Shown here: piece by piece, positions 1 through 64,000 of the stretch
Numbering within the stretch: position 1 is the stretch's first letter
How the letters are laid out: every line of letters begins with the position of its first letter
From: Obrimoposthia wandeli
Lineage: Eukaryota
Direction: 5' to 3'
DNA: 64,000 nt
NCBI GenBank assembly: GCA_977020255.1
Contig: CDROCS010001811.1
Location: forward strand, 62,001 to 126,000
Translations under genes and position numbers: made by a program
Notes under the pieces: generated by a model
Database searches by the model: none
The model's input: the letters and a program-made list of their open reading frames with translations, nothing else
What the model was told of the DNA's origin: nothing

Positions 1-186
1 TTTGTATTGTTGCCGTGGCAACTACGGCACGTGTCAAGGTCACGTTTTTGTTTTAATAATCAATTTTTTGCGCAAAATTTAAAATTTTCAAAATGGCTTT
101 TTTGCGCAAAATTTAAAATTTTCAAAAAAAAAAAATTTCTTTAAATTTTCCAACAAAAAAAAAACTTGAAAATTTCAAACTAAAAA
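1..186. repeat. Left terminal inverted repeat (inner part)
   Basis: 3-186 is the reverse complement of ~12660-12922 (e.g. TGTATTGTTGCCGTGGCAACTACGGCACGTGTCAAGGTCACGTTTTTG). Confidence 0.93.
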
Positions 187-325
187 TTTTTTACAGAAAA
201 CAAAATTGTTTACAAAATATTTTATAGTTTAAAAATATAATTTTACACAGAACTTTTATACTTTAGAATTAAAATTTTACACATAATTTTTATACTTTAG
301 AAAAGACAAATTGGATACAATATCA

Positions 326-391
326 GCTATCAGTGTCCCCAGCAATTATTCGAATGTTGCAATTAAACTGACATATATATTTCTCTAATTG
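326..391 (-). repeat. 66-bp inverted copy of the pPolB GDTDS-coding segment
   Basis: Reverse complement matches 12076-12141 with only a few mismatches (QLEKYxCQFNCxIRIIAGDTDS). Confidence 0.85.
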
Positions 392-674
392 TTGCTGAAT
401 AATATGTCAATTGAATATAGATTTGATGTAAATGTAACCCTGGGAAAACTATTATGTGTGCATGTCTTAAAAATGGTAGGGTTAAATTATGTCATACTGT
501 ATAGAACGCACACTGTTGTTAGGATCAAAATATATATTTTCTGTAGGTTACGTCATAAGGTTAAAAAACATCAGTGTATTAAGATGTTCTTTTATTAATT
601 TTAAAATATGTATTTTTAGAATGTTATAAATTATTATAGTTTATAAATGAGAAAACAAATTAGAAAATAAACAT

Positions 675-1053
675 TTATTTACTAATCCCATCAAATATTT
701 TCCAAATAGGAGTCACTAATCCACTAGGTCCGATCTTGTATCCTTGTATCTTCATATTGATATTCCATTGTAATCCAGTTAGGCATTCAATTAATATTGA
801 TCCATCTATATTTCTGAAAATGGCTTCATCTCCTTTGATAATGAATTTGGGTTCTTGCAGACAATACTCACAATTAATTTTTTTAAGTATTTTATTTATC
901 AGCTTTAATAATATTGGAAATCAGGTAATTGAATTTCTGTTTTTCCACCGATACTGGATATCTGAAATTATAATGGATGGGGTTCTTGAGAAAATGCATC
1001 TCGTAACCATGAAAAGTATGAACACATTGATACAAATCGGTTATGGCTTGCAT
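675..1053 (-). pseudogene. Polinton accessory gene of unknown function (1-nt frameshift near 895), missed by the ORF track
   Basis: Hand translation: MQAITDLYQCVHTFHGYEMHFLKNPIHYNFRYPVSVEKQKFNYLISNIIKADK / KILKKINCEYCLQEPKFIIKGDEAIFRNIDGSILIECLTGLQWNINMKIQGYKIGPSGLVTPIWKIFDGISK*. It aligns with the ORFs at 28405, 39807-40191 and 54997. Confidence 0.75.
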
Positions 1054-1066
1054 TTTTATGAAAATT

Positions 1067-1625
1067 TATGAAATTTCTCATCGTTTATATATAAATCAAT
1101 GTAGATATTAACCAATGAGAGTTAAATGGTGTGTTTATAGAACATTAATAATTATTCAAAACAAATTATCTATAGAATATTCTAGTTAAATAATTATATA
1201 AATAATTATATGAAATTTCTCATCGTTTATATATAAATCAATGTAGATATTAACCAATGAGAGTTAAATGGTGTGTTTATAGAACATTAATAATTATTCA
1301 AAACAAATTATCTATAGAATATTCTAGTTAAATAATTATATAAATAATTATATGAAATTTCTCATCGTTTATATATAAATCAATGTAGATATTAACCAAT
1401 GAGAGTTAAATGGTGTGTTTATAGAACATTAATAATTATTCAAAACAAATTATCTATAGAATATTCTAGTTAAATAATTATATAAAAAAATATATGAAAT
1501 TTCTCATCGTTTATATATAAAATCAATGTAGATATTAACCAATGAGAGTTAAATGGTGTGTTTATAGAACATTATTAATTATTAAAAACAAATTATCTAT
1601 AGAATATTCTAGTTAAATAATTATA
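1067..1625. repeat. Tandem array, 142-bp unit, about 4 copies
   Basis: TATGAAATTTCTCATCG recurs at 1067, 1209, 1351 and 1493. Each unit contains a palindromic TTTATATATAAA and a CCAAT. Confidence 0.95.
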
Positions 1626-1718
1626 TTATATTTGTTTTATCGCATCAATGAATTAATTATCAAAAAACAAGTGTTTGTTTAATCGATTTTATCAGTAAAT
1701 CATAAATTTAAATTTAAT

Positions 1719-1904
1719 ATGGAAGAAACAATTCAAAGAAACAGGAACAGAATCCTGGATCTTGACTTATCCTTTGAAGAGAAGGTCCAGATGCTTCGGC
1801 CGTTTATGGTCAGAGAAGCTCTGGAGGTAGAGGAAATACCTGGGTTTGTGAGATTCAACCCAGGACATGTCCCTACATTTGATCTTGCTCCTCAGTGGAC
1901 TTGA
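1719..1904 (+). CDS. Small Polinton hypothetical protein (61 aa)
   Basis: ATG-initiated ORF inside the element with coding-like composition. No recognised motif. Confidence 0.45.
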   Translation: MEETIQRNRNRILDLDLSFEEKVQMLRPFMVREALEVEEIPGFVRFNPGHVPTFDLAPQWT

Positions 1905-2178
1905 TAGGTCTAACCCTAACCCTATGAGAATGAACAACGGCATATATTTAACATTTGTAAAGTATATTCATTTTATAAATATTTAGTTTTCATTTAACCT
2001 ATTTTAATTAATATTTATCATAATTATGAATATCTAAACTATATAAGTTGTAATTAATAGTCTAAAAATTGAATACATTTTTTGTAAATAGTTGTCAAAA
2101 GTTTAAATATATTTTTTCAAATTATAAGCTGTTAATAAATATTTTTAAATGTTTCTGCATAATATAAAATTGGTTAAC

Positions 2179-2659
2179 ATGAATTATAAGGGAAAGGTTT
2201 TAAGTTCCACCAAGGACTTACCTTTTCGCAAATCAAAACCCCAACAATATCGTCTCAAGTGTCTAGATTATACTATAATACTCTTTAAATCTGGTAAATT
2301 ATTTTATTAGAAAATATTAATATTTTTAAGGCTCCTGTCGAGTAATGGGTTGTAAAAAAGTGTTAGATGAAAGCACTTTACCATTTAATATAAAAATCGA
2401 AAGAATTCAATCAATTACTGTTAGTGTTGACTTGGAACATTGGATAAATCTTAACAATATGAGTGAAAATATGGGAATTGATGCAGTTTATGAACCAGAA
2501 ATATTTCCCGGACTTCGTTGTATTAAGTATAATCCGCTTTGTGTAAACATTTTTGCTAGTGGGAAAGTTATGATTTTAGGTTTAAAGACTCTAGATTATG
2601 AATTTCTGGTTGAAGTTATTTTGTATAATATATCTCTGTTCACTTGTATTTTTCTTTAG
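2179..2659 (+). CDS. TATA-binding-protein-like protein, spliced (2179-2293, 2331-2659; 147 aa)
   Basis: Repeat 2 reads YEPEIFPGLRCIKYNPLCVNIFASGKVMILGLK, resembling TBP YEPELFPGL...LIFVSGKVVLTGAK. Removing a 37-nt GT-AG intron joins repeat 1 in frame (IILFKSG|SCRVMGCK, resembling LIFSSGKMVCTGAK). Confidence 0.85.
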
Positions 2660-2717
2660 TTTAGTAATAAATTATTTTATCTTATAAACATTATTCCTTA
2701 TCATTCATTTATTTATT

Positions 2718-3365
2718 ATGGAATTGAAAAACAATGCCGTTTTTCAAATTGTAGGACCAAGTGGAAGTGGGAAAACCCATTTTATTTGTAAATTACTTCA
2801 AAATAATAAATATTTTAAATCAAAATTCAATAAGATATATTGGCATCAGGGTGGAGATGGGGAAGCTGGTTTAACTAGTATTGAGTTTAAGAAAATTAAA
2901 AATATTAAAGTCATTAAGGGATTTGATGAAAATTGGTCTGATCGATTACAACGTCATGATGTTATTGTTATTGATGATTTGTATCAGGAAGCCAATAAAG
3001 AGAGTGATTTCAATAATTTATTCACGAAAATAGCAAGACATCGAGAGGTTACTGTTATTTTCATTACACAGAACTTATTTCACCAGGGCGGTAATCATAG
3101 AACTCGTAATTTGAATGTACATTATCTTGTTTTATTCAAGAATCCTCGTGATCAGACAGTAGTTGATTTTGTTTCAAGGTAAGCTTACCCGAATAACAGA
3201 AATTTCCTAATTGATTCATTTCAAGATGCTACGAATCTTCCTCACGGGTACATTTTCATTGATTTTACTCAAGAGTGTCCTGATGAATTAAGAGTTAGAA
3301 CGGATATATTTAATTCAGGAGGTATTTCCGTCTTTAAACAATTGAAAAACCAAGTATCTCGATAA
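2718..3365 (+). pseudogene. A32-like packaging ATPase with an in-frame stop at 3180-3182
   Basis: Walker A GPSGSGKT, Walker B VIVIDD, KIARH and ITQN motifs. Homologous frame continues past the TAA (AYPNNRNFLIDSFQDATNLPHGYIFIDFTQECPDELRVRTDIF) to 3365. Confidence 0.9.
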
Positions 3366-3763
3366 TGCATTTTAAAAAGGAAATTATTAAACCTGAAGTT
3401 AAGAGATTGATCAAGTCGGTTGTAACCGAAAGAAAAATGGTGAATACGAACTCAAGAAGTATTCCTTATTTGAATTCTCTTATGAGAGCACCATCTATTC
3501 GTAGACCGGCTATTCTTAAATCGTTTCCAACTTTTGTAATTGACGATATTCTAAATATGGTTCATAAAATAGTTTCAGGTAAAGTCCCTGTTAAATCGAA
3601 ATTGAATCGACATAAAAAGCTTCTTCTTGCTATGTTTCAAGCTAAAACAAAAGCCGGTAAACGTAAGTTACTGTATAAGCAAAGTGGAGGATTTCTTGGT
3701 TTTCTAGTTCCGATAATTAGTTCTATTGTCGGTGCACTCGCTGGAAAACTAATAAATCGATGA
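3365..3763 (+). CDS. Polinton conserved basic protein (PW-like) with C-terminal QSGGFLG plus hydrophobic helix
   Basis: Basic 132-aa ORF ending KQSGGFLGFLVPIISSIVGALAGK, a pattern typical of Polinton virion core/membrane-active proteins. Confidence 0.7.
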   Translation: MHFKKEIIKPEVKRLIKSVVTERKMVNTNSRSIPYLNSLMRAPSIRRPAILKSFPTFVIDDILNMVHKIVSGKVPVKSKLNRHKKLLLAMFQAKTKAGKRKLLYKQSGGFLGFLVPIISSIVGALAGKLINR

Positions 3764-3859
3764 TTATAAACATAGATTTCAGGTTAAAAATAATATTTTA
3801 TATGGGATCACTTTCATCAATACCTAAATTCAATATAAAAATCATATCGTCTTGTTGTA

Positions 3860-4888
3860 ATGGAGAAAATATGGTTCGACCCAAGTCATCCCGTTGGTTA
3901 CACAGGAGTTTCTAAATTGGCAAAAGAGGTAAAGAAAGGGAAAAAGGAAACTCGGGAGTGGTTGTCAAATCAATTAGCATACAGCTTAAACAAACCAATG
4001 AGACGCCGATTCCCGACGAGATCATACAAGACGAGCGGACCAAATGATTTATGGCAAGCTGATTTGATGGAGATGATTCCATATGCAAGTATTAACGATG
4101 GATACAAGTATATTTTAACTTGTGTTGATGTTTTCAGTAGGTTCGCTAGAGCTATTCCCCTAAAGTCTAAATCCGGTACAGATGTTTTAGAAGCCATGAA
4201 GCAATTACTAAAAGAAATAAAACCAACAAATTTTCAAACTGATAGTGGAAAGGAATTTTATAATAAACATGTTATTGCATTATTGAATAAACAGGAAATA
4301 AATCATTATTCTGTGTTTTCTCAATATAAAGCTGCTCTAGTTGAGAGATTTAATCGGACGTTGAGAGAACGTTTGAAAAAGTATTTCACTAAAGTCGGGA
4401 ATAAGACATGGATCACCGTTTTGCCTAAAATTATACATGCATATAATCACAGTGAGCACTCATCATTGGACGGTAAGAGACCGGTAGACATTTCCGATGA
4501 AAATGCTATGGAAATATGGCAACAACGAAATCAGCGTATAGTTGTAAAGAAACCGAAATATAAGATTGGAGATTATGTGCGAATTTCCCAAATAAGTACT
4601 ACTCCTTTTATAAAGAATTTCAAAGAGAATTGGAGTGATGAGGTTTTCCAAATAACTAAAATTGATTCCAAACATGTTCCGGTAATGTACTTTATTGAGG
4701 ATGAAACCAATAATGAAATTGCTGGAAAGTTTTATCATGAAGAACTACAAGTATTACCATCAAAACCTAGAGTATACAGAATTCAAGAAATCTTAGAAAC
4801 AAAGGGTCGTGGAAAGCATAAACAATACCTAGTTAAGTGGCACGGATATAGTGAACCTAGTTGGATATTAGCTTCTCAAATAGAATGA
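3860..4888 (+). CDS. Polinton retroviral-like integrase with C-terminal chromodomain
   Basis: DDE motifs WQADL, QTDSGKEF and LVERFNRTL. C-terminal YLVKWHGYSEPSW chromodomain. ORF is intact. Confidence 0.95.
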   Translation: MEKIWFDPSHPVGYTGVSKLAKEVKKGKKETREWLSNQLAYSLNKPMRRRFPTRSYKTSGPNDLWQADLMEMIPYASINDGYKYILTCVDVFSRFARAIPLKSKSGTDVLEAMKQLLKEIKPTNFQTDSGKEFYNKHVIALLNKQEINHYSVFSQYKAALVERFNRTLRERLKKYFTKVGNKTWITVLPKIIHAYNHSEHSSLDGKRPVDISDENAMEIWQQRNQRIVVKKPKYKIGDYVRISQISTTPFIKNFKENWSDEVFQITKIDSKHVPVMYFIEDETNNEIAGKFYHEELQVLPSKPRVYRIQEILETKGRGKHKQYLVKWHGYSEPSWILASQIE

Positions 4889-5913
4889 GTTCAATGTATA
4901 TTGTTTTACCAAGTAATGGGTGTCCATTAACTCAACCTGATAATACAGCAAGTCAATTTAGTATTGATTAGCAGAGCACAATAAATTTACCTGGGCATTG
5001 GGAAGCTGCTCTGACGGAATTTTCATTTAATTATTCTCCTTTATCCATTAAAGGAGGGTCAATGATAGATTATGTTGCTCGGAAAACAATAAAAACTGAA
5101 GTTGAAGCTGGTGTGAAAATGAAACATGGAGAATTTTTCGTCAAGTATATAACTCCAATTAATAGTAAATATGTTATTTACCTTAGCGGCGAAAACAAAA
5201 TACGTATAACTTGCACTATAGGACAAGCTTTCAATTTAGAAATTGATAATAAAAGTTTAGCATTAAGTTACGGTATGAAAGAAGCTGCTATTGAAAGTTT
5301 GTTTTATGAATCGGAATTACCAAATCAAATATATGATTTACCGACTTTAAAGATAAAGATGCATCATTATAATCAAGAGGATGTACGTGAGCAGTATGCA
5401 TTCGAAAATGATTGCTTATTTTCCAATGTTGAAAGTCTTTGTCAATATTTCATGAAAAATATTGATAATATATTTGAAAGCTTTTATGTTAAAAAGGAGA
5501 TAATTGAGTTTAAATTGAAACCACATGTAAAAGAAATAAATATGGATAAAAATTTAGCTACAATTATTGGATTCAATGAAAACAGTTTTAAAAATCTTAA
5601 TAAAGTTTTCCGAGCATCTAATCGGGCAAAGCTAAGTAATGCATATAATCAGATTTATATTTACACAAGTATTACTGAACCGATATTTGTGGGTGGAAAT
5701 AAGCTTCCATTAATAAAATCTATTTGGGTTCAACAGGAAAAGCACAAGTATGGAGATATTATACATATTCCAATTGACAATCCAATGTATATTCCAGTAA
5801 GCTCTAGCTTTATAAACAACATTGAAGTTAACATTCGAGATGATTCTGGAAGATTAATTAAATTTTCATTTGGAGCTAAAACAAGTTTAACAATACATTT
5901 TAGAAAAATATGA
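4885..5913 (+). pseudogene. Minor capsid protein (penton, PX) with an in-frame TAG at 4969-4971
   Basis: ATG 4885 gives MSSMYIVLPSNGCPLTQPDNTASQFSID*QSTINLPGHWEAALTEF, the typical penton N-terminus, in frame with ORF 5062-5913. C-terminus IEVNIRDDSG...LTIHFRK. Confidence 0.85.
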
Positions 5914-6263
5914 TTGATTCAAGTATAATTAATGCATATAGTAAACCAATGCAAGGAGGTGATTTACCTTATTTTGCTGGAAAACAGTATGGATCAGGAT
6001 GGATGAAAGTTTTTGGTCGCTTTGCTTTCCCTCTACTAAAACAACTTGGGAAATTTATTGCTAAAGTTGGATCAAATTACTTATCAGGAGACGAAAAATT
6101 TCTTCCCACACTCAAAAAATCGGCTCTGGACGAGGTAGATGAAATTTATCCTAGTCTTGCAAAACTTTTGAGAAAACAAAAAGGAAGTGGATATAAACGT
6201 AAGAAAATCACTAAAACATCTGGTATAAACAAGCGTTTAAAAGGTACAATATTCACGAAATGA
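5910..6263 (+). CDS. Polinton basic core-protein-like ORF (117 aa)
   Basis: Lies between penton and MCP. Contains MQGG, QYGSGW and QKGSG motifs, an amphipathic helix and a basic C-terminus. Confidence 0.7.
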   Translation: MIDSSIINAYSKPMQGGDLPYFAGKQYGSGWMKVFGRFAFPLLKQLGKFIAKVGSNYLSGDEKFLPTLKKSALDEVDEIYPSLAKLLRKQKGSGYKRKKITKTSGINKRLKGTIFTK

Positions 6264-7485
6264 GTTGTGCTAAAACCGAATTGTGTATTTTTGACAAACC
6301 ACTGCCTCAGGTAGTAGTTGATAGTGCTAATTTTGAGGAAATATTTCCAACAAATACCGTCAGTGGAACTTCTTCTCCGGATTTGGAATTCAATATAAAT
6401 GGATCGAATTCTCAATATCTTGATTTGAATGATAGTCTACTTCTTGTGAAATTGAAGGTTACAAATCAAGGAGGTGCTAAACTAGAATATGATTTGGAAA
6501 TCAAAGCGGCCAATTTCATGTTTCATACGTTATTTAAGGATGTGATTCTCAGTTTCAATAATGTTAAGGTCGAAGGAAATAATACAAGTTATACGCATAA
6601 ATCAATGATTGAAACATTACTGAATTACGGAAATGATACGAAATTGATTAATCTTGATGCTATTGGATTTGATGATGACGAAGAAAACAGAAAAGCTTGG
6701 ATTGAAAAGTCTAAGGTTTTGTCACTATGTGGAAGTCTTCATTTGGATTTCTTTAAGCAGCCAAAGTATCTTTTGCCTGGAATAAATGTCCATATTAGAA
6801 TGAAGAGAAACCCGGTAGGTTTCAGTATTGTTTGCGCTGAAACAATTACTCCTGCAATTGAGATTACAGAAGCAAAGTTGCTGGTTCGTAGAGTAAAGGT
6901 TGAACCGTCAGTACTTATCGCTCATCGCATGGGGCTTGAGAAGCAAAATGCATGTTATCCCATAAGAAAAACTAATCTTGTTTCTCATGCAATTATGGAG
7001 CGCTTTCTTATTACAAGGACCAGATTTTCGGTGACATGCAGCTCCCGAACTTTGTTTTAATTGCTTTCCAGAACACATCGACCTATGGAGGAAGCTCTAA
7101 AAGGGAAGTTTCTGAATTTGGTCATATGCATGTGAACTCAATAAAACTTGCACGTAATATTGATTATCAGGAAACTTACTCTAATGACTTTGAAAACGAT
7201 GATTATGTGTTTTCTTATGTGCAATCTCTAATTAGAAATCTTGGTCATTTGGATAAAGATTCTAATGTCGGTATTTCATTGCAAGATTTCAAAGACAAGT
7301 ATACACTATTCACATTTGTTCTTTCTCCGGATTTCGACATTACCCAAGCTCAAATTCCTAAACAGGGAAATTTGAAAGTAGAAATCAAGTTTACCAAAGC
7401 ACTTAAAAATCCAACTAATATCATAATCTATGGAGTATTTGATTCTGAAATCCAAATCACTAAGGGTGGAACTGTACTTGTATAA
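6260..7485 (+). pseudogene. Double jelly-roll major capsid protein (PY), frameshifted near 6990
   Basis: N-terminus CAKTELCIFDKPLPQ...LEFNING...YLDLNDSLL. The reading continues in the other frame as YGALSYYKDQIFGDMQLPNFVLIAFQ into ORF 7036-7485 (ends YGVFDSEIQI). Confidence 0.9.
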
Positions 7486-7516
7486 ACAGAAAATGATTCA
7501 AAATCAATTAAAAAAA

Positions 7517-7895
7517 ATGAAGTAAGCCTCTTTTGTTGTATTAATTAATATATAATTTTAGTTCCGACGAGATATTAATAAGCGGCAAAAAACTACTCGG
7601 ATCGCGTTTCAATGGAGTCTTCAGTCTTGATCGTATCCCACCATTGACTCGTCTAGGTGGATATGTAATCAATACACATTCCTCTAATTTACGAGGTGAA
7701 CATTGGATTGCAATACATGTTGAGAAAAAAGAAATATTTGTTTTTGATCCTCTTGGGTTATATTATCCATCTAAATTAACATCAAAAGTACTTGATTCTA
7801 ATAAAAAGGTTTATTTCAATAAAGTACATGTTCAAAACATTTTAACAAGATCATGTGGTCAGCTATGCCTATTATGGCTGACATTGAAAGCATAA
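7517..7895 (+). CDS. Adenain-like cysteine protease, spliced (7517-7521, 7562-7895; upstream in-frame ATG at 7493)
   Basis: Catalytic H (GEHW), D (FDP) and Q/C (QNILTRSCG). Removing a 40-nt GTAAGC...TTTTAG intron gives MN|SDEILISGKKLLGSRFNGVFSLDRIPPL in frame. Confidence 0.9.
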
Positions 7896-7924
7896 ACAAG
7901 TAGAAGCAATAAATATTTATTATC

Positions 7925-8419
7925 ATGGGTACTTGGTTTATTGATTTTGAGGCATTCAAAGAAAATAATGCATTTGTAATAAAGGAATTATGTATAATGA
8001 ATGTAGATAATATTTTACATCCATGGCATTATGCATTTAAAATGAAATCTATTTGGAATTCAATGAGTCGTAAATCAAGAAAAATCAATAGATATTTAGT
8101 TAATCATTATCATAAATTGAACTTAACTGATGGGAATTGTTATTTTAATATAGTTGAAATTAATAATGAAATCAAAAGTATGTGTGATGTTTCAAAGGCA
8201 ATATTCTATATTTTAGATGAACATGATGGAGAAAAAGTAAAAACCATAAGAAAATATTTCCCAGAATTACAAATATTTAATTACTCTAGAACATTTAGAC
8301 AGTTAGATCTTATTCCTTTTAATATTAAATGTCCATTTAAAGAACATGGAATGCATTGTGCATATAAGAAATGTCTAAGTTTAAGTTTGGATTTCTTAAT
8401 TTCGAATCGGCAATGTTAA
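7925..8419 (+). CDS. Polinton accessory protein, DnaQ/DEDD-exonuclease-like N-terminus
   Basis: FIDFEAF...VIKELC N-terminus and C-terminal CPFKEHGMHCAYKKC. A decayed homolog lies at 27690-28140. Confidence 0.65.
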   Translation: MGTWFIDFEAFKENNAFVIKELCIMNVDNILHPWHYAFKMKSIWNSMSRKSRKINRYLVNHYHKLNLTDGNCYFNIVEINNEIKSMCDVSKAIFYILDEHDGEKVKTIRKYFPELQIFNYSRTFRQLDLIPFNIKCPFKEHGMHCAYKKCLSLSLDFLISNRQC

Positions 8420-8537
8420 CCTTACGATTATGTCATGCATGTTTTTGTCAACTGCTGTATGTTATGTAATACAAGCAGCTTGAATTATGATAGAGGTTAA
8501 TTGCTTGTATGTAAAATAACACACATCGTCTTTTTAG

Positions 8538-8568
8538 TATATAAGATTCGACAAATTAGAAATCAGTT
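8538..8568 (+). promoter_or_regulatory. TATA box plus TCAGTT initiator of pPolB
   Basis: TATATAAG at 8538 and TCAGTT at 8563, about 25 nt apart, just upstream of ATG 8591. The same TTTAGTATATAAG context recurs at 28221-28233. Confidence 0.6.
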
Positions 8569-8590
8569 CTTCTACAAACAAACTTAGAAA

Positions 8591-11500
8591 ATGGTAAGAT
8601 TGTTTTTTCCCAAAATTTTTTAAAATTTATTTTAGAATTGTAATATGCGAAGAAAACTGTGTTTCAACACAAATCACGAGCAGTGCCGAGCTCAGATGGA
8701 GCAGTACTTTGAAGTACGCAACAATGGAAGAACATTCTTTGTCTGTCCTGTGTGTCTGTCGGCAGAACAGATCGACTGGACGAGTTTTGCAGATCGACAT
8801 GAAGATCACCTGACGCATTTCCAGGTTCGAGGCAAGAAATCAATTTTCAATGCTGCACAATCTTCTCCACAATCTGCTATCACCAACTCATCTACTGCTA
8901 TCATGCCTGCTCCTGTTGCCGTCAATCCAGCAGGTCGTAATCCTTCTTTTACTAATGCATCTACCCGCAAGAGAAGTGTTATGCCCACTTCAGGTAGCTC
9001 TGCATCTCATGGAATTAGTGCGGGGGCTAGTCGGAATGTTATCCCTGCTAGCTCTGCTGCGAAGAGGGTGCGACCTAATACGTCAGTAAGATCGGGTTTA
9101 AGGGGTTCAATAGAAACACTCTCTCTTGATGTTTCAAGTGAAGGGATGTTGATTTTAGATGTGCCAGAATATTTTATTGATACTCTGCGCACAACTATTT
9201 CTAAATTTATCACCTGTAAGGTGCAATTCGGGGTTAAGGTAGAATTCTCTAAGGATGAGGAGATAAAGTTTTGGAATGTGTCAAATAAGGGAGTTGAATT
9301 CAGCAATGAGTTTATTGCTGATGGGATAGCAGCCCTTAATCAAAAAATTGAGAATTACTCTCAGAATGGTAGTAATTGGACGGTAACCCGTTTCCAAGAG
9401 ATATCATTTATTGTCACAAAAACAACGACAATGAATTATCTTCAAGGGCGGAGTTATATTCCAACTCCTTATAGGCTTGGACTTTCACACGCTGTGATTA
9501 ATGTTCAGAATACGTCAAACGTTTTCTGCTTTTTATATAGTATTTTAGCTGTACTTTTTAGGGATTTATTTAAAAGTAACCCTACTAGACCTCGTCAATA
9601 TGAGGGACTTTTCTCAGAGCTCTTTTATGATGAGGCCGATATGCCAATGCGTCTGGGCAATATACCGCGATTTGAGAGTGAGAATCCTAAACTCTCAATC
9701 AACGTATTTTCTTTCAATAATTTCGGTTGTATTCCTCCCAATGAAGAAATTTTTAAAAATCCATTCATTGATGTAATATACCGAACCACAAATCCCAGCG
9801 GCACACCGGTAAATCTTCTTCTTTTAGAAAATGATTCTGGTTTTCATTATGTGGCGGTTCCTAGACTAAGCAAATTACTAAATTTTAGGAATAAGGGACC
9901 TGCTACTCGAATTAGGTGTACTTGGTGCCATAAGTGTCTTCATGGCTTTAGGAATCCAATTAGTTATACCAAGCATGAGGCTTTGTGCACAATGAACAAG
10001 GAGCATACGACTCTCTATCAGATGCCTTCAAATAAATATATCGCTTTTACTGATTTCAGTAAAACGGTATCACCTCCGTTTGCCGTTTACGCCGACTTCG
10101 AGGCAGTTTTGCCGCCGCATGGGATTCATCATCAGATTCATCTGCCCATTGCGGCCGGTATGTTGATGTCTCCAATCACAGCTGCTTCAAATGGATTTAC
10201 ACAGGACTACTCTTTTTTCACAGGAGAATCTTGTGTGGTTTCTTTTCTTAAAAAATTGGAGGAGTTGGCTAGGGATGTTGTTCTTCCATGGTATCGAGAT
10301 CATGCTGTTGCAGTAATGCGCGCGCTAACATTGGAGCAAGTAGCTAGTTTCCATGCAGCTACTACATGTTACCTGTGTAATAAGCGCTGCGTTAACAAGG
10401 TCAGGGATCACGACCATATGACTGGTGAATACCTTGGAGTATCTCATTCAAAGTGTAATTTATCGCGGAGAATAAATCGTTCTTTTCCTGTTATTTTTCA
10501 TAACTTGAGAGGATACGATATGCATCATATCCTTAAGCATGCGATAACTCAGTTTTCACATTGGGATATATCAGTCATACCCCAATCAACTGAGAAATTT
10601 CAGGCTATGATCGTACACGTTCATGGAATGAGTATTCGATTTATCGATTCGCTGCAGTTCCTGAATAGTTCTCTTGACAAACTCGCAAGTTACCTGGATG
10701 TTACTCCACTTACGCATTCTGTCTTCTCATCTCATCTCGTGTCCCGGAAAGGCATATTCCCGTATGACATGGCCACTTCAGAGACTGCTCTCCGGGCAAT
10801 CACAAGTCTCCCGCCTAAATGGAGTGAAGGTATAGAAGATGTCCAGTATGAACAAGCACTGAGGGTTTGGGACGAGCACAGCTGTACATCTCTTTGGGAT
10901 TACATGCTCCTGTATCTGAAGATCGACGTATACCTCCTTGCTGATGTTTTTACAACGTTCCGGAAGAAAGCCATCGCCGATGATTCATTGGAGCCGCTCA
11001 ACTTCTTCTCGATTCCTGGTAAATTTTAGTAGTAGATTTTAGTAATCATTTTCAGTAATCGATTTTCTGTAATTTTCAGTAACAATTCTTTTAAAAGTCT
11101 TTATTTTAATTCTTTAACAATTCTTTAAAAAATCTTTAATTTAATTCTTTAACAATTCTTTAAAAAATCTTTAATTTATTTTTCTTCCCAGGATTATCAT
11201 TCGCGAGCGCTCTCAAGTCTTTGCTTCCTTCTACCTCGTCGCCTAATGAGATCAAGGTGGAACTTGTTCAGGATCCAGAGATGTACTCCCTGTTTCGTGA
11301 AGGCATCAGAGGAGGAATGACATTTGTCAACGAGCACAAGGTTGATGCAGTGAATGGTTGTGAGCTCTTATACATTGATGTAAATAATCTGTATGGATGG
11401 GCTATGTCCCAATTTTTACCTTGTGGTGATTTTAAGAGGGTAACTGACCAGTTAGATTTAGGGGTTATAATTTCCGAGCTCTCATTTAAGGATTTAAGTT

Positions 11501-12621
11501 GTAGTAGCTTTGCTCATTTGATGGAGGTGGACTTATCCATTCCTAAAGAGCTGCACGATAAACTAGACGATCTCCCCTTAGCTCCGCGAAAGGAATGCTC
11601 TATTGGTAGTAAACAACCAAAATTACTTCTGACTCATTACCCTAAAAAGCATTATATTGTGCATTCCAGATTGCTTCAAATGTATATAAGACTTGGTGCG
11701 AAAGTAGATTATGTACATAGAGCAATACAGTTTGCACAAACTAATGTTTTTGCAAAGTATATTGAGGATAATTCCGCGAAAAGGGCTAGTGCTGCAAATG
11801 ATTTCGAGCGGGAATATTATAAATTGAAGGTTAATTCTCTGTTTGGTAAGTTAATAGAGAATTTAATGAAGAGAATTAACCTCCGTATTTGTAATACGCC
11901 ACAAAAGCTTGTTACCTATTGTAGTAAAGCCCAATTTCGTAGGACGATGGAAATCGACACAAACGTAATAGCTGTTTTACTAAATATGCAAACTGTCGTT
12001 TTAGATCGTCCTAGTTATATTGGTCAGGCAGTTCTGGATTTAAGTAAGTTAAGGATGTATGAGCTTCAATATGTTCAATTAGAGAAATATAGATGTCAGT
12101 TTAATTGCGACATTCGAATAATTGCTGGTGACACTGATAGCTTTTTTCTAAAGTGTGATAATGTAGATGTGCAAGCTACACTGTTGCCAGCAATGATTTC
12201 GGATGGGTTATTAGACACATCAAAATTCCCTATAAACCATCCTTTATTTACTTTAGCCAATACTGCGATAGGCAAGTTTAAGGATGAAAGTAAGGGTGTC
12301 TGTAGATATAAGCAATGGGTATTTTTACGCCCCAAATCATATAGCTTAGAAACTATAGACGGAAAGTCCCAGATGAGAGCAAAGGGAATTAGCCTTAAGC
12401 AGACTGCACTACGCCATGCGAATTATTTAGCCGCATATGAGAGTGGGGTTAGTGAACGAGTGCAACAACAACGCATTAGTTCAATTAATCACCAGCTCTA
12501 TACAGTAAAATTGAGTAAGATCGCATTGAGTAGCAATGACGATAAGAGAAAATGGGTAGAGAAAAACCGGTCAGTTGCCTATGGACATCACCGATATCCA
12601 GATGTTTTTTCACTTGAATGA
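8591..12621 (+). CDS. pPolB: Protein-primed family B DNA polymerase, 3 exons (8591-8593, 8636-11018, 11192-12621; 1271 aa)
   Basis: Exo motifs YADFE, FHNLRGYD and YLKIDV. Pol motifs YIDVNNLYG, KLKVNSLFGK, GDTDS and PKSY. The 173-nt intron 11019-11191 joins SIPG|LSFASALK in frame. The 42-nt intron 8594-8635 follows an ATG-only first exon. Confidence 0.95.
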
Positions 12622-12659
12622 TTGTTTTTGTATGTTTGAATTTATATGTCTCAAATTTA

Positions 12660-13114
12660 TTTTTAGTTTGAAATTTTCAAGTTTTTTTGTTTGTTGGAAA
12701 ATTTAAAGATTTTTTTTTTTGAAATTTTTAAGAATTTTTTTTTTTTTGAAATTTTTAAGAATTTTTTTTTTTTTGAAAATATTAAGATTCTTTTTTTTGT
12801 TTAAAATTTTAAATTTTGCGCAAAAAAGCCATTTTGAAAATTTTAAATTTTGCTCAAAAAATTGATAATTAAAACAAAAACGTGACCTTGACACGTGCCG
12901 TAGTTGCCACGGCAACAATACACACATGTGGCACGTGCCATGGTGTGCGCGCACGTGCCATGGTGTGCGCACACGTGCCATTGTGTGCGCACACGTGCCA
13001 GGTGTGCGCACACGTGTCAGTTGTGCACGTGCCATGTCACGCGACTTGTTGCTAGGGTCTTCTTGCTCACTTGCACACAGGGGGGGTGAGCCAGAAGACC
13101 CACTTCCCCCTACT
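12660..13114. repeat. Right terminal inverted repeat with GC-rich CACACGTGCCA/TGTGCGC subrepeats
   Basis: Inverted match to 1-186. The outer ~190 bp contains short GC-rich repeats and ends in TACT. Confidence 0.88.
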
Positions 13115-14169
13115 ATCATATATGAATATGCAACATCAATGTTAGTGGTATTTCTCCTATAAATGCAGATTGTACATATATTAAAAAAGAAAGCTTCTAA
13201 TTATTACAATTGGGCTTGTATTTCAAAATGATTTTCTATTAATTCAGTTTACCAATGAAATCGGCTGCAAACATTTTCAAACAAAGCTGCTAGTATTATA
13301 TTCAAAATAAAAAAGATTTAGTGCAAGTGAACATTTAATGAAGCTCCACAACCAGAACTAAATTTAGAATCCTACTTATCGTCAAAAAAGTATTTTATAA
13401 CAAAAACTCAAATATGTATGATTTTCTGAAGCTTGGTGCATCTTAGGAACAACGCTGATGGCTGCAGATTGGTCAAGAAATTCTAAAATAACAAACAGTA
13501 AAGATGGTGAAAATTTCAAGATGCTACCGAAGACATTAGTATTATTTTTTAAAATTATACTCGATTTACATTATTAATTTTGATAAAACAAACTTTTAAG
13601 ATTTATTAAGTTATTTTTAGTCAAATATACTTCAAATTGTTTGAAATATTATGATTTATGATTATACAAACAAATATTTGTACGCATCTAATTAAAATAA
13701 AACGCAAAATTGTCTCCATCTTGTATTTTATTTCTATCTTAATTCTTAGTTGTTGTGTTTGCAAATTATGTATATTTTATTTTTATTCATTTTTGGTAAA
13801 ATAAGAATGCTGTTTGAACTTTATAATATAACTTGAGTTTTAAGTAGACATATCTAAGTGATAATTTGTAATAGTCAAGGTAAGTCGAAAATTTATATAA
13901 AAAAAACTGATAATTTTAATGTTTTTATGCATGAAACGTAATCTTTAAATTAAATTTTTTAATAATACTAACTTTTAGAATGTATATAAAAGCTAACCTA
14001 AGTTACATTAACGTTGTAAGTTAGTATTGTTTAAATATTCTTATCAATGTATGATGATCACATTTATTTTTTAAAAATAATACTAATAATACTATGTTCA
14101 ATTAAAAACACGTTTAATTTTAAATACAATTCCTACGACATTCCATTAAAATTTAAGTTAAAATAATCA

Positions 14170-15084
14170 TTTTCAGTCTGTTACACCGGGGAAGAAGCAA
14201 TCGCCCATGTTACTGATGGAGCAGTGAACTCAACACACAGTTTGCCTTCCACCAATAATCCCCTATGTATTATGTAACATCCACTTTTCCTCAAAGATGT
14301 TCAGGCTGATGACCAATATCATGTACTGCCAGGCGCTTCATGGTGATATGTTTGAAGTTTTCTATAAAACCAACATCCATTGATTGCGTCCCGGATGAAC
14401 AATTAGGAGGCAGAAATTGAACTTCCTAATCGTAAGATTGTCAATGATTGACAGATGGCCAGGACAGTTATCCAACACTTGAATAAGGTGTCTAGTATCA
14501 GCTTTCATTATCTTGTTAATACATCGGAGCCGCTTTTCAAAAATCTGTGCTACATATGTAGCACGAATAAAAGCAAAATAATAGCCTTTCTCTTCGGTTA
14601 GCCCATGCATTGTTAGCAGTTGTTTTTCTCTCTTGAAGCATCGTAATTTTTTGACTTGTCTGTTATTAGAAAAGGAAGACGTTCGTTAGTACTATATGTT
14701 GTGTGTGCGTTTTCTTGTTTGAATACAAGTGATAGTTACGGCTCAAGCTTTCAGAATATATTGCATGACTCAAAGGATTGTAAAATGTCTTCAAGTCTGA
14801 ATACTTTCGTCGGATACATCCGCATTCTTCCTATTTAGCTTGTTTGACTACTCCAGCTTATCGAAATGTCACAGCGATCCTACGCAAAGGTCAGTGAACA
14901 TATTCATTTGTATTGTGAACTGAGTTATCTTGAGTCGAAGTAACTCACAGTCAATGGGAATGTTTTCGGGTCGACATTGTTTAAGCAATTCCAGTAAACA
15001 CTTGTAGACATCACCATACGTACATTTTATCGTGTGTTCCGCTGTTGAATTAATTGTTGTGTTCTTTTTGTGTATATTTTTCAT
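14170..15084 (-). pseudogene. Decayed pogo/Tigger (DDE_1, CENP-B-like) transposase
   Basis: HTH-like YKCLLELLKQCRPENIPIDCELLRLK, VLDNCPGH, and EVQFLPPNCSSGTQSMDVGFIENFK across frameshifts. Confidence 0.8.
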
Positions 15085-16261
15085 AAAATCCCTGTATTAC
15101 TAGTTTAATATTGTTTGATTCAAAATGTTTTTACATTTCTATATGGATATTATTCAATATTTAAAAATATATATAAATATAATAATGTTAATGAACTTTT
15201 ATTATTTCAAAGTCAGAATTTCTTGTTATAATACACAAACAATTAATTTTTACATTGATTGTTATGATTTAAAAAATTTAAACCATATTTCTAAAATTAA
15301 ATTTATTTTGAAATAAAAGAAATGAAACAATATACAAGAATTTAATATATCGAACAGTTTGACAATTTTTTGCAGTAATATCCAAAAATATGTTAGAAAA
15401 TTATTCGTAGAGCTTTTTATATAATTGTTTTCAAGATCCTGATATATATTATATATATTGAAATATAAAATAAGTATTAAAAATTAATCAAAAGTTTCGT
15501 TTCTCGTTTCTAATATTTCAAATTATATGCTTCTTTAAGTTATTTAAAAATATGACTTGAAATAGATAAAATCTAATTTTGAGTTTGAACATAAAATAAA
15601 TTATTTGATAAGTAAATAAATGTTACAAAAAATAATTTGAATATTAAAATAATTATAAAACATTAACAAAATTAACTTAAGTTTTATTCATAATAAACAT
15701 TAGTATAACCAATTTATTAGTGGCATAATTTTAGAAAATTATTCTTTCAAATAAAAACACTTGTTTAAATTTTTGAATATTTAAGAGCATTTTAAAAAAA
15801 AAAAATTTATCTTTCATTTCAAAATTTCTCGGTTATACAGTTATTTTGCAGCTATGAATAATAAAAATGAAATCTTATTAATATTTATCTTTATTTATTT
15901 CTATTTCAGTTAGAATTACTGCATTGTAAATGTGAATATGCAGGTGTAAATTGACCTATATTAACTTTTCCTATAAAAATCGAATCAATTTTTCTCCTTC
16001 ACAACTGTTATTTATAAATAACAAAATCTAAAAATAAATTAAAATCTCTATTATATATTTTAATGTTCGCATACACATTAACCAATGTTCACGTTATGAA
16101 AGAGTTAACATTATACATGTTTGGCTGTAAGTAACAAAAAATATTAATACTAGTTTATAAAATATATACATTCACTATCTTATGATTAGTTAATTTACAT
16201 TGAGTAGAGTTTTCAATGAATCCATATTCTAGATGAGATTTATTTTCACTTTCCTTTTCAG

Positions 16262-16498
16262 AAAAAGTACTATTTGAATGTTTCAATCGTCGATCGCAAC
16301 TTCAAAATTGACCTAGATCCATCCACATCTGTTGTGGAGTTCAAGAGGAAAATTATGCTGAAAGCCACCATCACCACGGGAAACATACAACTCATTGCAG
16401 AAGCCAAAACGATGGAAGACTCCATGAATATCATTGACTATGATCTGGATTCTGGATCCACTATTCAGTTGATTATCAGCCTCCCTGGGGCTCTCTAA
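16262..16498 (+). CDS. Terminal ubiquitin-like exon of poly-Ubl paralog C (upstream exons not in window)
   Basis: Acceptor TTCCTTTTCAG|AAA is phase 0. The 237-nt length equals the gene B last exon. KKYYLNV...DYDLDSGSTIQLIISLPGAL* aligns with SSYSLLV...DYAIDSGSTIQLFTTMAGGR*. Confidence 0.8.
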   Translation, partial: KKYYLNVSIVDRNFKIDLDPSTSVVEFKRKIMLKATITTGNIQLIAEAKTMEDSMNIIDYDLDSGSTIQLIISLPGAL

Positions 16499-17449
16499 GT
16501 AACCATTTGGTCTAAAACAACTGAATTAAATTTTTGCTTAAAGTTTCATAAACTGAATCTATTTAATTTGTGGTTTCTTGTTAATGTAAATTGCTATTCC
16601 ACATAACTGTTATAACTTCATTTCCTACTAATCCTTGAAATCTATAAATGTATGATTAAAGTTTTAAACAATTAATAAGATGCGTTATATTTATAGTCCT
16701 ACCCAAGGATGTGTTAAAAGTCAAATACGATTAATAAAACATTTTAATTAATACAGAAAAATCTAAAACGGGAAAATGTTAGGAATTGAAATATTACAAT
16801 TTAAAAATTGAATTGAAATGCCCACAGTTGAATGACAATTTTTACAAAAGCTTTTATAAGAGAAATATACAGGAAATGAAATTCTGTGGAAAAGTATAGA
16901 AAAATACTTAGAAAAATCACATACAAATCCAAATTTAACTATAAAATTACTAAAACAACAAAAATATAATATTAATACAATGTAGAAAATGTATAATCAC
17001 AAATAAACCAACTGTACACTTGTAAAAACATAATCACTTTAAAAAACTTAAGAATTTTATATATAGAGAATATTCGAACTTACTATTTATGAAAGTTGAG
17101 TAATATTACAAATAGAAAAATCTATACTTTAAACTACAACAAAAATCAAGATATATACGACACAAAACATAACAAAAATAACTAAGAATAAGTTACCACT
17201 CACAACTAAAAAAACATAAAGAACTAATTATTTTTTTCTATAAAAAAATAAATCTTCAAAATTTAGCAAATTTTTTTCATGTGTAAGCCTGGGAAAACTT
17301 TGATCTAAATTTTCACATAGAATAGTGTGTACTATTACGTAATACATTCCTTAACTGATAAGAGTGAACTTTCACATAGAATAATTGATTGATTACTATA
17401 GAATTTCTTAACTTATGTTAAGTTTAATTAATTAAAAATTAATTAAAAA

Positions 17450-18436
17450 GTGCATTCGGTGCACATTTTTAGAATCATTTTATTTTGGTCAGTTCCCGAC
17501 CGGCTTATCACCGGTTTCGCCCTGCCGGGCTCATCAGGGGAACGGCAGGTTATCTCTGACTTCGCGGTTGTTATTTCCGCGAAGCCAGAGATAAAAGTGA
17601 CAGAAGAATGTCACTGTTTGAGATTCAATCGCAGATCGACTGGACTAAATTGATTCAGTTCGATCTGCGATCGAAACAAATTTAACCATAGATAAATAGC
17701 TTTGCAGATCGACTGGACTTCGGTTTCCCTCTACCAGATTCTCCCTCTTCTGGATTTCCTCTCTGCCCAGTTACAATCTGTGACTTTTCCCCTGCTGCCA
17801 CTACTGTGGCTCGGCGTGTGGGTGGATGCAGCGAGGGAGTCGTGTCTCCCTGTTCCTTCGTCCAATATCACTATCACAGCCCACAAACACAATCTGCCCA
17901 TTCATCTCCATCCTACAACTGCTGCCCTCTGTGCATGTGTGCCACATCAGTGACAGAATTGTGTTTTTGTGCACTTTGTGTATGTGTGCACATTTTGCAC
18001 AGTTTTCCTGAAAAATCGATTATGTGTATGTGTGTGTGTGGATTCTCCTTGTCTGCATAAAAGCAGAAACATTAACAAATTGGAACACAACAAAAAATTG
18101 AAGATTTTGAACAAAGTTCCAGACATTTGATTTTGATTTATTTTCAACAATTTATCTACTCCGTATTTGAAGAAGTTTAAGACAAAACCATTTGATTTTG
18201 ATTTATTTTCAACAATTTATCTACTCCGTATTTGAAGAAGTTTAAGACAAAACCATTTGATTTTGATTTATTTTCAACAATTTATCTACTCCGTATTTGA
18301 AGAAACCATTTGATTAAGTTTAATACAAAGTTTCAGACCATTTGATTTTGATTTATTTTCAACAATTTATCTACTCCTTATTTGAAGAAGTTTAATACAA
18401 AGTTTCAGACCATTTGATATTGAATTATTATCAACA
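17450..18436 (+). mobile_element. Putative 5' LTR region of the gag-env retroelement (left boundary uncertain)
   Basis: GC-richer, hairpin-containing block ending ...TCAACA, immediately before a TGG-initiated PBS-like motif. No 3' LTR copy was found. Confidence 0.45.
18124..18420. repeat. Tandem repeat, 65-bp unit, about 4.5 copies
   Basis: CATTTGATTTTGATTTATTTTCAACAATTTATCTACTCC at 18124, 18189 and 18254, then degenerate copies. Confidence 0.9.
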
Positions 18437-18439
18437 ATT

Positions 18440-18458
18440 TGGTGAGCCCGACAAGGAT
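18440..18458 (+). promoter_or_regulatory. Putative primer binding site
   Basis: TGGTGAGCCCGACAAGGAT lies 3 nt after the LTR-like end CA. Its reverse complement ends in CCA like a tRNA 3' end. Cognate tRNA not identified. Confidence 0.5.
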
Positions 18459-18511
18459 ACGTAAGCTTATTTTTTCTTCAAATATTTTAAATTTCATTAT
18501 AAAATTATTTA

Positions 18512-18877
18512 CCCAATTTTCATTATAAAATAGTATCTTTTGTGCAATATAGAGCACCCATTTTTCATTATAAAATAGTATATTTTGTGCAATATAGAGC
18601 ACCCATTTTCATTATAAAATAGTATCTTTTGTGCAATATAGAGCACCTATTTTTCATTATAAAATAGTAACTTTTGTGCAATATAGAGCACCCAATTGTC
18701 ATTATAAAATAGTATCTTTTGTGCAATATAGAGCACCCATTTTTCATTATAAAATAGTATCTTTTGTGCAATATAGAGCACCCATTTTTCATTATAAAAT
18801 AGTATCTTTTGTGCAATATAGAGCACCCATTTTTCATTATAAAATAGTATCTTTTGTGCAATATAGAGCACCCATTT
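18512..18877. repeat. Tandem repeat, 45-bp unit, 8 copies
   Basis: CCCATTTTTCATTATAAAATAGTATCTTTTGTGCAATATAGAGCA repeated with ~45-nt period. Confidence 0.95.
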
Positions 18878-19999
18878 TAAAATGTCATTCTAAAATCATT
18901 TATTTAACATTTTAATCATAATCTTTTGTGCAAAATCTATTTAATATAGAGCACCCATTTTCATTTCATTTATATATATATATATATATATTATATTTTA
19001 CATTTTGAATAAAAAATTGATCACATTTTTGATGATAAAAAACATATACCAAAAATTTTGATTTGATATAGATTTTATTACGACTTGACTTTTATTTAAT
19101 TTTACTTTAGTTTTGATACGCGATTAATCAGATTTCGATTGAGTTTTTCATTAAGCCTCATCTTAATTTTTGATTTGATTTGCTCTGATTTGAGTATTCG
19201 TGCTTTATTGATAATCCTTGTATCAAGTCGATAACGAGGTAACGCCTCACTAAGCAAGACTTGTCACAAGGGTGAAGATATAGTACTTTTATTTTTAACC
19301 AAATTTTTTTTGTTGTTGTTTAGTTTAAATAATTCAAAAATTGTTATTATTTCCGTTTGGTGATCATTACTATTTTCAAAAAGTACTAACTATTGTATTA
19401 AGTCGACAACGAGGTAAGGCCTCACTAAGCAAGACTTATCACAGTAGTAAAGAAAAAGTACATCTTTAAACAAATATTTCAACGCAAAACGGTAGTGGTA
19501 ATTAATTACTTTTATAATTTTTCATCAGTAAGCATTATTCAAAAAACCTAACAAAAACATTATAAGTTTTAATTACAGAAGAATTAATAAGGTACGGAAA
19601 TATATTTTTCTTAATTATGTTAAGAAACTAAGATTGATAAAATAAATTTTCTAAAAAACTATCAAAAATCAACACAAAATTAACACAAAATAAATAAATC
19701 AAAACGTAGCGCCAGCCTTCGCTGGAGACGAATCCAAACAAGATTAGTTAGGACAGACTCTAGCGAAAAAACCGATTCAAAGACCCAAATCACAAATCAG
19801 TTTTACAACAAATAACGATTTACTTACACAGACTTCCTCACTCTCAGAACATCTAAACCTAACTTCAGATACAGAGAGTTTACCTTCACCACAAACATCT
19901 GACTCAGATAGTTCGTCAGAGATAACAGAAGCAGTAGCCGTACCAGAACCACCTATTATACAGATAAACAACGAACAAATAATCAATCAACCTCAAATA

Positions 20000-21329
20000 A
20001 TGGCTGAACATAAGTTAAATGTTCCATTAGACGCTTTCAATGGCGATAAATCTTCACTACCTGAATTTTTAAATATATTTGATTCATTTGCTCAGGCATT
20101 TGAATGGACTAATGTAGAGAAACTTAGGGTTTTTCCAGGCGTATTTAAAGGGCACTGCCTTAACAATTTATAGAGGATTAACTAATGAACAGAAAGACAC
20201 ATGGGACCATTTGGTCCAGAATTTTCAAAATATGATTTTAGGAGCACAATCAGAACAAAATTATCTTAACCAATTTAGGCAACGTGAACAACATTTGGGA
20301 GAACCCACAAATATCTTTGCAGTTGAATTACGAAGATTAGCCTTAAAATCATTTCCCGGAATTGAGGAAGTCTTAAGAGAACGTTTGCTCCTACATCAAT
20401 TTCTATATGGGCTAAACAGTAAAATAAAAAATCACCCAGCACTACTAGAAGTAGAAAATTTTCAGCAGGCTGTAAATAAGGCTCAACTTGTAGAAACAAG
20501 ATTAAACCTGTTACAACAATCTGAAGTTTCAGCATTAACCTTTGAAAAAATACAAAGACCAACAACACCACCAAATTTCAATCAAACTCAAAACTATAAC
20601 CCAAATACACAATCTAATTACCAAAGCCAACAACAATATACACCACCGACAAATAACTTTTATAGAAATCAAACAAACAGAAACTATACAGACTCACAAA
20701 TTACACAAAGACCTTTCCAGAAATGTACAAATTGTGGACTGCAAAATCACACAATAGAGAATTGTTATAAAATAACCAACAACAAATTTTGTAGATTTTG
20801 TAAAAAAGACAATCATACTATTGAAACTTGCCGAAAATTGTTATACAGACAAGGTAATAATATAATACCACAAAATAATAACTTTAATAATCCTAATAAT
20901 AATTTCAAAAATGCTAATAGTAATTTTAGAAGCCCATATAATAATTTCAATAATCAAAATAATCAAGCTAAATATTTTAATACTAATACAAAATTTTGTA
21001 AAATTTGTAATATGAAAAATCACAATACTGATGAATGTAGCAAACTAAATACAATGATGAACCAATTTGGTAACACAACAATAAAACAACAACAACCACA
21101 ACCACAGAGTCAAAAAACAGTACAGTTTAACAATCAAAATCAACAATATGCTTACAGAAACTCAATACATACTATTGAAAACACTGATATAACTCAGGAA
21201 ACAGAAGAAGTTGCATTGATGAGATTAAGACAACAAGAAATAGATAATCGCTACAAAGAAACACATCAGCAATACCAAAACAATGAGCAAAACACAAATA
21301 GTACCAACTCTCAATCCGAATTCGAATAA
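20000..21329 (+). pseudogene. gag: Ty3/Gypsy-type gag (frameshift near 20140) with three CCHC knuckles
   Basis: FNGDKSSLPEFL...AFEW...AYLKGTALTIY...W capsid pattern, QREQHLGE...LRRLA, and knuckles CTNCGLQNHTIENC, CRFCKKDNHTIETC, CKICNMKNHNTDEC. The open frame extends upstream to about 19800. Confidence 0.88.
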
Positions 21330-23860
21330 TATTTAGAAATGGTTGTCTAACATTAGAAAAAAGAACACAAATAAGTACAAAAATAAATCAAACCACTCAA
21401 ACACAAGATACAAAATCGAAAAATAAAAATAAACGATAAACACCAAAAAATAGTAAAAAGTCAACTCTTAAAAATACATATAATTTTAACAAAATCATCC
21501 AGAATTTATGGAAAATAATTCAAATAATATTTATGATATGTATAATTACAAATATAATAAAACCAGTTAATGCCCTGGAAGCGTATGATTGCTCAAAATA
21601 TAGTATTCAAAATAAATATTTCTTAATGGATTTACAACAATGTGCTGATGCCGACCCAAACGAAGTAAAAATCAAAACCACCAAGTTATTCCATGTATAC
21701 CAGGAAACAGATTTCATAAATACAGAAGTTTTCGAGTGTAGGGTACACGTAGAAACATTCATAACATATTGCAGACAACACAGCCATAACTCAATTGTCA
21801 AACCTGCACTAGGAAAAATACCAATAATTGTCGATGCACTAAATTGTAAGGACGCTTTTGCAGGAAACAGAAGAAGTTGCATTGATGAGATTAAGACAAC
21901 AAGAAATAGATAATCGCTACAAAGAAACACATCAGCAATACCAAAACAATGAGCAAAACACAAATAGTACCAACTCTCAATCCGAATTCGGAGAAATATT
22001 TAGAAATGGTTGTCTAACATTAGAAAAAAGAACACAAATAAGTACAAAAATAAATCAAACCACTCAAACACAAGATACAAAATCGAAAAATAAAAATAAA
22101 CGATAAACACCAAAAAATAGTAAAAAGTCAACTCTTAAAAATACATATAATTTTAACAAAATCATCCAGAATTTATGGAAAATAATTCAAATAATATTTA
22201 TGATATGTATAATTACAAATATAATAAAACCAGTTAATGCCCTGGAAGCGTATGATTGCTCAAAATATAGTATTCAAAATAAATATTTCTTAATGGATTT
22301 ACAACAATGTGCTGATGCCGACCCAAACGAAGTAAAAATCAAAACCACCAAGTTATTCCATGTATACCAGGAAACAGATTTCATAAATACAGAAGTTTTC
22401 GAGTGTAACACGTAGAAAGATTCATAACATATTGCAGACAACACAGCCATAACTCAATTGTCAAACCTGCACTAGGAAAAATACCAATAATTGTCGATGC
22501 ACTAAATTGTAAGGACGCTTTTGCAGGAAACAGAAGAAGTTGCATTGATGAGATTAAGACAACAAGAAATAGATAATCGCTACAAAGAAACACATCAGCA
22601 ATACCAAAACAATGAGCAAAACACAAATAGTACCAACTCTCAATCCGAATTCGGAGAAATATTTAGAAATGGTTGTCTAACATTAGAAAAAAGAACACAA
22701 ATAAGTACAAAAATAAATCAAACCACTCAAACACAAGATACAAAATCGAAAAATAAACGATAAACGATAAACACCAAAAAATAGTAAAAAGTCAACTCTT
22801 AAAAATACATATAATTTTAACAAAATCATCCAGAATTTATGGAAAATAATTCAAATAATATTTATGATATGTATAATTACAAATATAATAAAACCAGTTA
22901 ATGCCCTGGAAGCGTATGATTGCTCAAAATATAGTATTCAAAATAAATATTTCTTAATGGATTTACAACAATGTGCTGATGCCGACCCAAACGAAGTAAA
23001 AATCAAAACCACCAAGTTATTCCATGTATACCAGGAAACAGATTTCATAAATACAGAAGTTTTCGAGTGTAGGGTACACGTAGAAACATTCATAACATAT
23101 TGCAGACAACACAGCCATAACTCAATTGTCAAACCTGCACTAGGAAAAATACCAATAATTGTCGATGCACTAAATTGTAAGGACGCTTTTGCAGGAAACA
23201 GAAGAAGTTGCATTGATGAGATTAAGACAACAAGAAATAGATAATCGCTACAAAGAAACACATCAGCAATACCAAAACAATGAGCAAAACACAAATAGTA
23301 CCAACTCTCAATCCGAATTCGGAGAAATATTTAGAAATGGTTGTCTAACATTAGAAAAAAGAACACAAATAAGTACAAAAATAAATCAAACCACTCAAAC
23401 ACAAGATACAAAATCGAAAAATAAAAATAAACGATAAACACCAAAAAATAGTAAAAAGTCAACTCTTAAAAATACATATAATTTTAACAAAATCATCCAG
23501 AATTTATGGAAAATAATTCAAATAATATTTATGATATGTATAATTACAAATATAATAAAACCAGTTAATGCCCTGGAAGCGTATGATTGCTCAAAATATA
23601 GTATTCAAAATAAATATTTCTTAATGGATTTACAACAATGTGCTGATGCCGACCCAAACGAAGTAAAAATCAAAACCACCAAGTTATTCCATGTATACCA
23701 GGAAACAGATTTCATAAATACAGAAGTTTTCGAGTGTAGGGTACACGTAGAAACATTCATAACATATTGCAGACAACACAGCCATAACTCAATTGTCAAA
23801 CCTGCACTAGGAAAATTACCAATAATTGTCGATGCACTAAATTGTAAGGACGCTTTTGCA
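21194..23860 (+). repeat. Tandem amplification of a ~667-bp gag-end/env-start unit (4 copies)
   Basis: The env start MICIITNII recurs at 21533, 22200, 22864 and 23531. Three copies jump from env GCTTTTGCA back to gag GGAAACAGAAGAAG. Confidence 0.95.
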
Positions 23861-25400
23861 ACAGGAGAACTAAGAATAGATAGAGAAATTAAAGTACGAG
23901 CAGTAAAAAATAAAATTATACAACAAATGATTACAGTAGTAGGAACAATAAAATCTGACGGCGCATGTACAACAGGCACATACGTTGTGATGGGAGTCAA
24001 ACAAAGTGGCTTAGTAGTTATAAAAAACTTTGAAGTAGAACTAAGAACGTTCAAAGCAACATTTGACCCATCTACAAATAATATGGTAACTATGCCATTT
24101 TGCGAAGAAAATATAGGTCATTGCAATACAGGATCCTCAATTTTATATTATAAGGTAAAAACAGACCAATGTAAATTAATACTCCTAAAATCTGAAATTT
24201 TTCAAATAATTCAAGGTCAAAGATTTAAAGATGACCCGGAACTTGATCAAAGAGTGCCAAAAGATATACATAAAAAATATAGGACAAGAAAAATTCAAAA
24301 AACATCAACCCCAACTATTTTAATGTCAACAGAACAAGGTTCTGGAATGCGATTTATTAAAAAGAAAAAGGAATCCCGATGTGGACACTCTATTTATACA
24401 ACTAATTATAAAGGAATATATTTAAGTAAAGAAAAAATATATAATGCAAAAACGACACCAACAAAATTTGACATAAAAAATTACGATTATTTTAATAATA
24501 AATTACATTTTTTTATCACAAAGGATTAATGACAATAGAAGCAATTTATAGAGAAACGATAATGAATGACTGTAAATTAAACCAAGATATTTTGAAAACA
24601 AAATTGGCAATTATTGCTACAAATCCAGAATTAATAACACCATTATTACCGCTAGCTGATGGTACTTTTGGAAGAATAATGGGAGAAGTGCTATATACTT
24701 ATCAATGTAAAAAAGTAATAGTTAATATAAGAAATCATAATAAATGCACTAAAGAATTACCAATTTCATACAAAAATCATTCATTATTCGTAGAACCAAT
24801 CACCAGAATAAACTTTTTAATACATACAGTATAAAGGAAATTAATTGCTCAAACATAATGGCACCTCATTATCAAATCTCAAAAGATATTTGGATATCAC
24901 TCCCAAGAAGAGACATAGTTGCTCAACCATTAAAATTACAATTAACCGACCTCAATAACGACATAGAAATAAAATCAGACAATGAACTAAATACAAAAGG
25001 TATATACATACAAGAAGATATAGATAAATTAAGAAAATAAATTTTATTTCCTCAAATTAGATCACGAATTTTAACACAAATTATTGAAAGATCAGTACCA
25101 GACGGAATTGGCCGTCCTGATTACGATTTATTACTTTCTCCAAATCATTTTATAAAAGCTACACAAAATACAATGTCAAAAATATGTGGAAAATTTTTAA
25201 TTTTTGGTCAAGCATTTTCTGGACTTGTGGGAATATATGCATTGCTAATATGTTTTAAGATCCTTTTGAGTCAAATTTTATCTACATATTACATTTATAA
25301 AGTTGGTGGATTGACATGAAAACTAATTTTGGGATGTTTTCCATTTTTAGCAAAATTTCTTATATTTAACCATCATCAGAATACAGTGAATACAGTATAT
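23531..25400 (+). pseudogene. env: Envelope glycoprotein, chuvirus/class III fusogen-like, frameshifted
   Basis: Signal peptide followed by AYDC...LMDLQQC, YCRQHSH and multiple spaced cysteines. Continues through ORFs 24529 and 24858 to a hydrophobic TM-like segment (FLIFGQAFSGLVGIYALLICF) near 25200. Confidence 0.75.
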
Positions 25401-27689
25401 TTATTTTAACTAATTTCCCAAATGTCAAGGTTTTTAATATCTTTTCTATTCCCATTTAGTGCCCGGGTTTTCATGGTGGGGCTTTTGATTTAGATTAGAA
25501 AATCTTAATGGGGTTTAATTTATAAGATTTATTCCCACTTTAGTTTCAACAGGTAACCCGTAGTAGGTGTGTTTGCTTGTTAGTATTGCAAAGTTTTATG
25601 TACTTCTTATACTATAGGACTTTTTGAACTAAAGGGGCAATCTTAATGAGTTATATTGTGGGCCATTAAATAACATTTTAATAAGTATTTTAGTATAAAC
25701 TTTATGCATAACTTAAGCAATTTTTATTTATTTGCTTTATATTTTTGAGGATAGTTTTTTAAATATTTGGTACTTTACTGTTCTTTTAAATTTAACTCCA
25801 ACAATCAACAGACCAATAATAAAAATTAAAATGCAAAAACGAAATACAACTCAAAATTCAATCTATTTACATAAACTTTACGGACCCCCAGATCCAATAA
25901 TGACATCTATAATAACAAATTCATTTAATACATCAAAAATACAGTAATTAAAAATCACATAAAGGAAAGAGAGAATTCTCTCTGAGTTAAGCTCAAAAAC
26001 AAAAACAATAATTCATGTAAAAAATAACTTAATGAATGTAAAATAAAAAATTGAAGCAAAAATAATAAACTTGAGTAAACAAAAATGTGTGAGAGATACG
26101 TGTATAACAAACTAAAAGTAAATATTGTCCAAAAACATAAAGCTGAGATCACAGTTAAAACATAAATAGATTGAATGTGAACAATTGAACAATGCATTTA
26201 TTGCGGCAATAAAGTGATTAGAGTATAGTGAGACAAGAAGTGAATTCTTAGCTCAAGGACTAGAATCAGCTTTAATTTCTTTAGCCTAATAGTAAGTATT
26301 CACATGAAGTAGTTAACAAATTAAAAAAGCTGTGAACAGAGTAATAATAATTAAATTATATAAAATGACACAATACAGAAAATGAAGACAGTAAAAATAG
26401 TAATAATAGTAATATCAAATAATAATATAATTCTCGTAGTTAAATGATTTTTTGTTTGAAAATTACTCTATTTATATTGAAAACGTTTTACTTTTACTGT
26501 CTGACTACGTAACGTAAAAAAATATTATGAATCCTTTTATTTTTTTTTAAATTACAAAAGAAGTTACATTTGCATGAACACTGAAATTTTAATTCTAATT
26601 ATGTGCCATATTCTAAGAACCATTCATAGTGTAGTAAAACATATTTCAATTTTTTAGCTTACGAATGTAGTGTGTATTATTACTATTTATAAAATTTCTT
26701 CAATTTAAGTTTGAATATAAAAAGTAACCGTCATTTAATTATCACACTTTTATGATTTTAATACTTCAACGTCAGAAGTCTGACTTTGTTTCTCTCATAG
26801 TATTGTTGGGAATTGGGCTTTTATCTTCTGCTTCTTTTTATTAATATTTCTTTTTGTAGAATGTAATTGGATTAAACATATTTCAAATTTATATAAATAG
26901 GTTCAACTTCATTTATCATTTCATTATTTAAAAATTGAATTCCCTCAAATGAAGAATCTCGTTACAAAGATAGAGGATAATATCCAAAAGAATACAAAGG
27001 CAGAAGATTTAAAATCAAAAATTTTATGCTGCTGTCGCAACGGACTGGAATCAAAAAGTAAAAAAGATACAGGACAGGCGACTGGCTGAACGAAGAAGAG
27101 TCCTGCACCATATTAAGAATATGGAGTTAGAGAATAGGTAACTAGCAGAAACAACAATGGTGGAGATGGGGGATAAACGTAGAGCTGATAGAAAAAGGAT
27201 CCTCCAAATTCAACCAGACGAAGGACTTTCTCATAAAAAATTAAATCTTTTGAGTTTATTCATTCGTTGCCATTATTTATCGTTGGCTTTTTTTAAAATT
27301 CTGTTATTGACTAAATATTTGAAACAACCATACTAAATATAAACAATTTTATATATGAGGTTTCTATAAGATGGATGATAAAATAAATTGGAAAAAATTA
27401 AATATTAACTTATCTCCTGATTTACTTGAAGAATATGAAGAAAAAAATTCAAAAAATAATACCCTAGAAATTGTTGCAGATAAAATATGCAATTTACTTT
27501 TGAAATATTTAGGTACGATTACATTTTATATGATTTATTTTAATATTCATAGGAGAATTGAAAATATATTCCAATGTTAACGAGAAAAAGGAAATCTGGA
27601 GAATTTTAATATTTTAACAAATTTTGATTATTGGTTTCTTTTTTAATTTGTTATAAACAAAAACAGTTACGTTATATTTGGGTAATTAT

Positions 27690-29330
27690 GTATGAATATT
27701 TTATTGACTTTGAGGCTTTCATTAATAAAGATGGAGACTATATTTTAAAATAATTATGTATTATGGATATATGCGACATTTTCATCCTTTACATTTTATA
27801 TTTCATGTAGATATCCCGTATAGATCTTTAGATTAAAAGAATAAATTTACTATTTTCTATCGCACTAAATTTTTTTATTTATTAAAATGGAAAGAAGGAA
27901 ATAAATATTTTTGTGAAATTTGTATTTTCGATAGAATTAAATAAAATTTTGATATTGAAAAGGATATTTTTATGTTTTAGATAAAATGAAGGGCAGAAAG
28001 TAAAAGACAGAAAATATATTTTCCAAAATTGAGATTGAACATTTTTAATATTTTACATGATTATCAATGGAAAATTTCAAGAAATATTTTCTGTTCATAT
28101 CGTGATCATGGTGAACATTTAAAAAGTGTATAAGTCTAACCTACCTGACATGCATATAAAAATCCTTCTAATTGGAGGAATAAAATCAATAAAAATATAT
28201 TTTCAGCCATGTGTGTAAATTTTAGTATATAAGCTCTCACTTTTTTCATTTCAATCCACGATTTTTGAAATTATGAATATGGTAAGAAACTTATATGTAT
28301 TTATTCTTTATTATTTTTTTAAAATTTTTAGATTACATGCAACTTGTTCCCAGCGTATTGGGGTGCTTCAGCCCAGTCATGGAGGAGAAACATAGCATAC
28401 GACAATGTCCGCTTACTATCAGACATTGTCTTATGGGAATGTTTATTACATCTGCCAGTTCTGCAGAATGATGGAGGACATGGAGTATCCGGTAAAATTT
28501 AAAAAAAAAAAGTTTAGCTATTATCTATCAAATATTCACAAACCAGATTTTCAATATCTTAAACAGAAAGTTGAAAACGCAGTTCCAAGTTTTACATTCA
28601 ATAAAAACGAATTTTATATCCAAGGAGCTGATGCAGCATTTTTAGATGATTATGCAAGAGAAATAGATGTTTATGGGTTTCCGAAAAAGAAGCAATGGAC
28701 TGTAACAATGCGGCTTTATGGTCACTAGAAGTATGAAATTGAAACAAAGCTACATATGTGGAAAATTGAACGTGCTCATATTCATATGTTTTAACTAATT
28801 CTTTTCTTTGCTTTATTTTTACCATGTTTATTTCATTTGTATATTTCTGTATGCAATAAATTATAAACAGTTTTTTTAAACTTGTATCTTATTTAAATAT
28901 ATATATTTTATAAACATTGGTTTTTTGATCAGTTTCTTTATTTTAGAAAGGATCCTCTTCTGAGATATGTAGGAAATCTTTATTATTTTTACAAAAGAAA
29001 TTCTTTCCAGATTGGAACTGATCCCATTCTGGTTTTTAGAGATTACCTATATTATTTGATTGCTTTTATTTTAGATGAAGAACTATGAAATATTTCAATA
29101 CGACTCAATGGATATTATGCTGTTGATGGGAAAATACAGGCTTTTTTTTCTTTGAGTGAAGCTAATATGGTGTTTTATATTTGGTTTTAATAAATGTATT
29201 GAAATGAATTTATTTCTCTTGTTTTTAATCTTTAAAAATATATAAAATATATATATCTGACCTACATATTTTGACTTTCTAACACATAAAATATGTAGTA
29301 ATTTATTCATCTAAAATCTGTGTTTAGATG
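27690..29330 (+). mobile_element. Decayed Polinton relic: DEDD-like gene, TATA promoter, Zn-finger/unknown-domain gene and a downstream gene
   Basis: YFIDFEAF...LCIMDI resembles ORF 7925. TATATAAG at 28226, ATG|GT intron 28282-28331, ORF 28405. 28490-29330 is homologous to the reverse complement of ~54290-55200. Confidence 0.75.
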
Positions 29331-30782
29331 TATTTCTAACAGGCATAAAACAATAGTCATATATTCATAGAAAAGTATTATCTGAAATCGCGTTTACGAT
29401 TCATATGATTTTATTTAATTACTTGCATGGAAAATTCTTGCACACATGCATGAAATTTCACTCCACATACATGTAAGGTTTTAAAGGACAGTGGTATCCC
29501 TCCAGGGAGAGGGGTGGATTAGACCAGACACATGTATCTACTAACTTTCCTCACTGTAACTTCTCAGATACTAATCACTATTATTTTTCTTATACTGGTT
29601 ATGTAAGAATAGGTTAAAAATTTCATATTTAAAGAATACATTGCATTATTGACTAATTCGGTATAATTTTCTTTAAAAATATTTAATTTGGGTTATGTTT
29701 TAAGGTTATGAAGACATTTTCATCATTCAACATCAGTTTTATTCCTGGTCTTGATTAATTATACGGTGTCGTATAAGGTTATTCAAAAGAGAATATAACC
29801 AATCTCATTTCTTAAACTTTCAAATAGCATGAAATATATCTTATTAATTCCTTAACCCATTTTAGGCATTATTTTATTTTCTGAACTCTCCTAAATTACA
29901 TAAATCTGTCTCTCCTAAATAGACCGTAATACATAAATCTCTCTTCTTCTACTTTCCATCGCCTCATACTCAATAAAATTCCACATTTGAAATATCATGC
30001 CTAGCCTTGGGGATGATCATTGATCAATGGCTGGTTAATGAGATGGATTCAGATGATATGCTTGAATATGAAAATATTGGCTTTAGAAATAGTCTTAGGA
30101 CATTAGCTAAATATAGATAATTTCGGTTTAACTTCAATTGGGACAATCAATCTACGATTATCTTTTAAGATTAATTTTGATCAATGAAGAAGTATTTTCC
30201 TGAACTTTCTATGTTATTTTTCTAATTATTGATAGAAATTTCAATATTTATTCAATCAGATGATTCGTGAATTTGAAACAATGGATGAAAATGATAACCA
30301 AGCTTAGTATGGATAGATATGCCTCAATTTATTATAACTATTTGATTCTTTTTCACTAAATTATTCACACTCTTATAAAATTTCCAATATTTCCTTTTGA
30401 ATGAGAATAAGTAGTAATTAATAATTTCCATTCTCGAATATTACAAACAAACTCTTTTTAAATATTATTTCTTCTCATATATAACAGAAAAACCGCGTAT
30501 AATTTCTCTTGTTTTCCTAATTTTCTCACATATATTAAGTCCAAGTTATCACTTTTAAGGCAGATATAAGCTCTAATTTATTCTAATTTTCACTTATTAT
30601 ACATAGCAGATTCAATTTTTTCGATATTTTTCTGAAATCAATAGTCATTATTCATTTGATAATTATGAATAATAATAAAGAAGATTGAGCACTATTGATT
30701 CCGGAAGCCATTTATATGCTAATATGAACCAAAGCAGAAATAATTATAGGGAGTGCCCTACTAAACAAACTCTTAATAGTAG

Positions 30783-32189
30783 TGTTGAGGCTAGGCAATT
30801 AAAAAATGAATAAATAAGTTATTTATAGTGAGAATTAACCTTAAAATAATGAAAGTTAAGCAAATGAAATAAATAAAATAATTGTATAATTAATTAAAAG
30901 TTTATAAATAAATGAAAGTTTAAATAAGGACATTAAAGAGGTCAGAAAAAGTGTGTGGAAATTGGATGGAAATGTGAGGAAGGGCTGAGAAATTTAGAAT
31001 TGTGAAAAATTGTTGAAAGGTAGAATCCGGTCTATAAACAGAAATTCCAGTTCTATTACAAGTCTGATTGACAGAACCAAGTCAGAAATTCCAATCCTAA
31101 TCGTAAGTAACAATTCTCCCCGCAGTGGGACATCTGGCCTGTTACATTCCGGAGCTACAAAGGTAAAATCATATCAAATATAAATAATTCGCCTGCACGA
31201 CAGAAAATCTGAACAGACGACTGTTACATATCCAATCGTGTAAGCAGCAAAAACAACAAACCCGACGAGACAGACGCGAATATAGCGATTTGGAGCCTGT
31301 CACAGCAAAGGCAACTGCAGGCATCGCGGAGAAACAACTAGGAATTCCAAGAGAATAGGACTACAAGGAAGGCACAGGAATCGTGACCGATCAAGTGAAA
31401 ACCGCCGGGGCAAATCGTACAAGACCAGAAATTCCGGATCAGCAACTAGAGTATCGGATCTAACACGGACAGAAGGAATTGGCACAAATCGATGAGTGAA
31501 GTAAAGTAGCGTGATTTCTCATAACAAAGTTGAAGTAAAGTAGTGTGAATTGTGAATATTGTAAACGTAAAGTTATAATTGTAAAATTATAAGTGATAAA
31601 ACCTCGTAAAAATATATTGATAAAGTTACATTAGTAAAATTACTTAACAGAACTGAGGGAATAAAAGTGTCACCCGAATTATCGGAATTTTCATAGTGTT
31701 ACCATTTTTTAATTATATATCCTAAAATTTAGTGAAAATAAAGTAATAATTAGATAGACACACGAATTTCGTTTTGAAAGAAAGTATTCTACACGAGAGG
31801 CAGCCCACTAACATATAGGCTAGCTGTAAGATAAATCACGTTGCAGTGTTCCAAGCTCTGAGAATTCAGAGGAGCATAGTTAGCATTGTTTGGCTACGGC
31901 TCTGTTCATTTATTTTAGGTCTTGGTTTTACCAGACCTTGTTTCGAACTAAACTTGAAAGCAACGGTTAACCGAGTAAGCTCACATCACACAACACTAGT
32001 TTTAGGGTCCCTCCTAGTTAGCCTGGAACACACCACAAACAATAAGACATAAAAACCTTCAGATTTGAGACTAGAATTAAATCAGATAAGAATAGGTAGG
32101 CCACAAGAATCAGTAAGCCCTATCGCTACAGAACTCACGTTGGGGACCGCCATACGAGGATCTAAGAGTTTCTATTAGAAACCTCAACA
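30783..32189 (+). mobile_element. Solo-LTR-like element (~1.4 kb)
   Basis: Termini TGTTGAGG...CCTCAACA, internal TATAAA followed by CAGTT, and a diverged second copy at 59887-61415. No TSD recognised. Confidence 0.7.
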
Positions 32190-33179
32190 ACATCATGAGT
32201 ACTGAAAGAGAACCATTTAATAATATATATTGACTCATGCATGACTTAAACCCTATAAGTAACTATTTGCAACATTGTTTTTTACATTCTTAAACAATAT
32301 ACAATGTAACTACGAAATCAATAATATATTGGAAATAAAGACCCTCACACTTACCCTTAAAATAATTAATCCTAATTTATCTTATTTTCTCTATAGAACC
32401 CATGTATATCGATTAAACCCAGCTTCTCAATAAATCACTTTAGGATAGAATTAGCCATTTTCCTATAATTGATGAAAAATATTTAATTTTGGTTTAACAT
32501 TTATTTATATCATGCACGGATTTTCATTATGTGGCCGGGATAAATATACTTCATTTGTATAAGTTTCTTTAGAAAGTGTATTTTAAGTCTTGTAGTAAGC
32601 TACTGTATGGCTTTATGACGTAATATTGATAAAGAAAATTATTGTGATTTATCATCGAGATTATAGTCAATAATAGTCTTATCTTTCAAGTATTCTATCG
32701 ATAAAGTGTAATGAGATAAATATTTACTTTTTCAAAAATGTGTATCTTTGGATATATTAAAATATTCAATAAATATATTTAAAATGCTTATAGATAGAAA
32801 TAATAAATAAATTATTCCAATATAAACAATAAATTTATCAGTATATTTTAAAATGTATTGAATATTATACTTAATAATTAAATAAATATTTCCAATTATA
32901 GTATTGATATTATAAATATTTTTACTTGTATAATTATTAGATAAATTCTATTAATCATCAAATTTAAATATCTTATTTAAATATTCAAATAATTTTTTTA
33001 AACAATTAGCTTTAAATTAAAACTTTTTTTGATTTAATTAATATTTTTTAAATTTGAAATCATTGAAAACAATATGGTCAGTATTTTTTAAACTTTTTAA
33101 CTTTTTAGATAAGTAATGAATGGATTTTATATTTCAGGTAATTTTTTTTATTTTTTATTATAACAAATATTTAATTTAG

Positions 33180-33560
33180 ATGAAGAAAAGATGAAGGGAA
33201 TGATGATGGTGAAGACATTATGAAGGATGAAGGATCATGCAAATGAAGAGTATGGTGATATCATAATGAAGGATGATGAGGGTGAAGATGATATTATGAT
33301 TATGAAGAAAATGATGTTGGTTAAGACAAGATGAAGGATGAAGTATTGTTATGAAGATATTATGAAGACATGATGAAAAATGATGATAATGATTATAAAG
33401 GATAATAATCATGAAGATGAAGATTATGCTGATATTTTGATGAAGGATGATGAAAACTATGGAGGTGGTGATGAATATATGATGAAGATCAGATGATGGA
33501 TTATGAAAATGAAGGAAGACAATATTATATTAATGAAGAAGATTAAGATCAGCTGATGAA
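33180..33560 (+). repeat. GAT/GAA low-complexity tract (decayed acidic coding sequence)
   Basis: Dense GATGAA repeats broken by frameshifts and stops. Confidence 0.7.
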
Positions 33561-34579
33561 TGTGGATTTATTCAATAAATGTTTTTTCACTTTACTATCT
33601 TATCTTCCAATAAATGTTTTACATCACTAATGTATATCTTAATGTCTTGTAAGCATACATTTCAAACTTTTATCGTAATAATATCGATGGTGTTCATTCT
33701 TCCATTGGATTATCATCGATGGTGTTAATCAACATATGCCCACACAAACTTCTTCTATTTTACCATAATTTAGTAAACCTCTTTTAATTGACCATAGTTT
33801 GAAACTTCATCTTATGTACCGTAGTTTTAAGTTAAATACAATCATATTGCAACTTTTTGCAAAATATGTGCAACTTTTGCAAGTTATGTGTAATAAATGT
33901 GTATTCTAAAATTTTAATAAACATTTTCTACTCACTAATAAAAGTGGTTGGAAATTTTTAAAATAAATTTTGGAAAAAATTTCTTATACTAAATATTTTT
34001 GCTCGCAAAAGTTTTGAATTTGTCTCCATCAAAATTGTTGTATTTAAACAAAACACTCTTTTAAAATAGTCGTGTAAAAAATAATGTTCACTTTAATTGA
34101 GAATGACTTTCAGAAATCGTCCGAAAACAACTGAAACCAGCCAAAATTTGAATACGCGCCCCGCAAAATTGATGCTTTTAAACAAAAACGAACCCTTACA
34201 TTAATCCCGGTTTCATGGATAATTGAAAATTTTTATGTGTGCCTTTATAAACAAAATCAAACATAATTTACCATTATCCGACTTTTTATCTCCTTTAACT
34301 TAGGAGGGAATAAAAATCAATCATGCCTAAATATAAAAAAACATAAAGAGCATAAAATGAAGTGTAAAATAATCACAACACTGACTATATTATTGGTTTA
34401 AAAAATCTCTATAATACACTATAATATATACATATGTTAATTCAATAAACATATGTGACATTTTACAGCACAGAATATTTACTGAGATTTAACATTGTAA
34501 AACTATTAACAATATCGATTATTCTATATTTATGTCAGCCAATAGAAATTGAGTTTAGTGAAAAAAATACACTGTGACA

Positions 34580-35032
34580 ATGAATTTAAATATACAGTTC
34601 CTCACAGAAGAAATTAATCAACATTTTGAAATACAAACTACTGTTCAACAATTGATCGAGTTTGCCAGAAACTATTTTAAATTGCCACCTGATGAGGAGA
34701 TTTATATAAGTCATAACCGAGCTGTTCTATACGAGTCAAAATCTTTAAACAAAATAAGCAATCTCCAAAATGGCGATACTTTGACAGTATCTTTGATGCT
34801 TGTGAAGAAAGGTAATCGGTTGAATATTGAAGTTCAAATCCAGCAAAGGATTATAAAGAAGTTAGTTACTGATGACATAAAGGTGGACGAACTGAAGAAT
34901 TATCTCTCCACTGTAACCAAACTCAGCACGGAAGCATTGACGATCAAATATGGCGATCAATTACTTGAAGCTGACAGACCACTTAAATTTTATAATATTA
35001 CAAACAAATCCAAACTGATTATTCCATATATG
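34580..35032 (+). CDS. Gene A exon 1: two tandem Ubl domains
   Basis: Two beta-grasp-like repeats (…KSLNKISNLQNGDTLTV…; …IKYGDQLLEADRPLKFYNITNKSKL). Donor ATG|GTAATA. Paralogous to 62805-63272. Confidence 0.8.
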
Positions 35033-38000
35033 GTAATATTATTTTGAAGTGAATTAATTGTTTATAAAAGTTGTGTGTCAGGATCATAAAATTTATAATT
35101 AAAACAAAATATAATTGTTATGAATTAATTATTTGATTTAAAAAATTTCTTATATTTGAACTTGATTCAGTGGTAATCTATTTGGAATGTTCTCTTGTTA
35201 ACTTAATTATTTTATGTTAAATAATGTACTCCAAAGTATTGTTAGCAGATTGGTACAGGAATTCATCATCACGGTGAAGTATGGTGAACGATGTGTAGAT
35301 CTCCTCGTCTCGAGTATTCAAACAATCGAGACCTTGTACAAGATGGCAGCCAAAAAGCTTGATCTAGTATGGAGCGAGGTCAATTTGTCGTTGAGGGCTG
35401 ATCACCTATCTGACTTCTCCCGTTCCATCATCGATTACAACATCTGCGAGGGCGACACTCTCATAAATCAGGTCTAAGAACTGTTACATAACAATCTCCA
35501 TTATCGAATTAGTAAACTGTAGTACATAACATACTGATTCCCACTTTTTATATCCTCTGATAATAAATCACGGAACACCAAAATAAATAAAATGTCTTAC
35601 GTAAGAGATGTGACAGTTGGAACAGACAAATCACTTGTAACACAACACTCAGGGAGAAGGGCGGTGCAAATGGGTAAACAAACATACTTAGCGTCACGAT
35701 ACTTATTGCATTTGGCACCTTAACTGAATGTTTGGCTCATCCCACATCGCCAGTTCTGCTTTCCAAAAATGGACCACTAGGCATTCGTATTAAATCGTGT
35801 GACTTTAATGAAGAAAATCTTCCCTGCTTTGGCTTCTTAATCTGGTGGTAAACTTCGCCTTACAGGTGTTTCGGTACTAATACAAAGACCATTACATTTC
35901 ATAGGCTTTAAATGCCTTGAAGTAGTACCTTTGTTGTTGTACACTAATTTTATTGTCTCGTTCTTTAGCTATCCAAATTTTCCCAGAATTGTTCTAACTA
36001 AGTTCATCTGGGATTTTAAGTTTGTAATGATCTTTGGTTTTAGGCATTTTGGACAAAACGATTTTCATTTTTCGACACTCACAAACAATTTTGTCGTTTT
36101 TATTTTTAGGCAGATTCTATATTCCCATTTTCTTCTACAAATGAGTTATTATTCTGTTGTATAACTTTTTATCTGTTTTTTCTCAATTATTTTCCAAGGA
36201 CTAAAAATGTTTAAAACGTTTAAATTTGGCTTAATCAATGAAAGAAATAGACTGTTGAGAATTAAAAATACAATAAAAAATGTACTTCGGATTATGTAAT
36301 AAGTGTTGGCCATGCACTAGAAAATACGATAATTGGTCATTGAGACCTTTCTGATGAGTGCCTGTTGCACCAGAAATAGCGCGAGAATGCCTTTCTTTTT
36401 GAAAGTTTTTAGTACAAATTTCATCGACCAACATTTATATAAATGCGAAGTCTTTTAGAATGATTTCTCAACCATTTTCTGTAGGACTGTCGCATCCGGT
36501 TCTTGGATGAAGATGGCCAGCGACAATGCTATCTAAGTGTTTGGCAACACTGCAAAGTACAAGTTATAAAGAAGAAATTACGTGCATCGTTCCAGTTGAC
36601 TGCACATCAAGTTACACTTAAGTTTGAAGAAAAAAAGCTAGATCGAAACAAAAGTATTTCAGTTTACAAGATTCGGCACCGTGCCATAGTTCAAGTAAAG
36701 ATCAAAGAGCTGGTAAGACTAATTTTTTGTGCTCATGTGACTGCATTCGAATTAAAAAAAAATAGTCATATAGTAGGCATATATTGTCTAACTCTAACTT
36801 TTAAGACTAAATGGATACGTTAATATGCTGTTAAATTTACTTTACAAATTAAAAATGATCATTTATACTAAAAATAGAATTGGAACATGAGATGTAATTT
36901 CCATTGTTAAATCAACAAAAGCATTCTGGATACATCAAGCCTGATCTTCTTGTGACTTTACATATTTTAAGATTCAAAATGATAAATTAAAAATCAAAGT
37001 AATCATAACTTTACTTTCTTCTTTTATTGTATGTCATTTTTATTTATTATTTGTTTATTTTGCGCAGAAATTGTTTTATGATTCGTTTAAACAATTGTTC
37101 CTTTTTATATTATATAAAGAAGTTGTTAAATAAAATTAAATACATAATATAACACAAACTATTTTACCATACTGGTATATTTTAAAATACCCACTCGGTA
37201 CGCTTTCTCGTAATTCTAAATTATCTTTCGTAGTGTAAAGAATTATTTTATGTTCCATAAAGTAGATAATTATTAATTCTTGAGTTTGTTAATACAAATT
37301 TTCTAGTTAAAAAAATCAAGTAGGAAAATGAGTATTAATTTAATGAGTAATGAGTACATTTCAACACTCATCATAATCTAGTAAACAAAATGTTTACTAA
37401 ACAAGAAAAATGACTGTAAATTTGTAGCATGTTTTAGTGATTTAAAATAGTACTTGAGAAATTTTTGTGGAACGGTAGTGCTTTCTTGTTTGACCAATAG
37501 GAATTTTTTTCGCTAGACACTGATATTGTTTTAAAGATGATTTCCAAAATTTCGGATCAAATAAATTTTTCTGAATTTAAGTTTGAAAATCTTTTGTACC
37601 TAGTAATGGATATTTTCATATACAGGCGAACCTCGGATGAAGTCGTCTCGTTTAACATCGTCTGAAGAAACTGTTTTTCTAAAATAATAAAGTTTCTTTC
37701 AAATATTAAAATTTAGATCTTCGGAGTACGGTTTTTGAATGGAAAATATAATTGATGATATTCATTATTATATAAAATAAATTGATTTCCCATCTGTTTT
37801 GATTTAAAAAATATAATTAATTAGAATAATTAGGATCTGACAATGTAATACAAATATAACATAAGCTTGTGACATAAGCTATATAAGCTGACTTTAATCT
37901 AATGGCATTCGATGATATTGGGGAGTTATTAGATTTGCATGGAGAATATATATCCAATGAGGATCTTTTTGAATTGAACCAACAAGACACGAGGGATCAG

Positions 38001-39343
38001 GAATCGATCAAAACAAATTCGGATTAGGAAACTTCAAAAATAAACGTACAAATGTAATAATTTTAGAAGCTTTTGCTATGATTTAATCAGGAATGGCAAT
38101 AGGAAACGAATATGATCCAAATATAGAGTGTAATATAAAATATAATCAATTAATCATTGAATGAATTTATCCATATAAAGAAATATTAAATGACAACAGC
38201 CAGAAATCAACTCTGGTGACTCCTTATTATTTTTTAAAATTTCAACAAAGGAAATAGAAATCGAAAAAATATCCGTTGAAAAGAACTTGAGTAAATAATG
38301 TTATATTAAGTACTTTTTGCCATAAATTTTAAAACTCCTATTTCAGATTTCAATACCATTTTGTTCATTTTCACCTTCTTAATACTTACATACATATATT
38401 TTCCTATCTTTTACGAGGTTTACCTGTATTGATAATTATAATTTATGTATAGCCTTTCTACGTACGGACACAATTATTCGAACAGTTCCTTTTGGGATTT
38501 GGAAATATCTCGCCACGCACGTAACAGCATGGATTAAGTGAATATTTGCATTCCTGGGCACCCATTAATAAACATGATTTTAAGAACGTCGTAGAAATTT
38601 AACCGAATCGATAAAATGTTAATATTTTAATATAAAAACAAAACTTACGATTTGAAAATACTGAATTTGTCAGATTTGAAAATGAGATGGCTCACAAACT
38701 CCTGAATGCTTTTTTAACTGGAATTTAAAAAAAAAAATATCAAGGAAGCAAATTTAAATATATAAATCACATGATAATTTATTTTAAAATTGTCGTAGTT
38801 TTTTATATAAAAAATATGTTAAAGTCTTGCTTGTAAAAATTTTCAAAGTACTGATAAGCAAACCGAAGTCTAAAAGCTTTTTATTCTGTCCAAAATATTT
38901 ATTTCATTTGGAATATAAATCTGTTCCATTACATTGAATTACAATTTAATTCACTAGATATACTTTATAAGGCATTTGAATGCTTATATACTATTGTCAT
39001 ATTTAAGTAGATAATTAATATCAATTAATTAAAATAATAATTTTATGATTTGGGTTGAAAATATTTATAACCCCCTTAACAGATTGACTACAAACTGATG
39101 GTGCGATTAGATGCGAAAACCTATTGTCTGAAAGTCGATCCCAATATTTTAGTGAAAGAGTTAAAGACAATTGTGAGCAATCGAGTCGGTATCACGTCAG
39201 AAAGAATTATCCTAGTCTACAATGGAGAGGTGCTCGAAGAAAAATTGACGCTATTGGAACTAGAAATCAAGTCGAATAGTGTTATTCTGCTGCTGAGTAC
39301 AGTTTTTGGGGGCAGAACATTTGAAAGATATATTTTTATCTAA
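34580..39343 (+). CDS. Poly-ubiquitin-like gene A: exons 34580-35032, 35259-35471, 36485-36712, 39083-39343; five divergent Ubl domains, 384 aa, ending GG-RTFERYIFI
   Basis: All junctions are GT-AG and phase 0. Exon types and sizes mirror gene B. The 5' start is provisional and the donor at 35472 (CAG|GTCTAA) is weak but positionally conserved. Confidence 0.78.
35259..35471 (+). CDS. Gene A exon 2: Ubl domain (213 nt)
   Basis: CAG|GAA acceptor. EFIITVKYG...IIDYNICEGDTLINQ. Same length as the exons at 53722-53934 and 49639-49851. Confidence 0.75.
36485..36712 (+). CDS. Gene A exon 3: Ubl domain (228 nt)
   Basis: TTTTCTGTAG|GAC acceptor, CTG|GTAAGA donor. Gapless 76-aa alignment with 48261-48488. 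Confidence 0.82.
37623..38426 (+). mobile_element. Internally deleted Tigger/pogo element in gene A intron 3
   Basis: TIRs CAGGCGAACCTCG / CGAGGTTTACCTG flanked by TA. Tigger C-terminal remnants DDIGELLDLHGEYISNEDLFEL and EAFAMI...YDPNIE. Confidence 0.8.
39083..39343 (+). CDS. Gene A last exon: Ubl domain with diglycine and C-terminal extension
   Basis: CCCCTTAACAG|ATT acceptor, phase 0. RIILVYNGEVLEE...VFGG-RTFERYIFI*. Confidence 0.85.
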   Translation: MDYKLMVRLDAKTYCLKVDPNILVKELKTIVSNRVGITSERIILVYNGEVLEEKLTLLELEIKSNSVILLLSTVFGGRTFERYIFI

Positions 39344-39806
39344 AGACAAATAACTGATACTAAAAAAACTAAACTTAACATTCGAATGTTCATCTAACAA
39401 ACCTTGTCTATTATCTTTATGATTGATCTCCACTTATAGATGGTTAATCGATCTAATCTATATATTTGAACCCGAGTGTTTGGTAAAATATCGCTCCATC
39501 CCAATCACGCCTATAATTTGCAATATATTAAACTATTATTTACGATACATGTTGAAGAGTAATTTTTTATTTTTGCAATTGTTAAGGCCAGAAATATACA
39601 TTTTAATTAATATATCAGGAGAGGATCCATTCTAAATTAAAGAAATTGATTATAAACAACGTTTATGTATACATATACATATATACATATTTAAAAAAGA
39701 AACAAATATTATGAAATAAAAAAATGAAACTGATTACAATTTATTACATACATGAATCTACAAATGATAAAAAAAATGGTCAAAATAAAGCAAAGAAAAT
39801 AAATAG

Positions 39807-41084
39807 TTAAAACATAGGGATATGAGCACGATCAATTTTCCACATAGGTAGCTTTGTTCCAATATCAACCTTCTTATAACCATAAAACCTAATTGTTATC
39901 GTCCATTGCTTCTTTTTCGGAACCGCGCCAATATTCATTTTTCTTCCATATTCATATACATATGATGCAGCAGCTCCTCGGATAAAAAAATCCGTTCTTA
40001 TTGAAAGTAAAATTTGGAACTGCCTTTTCAACTTTCTGTTTTAGATATTGAACATCTGGTTTTTGAATATTTGATAAATAATAGCTGAACTTTCTTCTTT
40101 CAATTGTCACAGGATTTACTAAAGCAATCGGTTGAGCCTTCTTCAAGAACCTGACTTTGTATTTAAAATATATTTTCATTTCTTCATACATATTCTTATC
40201 CTAATCTTCAAACATGTCTTAATCTTCATAATCGCTCAGTATTTGTATCTCCGTCATTTATTGGCAAGTTTAAGTAAGGCATATACTTCTCGAACTTCCA
40301 TATCGTGCCTATGTACTTTTCAGTGATGTATTTTTGATGTACTTCTTCTATACCATGGGATACAGTCTTAGGTGATGGTTTGTTGTTTCTTTTACACCCA
40401 TATCGACAACAGTTAACTTCACGCTTACTATATATGGCTTTAACATTCAAGCATACTATTCCAGATTTGTGTATAAAGCATTTCCATAAATCACAGATCC
40501 TGGTTTATCATTGATTCTTACAAGCTCAGTCCTAGCAATTGTGGTCTGGTTGTGGAGATTGGCACTGATTCCTTTGTTATCGTCACTTGTGAGTACGGTA
40601 TTAATATTACACTTCTGAATCCAAATTACTACTTCATAATTTCCACCATCTGTAGACCCTCTAGGGATTATAATTTCAAGATTCAACTCCTACTTGATTT
40701 TCTTGTGGGCCTCAGTATACCTTGCCCACTCATTTCTGTCCGTTACTTGAATGACGTTTCATTTACGGCTTGAGCCTGGCTACTCCAGAAGTCTTTGCAT
40801 TCCGGGTTTCGTTTGTTTACTAAGGAGATTAGTTCAAGTCTAAAGACTTGTTGTAATCCTCCACGGTCTGCATTCGCCATTTTGAAAACCTGGATGATGG
40901 CCTGTATAGTATTTTCATTGGAGAATTTGTAATTATCGCTCAACATTTGTTGGTTATCTTCCATCATTGATAATTTCTTTGATATGAATTCATTTATAAT
41001 AACTTGTTCCCCAATGGCTCTTTCTTTATAATAATTTGTAACAAATACATGAAACTCATGGGTTAATATAACTAAATCATTCAA
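39807..41084 (-). pseudogene. Long, decayed copy of the unknown Polinton-associated gene
   Basis: Consecutive broken minus-strand ORFs ending ...KFSYYLSNIQKPDVQYLKQKVE...QWTITIRFYGYKK...LPMWKIDRAHIPMF*. Homologous to 54900-55500 and 28490-28790. Confidence 0.75.
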
Positions 41085-41164
41085 TTTGATTGGACTGAAT
41101 CCATTTTAAAATTATTGGAAGAAATATTTCATTTTTCAATCATCCAATTATAATAGGTTTGCAA

Positions 41165-42105
41165 TATATTTACAAGAAATAATCAATAAAATAATTTCCA
41201 GTAAATATTCGTCCTCTATCTGTTAAAATACTCCTAGGTTTTCTAAATTTATATATCCAATTTGTCTCGAGGGCTTTAGTAATTGTTATTTCATCTTCTT
41301 TCGAGATTGCTAATAGTGATACCAGTTTTCTAAATCGATCGATTACTATCAACATATATTTCTTTTTAAATTTTCCTTCCTTCATGTGGGCTATATCGAC
41401 AATTATTTGATCTTTAAAAAATTTCTTTGATTATAGAAATATATATTTCTTTTGTTCTGCTTATTTAAATTTTTCTTTTGGCACAGTAAACGCACTTTGA
41501 TATACATTCTTTTATTTCTTGAAACATTCCTTTTAAATATAAGTTATCTTTCATATAGTTATAAACATTTTGTATTCATAGGTGACAAATATATTGGTGA
41601 ATTTCATTAATAATTTCATTAGCGTTTTTCGGAGGTATGACAATTAAATCTGTAAAGTTTTGTTCAAAATAAAGGATATCATCACAGAGTTTAAGTTTCT
41701 CTATTATCTGATAAATCCAACTTATTTTACATTCTTCTGATAAATCCTTACTTTCCAGTTGGAGGAAAACTTTCATTTCTTTCACATGAATATCTTATTG
41801 TTGTATTTTCCTTATCTTACTCAAGAAGTTGTCTTCATTTAGTGAGTTAATATATCGTATTTTAGATCTCTTCTCTTGTGCATCTATATGTTTAGTTTCA
41901 CACTGAGCACATACTGTTTCATTTAATCTTGACATACCATTGGCATTACCATGGTCAATACCTTCACGATGCTCTAACTTAAAATGATCTGATAAATTTG
42001 CCAGCCATGTTTGAAATTGAGAACTGATTGGTTTTATCGTCGTTCTTAAAAATACTAATGCTTTATGATCTGTTCTTGCCAAATATTCTGTTTTATACAA
42101 ATATT
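41165..42105 (-). pseudogene. pol: Gypsy pol fragment (RNase H end plus integrase)
   Basis: RTDHKAL...W...LEHREGIDHGNANGMSRL, HHCC-region remnant, and VIDRF...PRSILTDRGRIF rve core. Confidence 0.85.
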
Positions 42106-42144
42106 GTTTGGGGAATTGTTAGCGTTATAAATGAAACATAAATA

Positions 42145-43790
42145 TTGGCGGTAAACAATTCATACTGGTTTTATCCGGAAATATGACTCTCCATTCATTC
42201 AATTCAGTTTTCAATTCAAATGATGGGCAACTGTCTAAACTGCAGTGTGTTATTTGTAGATATGTGTTCACTAACGACTCAATGAACCCATAAAGTTCAA
42301 GAAACATCTTAATGCCAAACATAAAGAAATGACCTCAAAGTCAAAAGTGTTCTTTGAAAGACAGCATTTTGATTTAAAAAGCTGTCCGAATTTATTTTGA
42401 ACTGTCACATCCAAAGATTTCTTTTTTGCAGGTTTCTTATTAAGTAGCACTTCGAGTTGCTAAATCTAAAAGGCCATACTTAATCGGTAAGACGCTAATG
42501 ATAGACTGTATTAATGATATTTGCATGGAAGTGCAGGACGAGTGAGAAGCAATAAAAGTAGCGCAAAATGACATTATAGCTTGACAAATTTGGTAGAAGC
42601 ACTTGACATGAAATATCAACTGATAGGGAAGATTAAATTAGCAAATTATATTTCATTTTAGCATGATGAATCTACGGGCGTTGCTAAGCAGCCAGATTTG
42701 TTAGAAAATGTTCACTTTTAGGGTAACCAAGTAAAAGAACTAGTTTTGAAGTGTTCAAGACTTTGAACGACAACATCATTAGCAAATGGGGATTGGATTT
42801 CAGATCTGGTATATGTGTGTGCCCCGATGGCGCTTCCGCAATGGAAGGGGTTACCCAGATAAGGGCACTCACCCCAGAATGCAAGTCAACACCCTCAATG
42901 CCCTCTTCACCGAGAAAGTCTTGCAAAAACAAAAAAAATGTCAACATAACTATATAGTGTGTTTACCGATGTTGTAAAAAATGTGAATCATATAAAAGAA
43001 CATGCTTTAAATTCATCGTTAAATTCTGCATGGTGTGATCAAATGGAATGTGGTCTTTATTTAATATTTAGTACCGATGTACGTTGGTTATCGAGGAAAC
43101 ATTCTGCGAATAGTAAATGAGCTACGAAACGAACTTCTAAGTTTTCTGCAGTACAAAAATCTAATCGCTCAAAAAATTATGAAATGTGGATTGGCTAATT
43201 CGGCTTATTTGGCTGATATCTCTGAATTGTTCAACGATCTCAGCATACCCCTGCAAGGAATTATGCCATCGTATTTACGATGGCAAATAAAATCGATCAG
43301 CGAAAGTGGAAACCAGGCGATTGATTTGATAGCTTTCGTCATTTGACAATTTACGTTGCCGATTTATTTAGTATCTAGTAAATAACACTTAATTAATCTG
43401 GCGGAAAGTTTGCAGCATTACCTTCCTATAGAAGAAGAACCACAGAAGAATACTGGAAGGAACCACAATTCTTTATCTGAAGTGTCACTATGGAGGAAGA
43501 ATTGTTAGAGCTAGATGCTGACGAAGCATTGAAGATAAATTTCGAAACCAATATCGATTTGTCCTTTAAGGATTAGTGAAAATAGAATATTATAAGCTTA
43601 GTGAAATGGCTCTGAAATATCTTCTATCTTTTTCTCAACCTACCTCTCTGACACTGGCTTCTCAACAGATACTGTTATTAAGATAAATTACAAGGATTAA
43701 ATGGATATCAATCATCCATTGCGAGTGTCACTGTCCTCAATTGAACCAGCCCTTGATAAGCTGAAAAAAAACAGGTTCACTTCACATTAG
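42145..43790 (+). pseudogene. Decayed hAT (Buster/ZBED5-like) transposase
   Basis: QCVIC...NDSMNP...HLNAKH BED finger, DEST, CPDGASAM, HRESLA, VRWLSRG, FSTYLSDTGFS and LRVSLSSIEP. Confidence 0.88.
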
Positions 43791-45239
43791 TAAAACTTAA
43801 GGGTTTGACATGATTATGTTGATAGAATAAAATATTAGTTAATTTGATTTATCAATTGCTTTTTTGAAATTTATATTGTAATATAAAATTACAAAATCAA
43901 TATATATTTTTTGAAAGTTGATATTGTTATATTTTTGTACTATAAATTAGTATTACAACGAATGATCAAATAATACTTTCTTACATCATTGTTATTTTAT
44001 AATTATATGGTATAAATATGATACGGGTCCTTGGCACACAGCGAAGTTTTGTCACGTCAATGATAAATGGCTTGAAAATGAATAAGACATTATATTCTTA
44101 TGTTTAGAACAGATCATTTCAGAGTAATTCTGAAATAGGATCTATCTCAAAAGAAATTTTGGGTTAGGACTCACAGCACCCAGAATCCCAAGTGGGATTT
44201 GAAAGCTTCACTCGCTGATATCTTCAATGTAGAAAATAAATGCAGTTTTAATAAAATTTATTATTTTTTTAGTTTTATTTGGCTCTCCATTACTTATTAA
44301 AATCTAACTGATAACAGAAAAGCTTCGAAATATAATTTGTTTTAGAAATTTATATTAATGAAGAGCTAGAAATTTTCAACCGATTTGTTAAGAGATTGAT
44401 AAACGCTAATAATATTTATTCCACAAAACAAATATAGTTAACAATAATTAGTTCTGAATTTGCACAATTATAGTTCTGAATCCTGAACTGTAACAACAAT
44501 TATATCTGGTTTTCAATTATAGTAATAATGATAATCTTGTGTTGCTTTGCAAACTGTAGTTTCAATCGAATAAATTCAAGAAATTGGTTAAAATTTTTTG
44601 TCGTTTTAAAAGATCAACGTTTAATAATTTTTGTTTTTGTGTGACTTCTGCATAAATATAATTGTTAATTTATAGTCACGAAACACATACGCACACAAAC
44701 CACCACCTGACCATGTCAGTCACACTGGCAGTCGACACCAAAAATCAATATATTCCCATGTGTGTGTGTGTGGCAGCATCTGTGGCGAGGGAAATTGCCA
44801 TCCCCATGCATACACGCATAGAACCAAAATTTCAAAGGTCATAAAAATGCCAATTGCACAAATTTCCCTAATTAAGGAAATTTCTTAATTAAATAATTTT
44901 AATTTTTTAATATTTTTTATTAAAACTGTCTCAAATGCCCAAAATATTCTCAACAGATGCATCATAAAAACTTGATTTACTTTGAAGATTTTTTTAGATA
45001 GAAGATACAATGAAAAACATCAATAATATTTATGAAACTTGTTAATATAAATAAAAATCCGATGCAGAACTAAAATATTCCAAAGACAAGAAAATGTTGC
45101 AATTAAACAAATAGAATTCGATCACTACAGAATATTTCAATTCAATAAGTGTTTCTAAAATTCTTGAGATAGGAAATCTTAAGAAATAAAAATTACTTTT
45201 AATCAATCACACAGAATCTCCAGTCAGCCAATCAGTTCA

Positions 45240-45476
45240 CTAACGACCACCGGCCATGGTGGTGAAGAGCTGGATAGTGCTGCCCGAGTCGATAGCATAA
45301 TCCGATACGTTGGAAGAATCGTTGAGGGTCTCGCCAGCGTGCATGAGCACCAGATGATCTGTGGTTATATTCATCTTCTCCTTGGCCAACTTCTTCAACT
45401 CCGACACGCGCATATCACGATCCAGCATCAGATTGTAGATCCGACCCGCCGCATTCACCAGAAGACTGTAGCTCGA
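45240..45476 (-). CDS. Gene B last exon: Ubl domain ending GG-R
   Basis: SSYSLLV...LMHAGETLNDSSNVSDYAIDSGSTIQLFTTMAGGR*; 237 nt. Confidence 0.85.
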   Translation of the reverse strand, partial: SSYSLLVNAAGRIYNLMLDRDMRVSELKKLAKEKMNITTDHLVLMHAGETLNDSSNVSDYAIDSGSTIQLFTTMAGGR

Positions 45477-48400
45477 CTGCACGACAGCACCATACTCACT
45501 GGCGAACCTCCGTGTTACAGAACATGTTCACAAAACCTTTCAACTTTCTGGCTTTGTTGAAGTATGTCGGAAGTCTATTATGTGTATGCACAAGATGTTC
45601 ATGTTGTTTCCGAGTTTAATGGTATATTTTAATGATAATCGGTCACAAACTTTCTCAATTTTGTTGTCACGAATTTGTTAATTCATATTACAAGCAGATG
45701 TATCGAAAATAAAAAGAATGTCAAGAATTATCGAAATTACAATAATGGTTAGTTGCTTAATAGTTACCTTTACTGTATCAGAAAAATATAAAATGAGGGG
45801 ATTTTTAGCGAATTAAAGTAAAAATATATACAGTTTGAAACTTTCCATAATTTTTAAAAAATCCTGATGTCGAAGAAAAAAACGTGTTTCTGAGAAGCGG
45901 CGTACAGTTATCATTTGAGATATATGTGATGGCACTGTTTATAATATTTCAAATTATTTGCTTTCTTAAGTGGTTTAAAAATTTGATTTTAAATAAGGTG
46001 AATATCATGTTGAATTGGAACATAAAAGTTTTTAAAAATGATGCTATTCTTTAAATAAATAGAAGCTGCTAAAATTAATTTGAACATCTAAATAATTGAA
46101 ATGGATAATATTGTAAATCTTAGCTTTATTTATATGAAAAAATAGTATAATTTCTTTATTAATATAACCTATGTGCATCATTGTAGAAGATATTTCCTTC
46201 AAATCAGTTATATTAAAAATTTAAACAAGATTAATTCCATAATTAAGTTCAAAATTTATACGTTTTTACACGTATTTAGCAGTAATCAATGTTACAAATA
46301 ATATCTAAAAGATAGGTTTTTATTTACAATTAGTTAAATTATTATTCAAAGGGGACCTGAGGGGATTATTGCCATGTAAAATTATTTATAGATTCATATT
46401 AAATAAATTTATATATTTATGTAGCAAAATACCACATAAATTAAGATGCAATGTTTTATTTTTAATCTTTATTCTTAACCCTAACCCTAAACTTCTTAAA
46501 GATATTTTATTATATTTGGCGGTTTGAAATATCTTTTTTTCTCCATATAATCTTGCAAAACTTTAGGTAATGAAATTTAAACTCTTGAAATCGAAAGCTG
46601 TTATTGATCAACTTCTTTAAAAGCTGAAATTTTGAGGGTCACATTATTGCCTGCGGTAAGAACTTGTGTAGTTTGAAAATTTATAATTTATAAGTAATGA
46701 GTAATTTTCATAACTTTTCTATTCTTTATTTTTGGGTTGTTTTGAGAGATTTAATTTGGTTTTCAAACGCTACTGTCAACCATAAAACACAAGTTTATAT
46801 ATACTTCTAATTCATTTCTAACCTTAAAACATTTTTAAGAAATAAAAAATAATAATATTTGCAATAAATATAATTTCATAAATGACTACACGAGAATTGT
46901 CAGATCTTTTATTCTGAAATAATTTTGGGGTTTCTCGATGGAGTTATTTGCTTTGTTCACGAATCTGATATTTTTATTTTGAGAAAACAAATAGTTTTTC
47001 AGGAAAATTCTTTTTATTATATTTGTAAAATCCAGCAGAAATTAGCCATTATTCTTTCATCAGCTAAACCTTGATAACCATTTCTATTTTGTTAATAGTT
47101 TAATGAAAATATTCACAAATTTCATCAGTAATTTTCCCTGAATCTTTAAATTAATCACTCAATATCTTATAACGATAATGCATAATATAAAAGAAGCTGG
47201 CAATAATATCATTCACGGAAATTTACGAACAACAAGTGATATAAAATTTACCTAAAATGTTGCTAAAATATCAATATCTAAGAGTACTGGCAAACGTAAA
47301 CAATAATTTATTAAATATTATTGTTATTCAGATCCTATTTGGATATCAGTTTCAAATAAAATATTAAATCTTTGTACATGGTTTTACCTAGTAACGCTTT
47401 ATTATTCATTGAGAAAACCCTATAAATCATACAAGGAAAATGTGAATTTAAATTTTATTATTATTCAATTACTATCAGAAAAAACTCTTTTATTCGTTTA
47501 CAAAAAAAGTATGATGAAGCAAACAATATTGTGATCAGGTTTGAAGGTAAAGGAAAATTCTGTTACAAGTGTGAAAATTAAAATGTGAAAGTAAAAATAA
47601 ATTAAAATTAAATTTGAAACAGACAAAATAATCTAAAATAATAATATATATTACGGTTATTTATGTAAATTGGAAGATATTGGATTTGAATGGGAAGTTA
47701 AACGTCAAATTTATTAACTCATCTGTATAATTAATTTCAATAACATAAACAATGACATTCATTAAATATATACATACTTTTACAAATAAATGTAAAACAT
47801 GAAATGTTATTCTAGCATCATTTAAAAGAATTTCAACTACAAAAATAGTTCAAAGATTATGCTTTGTAGTGATTGTAAGTAGTGTTTTTTGATTTTGCTT
47901 AAGGAAATATACAATTAAATTATTACTTATGAATACAATATGATACTCTTATTTATAAGTAATATATTTTGAAAAGTAAACAGAAACTTTACAATAACTT
48001 TCACAGCAATGTAACAGTATTCTCAATGACCGTGTAATTCAAATACGCTTCAAAATTTAATTTTAACTTATATTTTAATGTATGGTGTAATAAAATAAAA
48101 TTTACAATCATTTAAATAGAATTTTAAAATAAGGAAAACATCGGTAAATTGGGAACTGTCGAGTGCAAAATATTATTTTTATTATCAGACGGAACTACTT
48201 CGTCTTAAATTGATATATTCAAATACTGCCACATGGGTTACCCAAAAAATCCATACTCACCATTTCTTCGATGTCCATCATGATTACATCCTCGTTCTTG
48301 ATCCCGTACTGCAATATTTTGTCTTTCTTGTCCAATTTCTCATCGTAGTAGAACAACACAATCTTATGGGAATTGAGATTCAGGCGAAATCGAATTTGGT

Positions 48401-51400
48401 CGAGTAACTCTGATACATAAGATTGTCTCCAGATCTTTATATCAACACTGCGGCTCCCATTGATTTCTTCCATCTTCATTATGAAATCCTGAATTATCAC
48501 AAAATATTCATAATCGGGCATAACTAATAACTACCAATACACTACCCTCATTTCTTCTCTTTATTTTATCAATCCATAAAATATTTTAATATCACCAACA
48601 TTATATAGCCCATACATATACATCACACGTGTGCAATAAATCAATAATCATCTCTTGGCAATTCTAAAAAAGAAAGCACTGTAAATCGCATTTTCTATCT
48701 GGTGACCACTTATTGAACTATTCAAATTTCAAATAAGCTGATGAAGCATTTAATCAACAACCCATATCATTTTGTTCACAAATTACAAAATTTCAAGTCA
48801 AACTCTTTTGAATGGGTTAAATGTTTAACAAAATTCTGTTATAATTATAATTAATTTATAGTCTTTAAAATATAAAGATTAATTAACCTGGTGTAAAAAT
48901 ATTACGATATTATGAAAGTGGTAGCTGAAAGTAATTGAGTGTGCAAAATGAAAGAAAATCAATGACAATCATGTTAAAATTTCCAATATCAAAGTCATTT
49001 ACAACGAATATATTCTGAAGAATATACAATACTTTCAGAGAAACAAATTATTCCAGAAAATAAATTGTAAGTTTATCAATTCCAATCCTAAATCAGATTC
49101 GCCGAAATATAAAAAATAGCAGATATAATTACCAGTGGAATAAATAATTCTTTTTTAAGAAGGAGACTGATAGTGGAGCCAAGAAAACAGAACGATTAAA
49201 ATAACCTTTCAAAATTTTCAAAAGTACTTTTAGCTGTACTTAAATCCGGTTCAGCATTGACTTTCCTTTTTCGGTTTTATAAACTATTTTAATAAGTAAA
49301 TAAACAATCATGAGCGACTAGAACTTACAAAATATTTCGATTTGTAAATTAAATGAATTATTTTTATGCTATTCTGAAAGTGGCTCAAGTTTAAAACCAC
49401 AAATCACAAACTACAACATAATCATGTTTATTTGATGTTTAAGTAAATATATCTTCAAGGCGCATTCTTATATATTCATATATATTAGGCATATGTTGTA
49501 AGTGTTTTTTTCCTACCCTATGTAAAATATATATTACGGTTATTTATGTAAATTGGAAGATATTGGATTTGAATCGGAAGTTAAACGTCAAATTTATTAA
49601 CTCATCCAAATGCATTAAAATAAAATATAATCATTCACCTTGTTGTAGATAGTATCATTGTCTTTCAAATTGTAGTACATGACAGATCCGACCGTTACGA
49701 CCCAGTGTTCATCTTTGTAGAAGAGATTCATCTCGCTTGTATTGAGATCCAATCCGCGCGCAGCCTCGTCATATACTTCTGCCAAAGTGAGCATGCACCC
49801 TATTTTCAGCCGCATTTTGATATTTTTGTAGCACATATTCACTGTAATATCCTGAAAATGATTAAATACATAATATTGCCAATCTATATAGAATGATTTG
49901 TACTTTATCACTATTTACACCTTTAATATAAATGATTGAGTAAATTTAGTTATTTTTTACTGTTTATGTACAAAGGAATTTAAAATTTTACTATGAATCT
50001 GATTTCAGCAGGATATATTGAAAAATAGAAATCGCAGAAGAAAGTCACAGCTTTATTTTATGTTAAACTCTAATATTTCAAACTGATGAACTTAATGAAG
50101 GTTTTTAAAATTATATAGTTTCAATGTATTATGTAATTTGATAAATGCATAATATTGAAATATCCAATAGTGTCCAAAAAGTCTCTATTAAGTTAAAGAT
50201 ATCGTCAAATATGTTTAATTTTTTGAAAATAAATTTACTGGAGAAATGCTGAAAATTTCTGAGGCGAAATGTTCTGAAACCATTGGGTCCTAAACGTGGA
50301 ATGGTGGATAGAAAAAAGAAAGTGGTGTTGTACCAAAATGCGGTTTAAATTATAGAAATCTGGTGAGTCTTTGTGGTATGTTTCTGCAAGTCGTAATTGA
50401 TTTTACCGATACACCTGAATGAATACATCGGTGTAAAATTATGTGCTTTACAAACAACATTAGCAAAGTTTCAAAATACAAAAAACATTGAATAGAAAGA
50501 CAAATATATTCCAGTTCTAAGTAACTGGCGTTTGATTGGAGAAAATTCAACAAATCTCCATTATTTAAAAATGTTTTGTTCTCTAACAACATATATTCTT
50601 TTATTAGTAATTGTACGTCTCACTTTAAAATTTTTGATTTTCCATCTGACTTGCTAATCTTCATTTCTGAAATTTTCTAAGAATCTATACAATGAAATAC
50701 GAGTGTCAAGCTCTATAAAGATTAATAATTCTATAAGTTTCCTTTAAGACTGTAATATTTCCAGAAGACTTGGCTATTTCTTTGATATCTTAAATTACAA
50801 TTCTTCCTTCTAAATGCGCTTGATCGAGTTCATGCACAGACTGATATTGATTTATCTGGATATTGATAGTACAAGTGACAGTAAAATATGTTGCTTTGCA
50901 AGTTCTTTCTGAGCATTTTCTGTTTAGTTTTGATTCAGTAACTCGGTCTTTCAAAAAAGAAAATCCATATATGGGTTAAAATTTAAATTGGAATATATTC
51001 ATAACTTTTCAGTTTGACAAAATATCATTAGTTGACATATACATGAGGTTTCAGTGATATGAAGTAAACCCTTACTAAACTTAAGACACATTTGATTTTA
51101 ATAAATTTATTAAAAAAATACCTATTTTATACCAGAATGTTTAGAGATTTTTTTTCTCTAAATATTAGAATAATCAATTTAAATAAAATTAACTTAATGA
51201 AAATTGTTGTGTTTTAACATTTTTACTTGACACCTACCTATCTTTTCTTAAATGTAAAATATTGAGAAATATAAGAGCAATGTGACAGTGTTGGTCGCAG
51301 ATGAGGAGGAAGAGGAAAACTAAAAAACTGCCCTCGTCCTGGCTAATTAAATATTGGAGAACCCAGTATCTAAGAAACACTCCAAGAGTTAAAATCAGAA

Positions 51401-54400
51401 GAAGAAAAAGCTAAAAGAAGGACATTATGAGAACAATCGATTCACGGCAAAAAATAAGAGTTTGGACCTACTTATGTGAAGTGTAACCAATCAGTTAAAA
51501 CCCCATTAACCCATCATGGTCCTTTTATTTCTTAGTTTATCTAAAATCTTAGACCCTAACGGTCTCTGTCTTATTTAAAATTTACAGAGCCCAAACCCAG
51601 AAATTTAGGATTTTGAATAGTTAACGAATATTCTGTTTGACTTATATTGTATTTTACTTATAAATCTGTGTTTGATTTGTGTAAGTTTAATTTGTGAAAA
51701 TATATTAAATCTCTATAAGGATTTGTGTTTTTTGAAGGAAAACAACTACACATAGAAACAACTAACCTTCAGATTTCGAGATTACACGAGATGGGCTTTC
51801 CATAAAAGTCTAAAGTATCCTACAGTTGTGATAAAAAGTAAGTGTCCACTTACAATTTTTATTGGAATTCTTAATTTTTCTAAAATAACATATATATAAT
51901 CAATCTAAGTTAGTATATCTATAAACTATTAATTATAAAATAAAACAATAATATAACTATATTTTTTGTAATCAGGAAAAAAATAATATTTAGAATAGAA
52001 TAAGTAATACACTACAATCAAAATTAAGTGTTCACTGCAAAGTAAGTTATAAAACAACGTTTAAACATTTATTTAGTAATTATACAGCAAAGGTTCTATA
52101 AAAGTTTCAATATTTATTATTATTTGCTATTAATATTTATTATTATTGCCTTTACATTTAATTATAGCCTGAAGCCGTATCCGGACAGAATTGTAGATAT
52201 TACTTATTATTGCATCAGGTATTTCATCGAATTCCTACTTCATTGAATCAAATAATACTGTTATTCATCGAAATATTTGTTTTTTCATGTTTCTTTTAAT
52301 GATTTCCCAGATATTTTCAGTTATGTAATCAGAAACGTGAATTATCATACTTTCATTAATTTGTTTAAGAACTGATATTTAATGAACATAATATAAATTG
52401 TGTTGTGAAATCGAAGTCTTGAATTATGTCTACGATAGAAAACATAACTTTTTCAATGATATTTATGTCTGGGGAATGTGGAAAACGAACAAAACGTATT
52501 TCGTTACTATCCAGATAATAATTAGTTGTTCTGAACTTATGAGGTGGCGCACCATCCTGTATTAATATTGAGTTGGAATTTTTAATTTATGACCACACAT
52601 ATTCAAGTATTCCTTGATAGTTGCCAGAATTAACATTACCGGGACACGAAATTATTGAATGTTTAACGTATCCGGTGATAGCACGCCATACACAAATAGA
52701 AAGTCCACCAAATTTCACTGTTTTCAATGTAGATTTCGATTTAAACCTTGAATTGGCAGGTCTTTGAACAACTATACGAAAATATTTTTATGTTTGAAAG
52801 CGAGCCTCATCACAGTAAACATAGTTTTTCCAATCTGAAATGGAAATTTCTTCGTGCGCTTTACACAAAAGGAAGCGTCATCTAATGTTCTTTTTTTCTG
52901 CAAGTGTTTTTTAGCTGGTTTTCTGGAAAAAATACTGTAGCAAAAATATCGTCTCGCAGTGATTAATGATTTTTTGTTCTGTAAATTTTTGCTCTTTTTC
53001 TGCTAGGAAAGGATCAGTTGCAGACTTTCGGTACAATAAACGAACTTGTTTTTCCGATATTTTTCGCGGTCTACCTGGTTTTGATTTATTTTTTAATATA
53101 ATTAGTCTCTTTATACTTTTTATATATTTTTGACACAGTAGAATGCCCACCAAGATTGAATTCTATCGCAATCTTACGATAGGACACACCGTTGTTTATT
53201 TGCGTTACTATTTTCATTATAATGTCTTGATTTATTTTAATAATTGCTGAAAAAGAAAAAAAAGAAAAATTAGTTTTACGATAAAATAAATAAATTATTA
53301 CTTAATCATTACAAGACACTTACTTTTGATCACTTTTGTTTGATAATGAAACTGCTTAAAAATCACAACAATGTAATAAATTACTTCTACTTTTATATTT
53401 TTAAAAATCCAGCAATATATTTATAATATTAAAACAAAAGAAAGAATTGAAAATTGCATAAACAAATTTAGTTAAATATATTTTATAATTTATTACAATG
53501 TGCACACTTACTCTTGATCACAATTGTATAAGAAGTGAAACAACTCTAATCCCAACACAAAATAACAATAGTAAAGGCCTAAAAAAAATATAATCATATG
53601 ATCTTAAGAATAAATAAATGAAAATAATTAAACAAAAAGAAGTTTTATAATTCTTTTTCCTATTATAATCACTATCTTAATTATGAGAACTAACTACCAA
53701 TAAACCAAAAGCTAAACATACCACATTGCTCAAAACATCGCCATGTTTGAAGCCGCTGTCCACAACGTAGTTGTACATGTTAAGAAGATATCTGTTTTTG
53801 AATATTAGATTCAGGTTTCTCTTGTCGATTCCGAGAGTAGTAGCTGCTTGCTGGTAGATGTGATGCACCCGTTGGTAATTGCGCACGTGCACAGAGACCT
53901 TGCGTACACCGTGCTGAACTTCTAGAATCAGTTCCTGAAAGAAAGTGTAATAGATTAATTAAACAATTCAGTCGGATTTTTACAAAAATATTTTCACATG
54001 CAAAAATGATAATTTGATATTATTCTGGTAAACTTCATAATTGAAGGATTCTAAATTAAACGCAATAATAGCAATAGGTAGATGTATCCGGTCTTATCCA
54101 CTCCATCTTCCTATGGGTAGAGGGTACTTATCTATTTTACAAATTTCGTGCATCTGTGTATGTAGTGAACTGTCACATCCGACTTTCAAGGATGAATCTA
54201 AGTACTCAAAAAGTGATATAAAACAACACCAGAATCCAGATATATGGATTGACTATATATAGATATATATCCAGATATATAGACGAGATTTTAGATGATA
54301 ATTTTGTACGAATAAATTACTACATGTTTATGTCTGTTAGGAGTAAATGTATTGAAATATTCCATATTTCTTCATCTAAATGTATTGAAATATTCCATAT

Positions 54401-57400
54401 TTCTTCATCTAAATGTGAACCAATCAAATAATCAAGGTCATCTATAAATGCTAGACTATGATCACCTTCAATATGAAAAGAATTTCCTTCATATGCATAA
54501 TCTGGTAAGAAAAATCCCAAAATATTTTTGAATTGATAAATATCAGATGTTGTTAAAATTTTAATTAGATATTTATTTTTCGCTTTTGACATTTTCACAG
54601 GATTCATAACTCGTATAATTTGATGCCTCTTTAATATATTACATGGTTTTCCTTTTGAAATTCTTTCGGATAATAAAAATATCATACATAACTCAGAAGA
54701 GAAATAAACCGATTAAAAACAATGTTTATATAAAAATATATTTAAACAAGATACAAAAATTATGAAAAAAAATTTAAATTAAAACTGATTGAAATTTATT
54801 ACCATAAAACATACAGGAACAAATGAAATAAACATGGTAAAAATAAAGTAACATAGAAGAAAATAAATTGACAAAACAGAATTTTTTCAATTTTCCACAT
54901 AGGTAGATTTTTTTTCAATGTTAAACCTTCTTGTAACCATAAAGTCGAATTGTTACACTCCATTGCTTCTTTTTCGGAAAACCTGTCAACATCAATTTAT
55001 CTTTCATATTCACATAAAAATGCTGAATCAGCTCTTGGGATATAAAATTTGTTTTTATCGAATGTAAAATTTACAACAGTTTTTTGTTTAAGATATTTAA
55101 AAACTGATTTATGAATATTTGATAAATAATAGCTAAACGTTCTTCTTTCTATTGTCACAGGATTTACTAAAGCAATTATTTGAGCCTTCTTAAAGAACCT
55201 GACTTTGTATTTGAAATATTGTTTCACTTCTTGATACATATTCTTATTCGAATCTTCAAACATTTCTTAATATTCATAATCGCTCAATATTTGTGGGCTA
55301 TTTTCCATCATTGATAATTGTCTTTGATATGAATGCATTTATAATTATTTGTTCTTCAATTATATTTATACTCATTGGTCAATATAACTAAATCATTGAA
55401 TTTTATTGGACTAAATCCATATTTAAAATTAAAATTGATTGGAATAAATATGTTAAATTTCAATCATCCAATTATAATATGTTTGCAAGATATTGACGAG
55501 AAATGGGCAATAATAAACAAGTTAATACATATATAAAGAAGAATTTGAAGAAAACAATTTTAGTCTAATGAAACTCGAAATATAAATTATTAAGGAAGAA
55601 TAAAATATGATATTTTATAGTTACTATTCAATGAGTGGAAGCTGAGACAATATGTGAAAAGTTTGATGATTTTACAGTTGTTATTTTTCCTTCAGATTAG
55701 TTTTTATTTATTTTCATATTCAAATTTTCTTGGAAATTGTCGTGTTATGAGATGCAAAATCTCGTTGAATGAAATAAATCTACTCGTTGGAATTAAAATC
55801 AGCACCATATAATAAACCCCAGGTTCAGGCAACCTCAGAAAACCAATAAATCTTTATGAAATTGCCGAGAAAATGACAAAAGAATGCATGTTTGAACCTG
55901 AATTTTTTCTGTCACTCAGATATTTAAATTTTACACAGCTAATAAATTTTCTACTTATATTGATATTGAGATTGAGAAATTTGGAATCGATTTTACGAAA
56001 TATATTTTATTATTTTTGTTATCTTTTCAATAAACCATTTTAACAAACTCATTTTAATTAAGCTTTTAATAAGGAACAAATATTTGGTGACGTAAGATTA
56101 CCACAATTCGTTTTAATTTAATTTCAAAAAGATGTAACGTTTCTAGGAAATTATACGACAGATGTAACACAATTCTTCACATTTATTTTGGCGCAAAACT
56201 TTGATATAAACCAATGCCAACTATCAAAACTAAGAAAATTACGTATAGAAATTACATTCAATGCTGCTTTAACAAATCCTACTACAATGTTTATTTAAGG
56301 AGTATTTGATTCAGAATTACAAATCAACAAAGAAAGTCATATAATAGAAAGAAATCATGGAGTTTCTTTTTAAATTAATAAATGTTTCATAATTTTAATT
56401 TAATTCAGTGCAAGTTCAAGAATCAGCGAAGAAGGTATTGGCAGAAAAATTCAATGGAGTTTATCCTATATATGATTTTTTTTTCAAACCTGGAGGCTAC
56501 ATTATCAATACCCATCTTTCGAATTTATCTGCAGAACATTGGATAGCTATTTATGTTAAAGAGTGAACAATATATGTATTTGATTTGCTAGCAACGTATT
56601 ATTCACGCAAGCTTGTTTCTCTTGTTCAAAAAGGACGAAGAAGAGTATTTTAGAACAACATACAATACCAGGATCCCGCAACCAGAAACTGTGAACACTT
56701 ATGTATTTTGTGGTTATCGTTGCAAAAAGATTAATGCGTTATTATAGTAAAATATTAAATAAGCATATTTTATTTAAATTTTTTTGAAACCCCTTAATAT
56801 TTGAATAATAGTAGTAAAATACATAAAACAGTTTCTTAATAAACATTTATTTAACAATAATACATCACAAATAAAGAATATATGTTAGAAATGATAATAA
56901 ATAAAACTCAACCTAAATAAGTATCGAAAAAACAAAAAGTTAGACTTAACAGGCTCTAGGGATGTAAAAAATTTAAACAAAATTAATCAAATTAAGAAAA
57001 CTATTTAAAATCGGAAGTACCCATAAGCCAAACTAGTGTTTTTTCTATCCAAAATCGATTGTCGGTCATTACTACTTAAAGCTATTTTAGTTGACTTATG
57101 GAACTACAGTTTATGGGCTCTTAAAATAAATCTAGTTTGCTCGACGCTTTTAATACGCCCAGTATTATAAACTTTCCTATATGCCTAATGTGTTAGACTG
57201 TTTGTTCTCACACCATTTGCTCTTTGTTTGAATATGTATTATTAGATACATGTAAACTTTAGCATTTATGGTGTAGTAAAATACAATCATCATACGAAAC
57301 CTGACCCTCGCTTTCATCCTTAAATTTCTAGACAATTTCCTTTGAACTCATTTAGTGTAGAGGATGATTAACGGGATTTTTATGGGTATGAAGTAAGTTA

Positions 57401-60400
57401 TTCCTAAAAATTGCCAGTAATAATTGATTTTCTAAACCTACATTCCTACATTCTAAAAAGAAAGAGTCAGTGTCCCCAGCTGCGATTTTAATCTCACAAT
57501 TGAATTCGTGGCAATATTTCTCTAATTCAATTTATTGATGTTCATATATTCTGAGTTTTAAAATATCTAAAACCGTTCGACCTATTTAACTATACCAAGT
57601 CATCTGCAATCGTAAAACTACATTTTAAGTTGTACGTACTAGTATATGTTATTAATTTACGCTTATAATTGCAAAATTGTGTACAAATACGTTTCTGTAA
57701 GTCCTCTACAGTTTAACCAAATATACTTTTACTTTTTAACTTGTAAAAACCCCGATGGAACCTTTTACTGGCCCAATTACGTTTTCTCGAATTTTTCGCA
57801 AGATAGTCTTTGAACACAAAGTTTTGACTAAAGCTTATAGCACGATGAATCTTGATTTTACTGCCCACTTTAAGTTGAATTGAAGAAGTCACCAATGTAC
57901 CATATAATTCAACTTGTCTTCATGGGTGATCAATAATTTCATAACCTTTGAATTAGGCAGACACTGATAGACAATTATCACTGGAAAATCATCTAATTTG
58001 TCATGCACATTAAAAGGGCTTGTTAAATAAACCTCAATCAAATATACGACATTTTATAAAACTGTATCAACAGTAGCCAAATCTGCCATCAACGTATTCA
58101 ACTCTTCCACATCATACACCCACTTAAAGTTGGCATGCGATAGAGGTTAATGTCGATGTACAGAATCTTCATTAATTGATTTTTAACATTATTTAATTAT
58201 TTTGTTTTTAAGAAATGATTTTGACTAGTTTTGAGATGTTGATTCAGAATATTTATTCAGTTTTTGTTCCATCATGTCAGGTTTTCTCGCTACTTTATAA
58301 GAATGTTTTATCATTGTATTACACAATTGACTATCTGTATGATAAACATTTGATGAATGAATCCAATATTATAATTCATAAGGAATGAATATTATTGCTA
58401 AGATGAAAAAGTATTATACGACAATAAAAATTGAATGTCATCGCTATACAGCTTCTAAGTTGAAAGTTCTCATATGTTAGACATTTTTGAATGCTGTGCT
58501 ACATGGCTATCTCTTTTCCACTTCCAGCAATAATTCACCGTGTTTTGTATGTCTCATCTGCCTTGATAGCCTTGATGTCTTGGTGGAACACTTCACCCTT
58601 ATCTTCTCTGACGTCACCCAGATTATGAGGGACATTTTCGAGGTTCAACATTTTTATACTCATATTACAGTCAAGAACATGAAAGCTGCCAGTAGCTCAT
58701 TCACCAGTTTCTTGTAACACTGAGCTTTACTCTTATTAAGAAAGTTACGAACAATGTGAGAAAAATCTGTCCATGTTCTGCTCTCTGCGAGGCTTATTGG
58801 GCTTCTTTCTACAACTCCCGTATCTGGGTATCATGAAATATAAGTTTTAGCCTTCTTCTCGCTGATTGCTGTAAAAATCACAGATGTATCTGAAACTTTA
58901 ACGAATTGCAAACGTTAAGACAAGTTCGATTCGGAGAGGAGGCCAAATAATTTTATTTTAAGGGACTAAAAGAGCATAAATATTTAACTTTGCGACTGCT
59001 TATTGGTATATCATGCACTGCAAATCAAAACACGTACTTGGATGTGATCCATTCTATTCTAAGCTGTGTTGACGTCGATTCTTATTTTTCAGCAAATATG
59101 AGCTTTGTCATTTGTTTTCTGGATTGTGATTCAAAAACCAACACCCGCTGCATCCACTCGCTATTCCTGGCCCTCGTCAACATATACTTTATAATTTTGT
59201 CATTATTTTTCCTTGGTCATTTATCAGAAGATAGTCCCTTTGAGCAACGAAGTTATTATCAGTTCCAAAACATATATTATCTAATCATGAGTTGCATCTT
59301 GAAACGTGTTAATTAAATATTGTCATTCTACAAAATCAATAACAGTCTGATCTTTTGGATTCTTAAATAAAACGTTTAAATTTCTAGGATGATGTTTATC
59401 ACTTTGTTGCAAAATATTTTTAGAAATAAATATAACTATCACACAATTCTCTATGCTTAGAAATCTTTGTAAATAAGTTGTTAAATTCCGACTCTTAATT
59501 AACTTAATAATATCATAAATAAAAATAACATCAATTGATTTTTACCGATCAGACTAATTTTAATCGAAACCATCAACAAATTTCACGGATTTTAGTTTAC
59601 ATACTTCAGTTCTTGATACACCTGATAACACCAGCATAATGACAATAAATTTCTTAATAAATATTTGTATTATCCTTCAATAATTTTATTACAAAATGGA
59701 GTGTATCACCACTACTCTGGTAATTGCACTATTTTAATTCCATAACATAAAAATACAGAAATCAAAAAACACACACAAAATATTTGTAATAGTCGTTTTA
59801 TTAACAAATATAAACATGTTGAATAAAAAAATTTAAATAAAGTAATGATTAAGATTTTGTTTAAGGCATTTATTAAGCAGTATTTTTGTTGAAACTAGGA
59901 AATTAAAAAATGAATAAATAAATAGTTATTTATAGTGAAATTTAACCTTAAAATAATGAAGGTTAAGAAAATGAATTAAATAAAATGAATTATATAGAAT
60001 TTAAATTTTTTGAAATTTTTTGAAGTTTAAATAAGGACCTTGAAGAGGTCAGAAAATATGTAGATAAATTAGGAAAAGGTGTTAAAAAAGGGGCCAAAGA
60101 AATAGAATAAGAAAGAATGTCTAAAAGCAGAATTGCGAAGAATTTCGGAATCTAAAAGTACAAGAATTGTGTCTACATTCCGATCGGTGAATCGGCCACA
60201 GTGACTGTGTTGACCAGGAACAACAACACCCAGCCCTATCGTGCAGGTAACAGCTGGAGTTTAATATAAAAGCAATTGAAATTGTTTATAGCGCAGAAAC
60301 GTTACCAATTTATCCTGCGAACCACAGTTAGATAAAAGCAACGACGAAGAAAATTTCTATCGTGCAGAGCAGAAATGTTACTGGTTGATCCAAGAAAACG

Positions 60401-63272
60401 TGAAATACAGAGAGCTATTGATCCAGTAAGTATTAGAAGTCTGATCGAGGTGTGAACTGAGCTCATACTTAGGACCAAGCCAGGGGAATCCAACTGCTCA
60501 TGGAAGGAGATTATTCTGACTGAGGAAGACCTGACGGAAAGGATCAGCAGTCAACGACGAAAATCGGTGGGTTGTTGGAAACCAAAGTTATTTTCGTTAA
60601 AGTAATTAGTAAAGTAAAAGCCTATAAAAGTTGTATTCGTAAAGTAGAAGTTTCATCAAAGTTGTATTCGTAAAATAGGAAGCTTGTCAAAGAAGTTGTT
60701 AGAGTAATAGATTGTAAAACTTTAAGTTGGTAAATGTTAAAGCATTAACATTAAGTTGTTCAAGTACTTATAATATTGTTAATTTGTTCAATTGTAAAAT
60801 AATTCTGACATTGATAAATTGCTAAACAGCTGTTAAAGATAAAGATTGTAGAAGTTACATAACAGAACTGAGGAAGTAAAATTTCCACCCGAATTACCAG
60901 AATTTTCATAGTGTTACCATTGTTTTATTGATATATCCTATAAATTAGAAAAAATAAAGTAGTAGTAAAATAGACAGACGAACTTCGCTATAAAAAGAAA
61001 GTGTCCTACTCGCGAGTTAACTTACTAACATATAGGTTAGCCGTAAGTTAAATCACGTAGTGGTGTTCCAAGCTCTGTAAATTCAGAGTAGAATCGTTAG
61101 TGTCGTTTGGCTTAGGCTCTGTTTATTTATTTTTAAGTTTTGATTTTACAAGACCCTTTTTCCGAACTAAACTCTAAAAACAACCGGTTAACCGCCTAAG
61201 CCCACACCACACAACACTAGTTTTAGGGTCCCTTCTAGTTATCCTGGAAACAACTCCTTGTACATACCACAAAACAACATACATAAAACCTTCAGATTTG
61301 AGACTAGAACTAAGTAAAGTAAGAACAGGTAGGCCACATCCATATGTAAACCCTATCGCTATAGAACTCAAATTGGGAGCCTCCATATGAAGATCTAGTT
61401 CATTAAAAACCTATAGATTTTCATGTTCAAAAGTGAGTAGTTAATTTTTCACAGATATAGAAAACCTATAAGTAGTATTATGTCAATAAAACACTTTTTT
61501 TTTAGAATTTCCTTACGCTTACGATGGTAAAATAATAGAAAAGTAAAGAATAATTTATGTTTGGATAAATCTAAGATTAGGAATGTTTATATTGGACCAT
61601 GGCTGTGCCGAGACAGTAACTACTGCTCTTATAAAGATTATATATAAATTCAATGTATGGTTATCAATAAAAATTATAGCATGTGATACGACAAATGTAA
61701 ATTCTGGTATGAAAGCTGTAAAATTTCAGAAAATTTTGTGTCGTGGTAATGATGTTCCAATATACTTAGGGTGTTAACATCATATACTTGATAGAGTTCT
61801 ACGACTTAAAATAGACAATGTCATTCCAACAGACTCTAATTCACCGAATATGAATTATTCTTTCATAAATGAGCTCGTAAGTAATTACGAATAACTTCAA
61901 TTAAGTTATTCAACTATTGTAAATGCAGAAAATTACAGGAATATGGTTGGAAAGATGATATAAAATTCTTATACGTTTATGTGAAACATTTAAATATCAC
62001 GATAAAAGTAAATTATGGCCTGAAATTGATTGAAAATGCTTCCATCCATTCATCAAGCTCGGTATTTATGTTATTGTTGCATATTTTTAATAGAATCCTG
62101 ACAATAAATATTACAACAAATTTGGAGAATAATATGTGGGCTATGAGTAAATTTATGGTTTAGTTATCAAATATTTCAACCAGAAGCCAAAAAAGGAATT
62201 AATTTTTAAAAAATTTCAGATTTTAAAAAAGCAAAATAACGTTTACATAAACGCTGGCAATCAATACCACCTCTTTTTATTTTTCCGAAGTAATAAAATG
62301 GCAGAAAGCTCAATAAAAGATATGCAAGCTCTCATGTCAACAGGTGTCACTGACAACTATCTTTAAATTAGATTTTTACTTCTAAATTGATGTAGTTATT
62401 TACAAAATTCGTATTATTCATTTTGTTATAGTATTATCTAGATCATTGAAATCATTTAATTAAACATTAAATCATGTAGTTTTGAATATAAATAAACTTG
62501 AATTAAATTTAATCTGCGCATGAATTTTTTAAATGCTTTTAATTGCGCAGTAGCACAAAAAAAATTTCGCCTCAGTAAAAAATAGTAAAAATAATTCATA
62601 AAACCAAATTTCAGTTCAATTAAACAAACAAAATAAACATTTTGATTACATAAAAAATCTTTAAATTGACCTGTATATTTTTCTAGTTTCCCACGAGTGT
62701 TATACTCCATGTTTGAAAATGACAACAGTCTATAGTCAGATAATCAGAGCATCTTAATAAACGTAACTTAAAATTGCAGTCCATGAAGTGTAATGACAAC
62801 TCACTCTGTCATCAACCTCCACGATGCAGTCGCTTGTCATCTGGTATTTTCCGAGCGGTTTGGTGCCGGTGAGGTAGATCTGGCCATAGCGGAGGTTGAG
62901 GCTGCTAGCATTGAGAAAGTGCAGCTTTGCGATGTAGTCAATGAGTGTAGACGTCAGCACATCAACAGACACGAGTTTGCGCCTCACCTGAGCACCATAC
63001 TTGATATTGATGTTCAACAGAGCTCCCTGGCTCACCAGAGGTACAGTCACTGTCACCACATTGTTGTCTCCGAGTCGTAGGAAACTCTGCAGCGATTTGG
63101 CAGGTGCCATCTTCACTTTGCCGAACAGTAGGACAAGTTCTTCCTCGTCCTTCTTCACACCGAACTTCTGGCAGGCACAGTCCACCAATACTTGCACCAG
63201 ATCGGCTTCTTTGACCTGCACTGACAGAGTTTGCGCTTGGAATTTCAGCTGCACATCCATCGATTGAGACAT
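45240..63272 (-). CDS. Poly-ubiquitin-like gene B: exons 63272-62805, 53934-53722, 49851-49639, 48488-48261, 45476-45240; six divergent Ubl domains, 452 aa, ending GG-R
   Basis: All junctions are GT-AG and phase 0 (donors GTGAGT, GTATGT, GTGAAT, GTGAGT; acceptors TTTCAG, TTTCAG, ATTCAG, GTGCAG). Exon order is colinear with gene A. Confidence 0.8.
48261..48488 (-). CDS. Gene B exon 4: Ubl domain (228 nt)
   Basis: ATTCAG|GAT acceptor, ATG|GTGAGT donor. KLDKKDKILQYGIKNEDVI. Confidence 0.82.
49639..49851 (-). CDS. Gene B exon 3: Ubl domain (213 nt)
   Basis: TTTTCAG|GAT acceptor, AAG|GTGAAT donor. Paralog of exon 2. Confidence 0.78.
51823..53526 (-). mobile_element. Decayed Tc1-like transposon in gene B intron 2
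   Basis: ~27-bp TIRs (CAGTTGTGATAAAAAGTAAGTGTCCAC / GTGCACACTTACTCTTGATCACAATTG) with TA flanks. GRPRK, FTDEA, QDGAPPH and HSPDINIIE motifs. Confidence 0.9.
53722..53934 (-). CDS. Gene B exon 2: Ubl domain (213 nt)
   Basis: TTTCTTTCAG|GAA acceptor, GTG|GTATGT donor. ELILEVQHG...GFKHGDVLSNV. Confidence 0.82.
54290..55500 (-). pseudogene. Decayed copy of the unknown Polinton-associated gene plus downstream ORF
   Basis: ORF 54997 (FSYYLSNIHK...YLKQK) and flanks match 39760-40200 and 40960-41160 with ~700 bp missing. ORF 54320 matches 28950-29330. Confidence 0.75.
55780..56735 (+). pseudogene. Older Polinton relic: TBP-like, MCP C-terminus and protease fragments
   Basis: INLYEIAEKMTKECMFEPEFF (TBP-like); RLPQFVLI, TFILAQNFDI and GVFDSELQI (MCP); KFNGVY...GGYIINTH...EHWIAIYV...FDL...CEHLCILWL (protease). 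Confidence 0.85.
57005..58170 (-). pseudogene. Decayed pPolB C-terminal half
   Basis: IHRAISFSQ...FYKLKSKSIFG, CEIKIAAGDTDS and KIALSSND...AYGY match the intact pPolB. Confidence 0.88.
58470..59200 (-). pseudogene. Decayed Chapaev/CMC-like transposase
   Basis: VRNFLNKSKAQCYKKLVNELL, CNMSIK, PHNLGDVREDKGEVFHQDIK and NYCWKWKRD resemble the NLGxxSDEQGERFHQDI...DYCW motif. Superfamily assignment is from memory. Confidence 0.6.
59887..61415 (+). mobile_element. Second, diverged copy of the solo-LTR-like element
   Basis: Colinear similarity with 30783-32189 at both ends (e.g. AATTAAAAAATGAATAAATA..., AAAACCTTCAGATTTGAGACTAGAA). Confidence 0.75.
61583..61990 (+). pseudogene. Decayed hAT-like DDE transposase fragment
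   Basis: IIACDTTNVNSG...IYLGC*HHILDRVLR (CxxH-type motif). Confidence 0.6.
62805..63272 (-). CDS. Gene B exon 1: two tandem Ubl domains
   Basis: Paralogous to 34580-35032 (KSL...L..GD/NN..V.V..LV..G..LNI; LRYGQ...KPL..Y). Donor AGA|GTGAGT. Confidence 0.82.
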
Positions 63273-64000
63273 GTTTCAGGGCTTACAGTTTATTACTAAG
63301 AATTTGAAATTAATTATGATTGGATATCTATTTTTAGATTAATAAATCGATTGTTTTAGCATTCAAATCTCAATTTAATTTAATTTTATTTTTTAAACTT
63401 TAATAACATAATCATTAACATTTTAAGATGTTTATTTTGAGGTCTACAAAATTATATCGATTTTAGTGTAAAAATTTAATTTTTGCGGAATTTTCATCTT
63501 ACAAGTGATTATTTTCTTTGTAAACCTGGAGCTGAAAACCTGTGATCCGGTTATGGCACAACAACTAGCAGGCATTTACAGTATGGTGTCTCTAACGTGC
63601 CAATGACTACAGCATCATTTAGGACGGCGTCTGCAAACACTCGAATATCGATTTCTGTTCAGACCTCAAGATTGTTGACGATTGCATGTTTCCTTTCGCC
63701 CTTCATCAAAAAGCACAAGATGCCTAAAGAGCAGTGCTGAAACGAAACCCAGTAAGAACCCGCGAATATCCGATCTCGTCTTCGGGGTTGTTTGATTAAT
63801 TGATACATTATATTTTGAATAACAAGCTATTGTAAACTATTTGGAATAATGACCACTTTATGTTGATAAAGATGTGAATTATATCTTGAATTGCATTTTG
63901 AATTATTGTACTACTTTTTGTTAATTTTTTACGCTTTAACTTTAGTAGTTGTATACCGTAATCCTATAAATATTCTATAACTTTTTTTAAATGGACTTAT

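What the first reader, a model, noticed from the sequence alone, without database searches (positions are those of the whole stretch)
2179..2659. Polinton encodes a minimal, intron-containing TBP-like protein
Seen: with a 37-nt intron removed, the gene gives a 147-aa two-repeat TBP fold. Repeat 2 keeps both DNA-kinking phenylalanines (FPG, IF); repeat 1 is shortened and keeps only LF. A decayed ortholog at ~55780-55930 shows it is a stable family gene. Established: TBP is not among the canonical Polinton core genes, whereas many NCLDVs encode divergent TBPs. Inference: it could redirect Pol II to the element's TATA promoters or antagonise host TBP.
Basis: partly seen in the sequence, partly recalled or inferred. 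Interest (0 to 1): 0.7.

Follow-up and report, generated by a model that had tools for sequence, protein, structure and literature searches.

The report
Polinton mini-TBP with matching promoter box
A virus-like jumping element carries its own stripped-down TATA-binding protein, split by a predicted short intron, and its packaging and capsid genes sit behind a non-standard TATA box, so the element likely uses this protein as a private on-switch that borrows the host's transcription machinery.

Summary
Confirmed, with one correction. The gene is a TBP relative (Pfam E 1e-11). The model of an intronless homologue overlays human TBP at Z 14.1. The 37-nt GT-AG intron (2294-2330) sits where intronless homologues run straight through and recurs at the same codon in sister families; no RNA was available. 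The likelier start is 2149 (157 aa), not 2179. The N-lobe lacks both helices and one DNA-kinking Phe, the surface that host regulators bind. The C-lobe keeps the TFIIB-binding glutamates, and no element-borne TFIIB was found. In TBP-bearing relatives ATAAAC precedes the ATPase (12 of 12) and capsid (4 of 7) genes against 2.5% background; 14 of 39 TBP genes have a canonical TATA and none has TATAAAC. A distant TBP-less family lacks the box (0 of 33, weak control). Best reading: an early-made factor that switches on late genes through host TFIIB and Pol II; binding is untested. 'TBP' already labels a MELD-virus gene in Starrett 2021, and this scan found the system before on other DNA, including this genome.

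The parts
2149..2293 (+).
   Evidence: homologue model
2294..2330 (+). predicted 37-nt GT-AG phase-1 intron
   Evidence: no RNA evidence
2331..2659 (+). TBP-like gene, exon 2: N-lobe strand S5, no helix H2, complete C-lobe with E-P-E-x-F stirrup
2123..2128 (+). TATAAG, candidate core promoter of the TBP gene (weak; sister families have a canonical TATA about 35 nt before the start)
   Evidence: sequence
2683..2689 (+). TATAAAC box, 35 nt before the packaging ATPase start
6224..6230 (+). TATAAAC box, 36 nt before the putative major capsid protein start (a second copy at 6192)
7481..7487 (+). TATAAAC box, 36 nt before the predicted first mini-exon of the protease (ATG 7517)
7891..7897 (+). CATAAAC box, 34 nt before ORF 7925-8419 (no Pfam family)
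8538..8545 (+). canonical-type TATA (TATATAAG) before the predicted first mini-exon of pPolB (ATG 8591)
1..13121 (+). host Polinton/Maverick copy (left end about 140 nt upstream of the window; terminal inverted repeats; ATPase, integrase, putative capsid genes, protease, pPolB). This copy has an in-frame stop in the ATPase and a frameshift in the capsid gene
55579..55932 (+). decayed TBP-like gene of a second Polinton family, intron remnant at the same codon

Best explanation
The gene encodes a reduced TATA-binding protein of a Polinton that is likely made early from a host-type TATA promoter and then likely binds the element's TATAAAC boxes and recruits host TFIIB and RNA polymerase II to switch on packaging and capsid genes. 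Shown: TBP homology, residue pattern, the two promoter classes in sequence, purifying selection. Predicted: the fold (from a homologue), splicing. Inferred: DNA binding to TATAAAC, TFIIB binding through the kept glutamates, escape from host regulators (TFIIA, TAF1, Brf, Mot1/BTAF1, NC2) through loss of the N-lobe helices, and early/late timing.
For: Fold: AlphaFold2 on P0001 with 43 rows, pLDDT 96.5, four N-lobe strands with no helix, complete C-lobe; Z 14.1, rmsd 2.3, 146 aligned to human TBP. Profile comparison shows a 13-residue gap at helix H2. A distant family member is modelled with both helices. Stirrup: E in 40 of 43 (D in 3) and E in 42 of 43 homologues. These positions bind TFIIB, and the basic patch on N-lobe H2 binds the regulators (PMC7221094, passages). 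PF00382 gives 12 matches from 29 candidates in the genome, against 19,768 candidates for PF00352. Promoters, metagenomic loci: ATAAAC at -55..-25 in ATPase 12 of 12, ORF7925 9 of 10, capsid 4 of 7, background 2.5%; TBP gene TATAAAC 0 of 39, canonical TATA 14 of 39, background 3.1%. Own-genome sister regions: ATPase 10 of 10, capsid 7 of 7, ORF7925 5 of 5, ORF3365 6 of 7; TBP gene 0 of 11 with ATAAAC and 9 of 11 canonical. Control: 0 of 33 starts in PF21738-type Polintons without TBP. A C at position 7 is a poorer site for cellular TBP: TATAAACG gave 27% activity (PMC10005294 Table 4), and the C(-25) variant 1QN3 needs a Hoogsteen pair to avoid a clash (PMC8643651, PMC4402545). dN/dS of exon 2 against the two closest sister copies: 0.185/1.99 and 0.169/1.44.
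Against: No binding, expression or timing data. The box is missing at -55..-25 before integrase (0 of 4; 0 of 11), ORF5910 (1 of 6; 0 of 7), penton-like (2 of 5; 0 of 6) and protease (0 of 4; 0 of 1); some have it further upstream. 25 of 39 TBP genes lack a strict canonical TATA in that interval. Loci are related, so the P values overstate independence. The control is essentially one distant family with only 6 capsid and 1 ATPase start; no close TBP-less relative was available. Cellular TBP still works on TATAAAC at reduced level, and the host has several divergent TBP and TFIIB paralogues that could read the box. 34 of 57 metagenomic loci show no core Polinton gene, most being short (22 of 33 loci of 2 kb or more do). 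That the N-lobe reads the 3' half of the box is recalled, not from a call.
Confidence: 0.65

Rival explanations
1. The box is a deliberately weak TATA read by host TBP or a host paralogue; the element's TBP is a non-specific booster or bends other element DNA (terminal or 142-bp repeats) for replication or packaging.
For: TATAAACG keeps 27% activity with plant TBP. The host has at least six TBP/TRF-like loci. The 142-bp repeats at 1054-1626 carry TATAAAC twice per unit on the minus strand. The control is weak.
Against: Near-invariant non-canonical residues at positions that face DNA in cellular TBP (S70, R105, C113, N115 of P0001 in 43 of 43; N6 in 42 of 43; their DNA-facing role is recalled) argue for an altered, selected specificity. 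The TBP gene itself avoids the box, as expected if host TBP must start the cycle.
Confidence: 0.18
2. The protein is a host-shutoff factor: it occupies host TATA boxes or sequesters TFIIB in complexes that lack the surface for TFIIA and TAFs.
For: TFIIB stirrup kept, regulator surface lost; three of four Phe kept.
Against: Does not explain the element-specific box or the split between TBP-gene and structural-gene promoters. The gene persists in several high-copy integrated families, which a general shutoff factor would make costly (inference).
Confidence: 0.1
3. In this family the 37 nt are not spliced: the gene is a frameshifted relic of a 39-nt in-frame insertion and is carried passively.
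For: Most sister families have 39 nt, and two lineages are in frame and stop-free. 37 nt is shorter than the two host TBP introns read (47 and 48 nt).
Against: GT and AG ends are kept while the interior diverges; lengths of 33-40 nt occur; other 39-nt versions hold in-frame stops. 10 of the 11 common variants listed within the two exons are third-position (44 further variants of the stretch were not shown). Similar 40- and 42-nt GT-AG introns are predicted in the protease and pPolB genes.
Confidence: 0.07

Closest known systems
Cellular TBP, Pfam PF00352 (human 7egb_P/1cdw_A, yeast 1ytb_A, archaeal 2z8u)
   Same: Two-lobe saddle over the whole length (Z 13-14); C-lobe with both Phe and both TFIIB-binding Glu.
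   Different: About 150-157 aa; no N-lobe helices H1 and H2; N-lobe stirrup Phe replaced by a P-x-Q motif; fixed changes in the sheet; 22-26% identity; forms a branch apart from cellular TBPs and one host paralogue (SH-aLRT 97, quick tree).
TBP-like proteins of large dsDNA viruses (NCLDV; BFVD hits; survey in PMC7221094)
   Same: Virus-encoded TBP fold with a degenerate N-lobe regulatory surface.
   Different: Per PMC7221094 (passages) those mostly lose the stirrup Glu (about 40% kept) and come with a viral TFIIB; here the Glu are kept and no TFIIB is detected. 'Polinton' does not occur in that paper's main text.
Beta/gamma-herpesvirus viral TBP mimics (BcRF1, ORF24, UL87) and TATT late promoters (mechanism recalled; BcRF1 is a weak fold hit, E 2e-3)
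   Same: Same proposed logic: a viral TBP-like factor paired with a one-base variant of TATA at late genes, using host Pol II.
   Different: Those are large multi-domain proteins in a viral complex (recalled); this is a bare saddle that likely acts through host TFIIB. The variant base differs.
'TBP' gene label in MELD viruses with adintovirus-like PolB (Starrett et al. 2021, PMC8502044, Fig. 5 legend)
   Same: A TBP-like gene in a Polinton-like genome was already noted.
   Different: Only a legend entry; no structure, promoter or intron analysis in the passages read. The figure is not held, so whether it is this family is unknown.

Membership tests
TBP family (PF00352) | Profile match above the curated cut-off | tested here: met
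   exon 2: 44.7 bits, cut-off 22.9
TBP family (PF00352) | Two-lobe saddle fold | tested here: met
   model of homologue P0001, Z 14.1, 146 of 147 aligned; the window's spliced protein itself was not folded
Canonical cellular TBP | Four DNA-kinking phenylalanines | tested here: not met
   three of four; F40 42 of 43, F101 and F117 43 of 43; N-lobe stirrup Phe absent
Canonical cellular TBP | N-lobe helices H1 and H2 with the basic regulator patch | tested here: not met
   no helix in residues 1-82 of the model; 13-residue gap at H2
Canonical cellular TBP | C-lobe acidic stirrup for TFIIB | tested here: met
   E-P-E kept (positions per PMC7221094); binding itself untested
Canonical cellular TBP | Binds and bends TATA DNA | not testable with these tools
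   needs EMSA or a structure
NCLDV-type TBP-TFIIB pair | Cognate viral TFIIB in the same genome | tested here: not met
   PF00382: 12 matches from 29 candidates genome-wide, not at element copy number; no TFIIB hit among element ORFs; a very divergent TFIIB could be missed
Herpesvirus vTBP (ORF24/BcRF1/UL87) | Large protein with extra polymerase- and complex-binding domains (recalled) | tested here: not met
   homologues mostly 144-181 aa, covered by the saddle
Herpesvirus vTBP (ORF24/BcRF1/UL87) | Variant TATA at late promoters read by the viral factor | tested here: inconclusive
   variant box present; reading by this protein untested
Polinton/Maverick | pPolB, rve integrase, A32 ATPase, adenoviral-type protease, terminal inverted repeats | tested here: met
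   PF03175, PF00665, PF04665; PF00770 E 3e-4, just under cut-off; inverted ends
Polinton/Maverick | Double jelly-roll capsid protein | tested here: inconclusive
   6260-7485 has no capsid Pfam hit; assigned by size (424-aa open frame in sister copies), conservation and position
Polinton/Maverick | Target-site duplication | not tested
   not examined
Spliceosomal intron | GT-AG ends at a site where homologues are continuous | tested here: met
Spliceosomal intron | Removed from the transcript | not testable with these tools
   needs RNA reads or RT-PCR

The most novel reading that the evidence does not exclude
A large Polinton lineage runs its own two-step transcription code on host Pol II. An ancestral virus-borne TBP was rewired to read a variant box, one branch then shed the whole regulatory face of its N-lobe to become a minimal, regulator-proof TBP, and different branches pair different TBPs with different boxes (TATAAAC here; a TAAGA-type box in unchecked earlier notes). 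That would be a natural library of orthogonal TBP-promoter pairs and an early/late programme in elements whose particles have not been seen.
Probability: 0.35. Interest if true: 0.85.

Novelty: new variant of a known kind. Interest (0 to 1): 0.66.

Why it matters
How Polintons control their capsid genes is open. A self-encoded TBP with a matching box gives a concrete, testable switch and implies a virus-like early/late cycle. The protein is also a natural experiment on TBP: it keeps the TFIIB side and deletes the side that TFIIA, TAF1, Brf, Mot1 and NC2 bind, unlike most surveyed viral TBPs, which bring their own TFIIB. The same-site intron in some families and its absence in others of one genome is a clean case of intron presence-absence in a mobile virus-like gene.

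Tried and rejected
No RNA holder was listed; the four runs laid are contigs of one sample and showed no joint at 2293/2331 among the 15 joints listed (11 not shown); this says nothing on splicing. A junction pattern search for intron-less copies of this family in the genome gave 0 matches. Four scans of viral contigs (TBP alignment, ATPase, ATPase alignment, capsid) found no relative, so no close TBP-less control was obtained. My first guess of a start codon at 2164 in sister copies was wrong (0 of 30). TAAGA, the box named in earlier notes, is not enriched here (ATPase 0 of 12, capsid 1 of 7). A search of the genome with a distant, helix-keeping member (P0147) returned only mini-type families in the 10 regions examined, so box-protein co-variation could not be tested. 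Codon-position counts on L001-L030 were set aside for exon 2 because these loci were picked for 100% protein identity. The intron-less test misfired on L127, L212, L214 and L216, which carry an insert; their '0' rows are not counted. The tree (69 rows, 111 columns, quick method, three rows dropped for lack of an anchor motif) cannot decide one or several intron gains, nor the donor of the gene. Atlas: generic TBP clusters only. No complex prediction was run: host TFIIB lies in exon pieces and a pass would follow from solved structures. Patikoglou 1999 is not held; cited only through other papers. A search for TATAAAC + Hoogsteen + TBP found 0 papers.

Full report
1. Setting. The window is G000:C1811:62001-126000 of a 1.35-Gb AT-rich genome; an earlier unchecked note calls the host a probable planarian, which I did not test. 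Bases 1-13121 are one Polinton copy with inverted ends, the left end about 140 nt outside the window. It holds an A32 ATPase, rve integrase and pPolB, a protease and putative capsid genes. This copy has an in-frame stop in the ATPase and a frameshift in the capsid gene. The family is abundant: all 150 scored matches to exon 2 were 98-100% identical, from 30,770 first-look candidates (not a copy number).

2. The gene is real. Exon 2 matches Pfam TBP (E 1.2e-11) and solved TBPs. A protein search gave 53 homologues among 56 candidates, mostly 144-181 aa and called as single ORFs. Exon 1 is 59% identical to the start of P0001. In 27 of 57 metagenomic loci both exons hit next to each other; in 30 only exon 2 passed the cut-off. 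23 of 57 loci, and 22 of 33 loci of 2 kb or more, also carry Polinton core genes, with the TBP gene either before the ATPase or after ORF7925. A profile search of 50%-clusters gave 59 at E 1e-30 or better; their context is unknown. None of the family members listed carries an NCBI name.

3. The intron. 2294-2330 is 37 nt, GT...AG, phase 1, scored in 29 of 30 sister copies. Other families of the same genome have a GT-AG insert of 33-40 nt, mostly 39, at the same codon, and one group has none. Two lineages have a stop-free in-frame 39-nt version, which counts against a strict need for splicing there; others have in-frame stops. Host TBP introns read are 47 and 48 nt. The element has further predicted introns of 40, 42 and 173 nt. 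Splicing is predicted, not shown. The likelier start is ATG 2149 (29 of 30 copies; matched by sister families), giving 157 aa.

4. Anatomy. AlphaFold2 on P0001 (43 rows) gives pLDDT 96.5: four N-lobe strands with no helix, then a complete C-lobe. Foldseek's top 44 ranks (E up to 0.001) are TBP chains in the rows shown; VIA gives Z 14.1, rmsd 2.3, model 1-147 on human TBP 164-336. Profile alignment shows a 13-residue gap at H2. More distant members keep H1- and H2-length segments but share the family's motifs, and one is modelled with both helices. This suggests specificity changes first and helix loss later, an order inferred and not tested on a rooted tree. Three of four Phe are kept; the stirrup Glu are kept in 40 of 43 (D in 3) and 42 of 43. 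PMC7221094 (passages) assigns these Glu to TFIIB binding and the N-lobe H2 patch to TFIIA, TAF1, Brf, Mot1/BTAF1 and NC2, and reports that most viral TBPs lose the Glu and come with a viral TFIIB. PF00382 finds 12 matches from 29 candidates in this genome, so no element-borne TFIIB is detectable. S70, R105, C113 and N115 are invariant and non-canonical. By my recall the last three align with the positions of the classic altered-specificity TBP mutant; PMC10005294 confirms only that three changes in the second repeat alter specificity. Exon 2 is under purifying selection between families (dN 0.17-0.52, dS 1.4-2.0 or saturated, 8 comparisons).

5. Promoters. The lead came from earlier scan notes; I tested it afresh. 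In the 57 loci, after removing near-identical upstream regions, ATAAAC was the top de novo hexamer before ATPase, capsid, ORF7925, penton-like and ORF5910 starts (29 of 40). At -55..-25: ATPase 12 of 12, ORF7925 9 of 10, capsid 4 of 7, penton-like 2 of 5, ORF5910 1 of 6, integrase 0 of 4, protease 0 of 4, ORF3365 0 of 2; background 2.5%. Before the TBP gene: ATAAAC 2 of 39, TATAAAC 0 of 39, canonical TATAWAWR 14 of 39 (background 3.1%). Ten own-genome regions repeat this: ATPase 10 of 10, capsid 7 of 7, ORF7925 5 of 5, ORF3365 6 of 7, integrase 0 of 11, ORF5910 0 of 7, penton-like 0 of 6; TBP gene 0 of 11 ATAAAC, 9 of 11 canonical. These are related sequences, not independent draws. The window has the box 34-36 nt before the ATPase, capsid, protease and ORF7925 starts. 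Control: ten regions around PF21738-type capsid genes (10 of 91 matches) had no TBP gene apart from a nested TBP-family element in one, and 0 of 33 recognisable starts had ATAAAC. This is about one distant family with 6 capsid and 1 ATPase start.

6. Mechanism. Cellular TBP kinks DNA at steps 1-2 and 7-8 (PMC10005294, PMC1935006; passages). C at position 7 lowers activity to 27% in a plant test, and the C(-25) complex 1QN3 uses a Hoogsteen pair (that -25 is position 7 is recalled numbering). The lobe that is remodelled here is, by recall, the one that sits on the 3' half of the box, where the element's box deviates. I therefore favour (0.65) an early factor, made from a host-type promoter, that reads TATAAAC and recruits host TFIIB and Pol II. 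Rivals: a weak box read by host factors with the element TBP acting elsewhere (0.18), host shutoff (0.10), an unspliced relic in this family (0.07).

7. What is known. Searches: polinton + TATA-binding protein (5 papers), polinton + TBP (6), maverick + TATA + capsid + integrase (7), polintons/TATA-box binding/accessory genes (22), polinton + spliceosomal intron (17), a five-term search (52, 30 listed), mavericks + TBP (6); most were seen as listings only. The one direct mention is the 'TBP' label in figure legends of Starrett et al. (PMC8502044: passages, section 3.4 and one supplement file searched without a hit; preprint passages; its supplements and all figures are not held). Term look-ups found no TBP or TATA in the main text of PMC11161782, PMC11131425, 10.64898/2026.10.13.758929 and 10.64898/2026.06.19.733378. 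PMC12209930 was read in passages for the four-Phe rule. The library lacks most subscription papers and Repbase, so absence from print is not established. The tree separates the family from 11 cellular rows including one host paralogue (SH-aLRT 97, quick method); no NCLDV rows were included, so the donor is open.

8. Verdict. Real, and richer than first read: a minimal Polinton TBP with a matching variant box. It works like the herpesvirus late-promoter systems (recalled) but is not a member of them; a new variant of a known kind. The scan noted the same system before in other genomes and elsewhere in this one. Interest 0.66.

Noticed in passing
window 7522-7561, 8594-8635, 11019-11191: Further predicted GT-AG introns (40, 42, 173 nt) in the protease and pPolB genes; the first two follow an ATG within five bases.
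   Followed up: partly
window 1054-1626: 142-bp tandem repeats carry TATAAAC twice per unit on the minus strand and canonical TATA-like runs on the plus strand; repeat number differs between sister copies.
   Followed up: partly
window 675-920, minus strand: ORF of no Pfam family whose homologues lie next to the TBP gene in 21 of 57 metagenomic loci; a possible partner, untested.
   Followed up: partly
L208, L210, L212, L214, L216: Sister families in which the TBP intron is 39 nt, in frame and stop-free, so retention would add 13 residues beside a DNA-kinking Phe.
   Followed up: partly
L117-L126, L186-L197: The host has two head-to-head TBP genes plus at least four divergent TBP/TRF-like loci and several TFIIB/Brf-like paralogues.
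   Followed up: no
L085:225-722 (minus), L094:1665-2168: TBP-bearing metagenomic elements carry a ubiquitin-conjugating enzyme (E 1.7e-12) or a RING finger.
   Followed up: no
window 21195-24834: 668-bp tandem repeats and a Monjiviricetes-type fusion glycoprotein gene in two pieces, outside the Polinton.
   Followed up: no
window 34580-35047 and 62754-63272: ORFs with TUG-type ubiquitin-like domains.
   Followed up: no
window 7925-8419: Conserved ORF without a Pfam family, with the TATAAAC-type box in 9 of 10 homologous loci; my 'exo' label for it in scripts is a guess from an acidic N-terminal motif.
   Followed up: no

What the first reader, a model, noticed from the sequence alone, without database searches (positions are those of the whole stretch)
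34580..63272. Hidden family of spliced poly-Ubl genes: 5-6 divergent ubiquitin-like domains ending in a single diglycine
Seen in sequence: the scattered short Ubl ORFs are bounded by phase-0 GT-AG sites and assemble into two convergent genes with matching architecture. Both have a di-Ubl exon (453 vs 468 nt), then 213-nt exon(s), a 228-nt exon (gapless 76-aa alignment, shared W20, H41, KLD, Y61) and a terminal exon with GG at positions 76-77. Internal domains lack LRGG, and the domains are highly divergent from each other and from ubiquitin. Established: canonical polyubiquitin has near-identical repeats each cleaved after GG, whereas ISG15 and FAT10 are di-Ubl modifiers conjugated through one C-terminal GG. 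Inference: these encode an uncleaved penta/hexa-Ubl modifier, an extended ISG15/FAT10-like tag or pre-assembled chain mimic, from a fast-evolving lineage-specific family that may be stress- or immunity-related. Automated ORF calling would miss it.
Basis: partly seen in the sequence, partly recalled or inferred. Interest (0 to 1): 0.88.

Follow-up and report, generated by a model that had tools for sequence, protein, structure and literature searches.

The report
Two spliced five/six-domain ubiquitin-like genes
Two neighbouring spliced genes in an AT-rich animal-type genome encode proteins made only of five or six very different ubiquitin-like domains, with one ubiquitin-style Gly-Gly at the very end; they may be a large ISG15/FAT10-like protein tag, but neither expression nor attachment to targets has been shown.

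Summary
All nine exons sit at the stated coordinates, are phase 0, and have GT donors and YAG acceptors. They assemble into a 384-aa gene A (+, 5 Ubl domains) and a 452-aa gene B (-, 6 Ubl domains).

- **Ubl fold:** Pfam, AlphaFold2 and Foldseek support a ubiquitin fold for every exon class.
- **Shared architecture:** the domain types are position-by-position reciprocal best hits between A and B.
- **Coding signal:** exons have raised GC and GC3. Identity between paralogous exons runs codon position 2 > 1 > 3, with synonymous sites saturated.
- **Ubl-only proteins:** a stop lies just upstream of each ATG, and several exons have no ATG of their own.
- **Single GG:** each protein has one GG dipeptide. 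It is in exact register with ubiquitin G75-G76 and is followed by 9 (A) or 1 (B) residues.
- **Third locus:** an orphan terminal-type exon at 16262-16498 ends PGAL.

No sequence relatives turned up in any collection searched, and I found no literature on such proteins. The modifier reading is plausible but untested. "Fast-evolving" and "immune or stress-related" are unsupported. I class this as a new variant of a known kind (tandem-Ubl modifiers) and rate interest moderate to high. The scan had not recorded this family on other DNA.

The parts
34580..35032 (+). Gene A exon 1: ATG plus two Ubl domains (151 aa)
   Evidence: Open frame, donor GTAATA, in-frame stop just upstream of the ATG. Pfam TUG-UBL1 3e-7 and ubiquitin 7e-4. 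The AF2 model matches ISG15 and linear di-ubiquitin over about 150 columns, E 1e-9.
35259..35471 (+). Gene A exon 2: one Ubl domain (71 aa, 213-nt class)
   Evidence: Phase 0, CAG acceptor, GT donor. AF2 model pLDDT 71 with beta-beta-alpha-beta...beta topology. Foldseek to ubiquitin TM 0.76.
36485..36712 (+). Gene A exon 3: one Ubl domain (76 aa, 228-nt class)
   Evidence: Phase 0, TAG acceptor, GTAAGA donor. Pfam Rad60-SLD 2e-6 and ubiquitin 8e-5. Gapless alignment with B exon 4.
39083..39343 (+). Gene A exon 4: terminal Ubl, GG at 39308-39313, 9-residue tail, stop
   Evidence: Pfam ubiquitin 1.6e-12. Aligns with ubiquitin 7-76, so its GG corresponds to G75-G76. No GT between the GG codons and the stop.
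62805..63272 (-). Gene B exon 1: ATG plus two Ubl domains (156 aa)
   Evidence: Stop codon one codon upstream of the ATG, donor GTGAGT. Matches A exon 1 at E 1e-14. Pfam TUG-UBL1 5e-4.
53722..53934 (-). Gene B exon 2: one Ubl domain (71 aa, 213-nt class)
   Evidence: Phase 0, CAG acceptor, GTATGT donor. Pfam Rad60-SLD 1e-3. Matches A exon 2 at E 3e-5.
49639..49851 (-). Gene B exon 3: second 213-nt-class Ubl domain (71 aa)
   Evidence: Phase 0, CAG acceptor, GTGAAT donor. No Pfam hit, but matches A exon 2 at E 4e-6. It is a row of the alignment whose model has the ubiquitin fold.
48261..48488 (-). Gene B exon 4: one Ubl domain (76 aa, 228-nt class)
   Evidence: Phase 0, CAG acceptor, GTGAGT donor. 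Pfam Rad60-SLD 7e-8. Matches A exon 3 at E 2e-7.
45240..45476 (-). Gene B exon 5: terminal Ubl, GG at 45246-45251, one extra Arg, stop
   Evidence: Pfam ubiquitin 1e-10. Gapless alignment with ubiquitin 9-76, GG corresponding to G75-G76.
16262..16498 (+). Orphan terminal-type Ubl exon (locus C): 237 nt like B exon 5, ends PGAL then stop
   Evidence: Pyrimidine tract plus CAG acceptor in phase 0, open frame, GC3 0.52. Closest to B exon 5 (E 4e-12, 37% identity). No upstream Ubl exons in the window. A Polinton lies immediately upstream.

Best explanation
These are two real, ancient paralogous protein-coding genes. Each is spliced from phase-0 exons that carry one Ubl domain each (two in exon 1). 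They encode cytosolic proteins of 45 and 52 kDa made only of five or six abutting, mutually divergent ubiquitin-fold domains.

The most likely mode of action is as precursors of an oversized ISG15/FAT10-type modifier. A ubiquitin-like C-terminal hydrolase would remove the short tail after the only Gly-Gly. The exposed glycine would then be activated by a non-UBA1-type E1, and the whole uncleaved chain would be attached to target lysines as one unit.

Shown here: the gene structure, the Ubl folds, the conserved domain order, the coding constraint, and the position of the single GG with its tail. Inferred: transcription, processing, activation, conjugation, and any biological role.
For: **Gene models**
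- All exons are open and phase 0, with GT donors and YAG acceptors.
- Paralogous exons have identical lengths: 213/213/213, 228/228 and 237/237 nt.
- Exons are 33-52% GC with GC3 up to 0.70, against 21-33% GC in introns.
- Identity between paralogous exons runs codon position 2 > 1 > 3, with dS saturated. This points to long-term protein-level constraint.
- Exons A3, B2, B3 and B5 have no usable ATG, so they cannot be stand-alone genes.

**Ubl-only proteins**
- An in-frame stop lies directly upstream of both ATGs.
- No other Ubl exons occur in the window.

**Fold**
- Pfam hits.
- The AF2 model of the 213-nt class matches ubiquitin at TM 0.76.
- The di-Ubl exon matches ISG15 and linear di-ubiquitin at E 1e-9.

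**Architecture**
- The domain order is conserved, with position-wise reciprocal best hits.

**Modifier features**
- Each protein has only one GG.
- The GG is in register with ubiquitin G75-G76.
- It is kept in both paralogues despite 32% identity in that domain.
- It is followed by 9 or 1 extra residues. From established knowledge, this resembles ISG15, NEDD8 and SUMO precursors and the one-residue cap of polyubiquitin genes.
- The tails (VFGG, MAGG) have a hydrophobic P4 residue as in LxGG sites. They have Thr where ubiquitin has Arg72, which predicts that UBA1 is not used (inference).
Against: - There is no transcript, junction or protein evidence.
- No relatives were found by sequence in any collection, so conservation of the GG across species could not be tested.
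- No E1, E2 or protease partner has been identified.
- The first Ubl of exon 1 is modelled poorly (pLDDT 38-65).
- The third locus ends in GA rather than GG. Either the motif is dispensable in some copies or that copy is decaying.
- Many Ubl-domain proteins are never conjugated.
Confidence: 0.45

Rival explanations
1. The genes are real and expressed, but the proteins are never conjugated. They would act non-covalently as multi-Ubl scaffolds, proteasome or receptor adaptors, or decoys for deubiquitinase-like or viral/transposon LxGG proteases. The terminal GG would be a leftover or only a processing site.
For: - The evidence for real genes is the same as above.
- Non-conjugated tandem Ubl modules exist, such as the OASL C-terminal di-Ubl and NFATC2IP, both among the structural hits.
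- Ubiquitin's recognition residues are replaced in the terminal domains (I44 to M, K48 to E, R72 to T, R74 to A in B).
- Locus C ends in GA.
- A Polinton with an adenain-type protease sits in the same window. Other first-stage notes mention transposon-borne Ubl, OTU and adenain genes in this genome (unchecked).
Against: - The sole GG of each protein falls exactly at the G75-G76 position of the last domain, in two paralogues with saturated divergence.
- The short post-GG tails are what modifier precursors have. A pure scaffold has no need for either feature.
Confidence: 0.3
2. The Ubl exons belong to larger genes or to different transcript structures. Examples are further non-Ubl exons beyond the window or in the long introns, exon-skipped isoforms as the main products, or A/B exons used differently from the proposed models.
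For: - No transcript data are available.
- Gene B has introns of up to 8.9 kb, full of transposon remnants.
- All internal exons are symmetric phase 0-0, so skipping any of them keeps the frame.
- Other notes on this genome report very short (about 40 nt) introns (unchecked).
Against: - An in-frame stop lies immediately upstream of both ATGs, with no AG in between.
- Both terminal exons reach a stop right after GG plus tail, and gene A has no GT between the GG and the stop.
- Exon order and lengths match between the two genes.
- No other coding-like Ubl exons occur in the window.
Confidence: 0.12
3. The loci are unexpressed relics (pseudogenes) stranded in a transposon-rich region.
For: - The region is dense in Polinton, gypsy and other transposon fragments.
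- Locus C is a lone exon without the GG.
- No hit for these proteins was found in any protein collection.
Against: - Nine of nine exons are intact, and every splice site is intact. The per-exon probability of staying open by chance is 1e-5 to 6e-3.
- The exons show a coding GC3 signature and a pos2 > pos1 > pos3 identity pattern.
Confidence: 0.08

Closest known systems
ISG15
   Same: - Several ubiquitin folds in one uncleaved polypeptide.
- A single C-terminal GG in register with ubiquitin G75-G76.
- Made with a short C-terminal extension.
- It is the best structural match of the di-Ubl exon, in the PDB and Swiss-Prot libraries.
   Different: - ISG15 has two domains, not five or six.
- Its tail is LRLRGG, against VFGG and MAGG here.
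- There is no specific sequence relationship. Ubiquitin itself scores better than ISG15 against the terminal domains.
- ISG15 is known from vertebrates (own knowledge), whereas this genome looks invertebrate.
FAT10 (UBD)
   Same: An uncleaved tandem-Ubl modifier with a GG tail that lacks the arginines of ubiquitin (CYCIGG, own knowledge). It shows that an Arg-free tail can be activated by a non-UBA1 E1 (UBA6; PMC4359146 abstract).
   Different: - FAT10 has two domains only.
- It has no C-terminal propeptide.
- It gives only a weak sequence hit (E 2.5e-4).
Polyubiquitin precursor / M1-linked linear ubiquitin chain
   Same: Head-to-tail ubiquitin folds with essentially no linker. Gene B has a one-residue cap after the last GG, as polyubiquitin genes do. 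Polyubiquitin is a strong structural match.
   Different: Polyubiquitin repeats are near-identical and each ends in GG, so the protein is cut into monomers. Here the domains are 17-37% identical, five types are kept in a fixed order, and only the last has GG.
TUG/ASPSCR1 N-terminal product TUGUL
   Same: The first domain of both genes hits Pfam TUG-UBL1 (3e-7 and 5e-4). From own knowledge, TUGUL is a two-Ubl unit released by cleavage after a GG and attached to a target.
   Different: No GG follows the second Ubl here, and there is no UBX domain or long C-terminal region. The hit probably reflects generic beta-grasp similarity.
Uncharacterised multi-Ubl proteins of other eukaryotes (e.g. AlphaFold DB A0A0R3UMS1, 338 aa; P0002, P0004)
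   Same: These are proteins made of several divergent Ubl domains. A0A0R3UMS1 starts with a di-Ubl that aligns 1-151 to 1-151 at 24% identity, the same level as A versus B.
   Different: - No significant sequence similarity.
- The listed hits P0001-P0005 do not end in GG.
- The sequence of A0A0R3UMS1 could not be read with these tools, so its C-terminus is unknown.

Membership tests
Ubiquitin-like beta-grasp domain superfamily | Sequence-profile match to ubiquitin-clan families | tested here: met
   Ubiquitin-clan matches: above Pfam's gathering score for 5 of 9 exons (A1, A3, A4, B4, B5); below it for B1 (20.6 bits vs 23.3) and B2 (19.0 vs 23.8); A2 only YukD at E 0.04; B3 none. A2 and B3 join through A2-B2-B3 similarity and hhalign to the other classes.
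Ubiquitin-like beta-grasp domain superfamily | Beta-grasp fold | tested here: met
   The AF2 model of the 213-nt class matches ubiquitin at TM 0.76. The di-Ubl exon matches ISG15 and di-ubiquitin over about 150 columns. The first Ubl has low confidence only.
Conjugatable (type I) Ubl modifiers | C-terminal Gly-Gly at the position of ubiquitin G75-G76 in the last domain | tested here: met
   Alignments with ubiquitin. It is the only GG in each protein.
Conjugatable (type I) Ubl modifiers | Synthesised as a precursor with a short extension after GG, or ending in GG | tested here: met
   There are 9 residues after GG in A and 1 in B, then a stop. Actual processing was not tested.
Conjugatable (type I) Ubl modifiers | Cognate E1/E2 and covalent conjugates in vivo | not testable with these tools
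   No enzyme genes occur in the window, and no genome-wide or experimental data are available.
ISG15 | Exactly two Ubl domains ending in LRLRGG | tested here: not met
   Five and six domains, with tails VFGG and MAGG.
ISG15 | Specific sequence relationship to ISG15 rather than to ubiquitin in general | tested here: not met
   Ubiquitin chains score better than ISG15 against both terminal domains. There are no ISG15-family hits in Pfam.
FAT10 | Two Ubl domains, with GG as the last two residues | tested here: not met
   Five and six domains, and residues follow the GG.
Polyubiquitin | Near-identical ubiquitin repeats, each ending in GG and cleavable | tested here: not met
   Inter-domain identity is 17-37%, with a single GG per protein.
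TUG/UBXD9 | UBL1-UBL2 followed by a GG cleavage site and a C-terminal UBX domain | tested here: not met
   Only the UBL1 profile hits. There is no GG after the second Ubl and no UBX domain.

The most novel reading that the evidence does not exclude
A previously undescribed class of protein modifier: a genetically hard-wired, non-cleavable chain of five or six different ubiquitin folds. It would be conjugated as a single 45-52 kDa unit through one C-terminal glycine by a dedicated E1. Chain length could be set by exon number or exon skipping. Standard K-epsilon-GG proteomics would not see it, because the last tryptic site lies 14 (A) or 43 (B) residues before the GG.
Probability: 0.3. Interest if true: 0.85.

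Novelty: new variant of a known kind. Interest (0 to 1): 0.6.

Why it matters
To my knowledge, the described uncleaved tandem-Ubl modifiers, ISG15 and FAT10, have two domains. Both are vertebrate immune-system modifiers.

A family with five or six fixed, non-identical Ubl domains and one conjugation-type end would extend that principle to a pre-built chain in what appears to be an invertebrate. It would raise concrete questions:
- Which E1 accepts an Arg-free tail?
- What reads such a chain?
- Does exon number tune chain length?

If the proteins are not conjugated, they remain an unusual Ubl-only family whose domain order has been preserved through saturating divergence. Either way the gene models are precise enough to be tested directly with RNA-seq and tagged expression.

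Tried and rejected
**Homologue searches, all empty or uninformative**
- A full HMMER scan of 1.84 billion representatives with the exon-1 profile gave 5 weak, unrelated poly-Ubl proteins, and none from this genome.
- A word-indexed search with the terminal-Ubl profile gave nothing.
- Two metagenome scans and two viral-contig scans gave nothing.
- The scan's own index, searched by sequence, gave nothing.
- The ESM Atlas returned only generic Ubl clusters.

**Organism identification.** I tried the Polinton integrase. The best hits were 71% identical, anonymous metagenome proteins, so the organism stays unknown.

**Shared promoter.** The upstream 150 nt of A and B are no more alike than random window pieces. 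The ATCGAT-type motif is not enriched convincingly.

**More Ubl exons.** None were found for gene A, for locus C or elsewhere in the window.

**Stand-alone single-exon genes.** Rejected, because several exons have no ATG.

**dN/dS.** Not usable, because dS is saturated or undefined.

**Literature.** Five full-text searches found nothing on penta- or hexa-Ubl single-GG proteins. A sixth search, for the accession A0A0R3UMS1, also found nothing.

**Not done.** I did not search with or fold the full-length spliced proteins. A spliced product has no reference form in these tools, and long sequences may not be typed in.
Full report
**What is in the sequence.** The window is 29.6% GC and rich in transposons.
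- All nine have lengths divisible by three.
- Each of the seven introns starts with GT. Six of the seven donors have a purine at +3.
- Each intron ends with CAG or TAG, in most cases preceded by a pyrimidine-rich stretch.
- Gene A (+ strand) joins 34580-35032, 35259-35471, 36485-36712 and 39083-39343 into 384 codons.
- Gene B (- strand) joins 63272-62805, 53934-53722, 49851-49639, 48488-48261 and 45476-45240 into 452 codons.
- The two genes converge, with their 3' ends 5.9 kb apart.

**Is it more than chance?** Several independent measures say yes.
- At this window's stop-codon density (0.070 per codon), each exon has a probability of 1e-5 to 6e-3 of being open by chance.
- Searching each exon against the six-frame translation of the whole window pairs the exons by position. 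A1 matches B1 at E 1e-14, A2 matches B2 and B3 at about 1e-5, A3 matches B4 at 2e-7, and A4 matches B5 at 1e-10. Nothing else in the window matches except one extra exon, described below.
- With the di-Ubl exons split in two, every domain's best non-self match is the same-position domain of the other gene; for B5 the orphan exon C scores marginally higher (128) than A4 (124). Smith-Waterman scores are 65-128, against a shuffle maximum of 51.
- Paralogous exons have identical lengths, 213/213/213 and 228/228 nt, and align end to end without gaps.

**Are these real coding exons?**
- Exons are 33-52% GC with GC3 up to 0.70, while the introns are 21-33% GC.
- Between paralogous exons, nucleotide identity is highest at codon position 2 (0.51-0.62) and lower at position 1 (0.30-0.60; the order reverses slightly for B5/C5). 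It is near random at position 3 (0.21-0.35), and synonymous distances are saturated.
- This is the pattern of old duplicates kept under protein-level constraint. It is not the pattern of decaying copies. It also means that 'fast-evolving' cannot be read from the low identity.
- Exons A3, B2, B3 and B5 have no usable ATG ahead of the domain, so they cannot be independent genes.
- Both first exons have an in-frame stop directly upstream of the ATG and no AG in between, so no coding exon can be spliced on upstream.
- Both last exons reach a stop shortly after the GG. In gene A there is no GT between the GG codons and the stop.
- The proteins are therefore Ubl-only.

**Are the domains ubiquitin-like?**
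- Pfam gives ubiquitin, Rad60-SLD or TUG-UBL1 matches for seven of the nine exons (five above the gathering score). A2 has only a weak YukD match, which is also a beta-grasp family, and B3 has none.
- An AlphaFold2 model of the 213-nt class (alignment of A2, B2 and B3; pLDDT 71) has beta-beta-alpha-beta...beta topology. It superposes on ubiquitin at TM 0.76.
- In the model of the di-Ubl exon, the second domain is confident (block-mean pLDDT 83-93 over residues 81-150). The first domain is poor (pLDDT 38-65).
- Foldseek aligns about 150 columns of that model to ISG15 and linear di-ubiquitin at E about 1e-9. ISG15 is the top reviewed hit.
- Gene A therefore has five Ubl domains and gene B has six.
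- B2 and B3 are both about 28% identical to A2 but only 17% identical to each other. The extra exon is thus an old duplication in B, or a loss in A. It is not a recent event.

**The C-terminus.**
- Each whole protein contains exactly one GG dipeptide, at 374-375 of 384 in A and 450-451 of 452 in B.
- The terminal domains align with ubiquitin residues 7-76 (A) and 9-76 (B, gapless in the printed alignment). The GG falls on G75-G76.
- It is followed by nine residues in A and by a single Arg in B.
- From established knowledge, this is how Ubl modifiers are made. ISG15, NEDD8 and SUMO have short propeptides, and polyubiquitin genes have a one-residue cap.
- The tails (VFGG, MAGG) keep a hydrophobic residue at P4, as LxGG protease sites do. 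They have Thr, not Arg, at the position of ubiquitin Arg72. They also lack Arg74 and Lys48, and Ile44 is replaced by Met in B.
- By inference, the ubiquitin E1 UBA1 would not activate them. A UBA6- or UBA7-like enzyme would be needed, as for FAT10, whose tail also lacks arginines.

**A third locus.**
- At 16262-16498 (+) there is a tenth Ubl exon of the terminal type.
- It has a pyrimidine tract, a phase-0 CAG acceptor and an open frame. It is 237 nt long, exactly like B exon 5, with GC3 0.52.
- It is 37% identical to B exon 5 (E 4e-12), but it ends PGAL then stop instead of GG.
- No upstream Ubl exons are present in the window.
- The 12.7 kb immediately upstream is a Polinton. Locus C is therefore either a gene whose last intron has been invaded, with its other exons outside the window, or a relic.

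**Relatives elsewhere.** None were found by sequence.
- A full HMMER scan of 1.84 billion representative proteins with the exon-1 profile returned five weak hits. All are unrelated poly-Ubl proteins without a terminal GG, and none comes from the window's own genes.
- The word-indexed search with the terminal-domain profile, two metagenome scans and two viral scans were all empty.
- These collections are poor in animal genomes. Even the Polinton integrase of this window finds nothing closer than 71% identity. The blank therefore does not prove lineage restriction.
- The best AlphaFold DB cluster hit is a 338-aa 'Ubiquitin-like domain-containing protein' (A0A0R3UMS1). Its residues 1-151 align with residues 1-151 of exon A1 at 24% identity, the same level as A versus B. 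It is a lead to a possible relative, but I could not read its sequence.
- Five literature searches found no description of penta- or hexa-Ubl proteins with one terminal GG, and a sixth, for the accession A0A0R3UMS1, was also blank.

**Interpretation.**
- I put the probability that these are real spliced Ubl-only genes at about 0.85-0.9.
- The best functional reading is a precursor of an uncleaved multi-Ubl modifier conjugated through its single terminal glycine. I give it about 0.45. It rests on one line of evidence: the exact placement and the conservation of the only GG, plus a short tail, in two paralogues with saturated divergence.
- The main rival, at about 0.3, is a non-conjugated multi-Ubl scaffold or decoy. 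It is favoured by the loss of ubiquitin's recognition residues and by the GA ending of locus C.
- Different transcript structures (0.12) and pseudogenes (0.08) are less likely, for the reasons given above.
- Nothing in the data speaks to stress or immunity.

**Comparison with known systems.**
- The proteins work most like ISG15 and FAT10, which are uncleaved tandem Ubls with one conjugation end. They look like a hard-wired linear chain.
- They are not members of ISG15, FAT10, polyubiquitin or TUG. Domain number, tail motif, repeat identity and accessory domains were tested and not met.
- They do meet the sequence-level criteria of a conjugatable Ubl: the fold, the GG register and the precursor tail. 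The enzymatic criteria cannot be tested here.
- I classify the finding as a new variant of a known kind.

**A practical consequence, inferred from the sequence.** After trypsin digestion the remnant left on a target lysine would be 14 residues long for A and 43 for B. Standard di-Gly proteomics would not detect such conjugates.

Noticed in passing
window 16262-16498 (+): A lone terminal-type Ubl exon. It is 237 nt with a phase-0 CAG acceptor, 37% identical to gene B exon 5, and ends PGAL instead of GG. It has no partner exons in the window. A Polinton lies directly upstream, so this may be a third family member with an invaded intron, or a relic.
   Followed up: partly
window about 1-12700 (+): A Polinton/Maverick with an A32-like ATPase (2718-3182), an rve integrase (3860-4888), an adenain-type protease fragment (7644-7895) and a protein-primed PolB split over two ORFs (8645-11029, 11221-12621). 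The integrase's nearest database relatives are only 71% identical, all from anonymous metagenome or Logan contigs.
   Followed up: partly
window 21533-24529 (+): An ORF of about 126 aa is repeated three or four times at a spacing of about 660 nt. The last copy continues into a 332-aa protein that matches the Monjiviricetes (chuvirus-type) fusion glycoprotein family at E 1e-26. It sits downstream of a gag-like ORF with zinc knuckles (20211-21329).
   Followed up: partly
window 28405-28728 (+), 39807-40191 (-), 54997-55263 (-): Three copies of one small ORF family sharing the motif FSYYLSNI(H/Q)K...YLKQK. One lies just downstream of gene A and one inside the 8.9-kb first intron of gene B. They are probably fragments of the small conserved Polinton gene that another first-stage note mentions.
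   Followed up: no
window 34553-34579 (+) and 63273-63300 (-): Both genes have a TTAG about 21-23 nt upstream of the ATG, followed by a similar short stretch (AATACACTGTGA in A, AATAAACTGTAA in B). This could be a 5'-UTR or trans-splice acceptor with a shared leader. The upstream regions as a whole are not significantly similar.
   Followed up: partly
window 40743-42100 (-) and 42751-43346 (+): Retroelement-like and transposase-like ORF fragments fill the 5.9-kb gap between the 3' ends of genes A and B. Pfam gave no hit for the two fragments tested.
   Followed up: partly
window 18568-18915 (both strands): A tandem repeat with a 48-nt unit gives long repetitive ORFs on both strands (unit peptide like HKRYYFIMKNGCSIL). 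It lies between locus C and the gypsy-like element.
   Followed up: no
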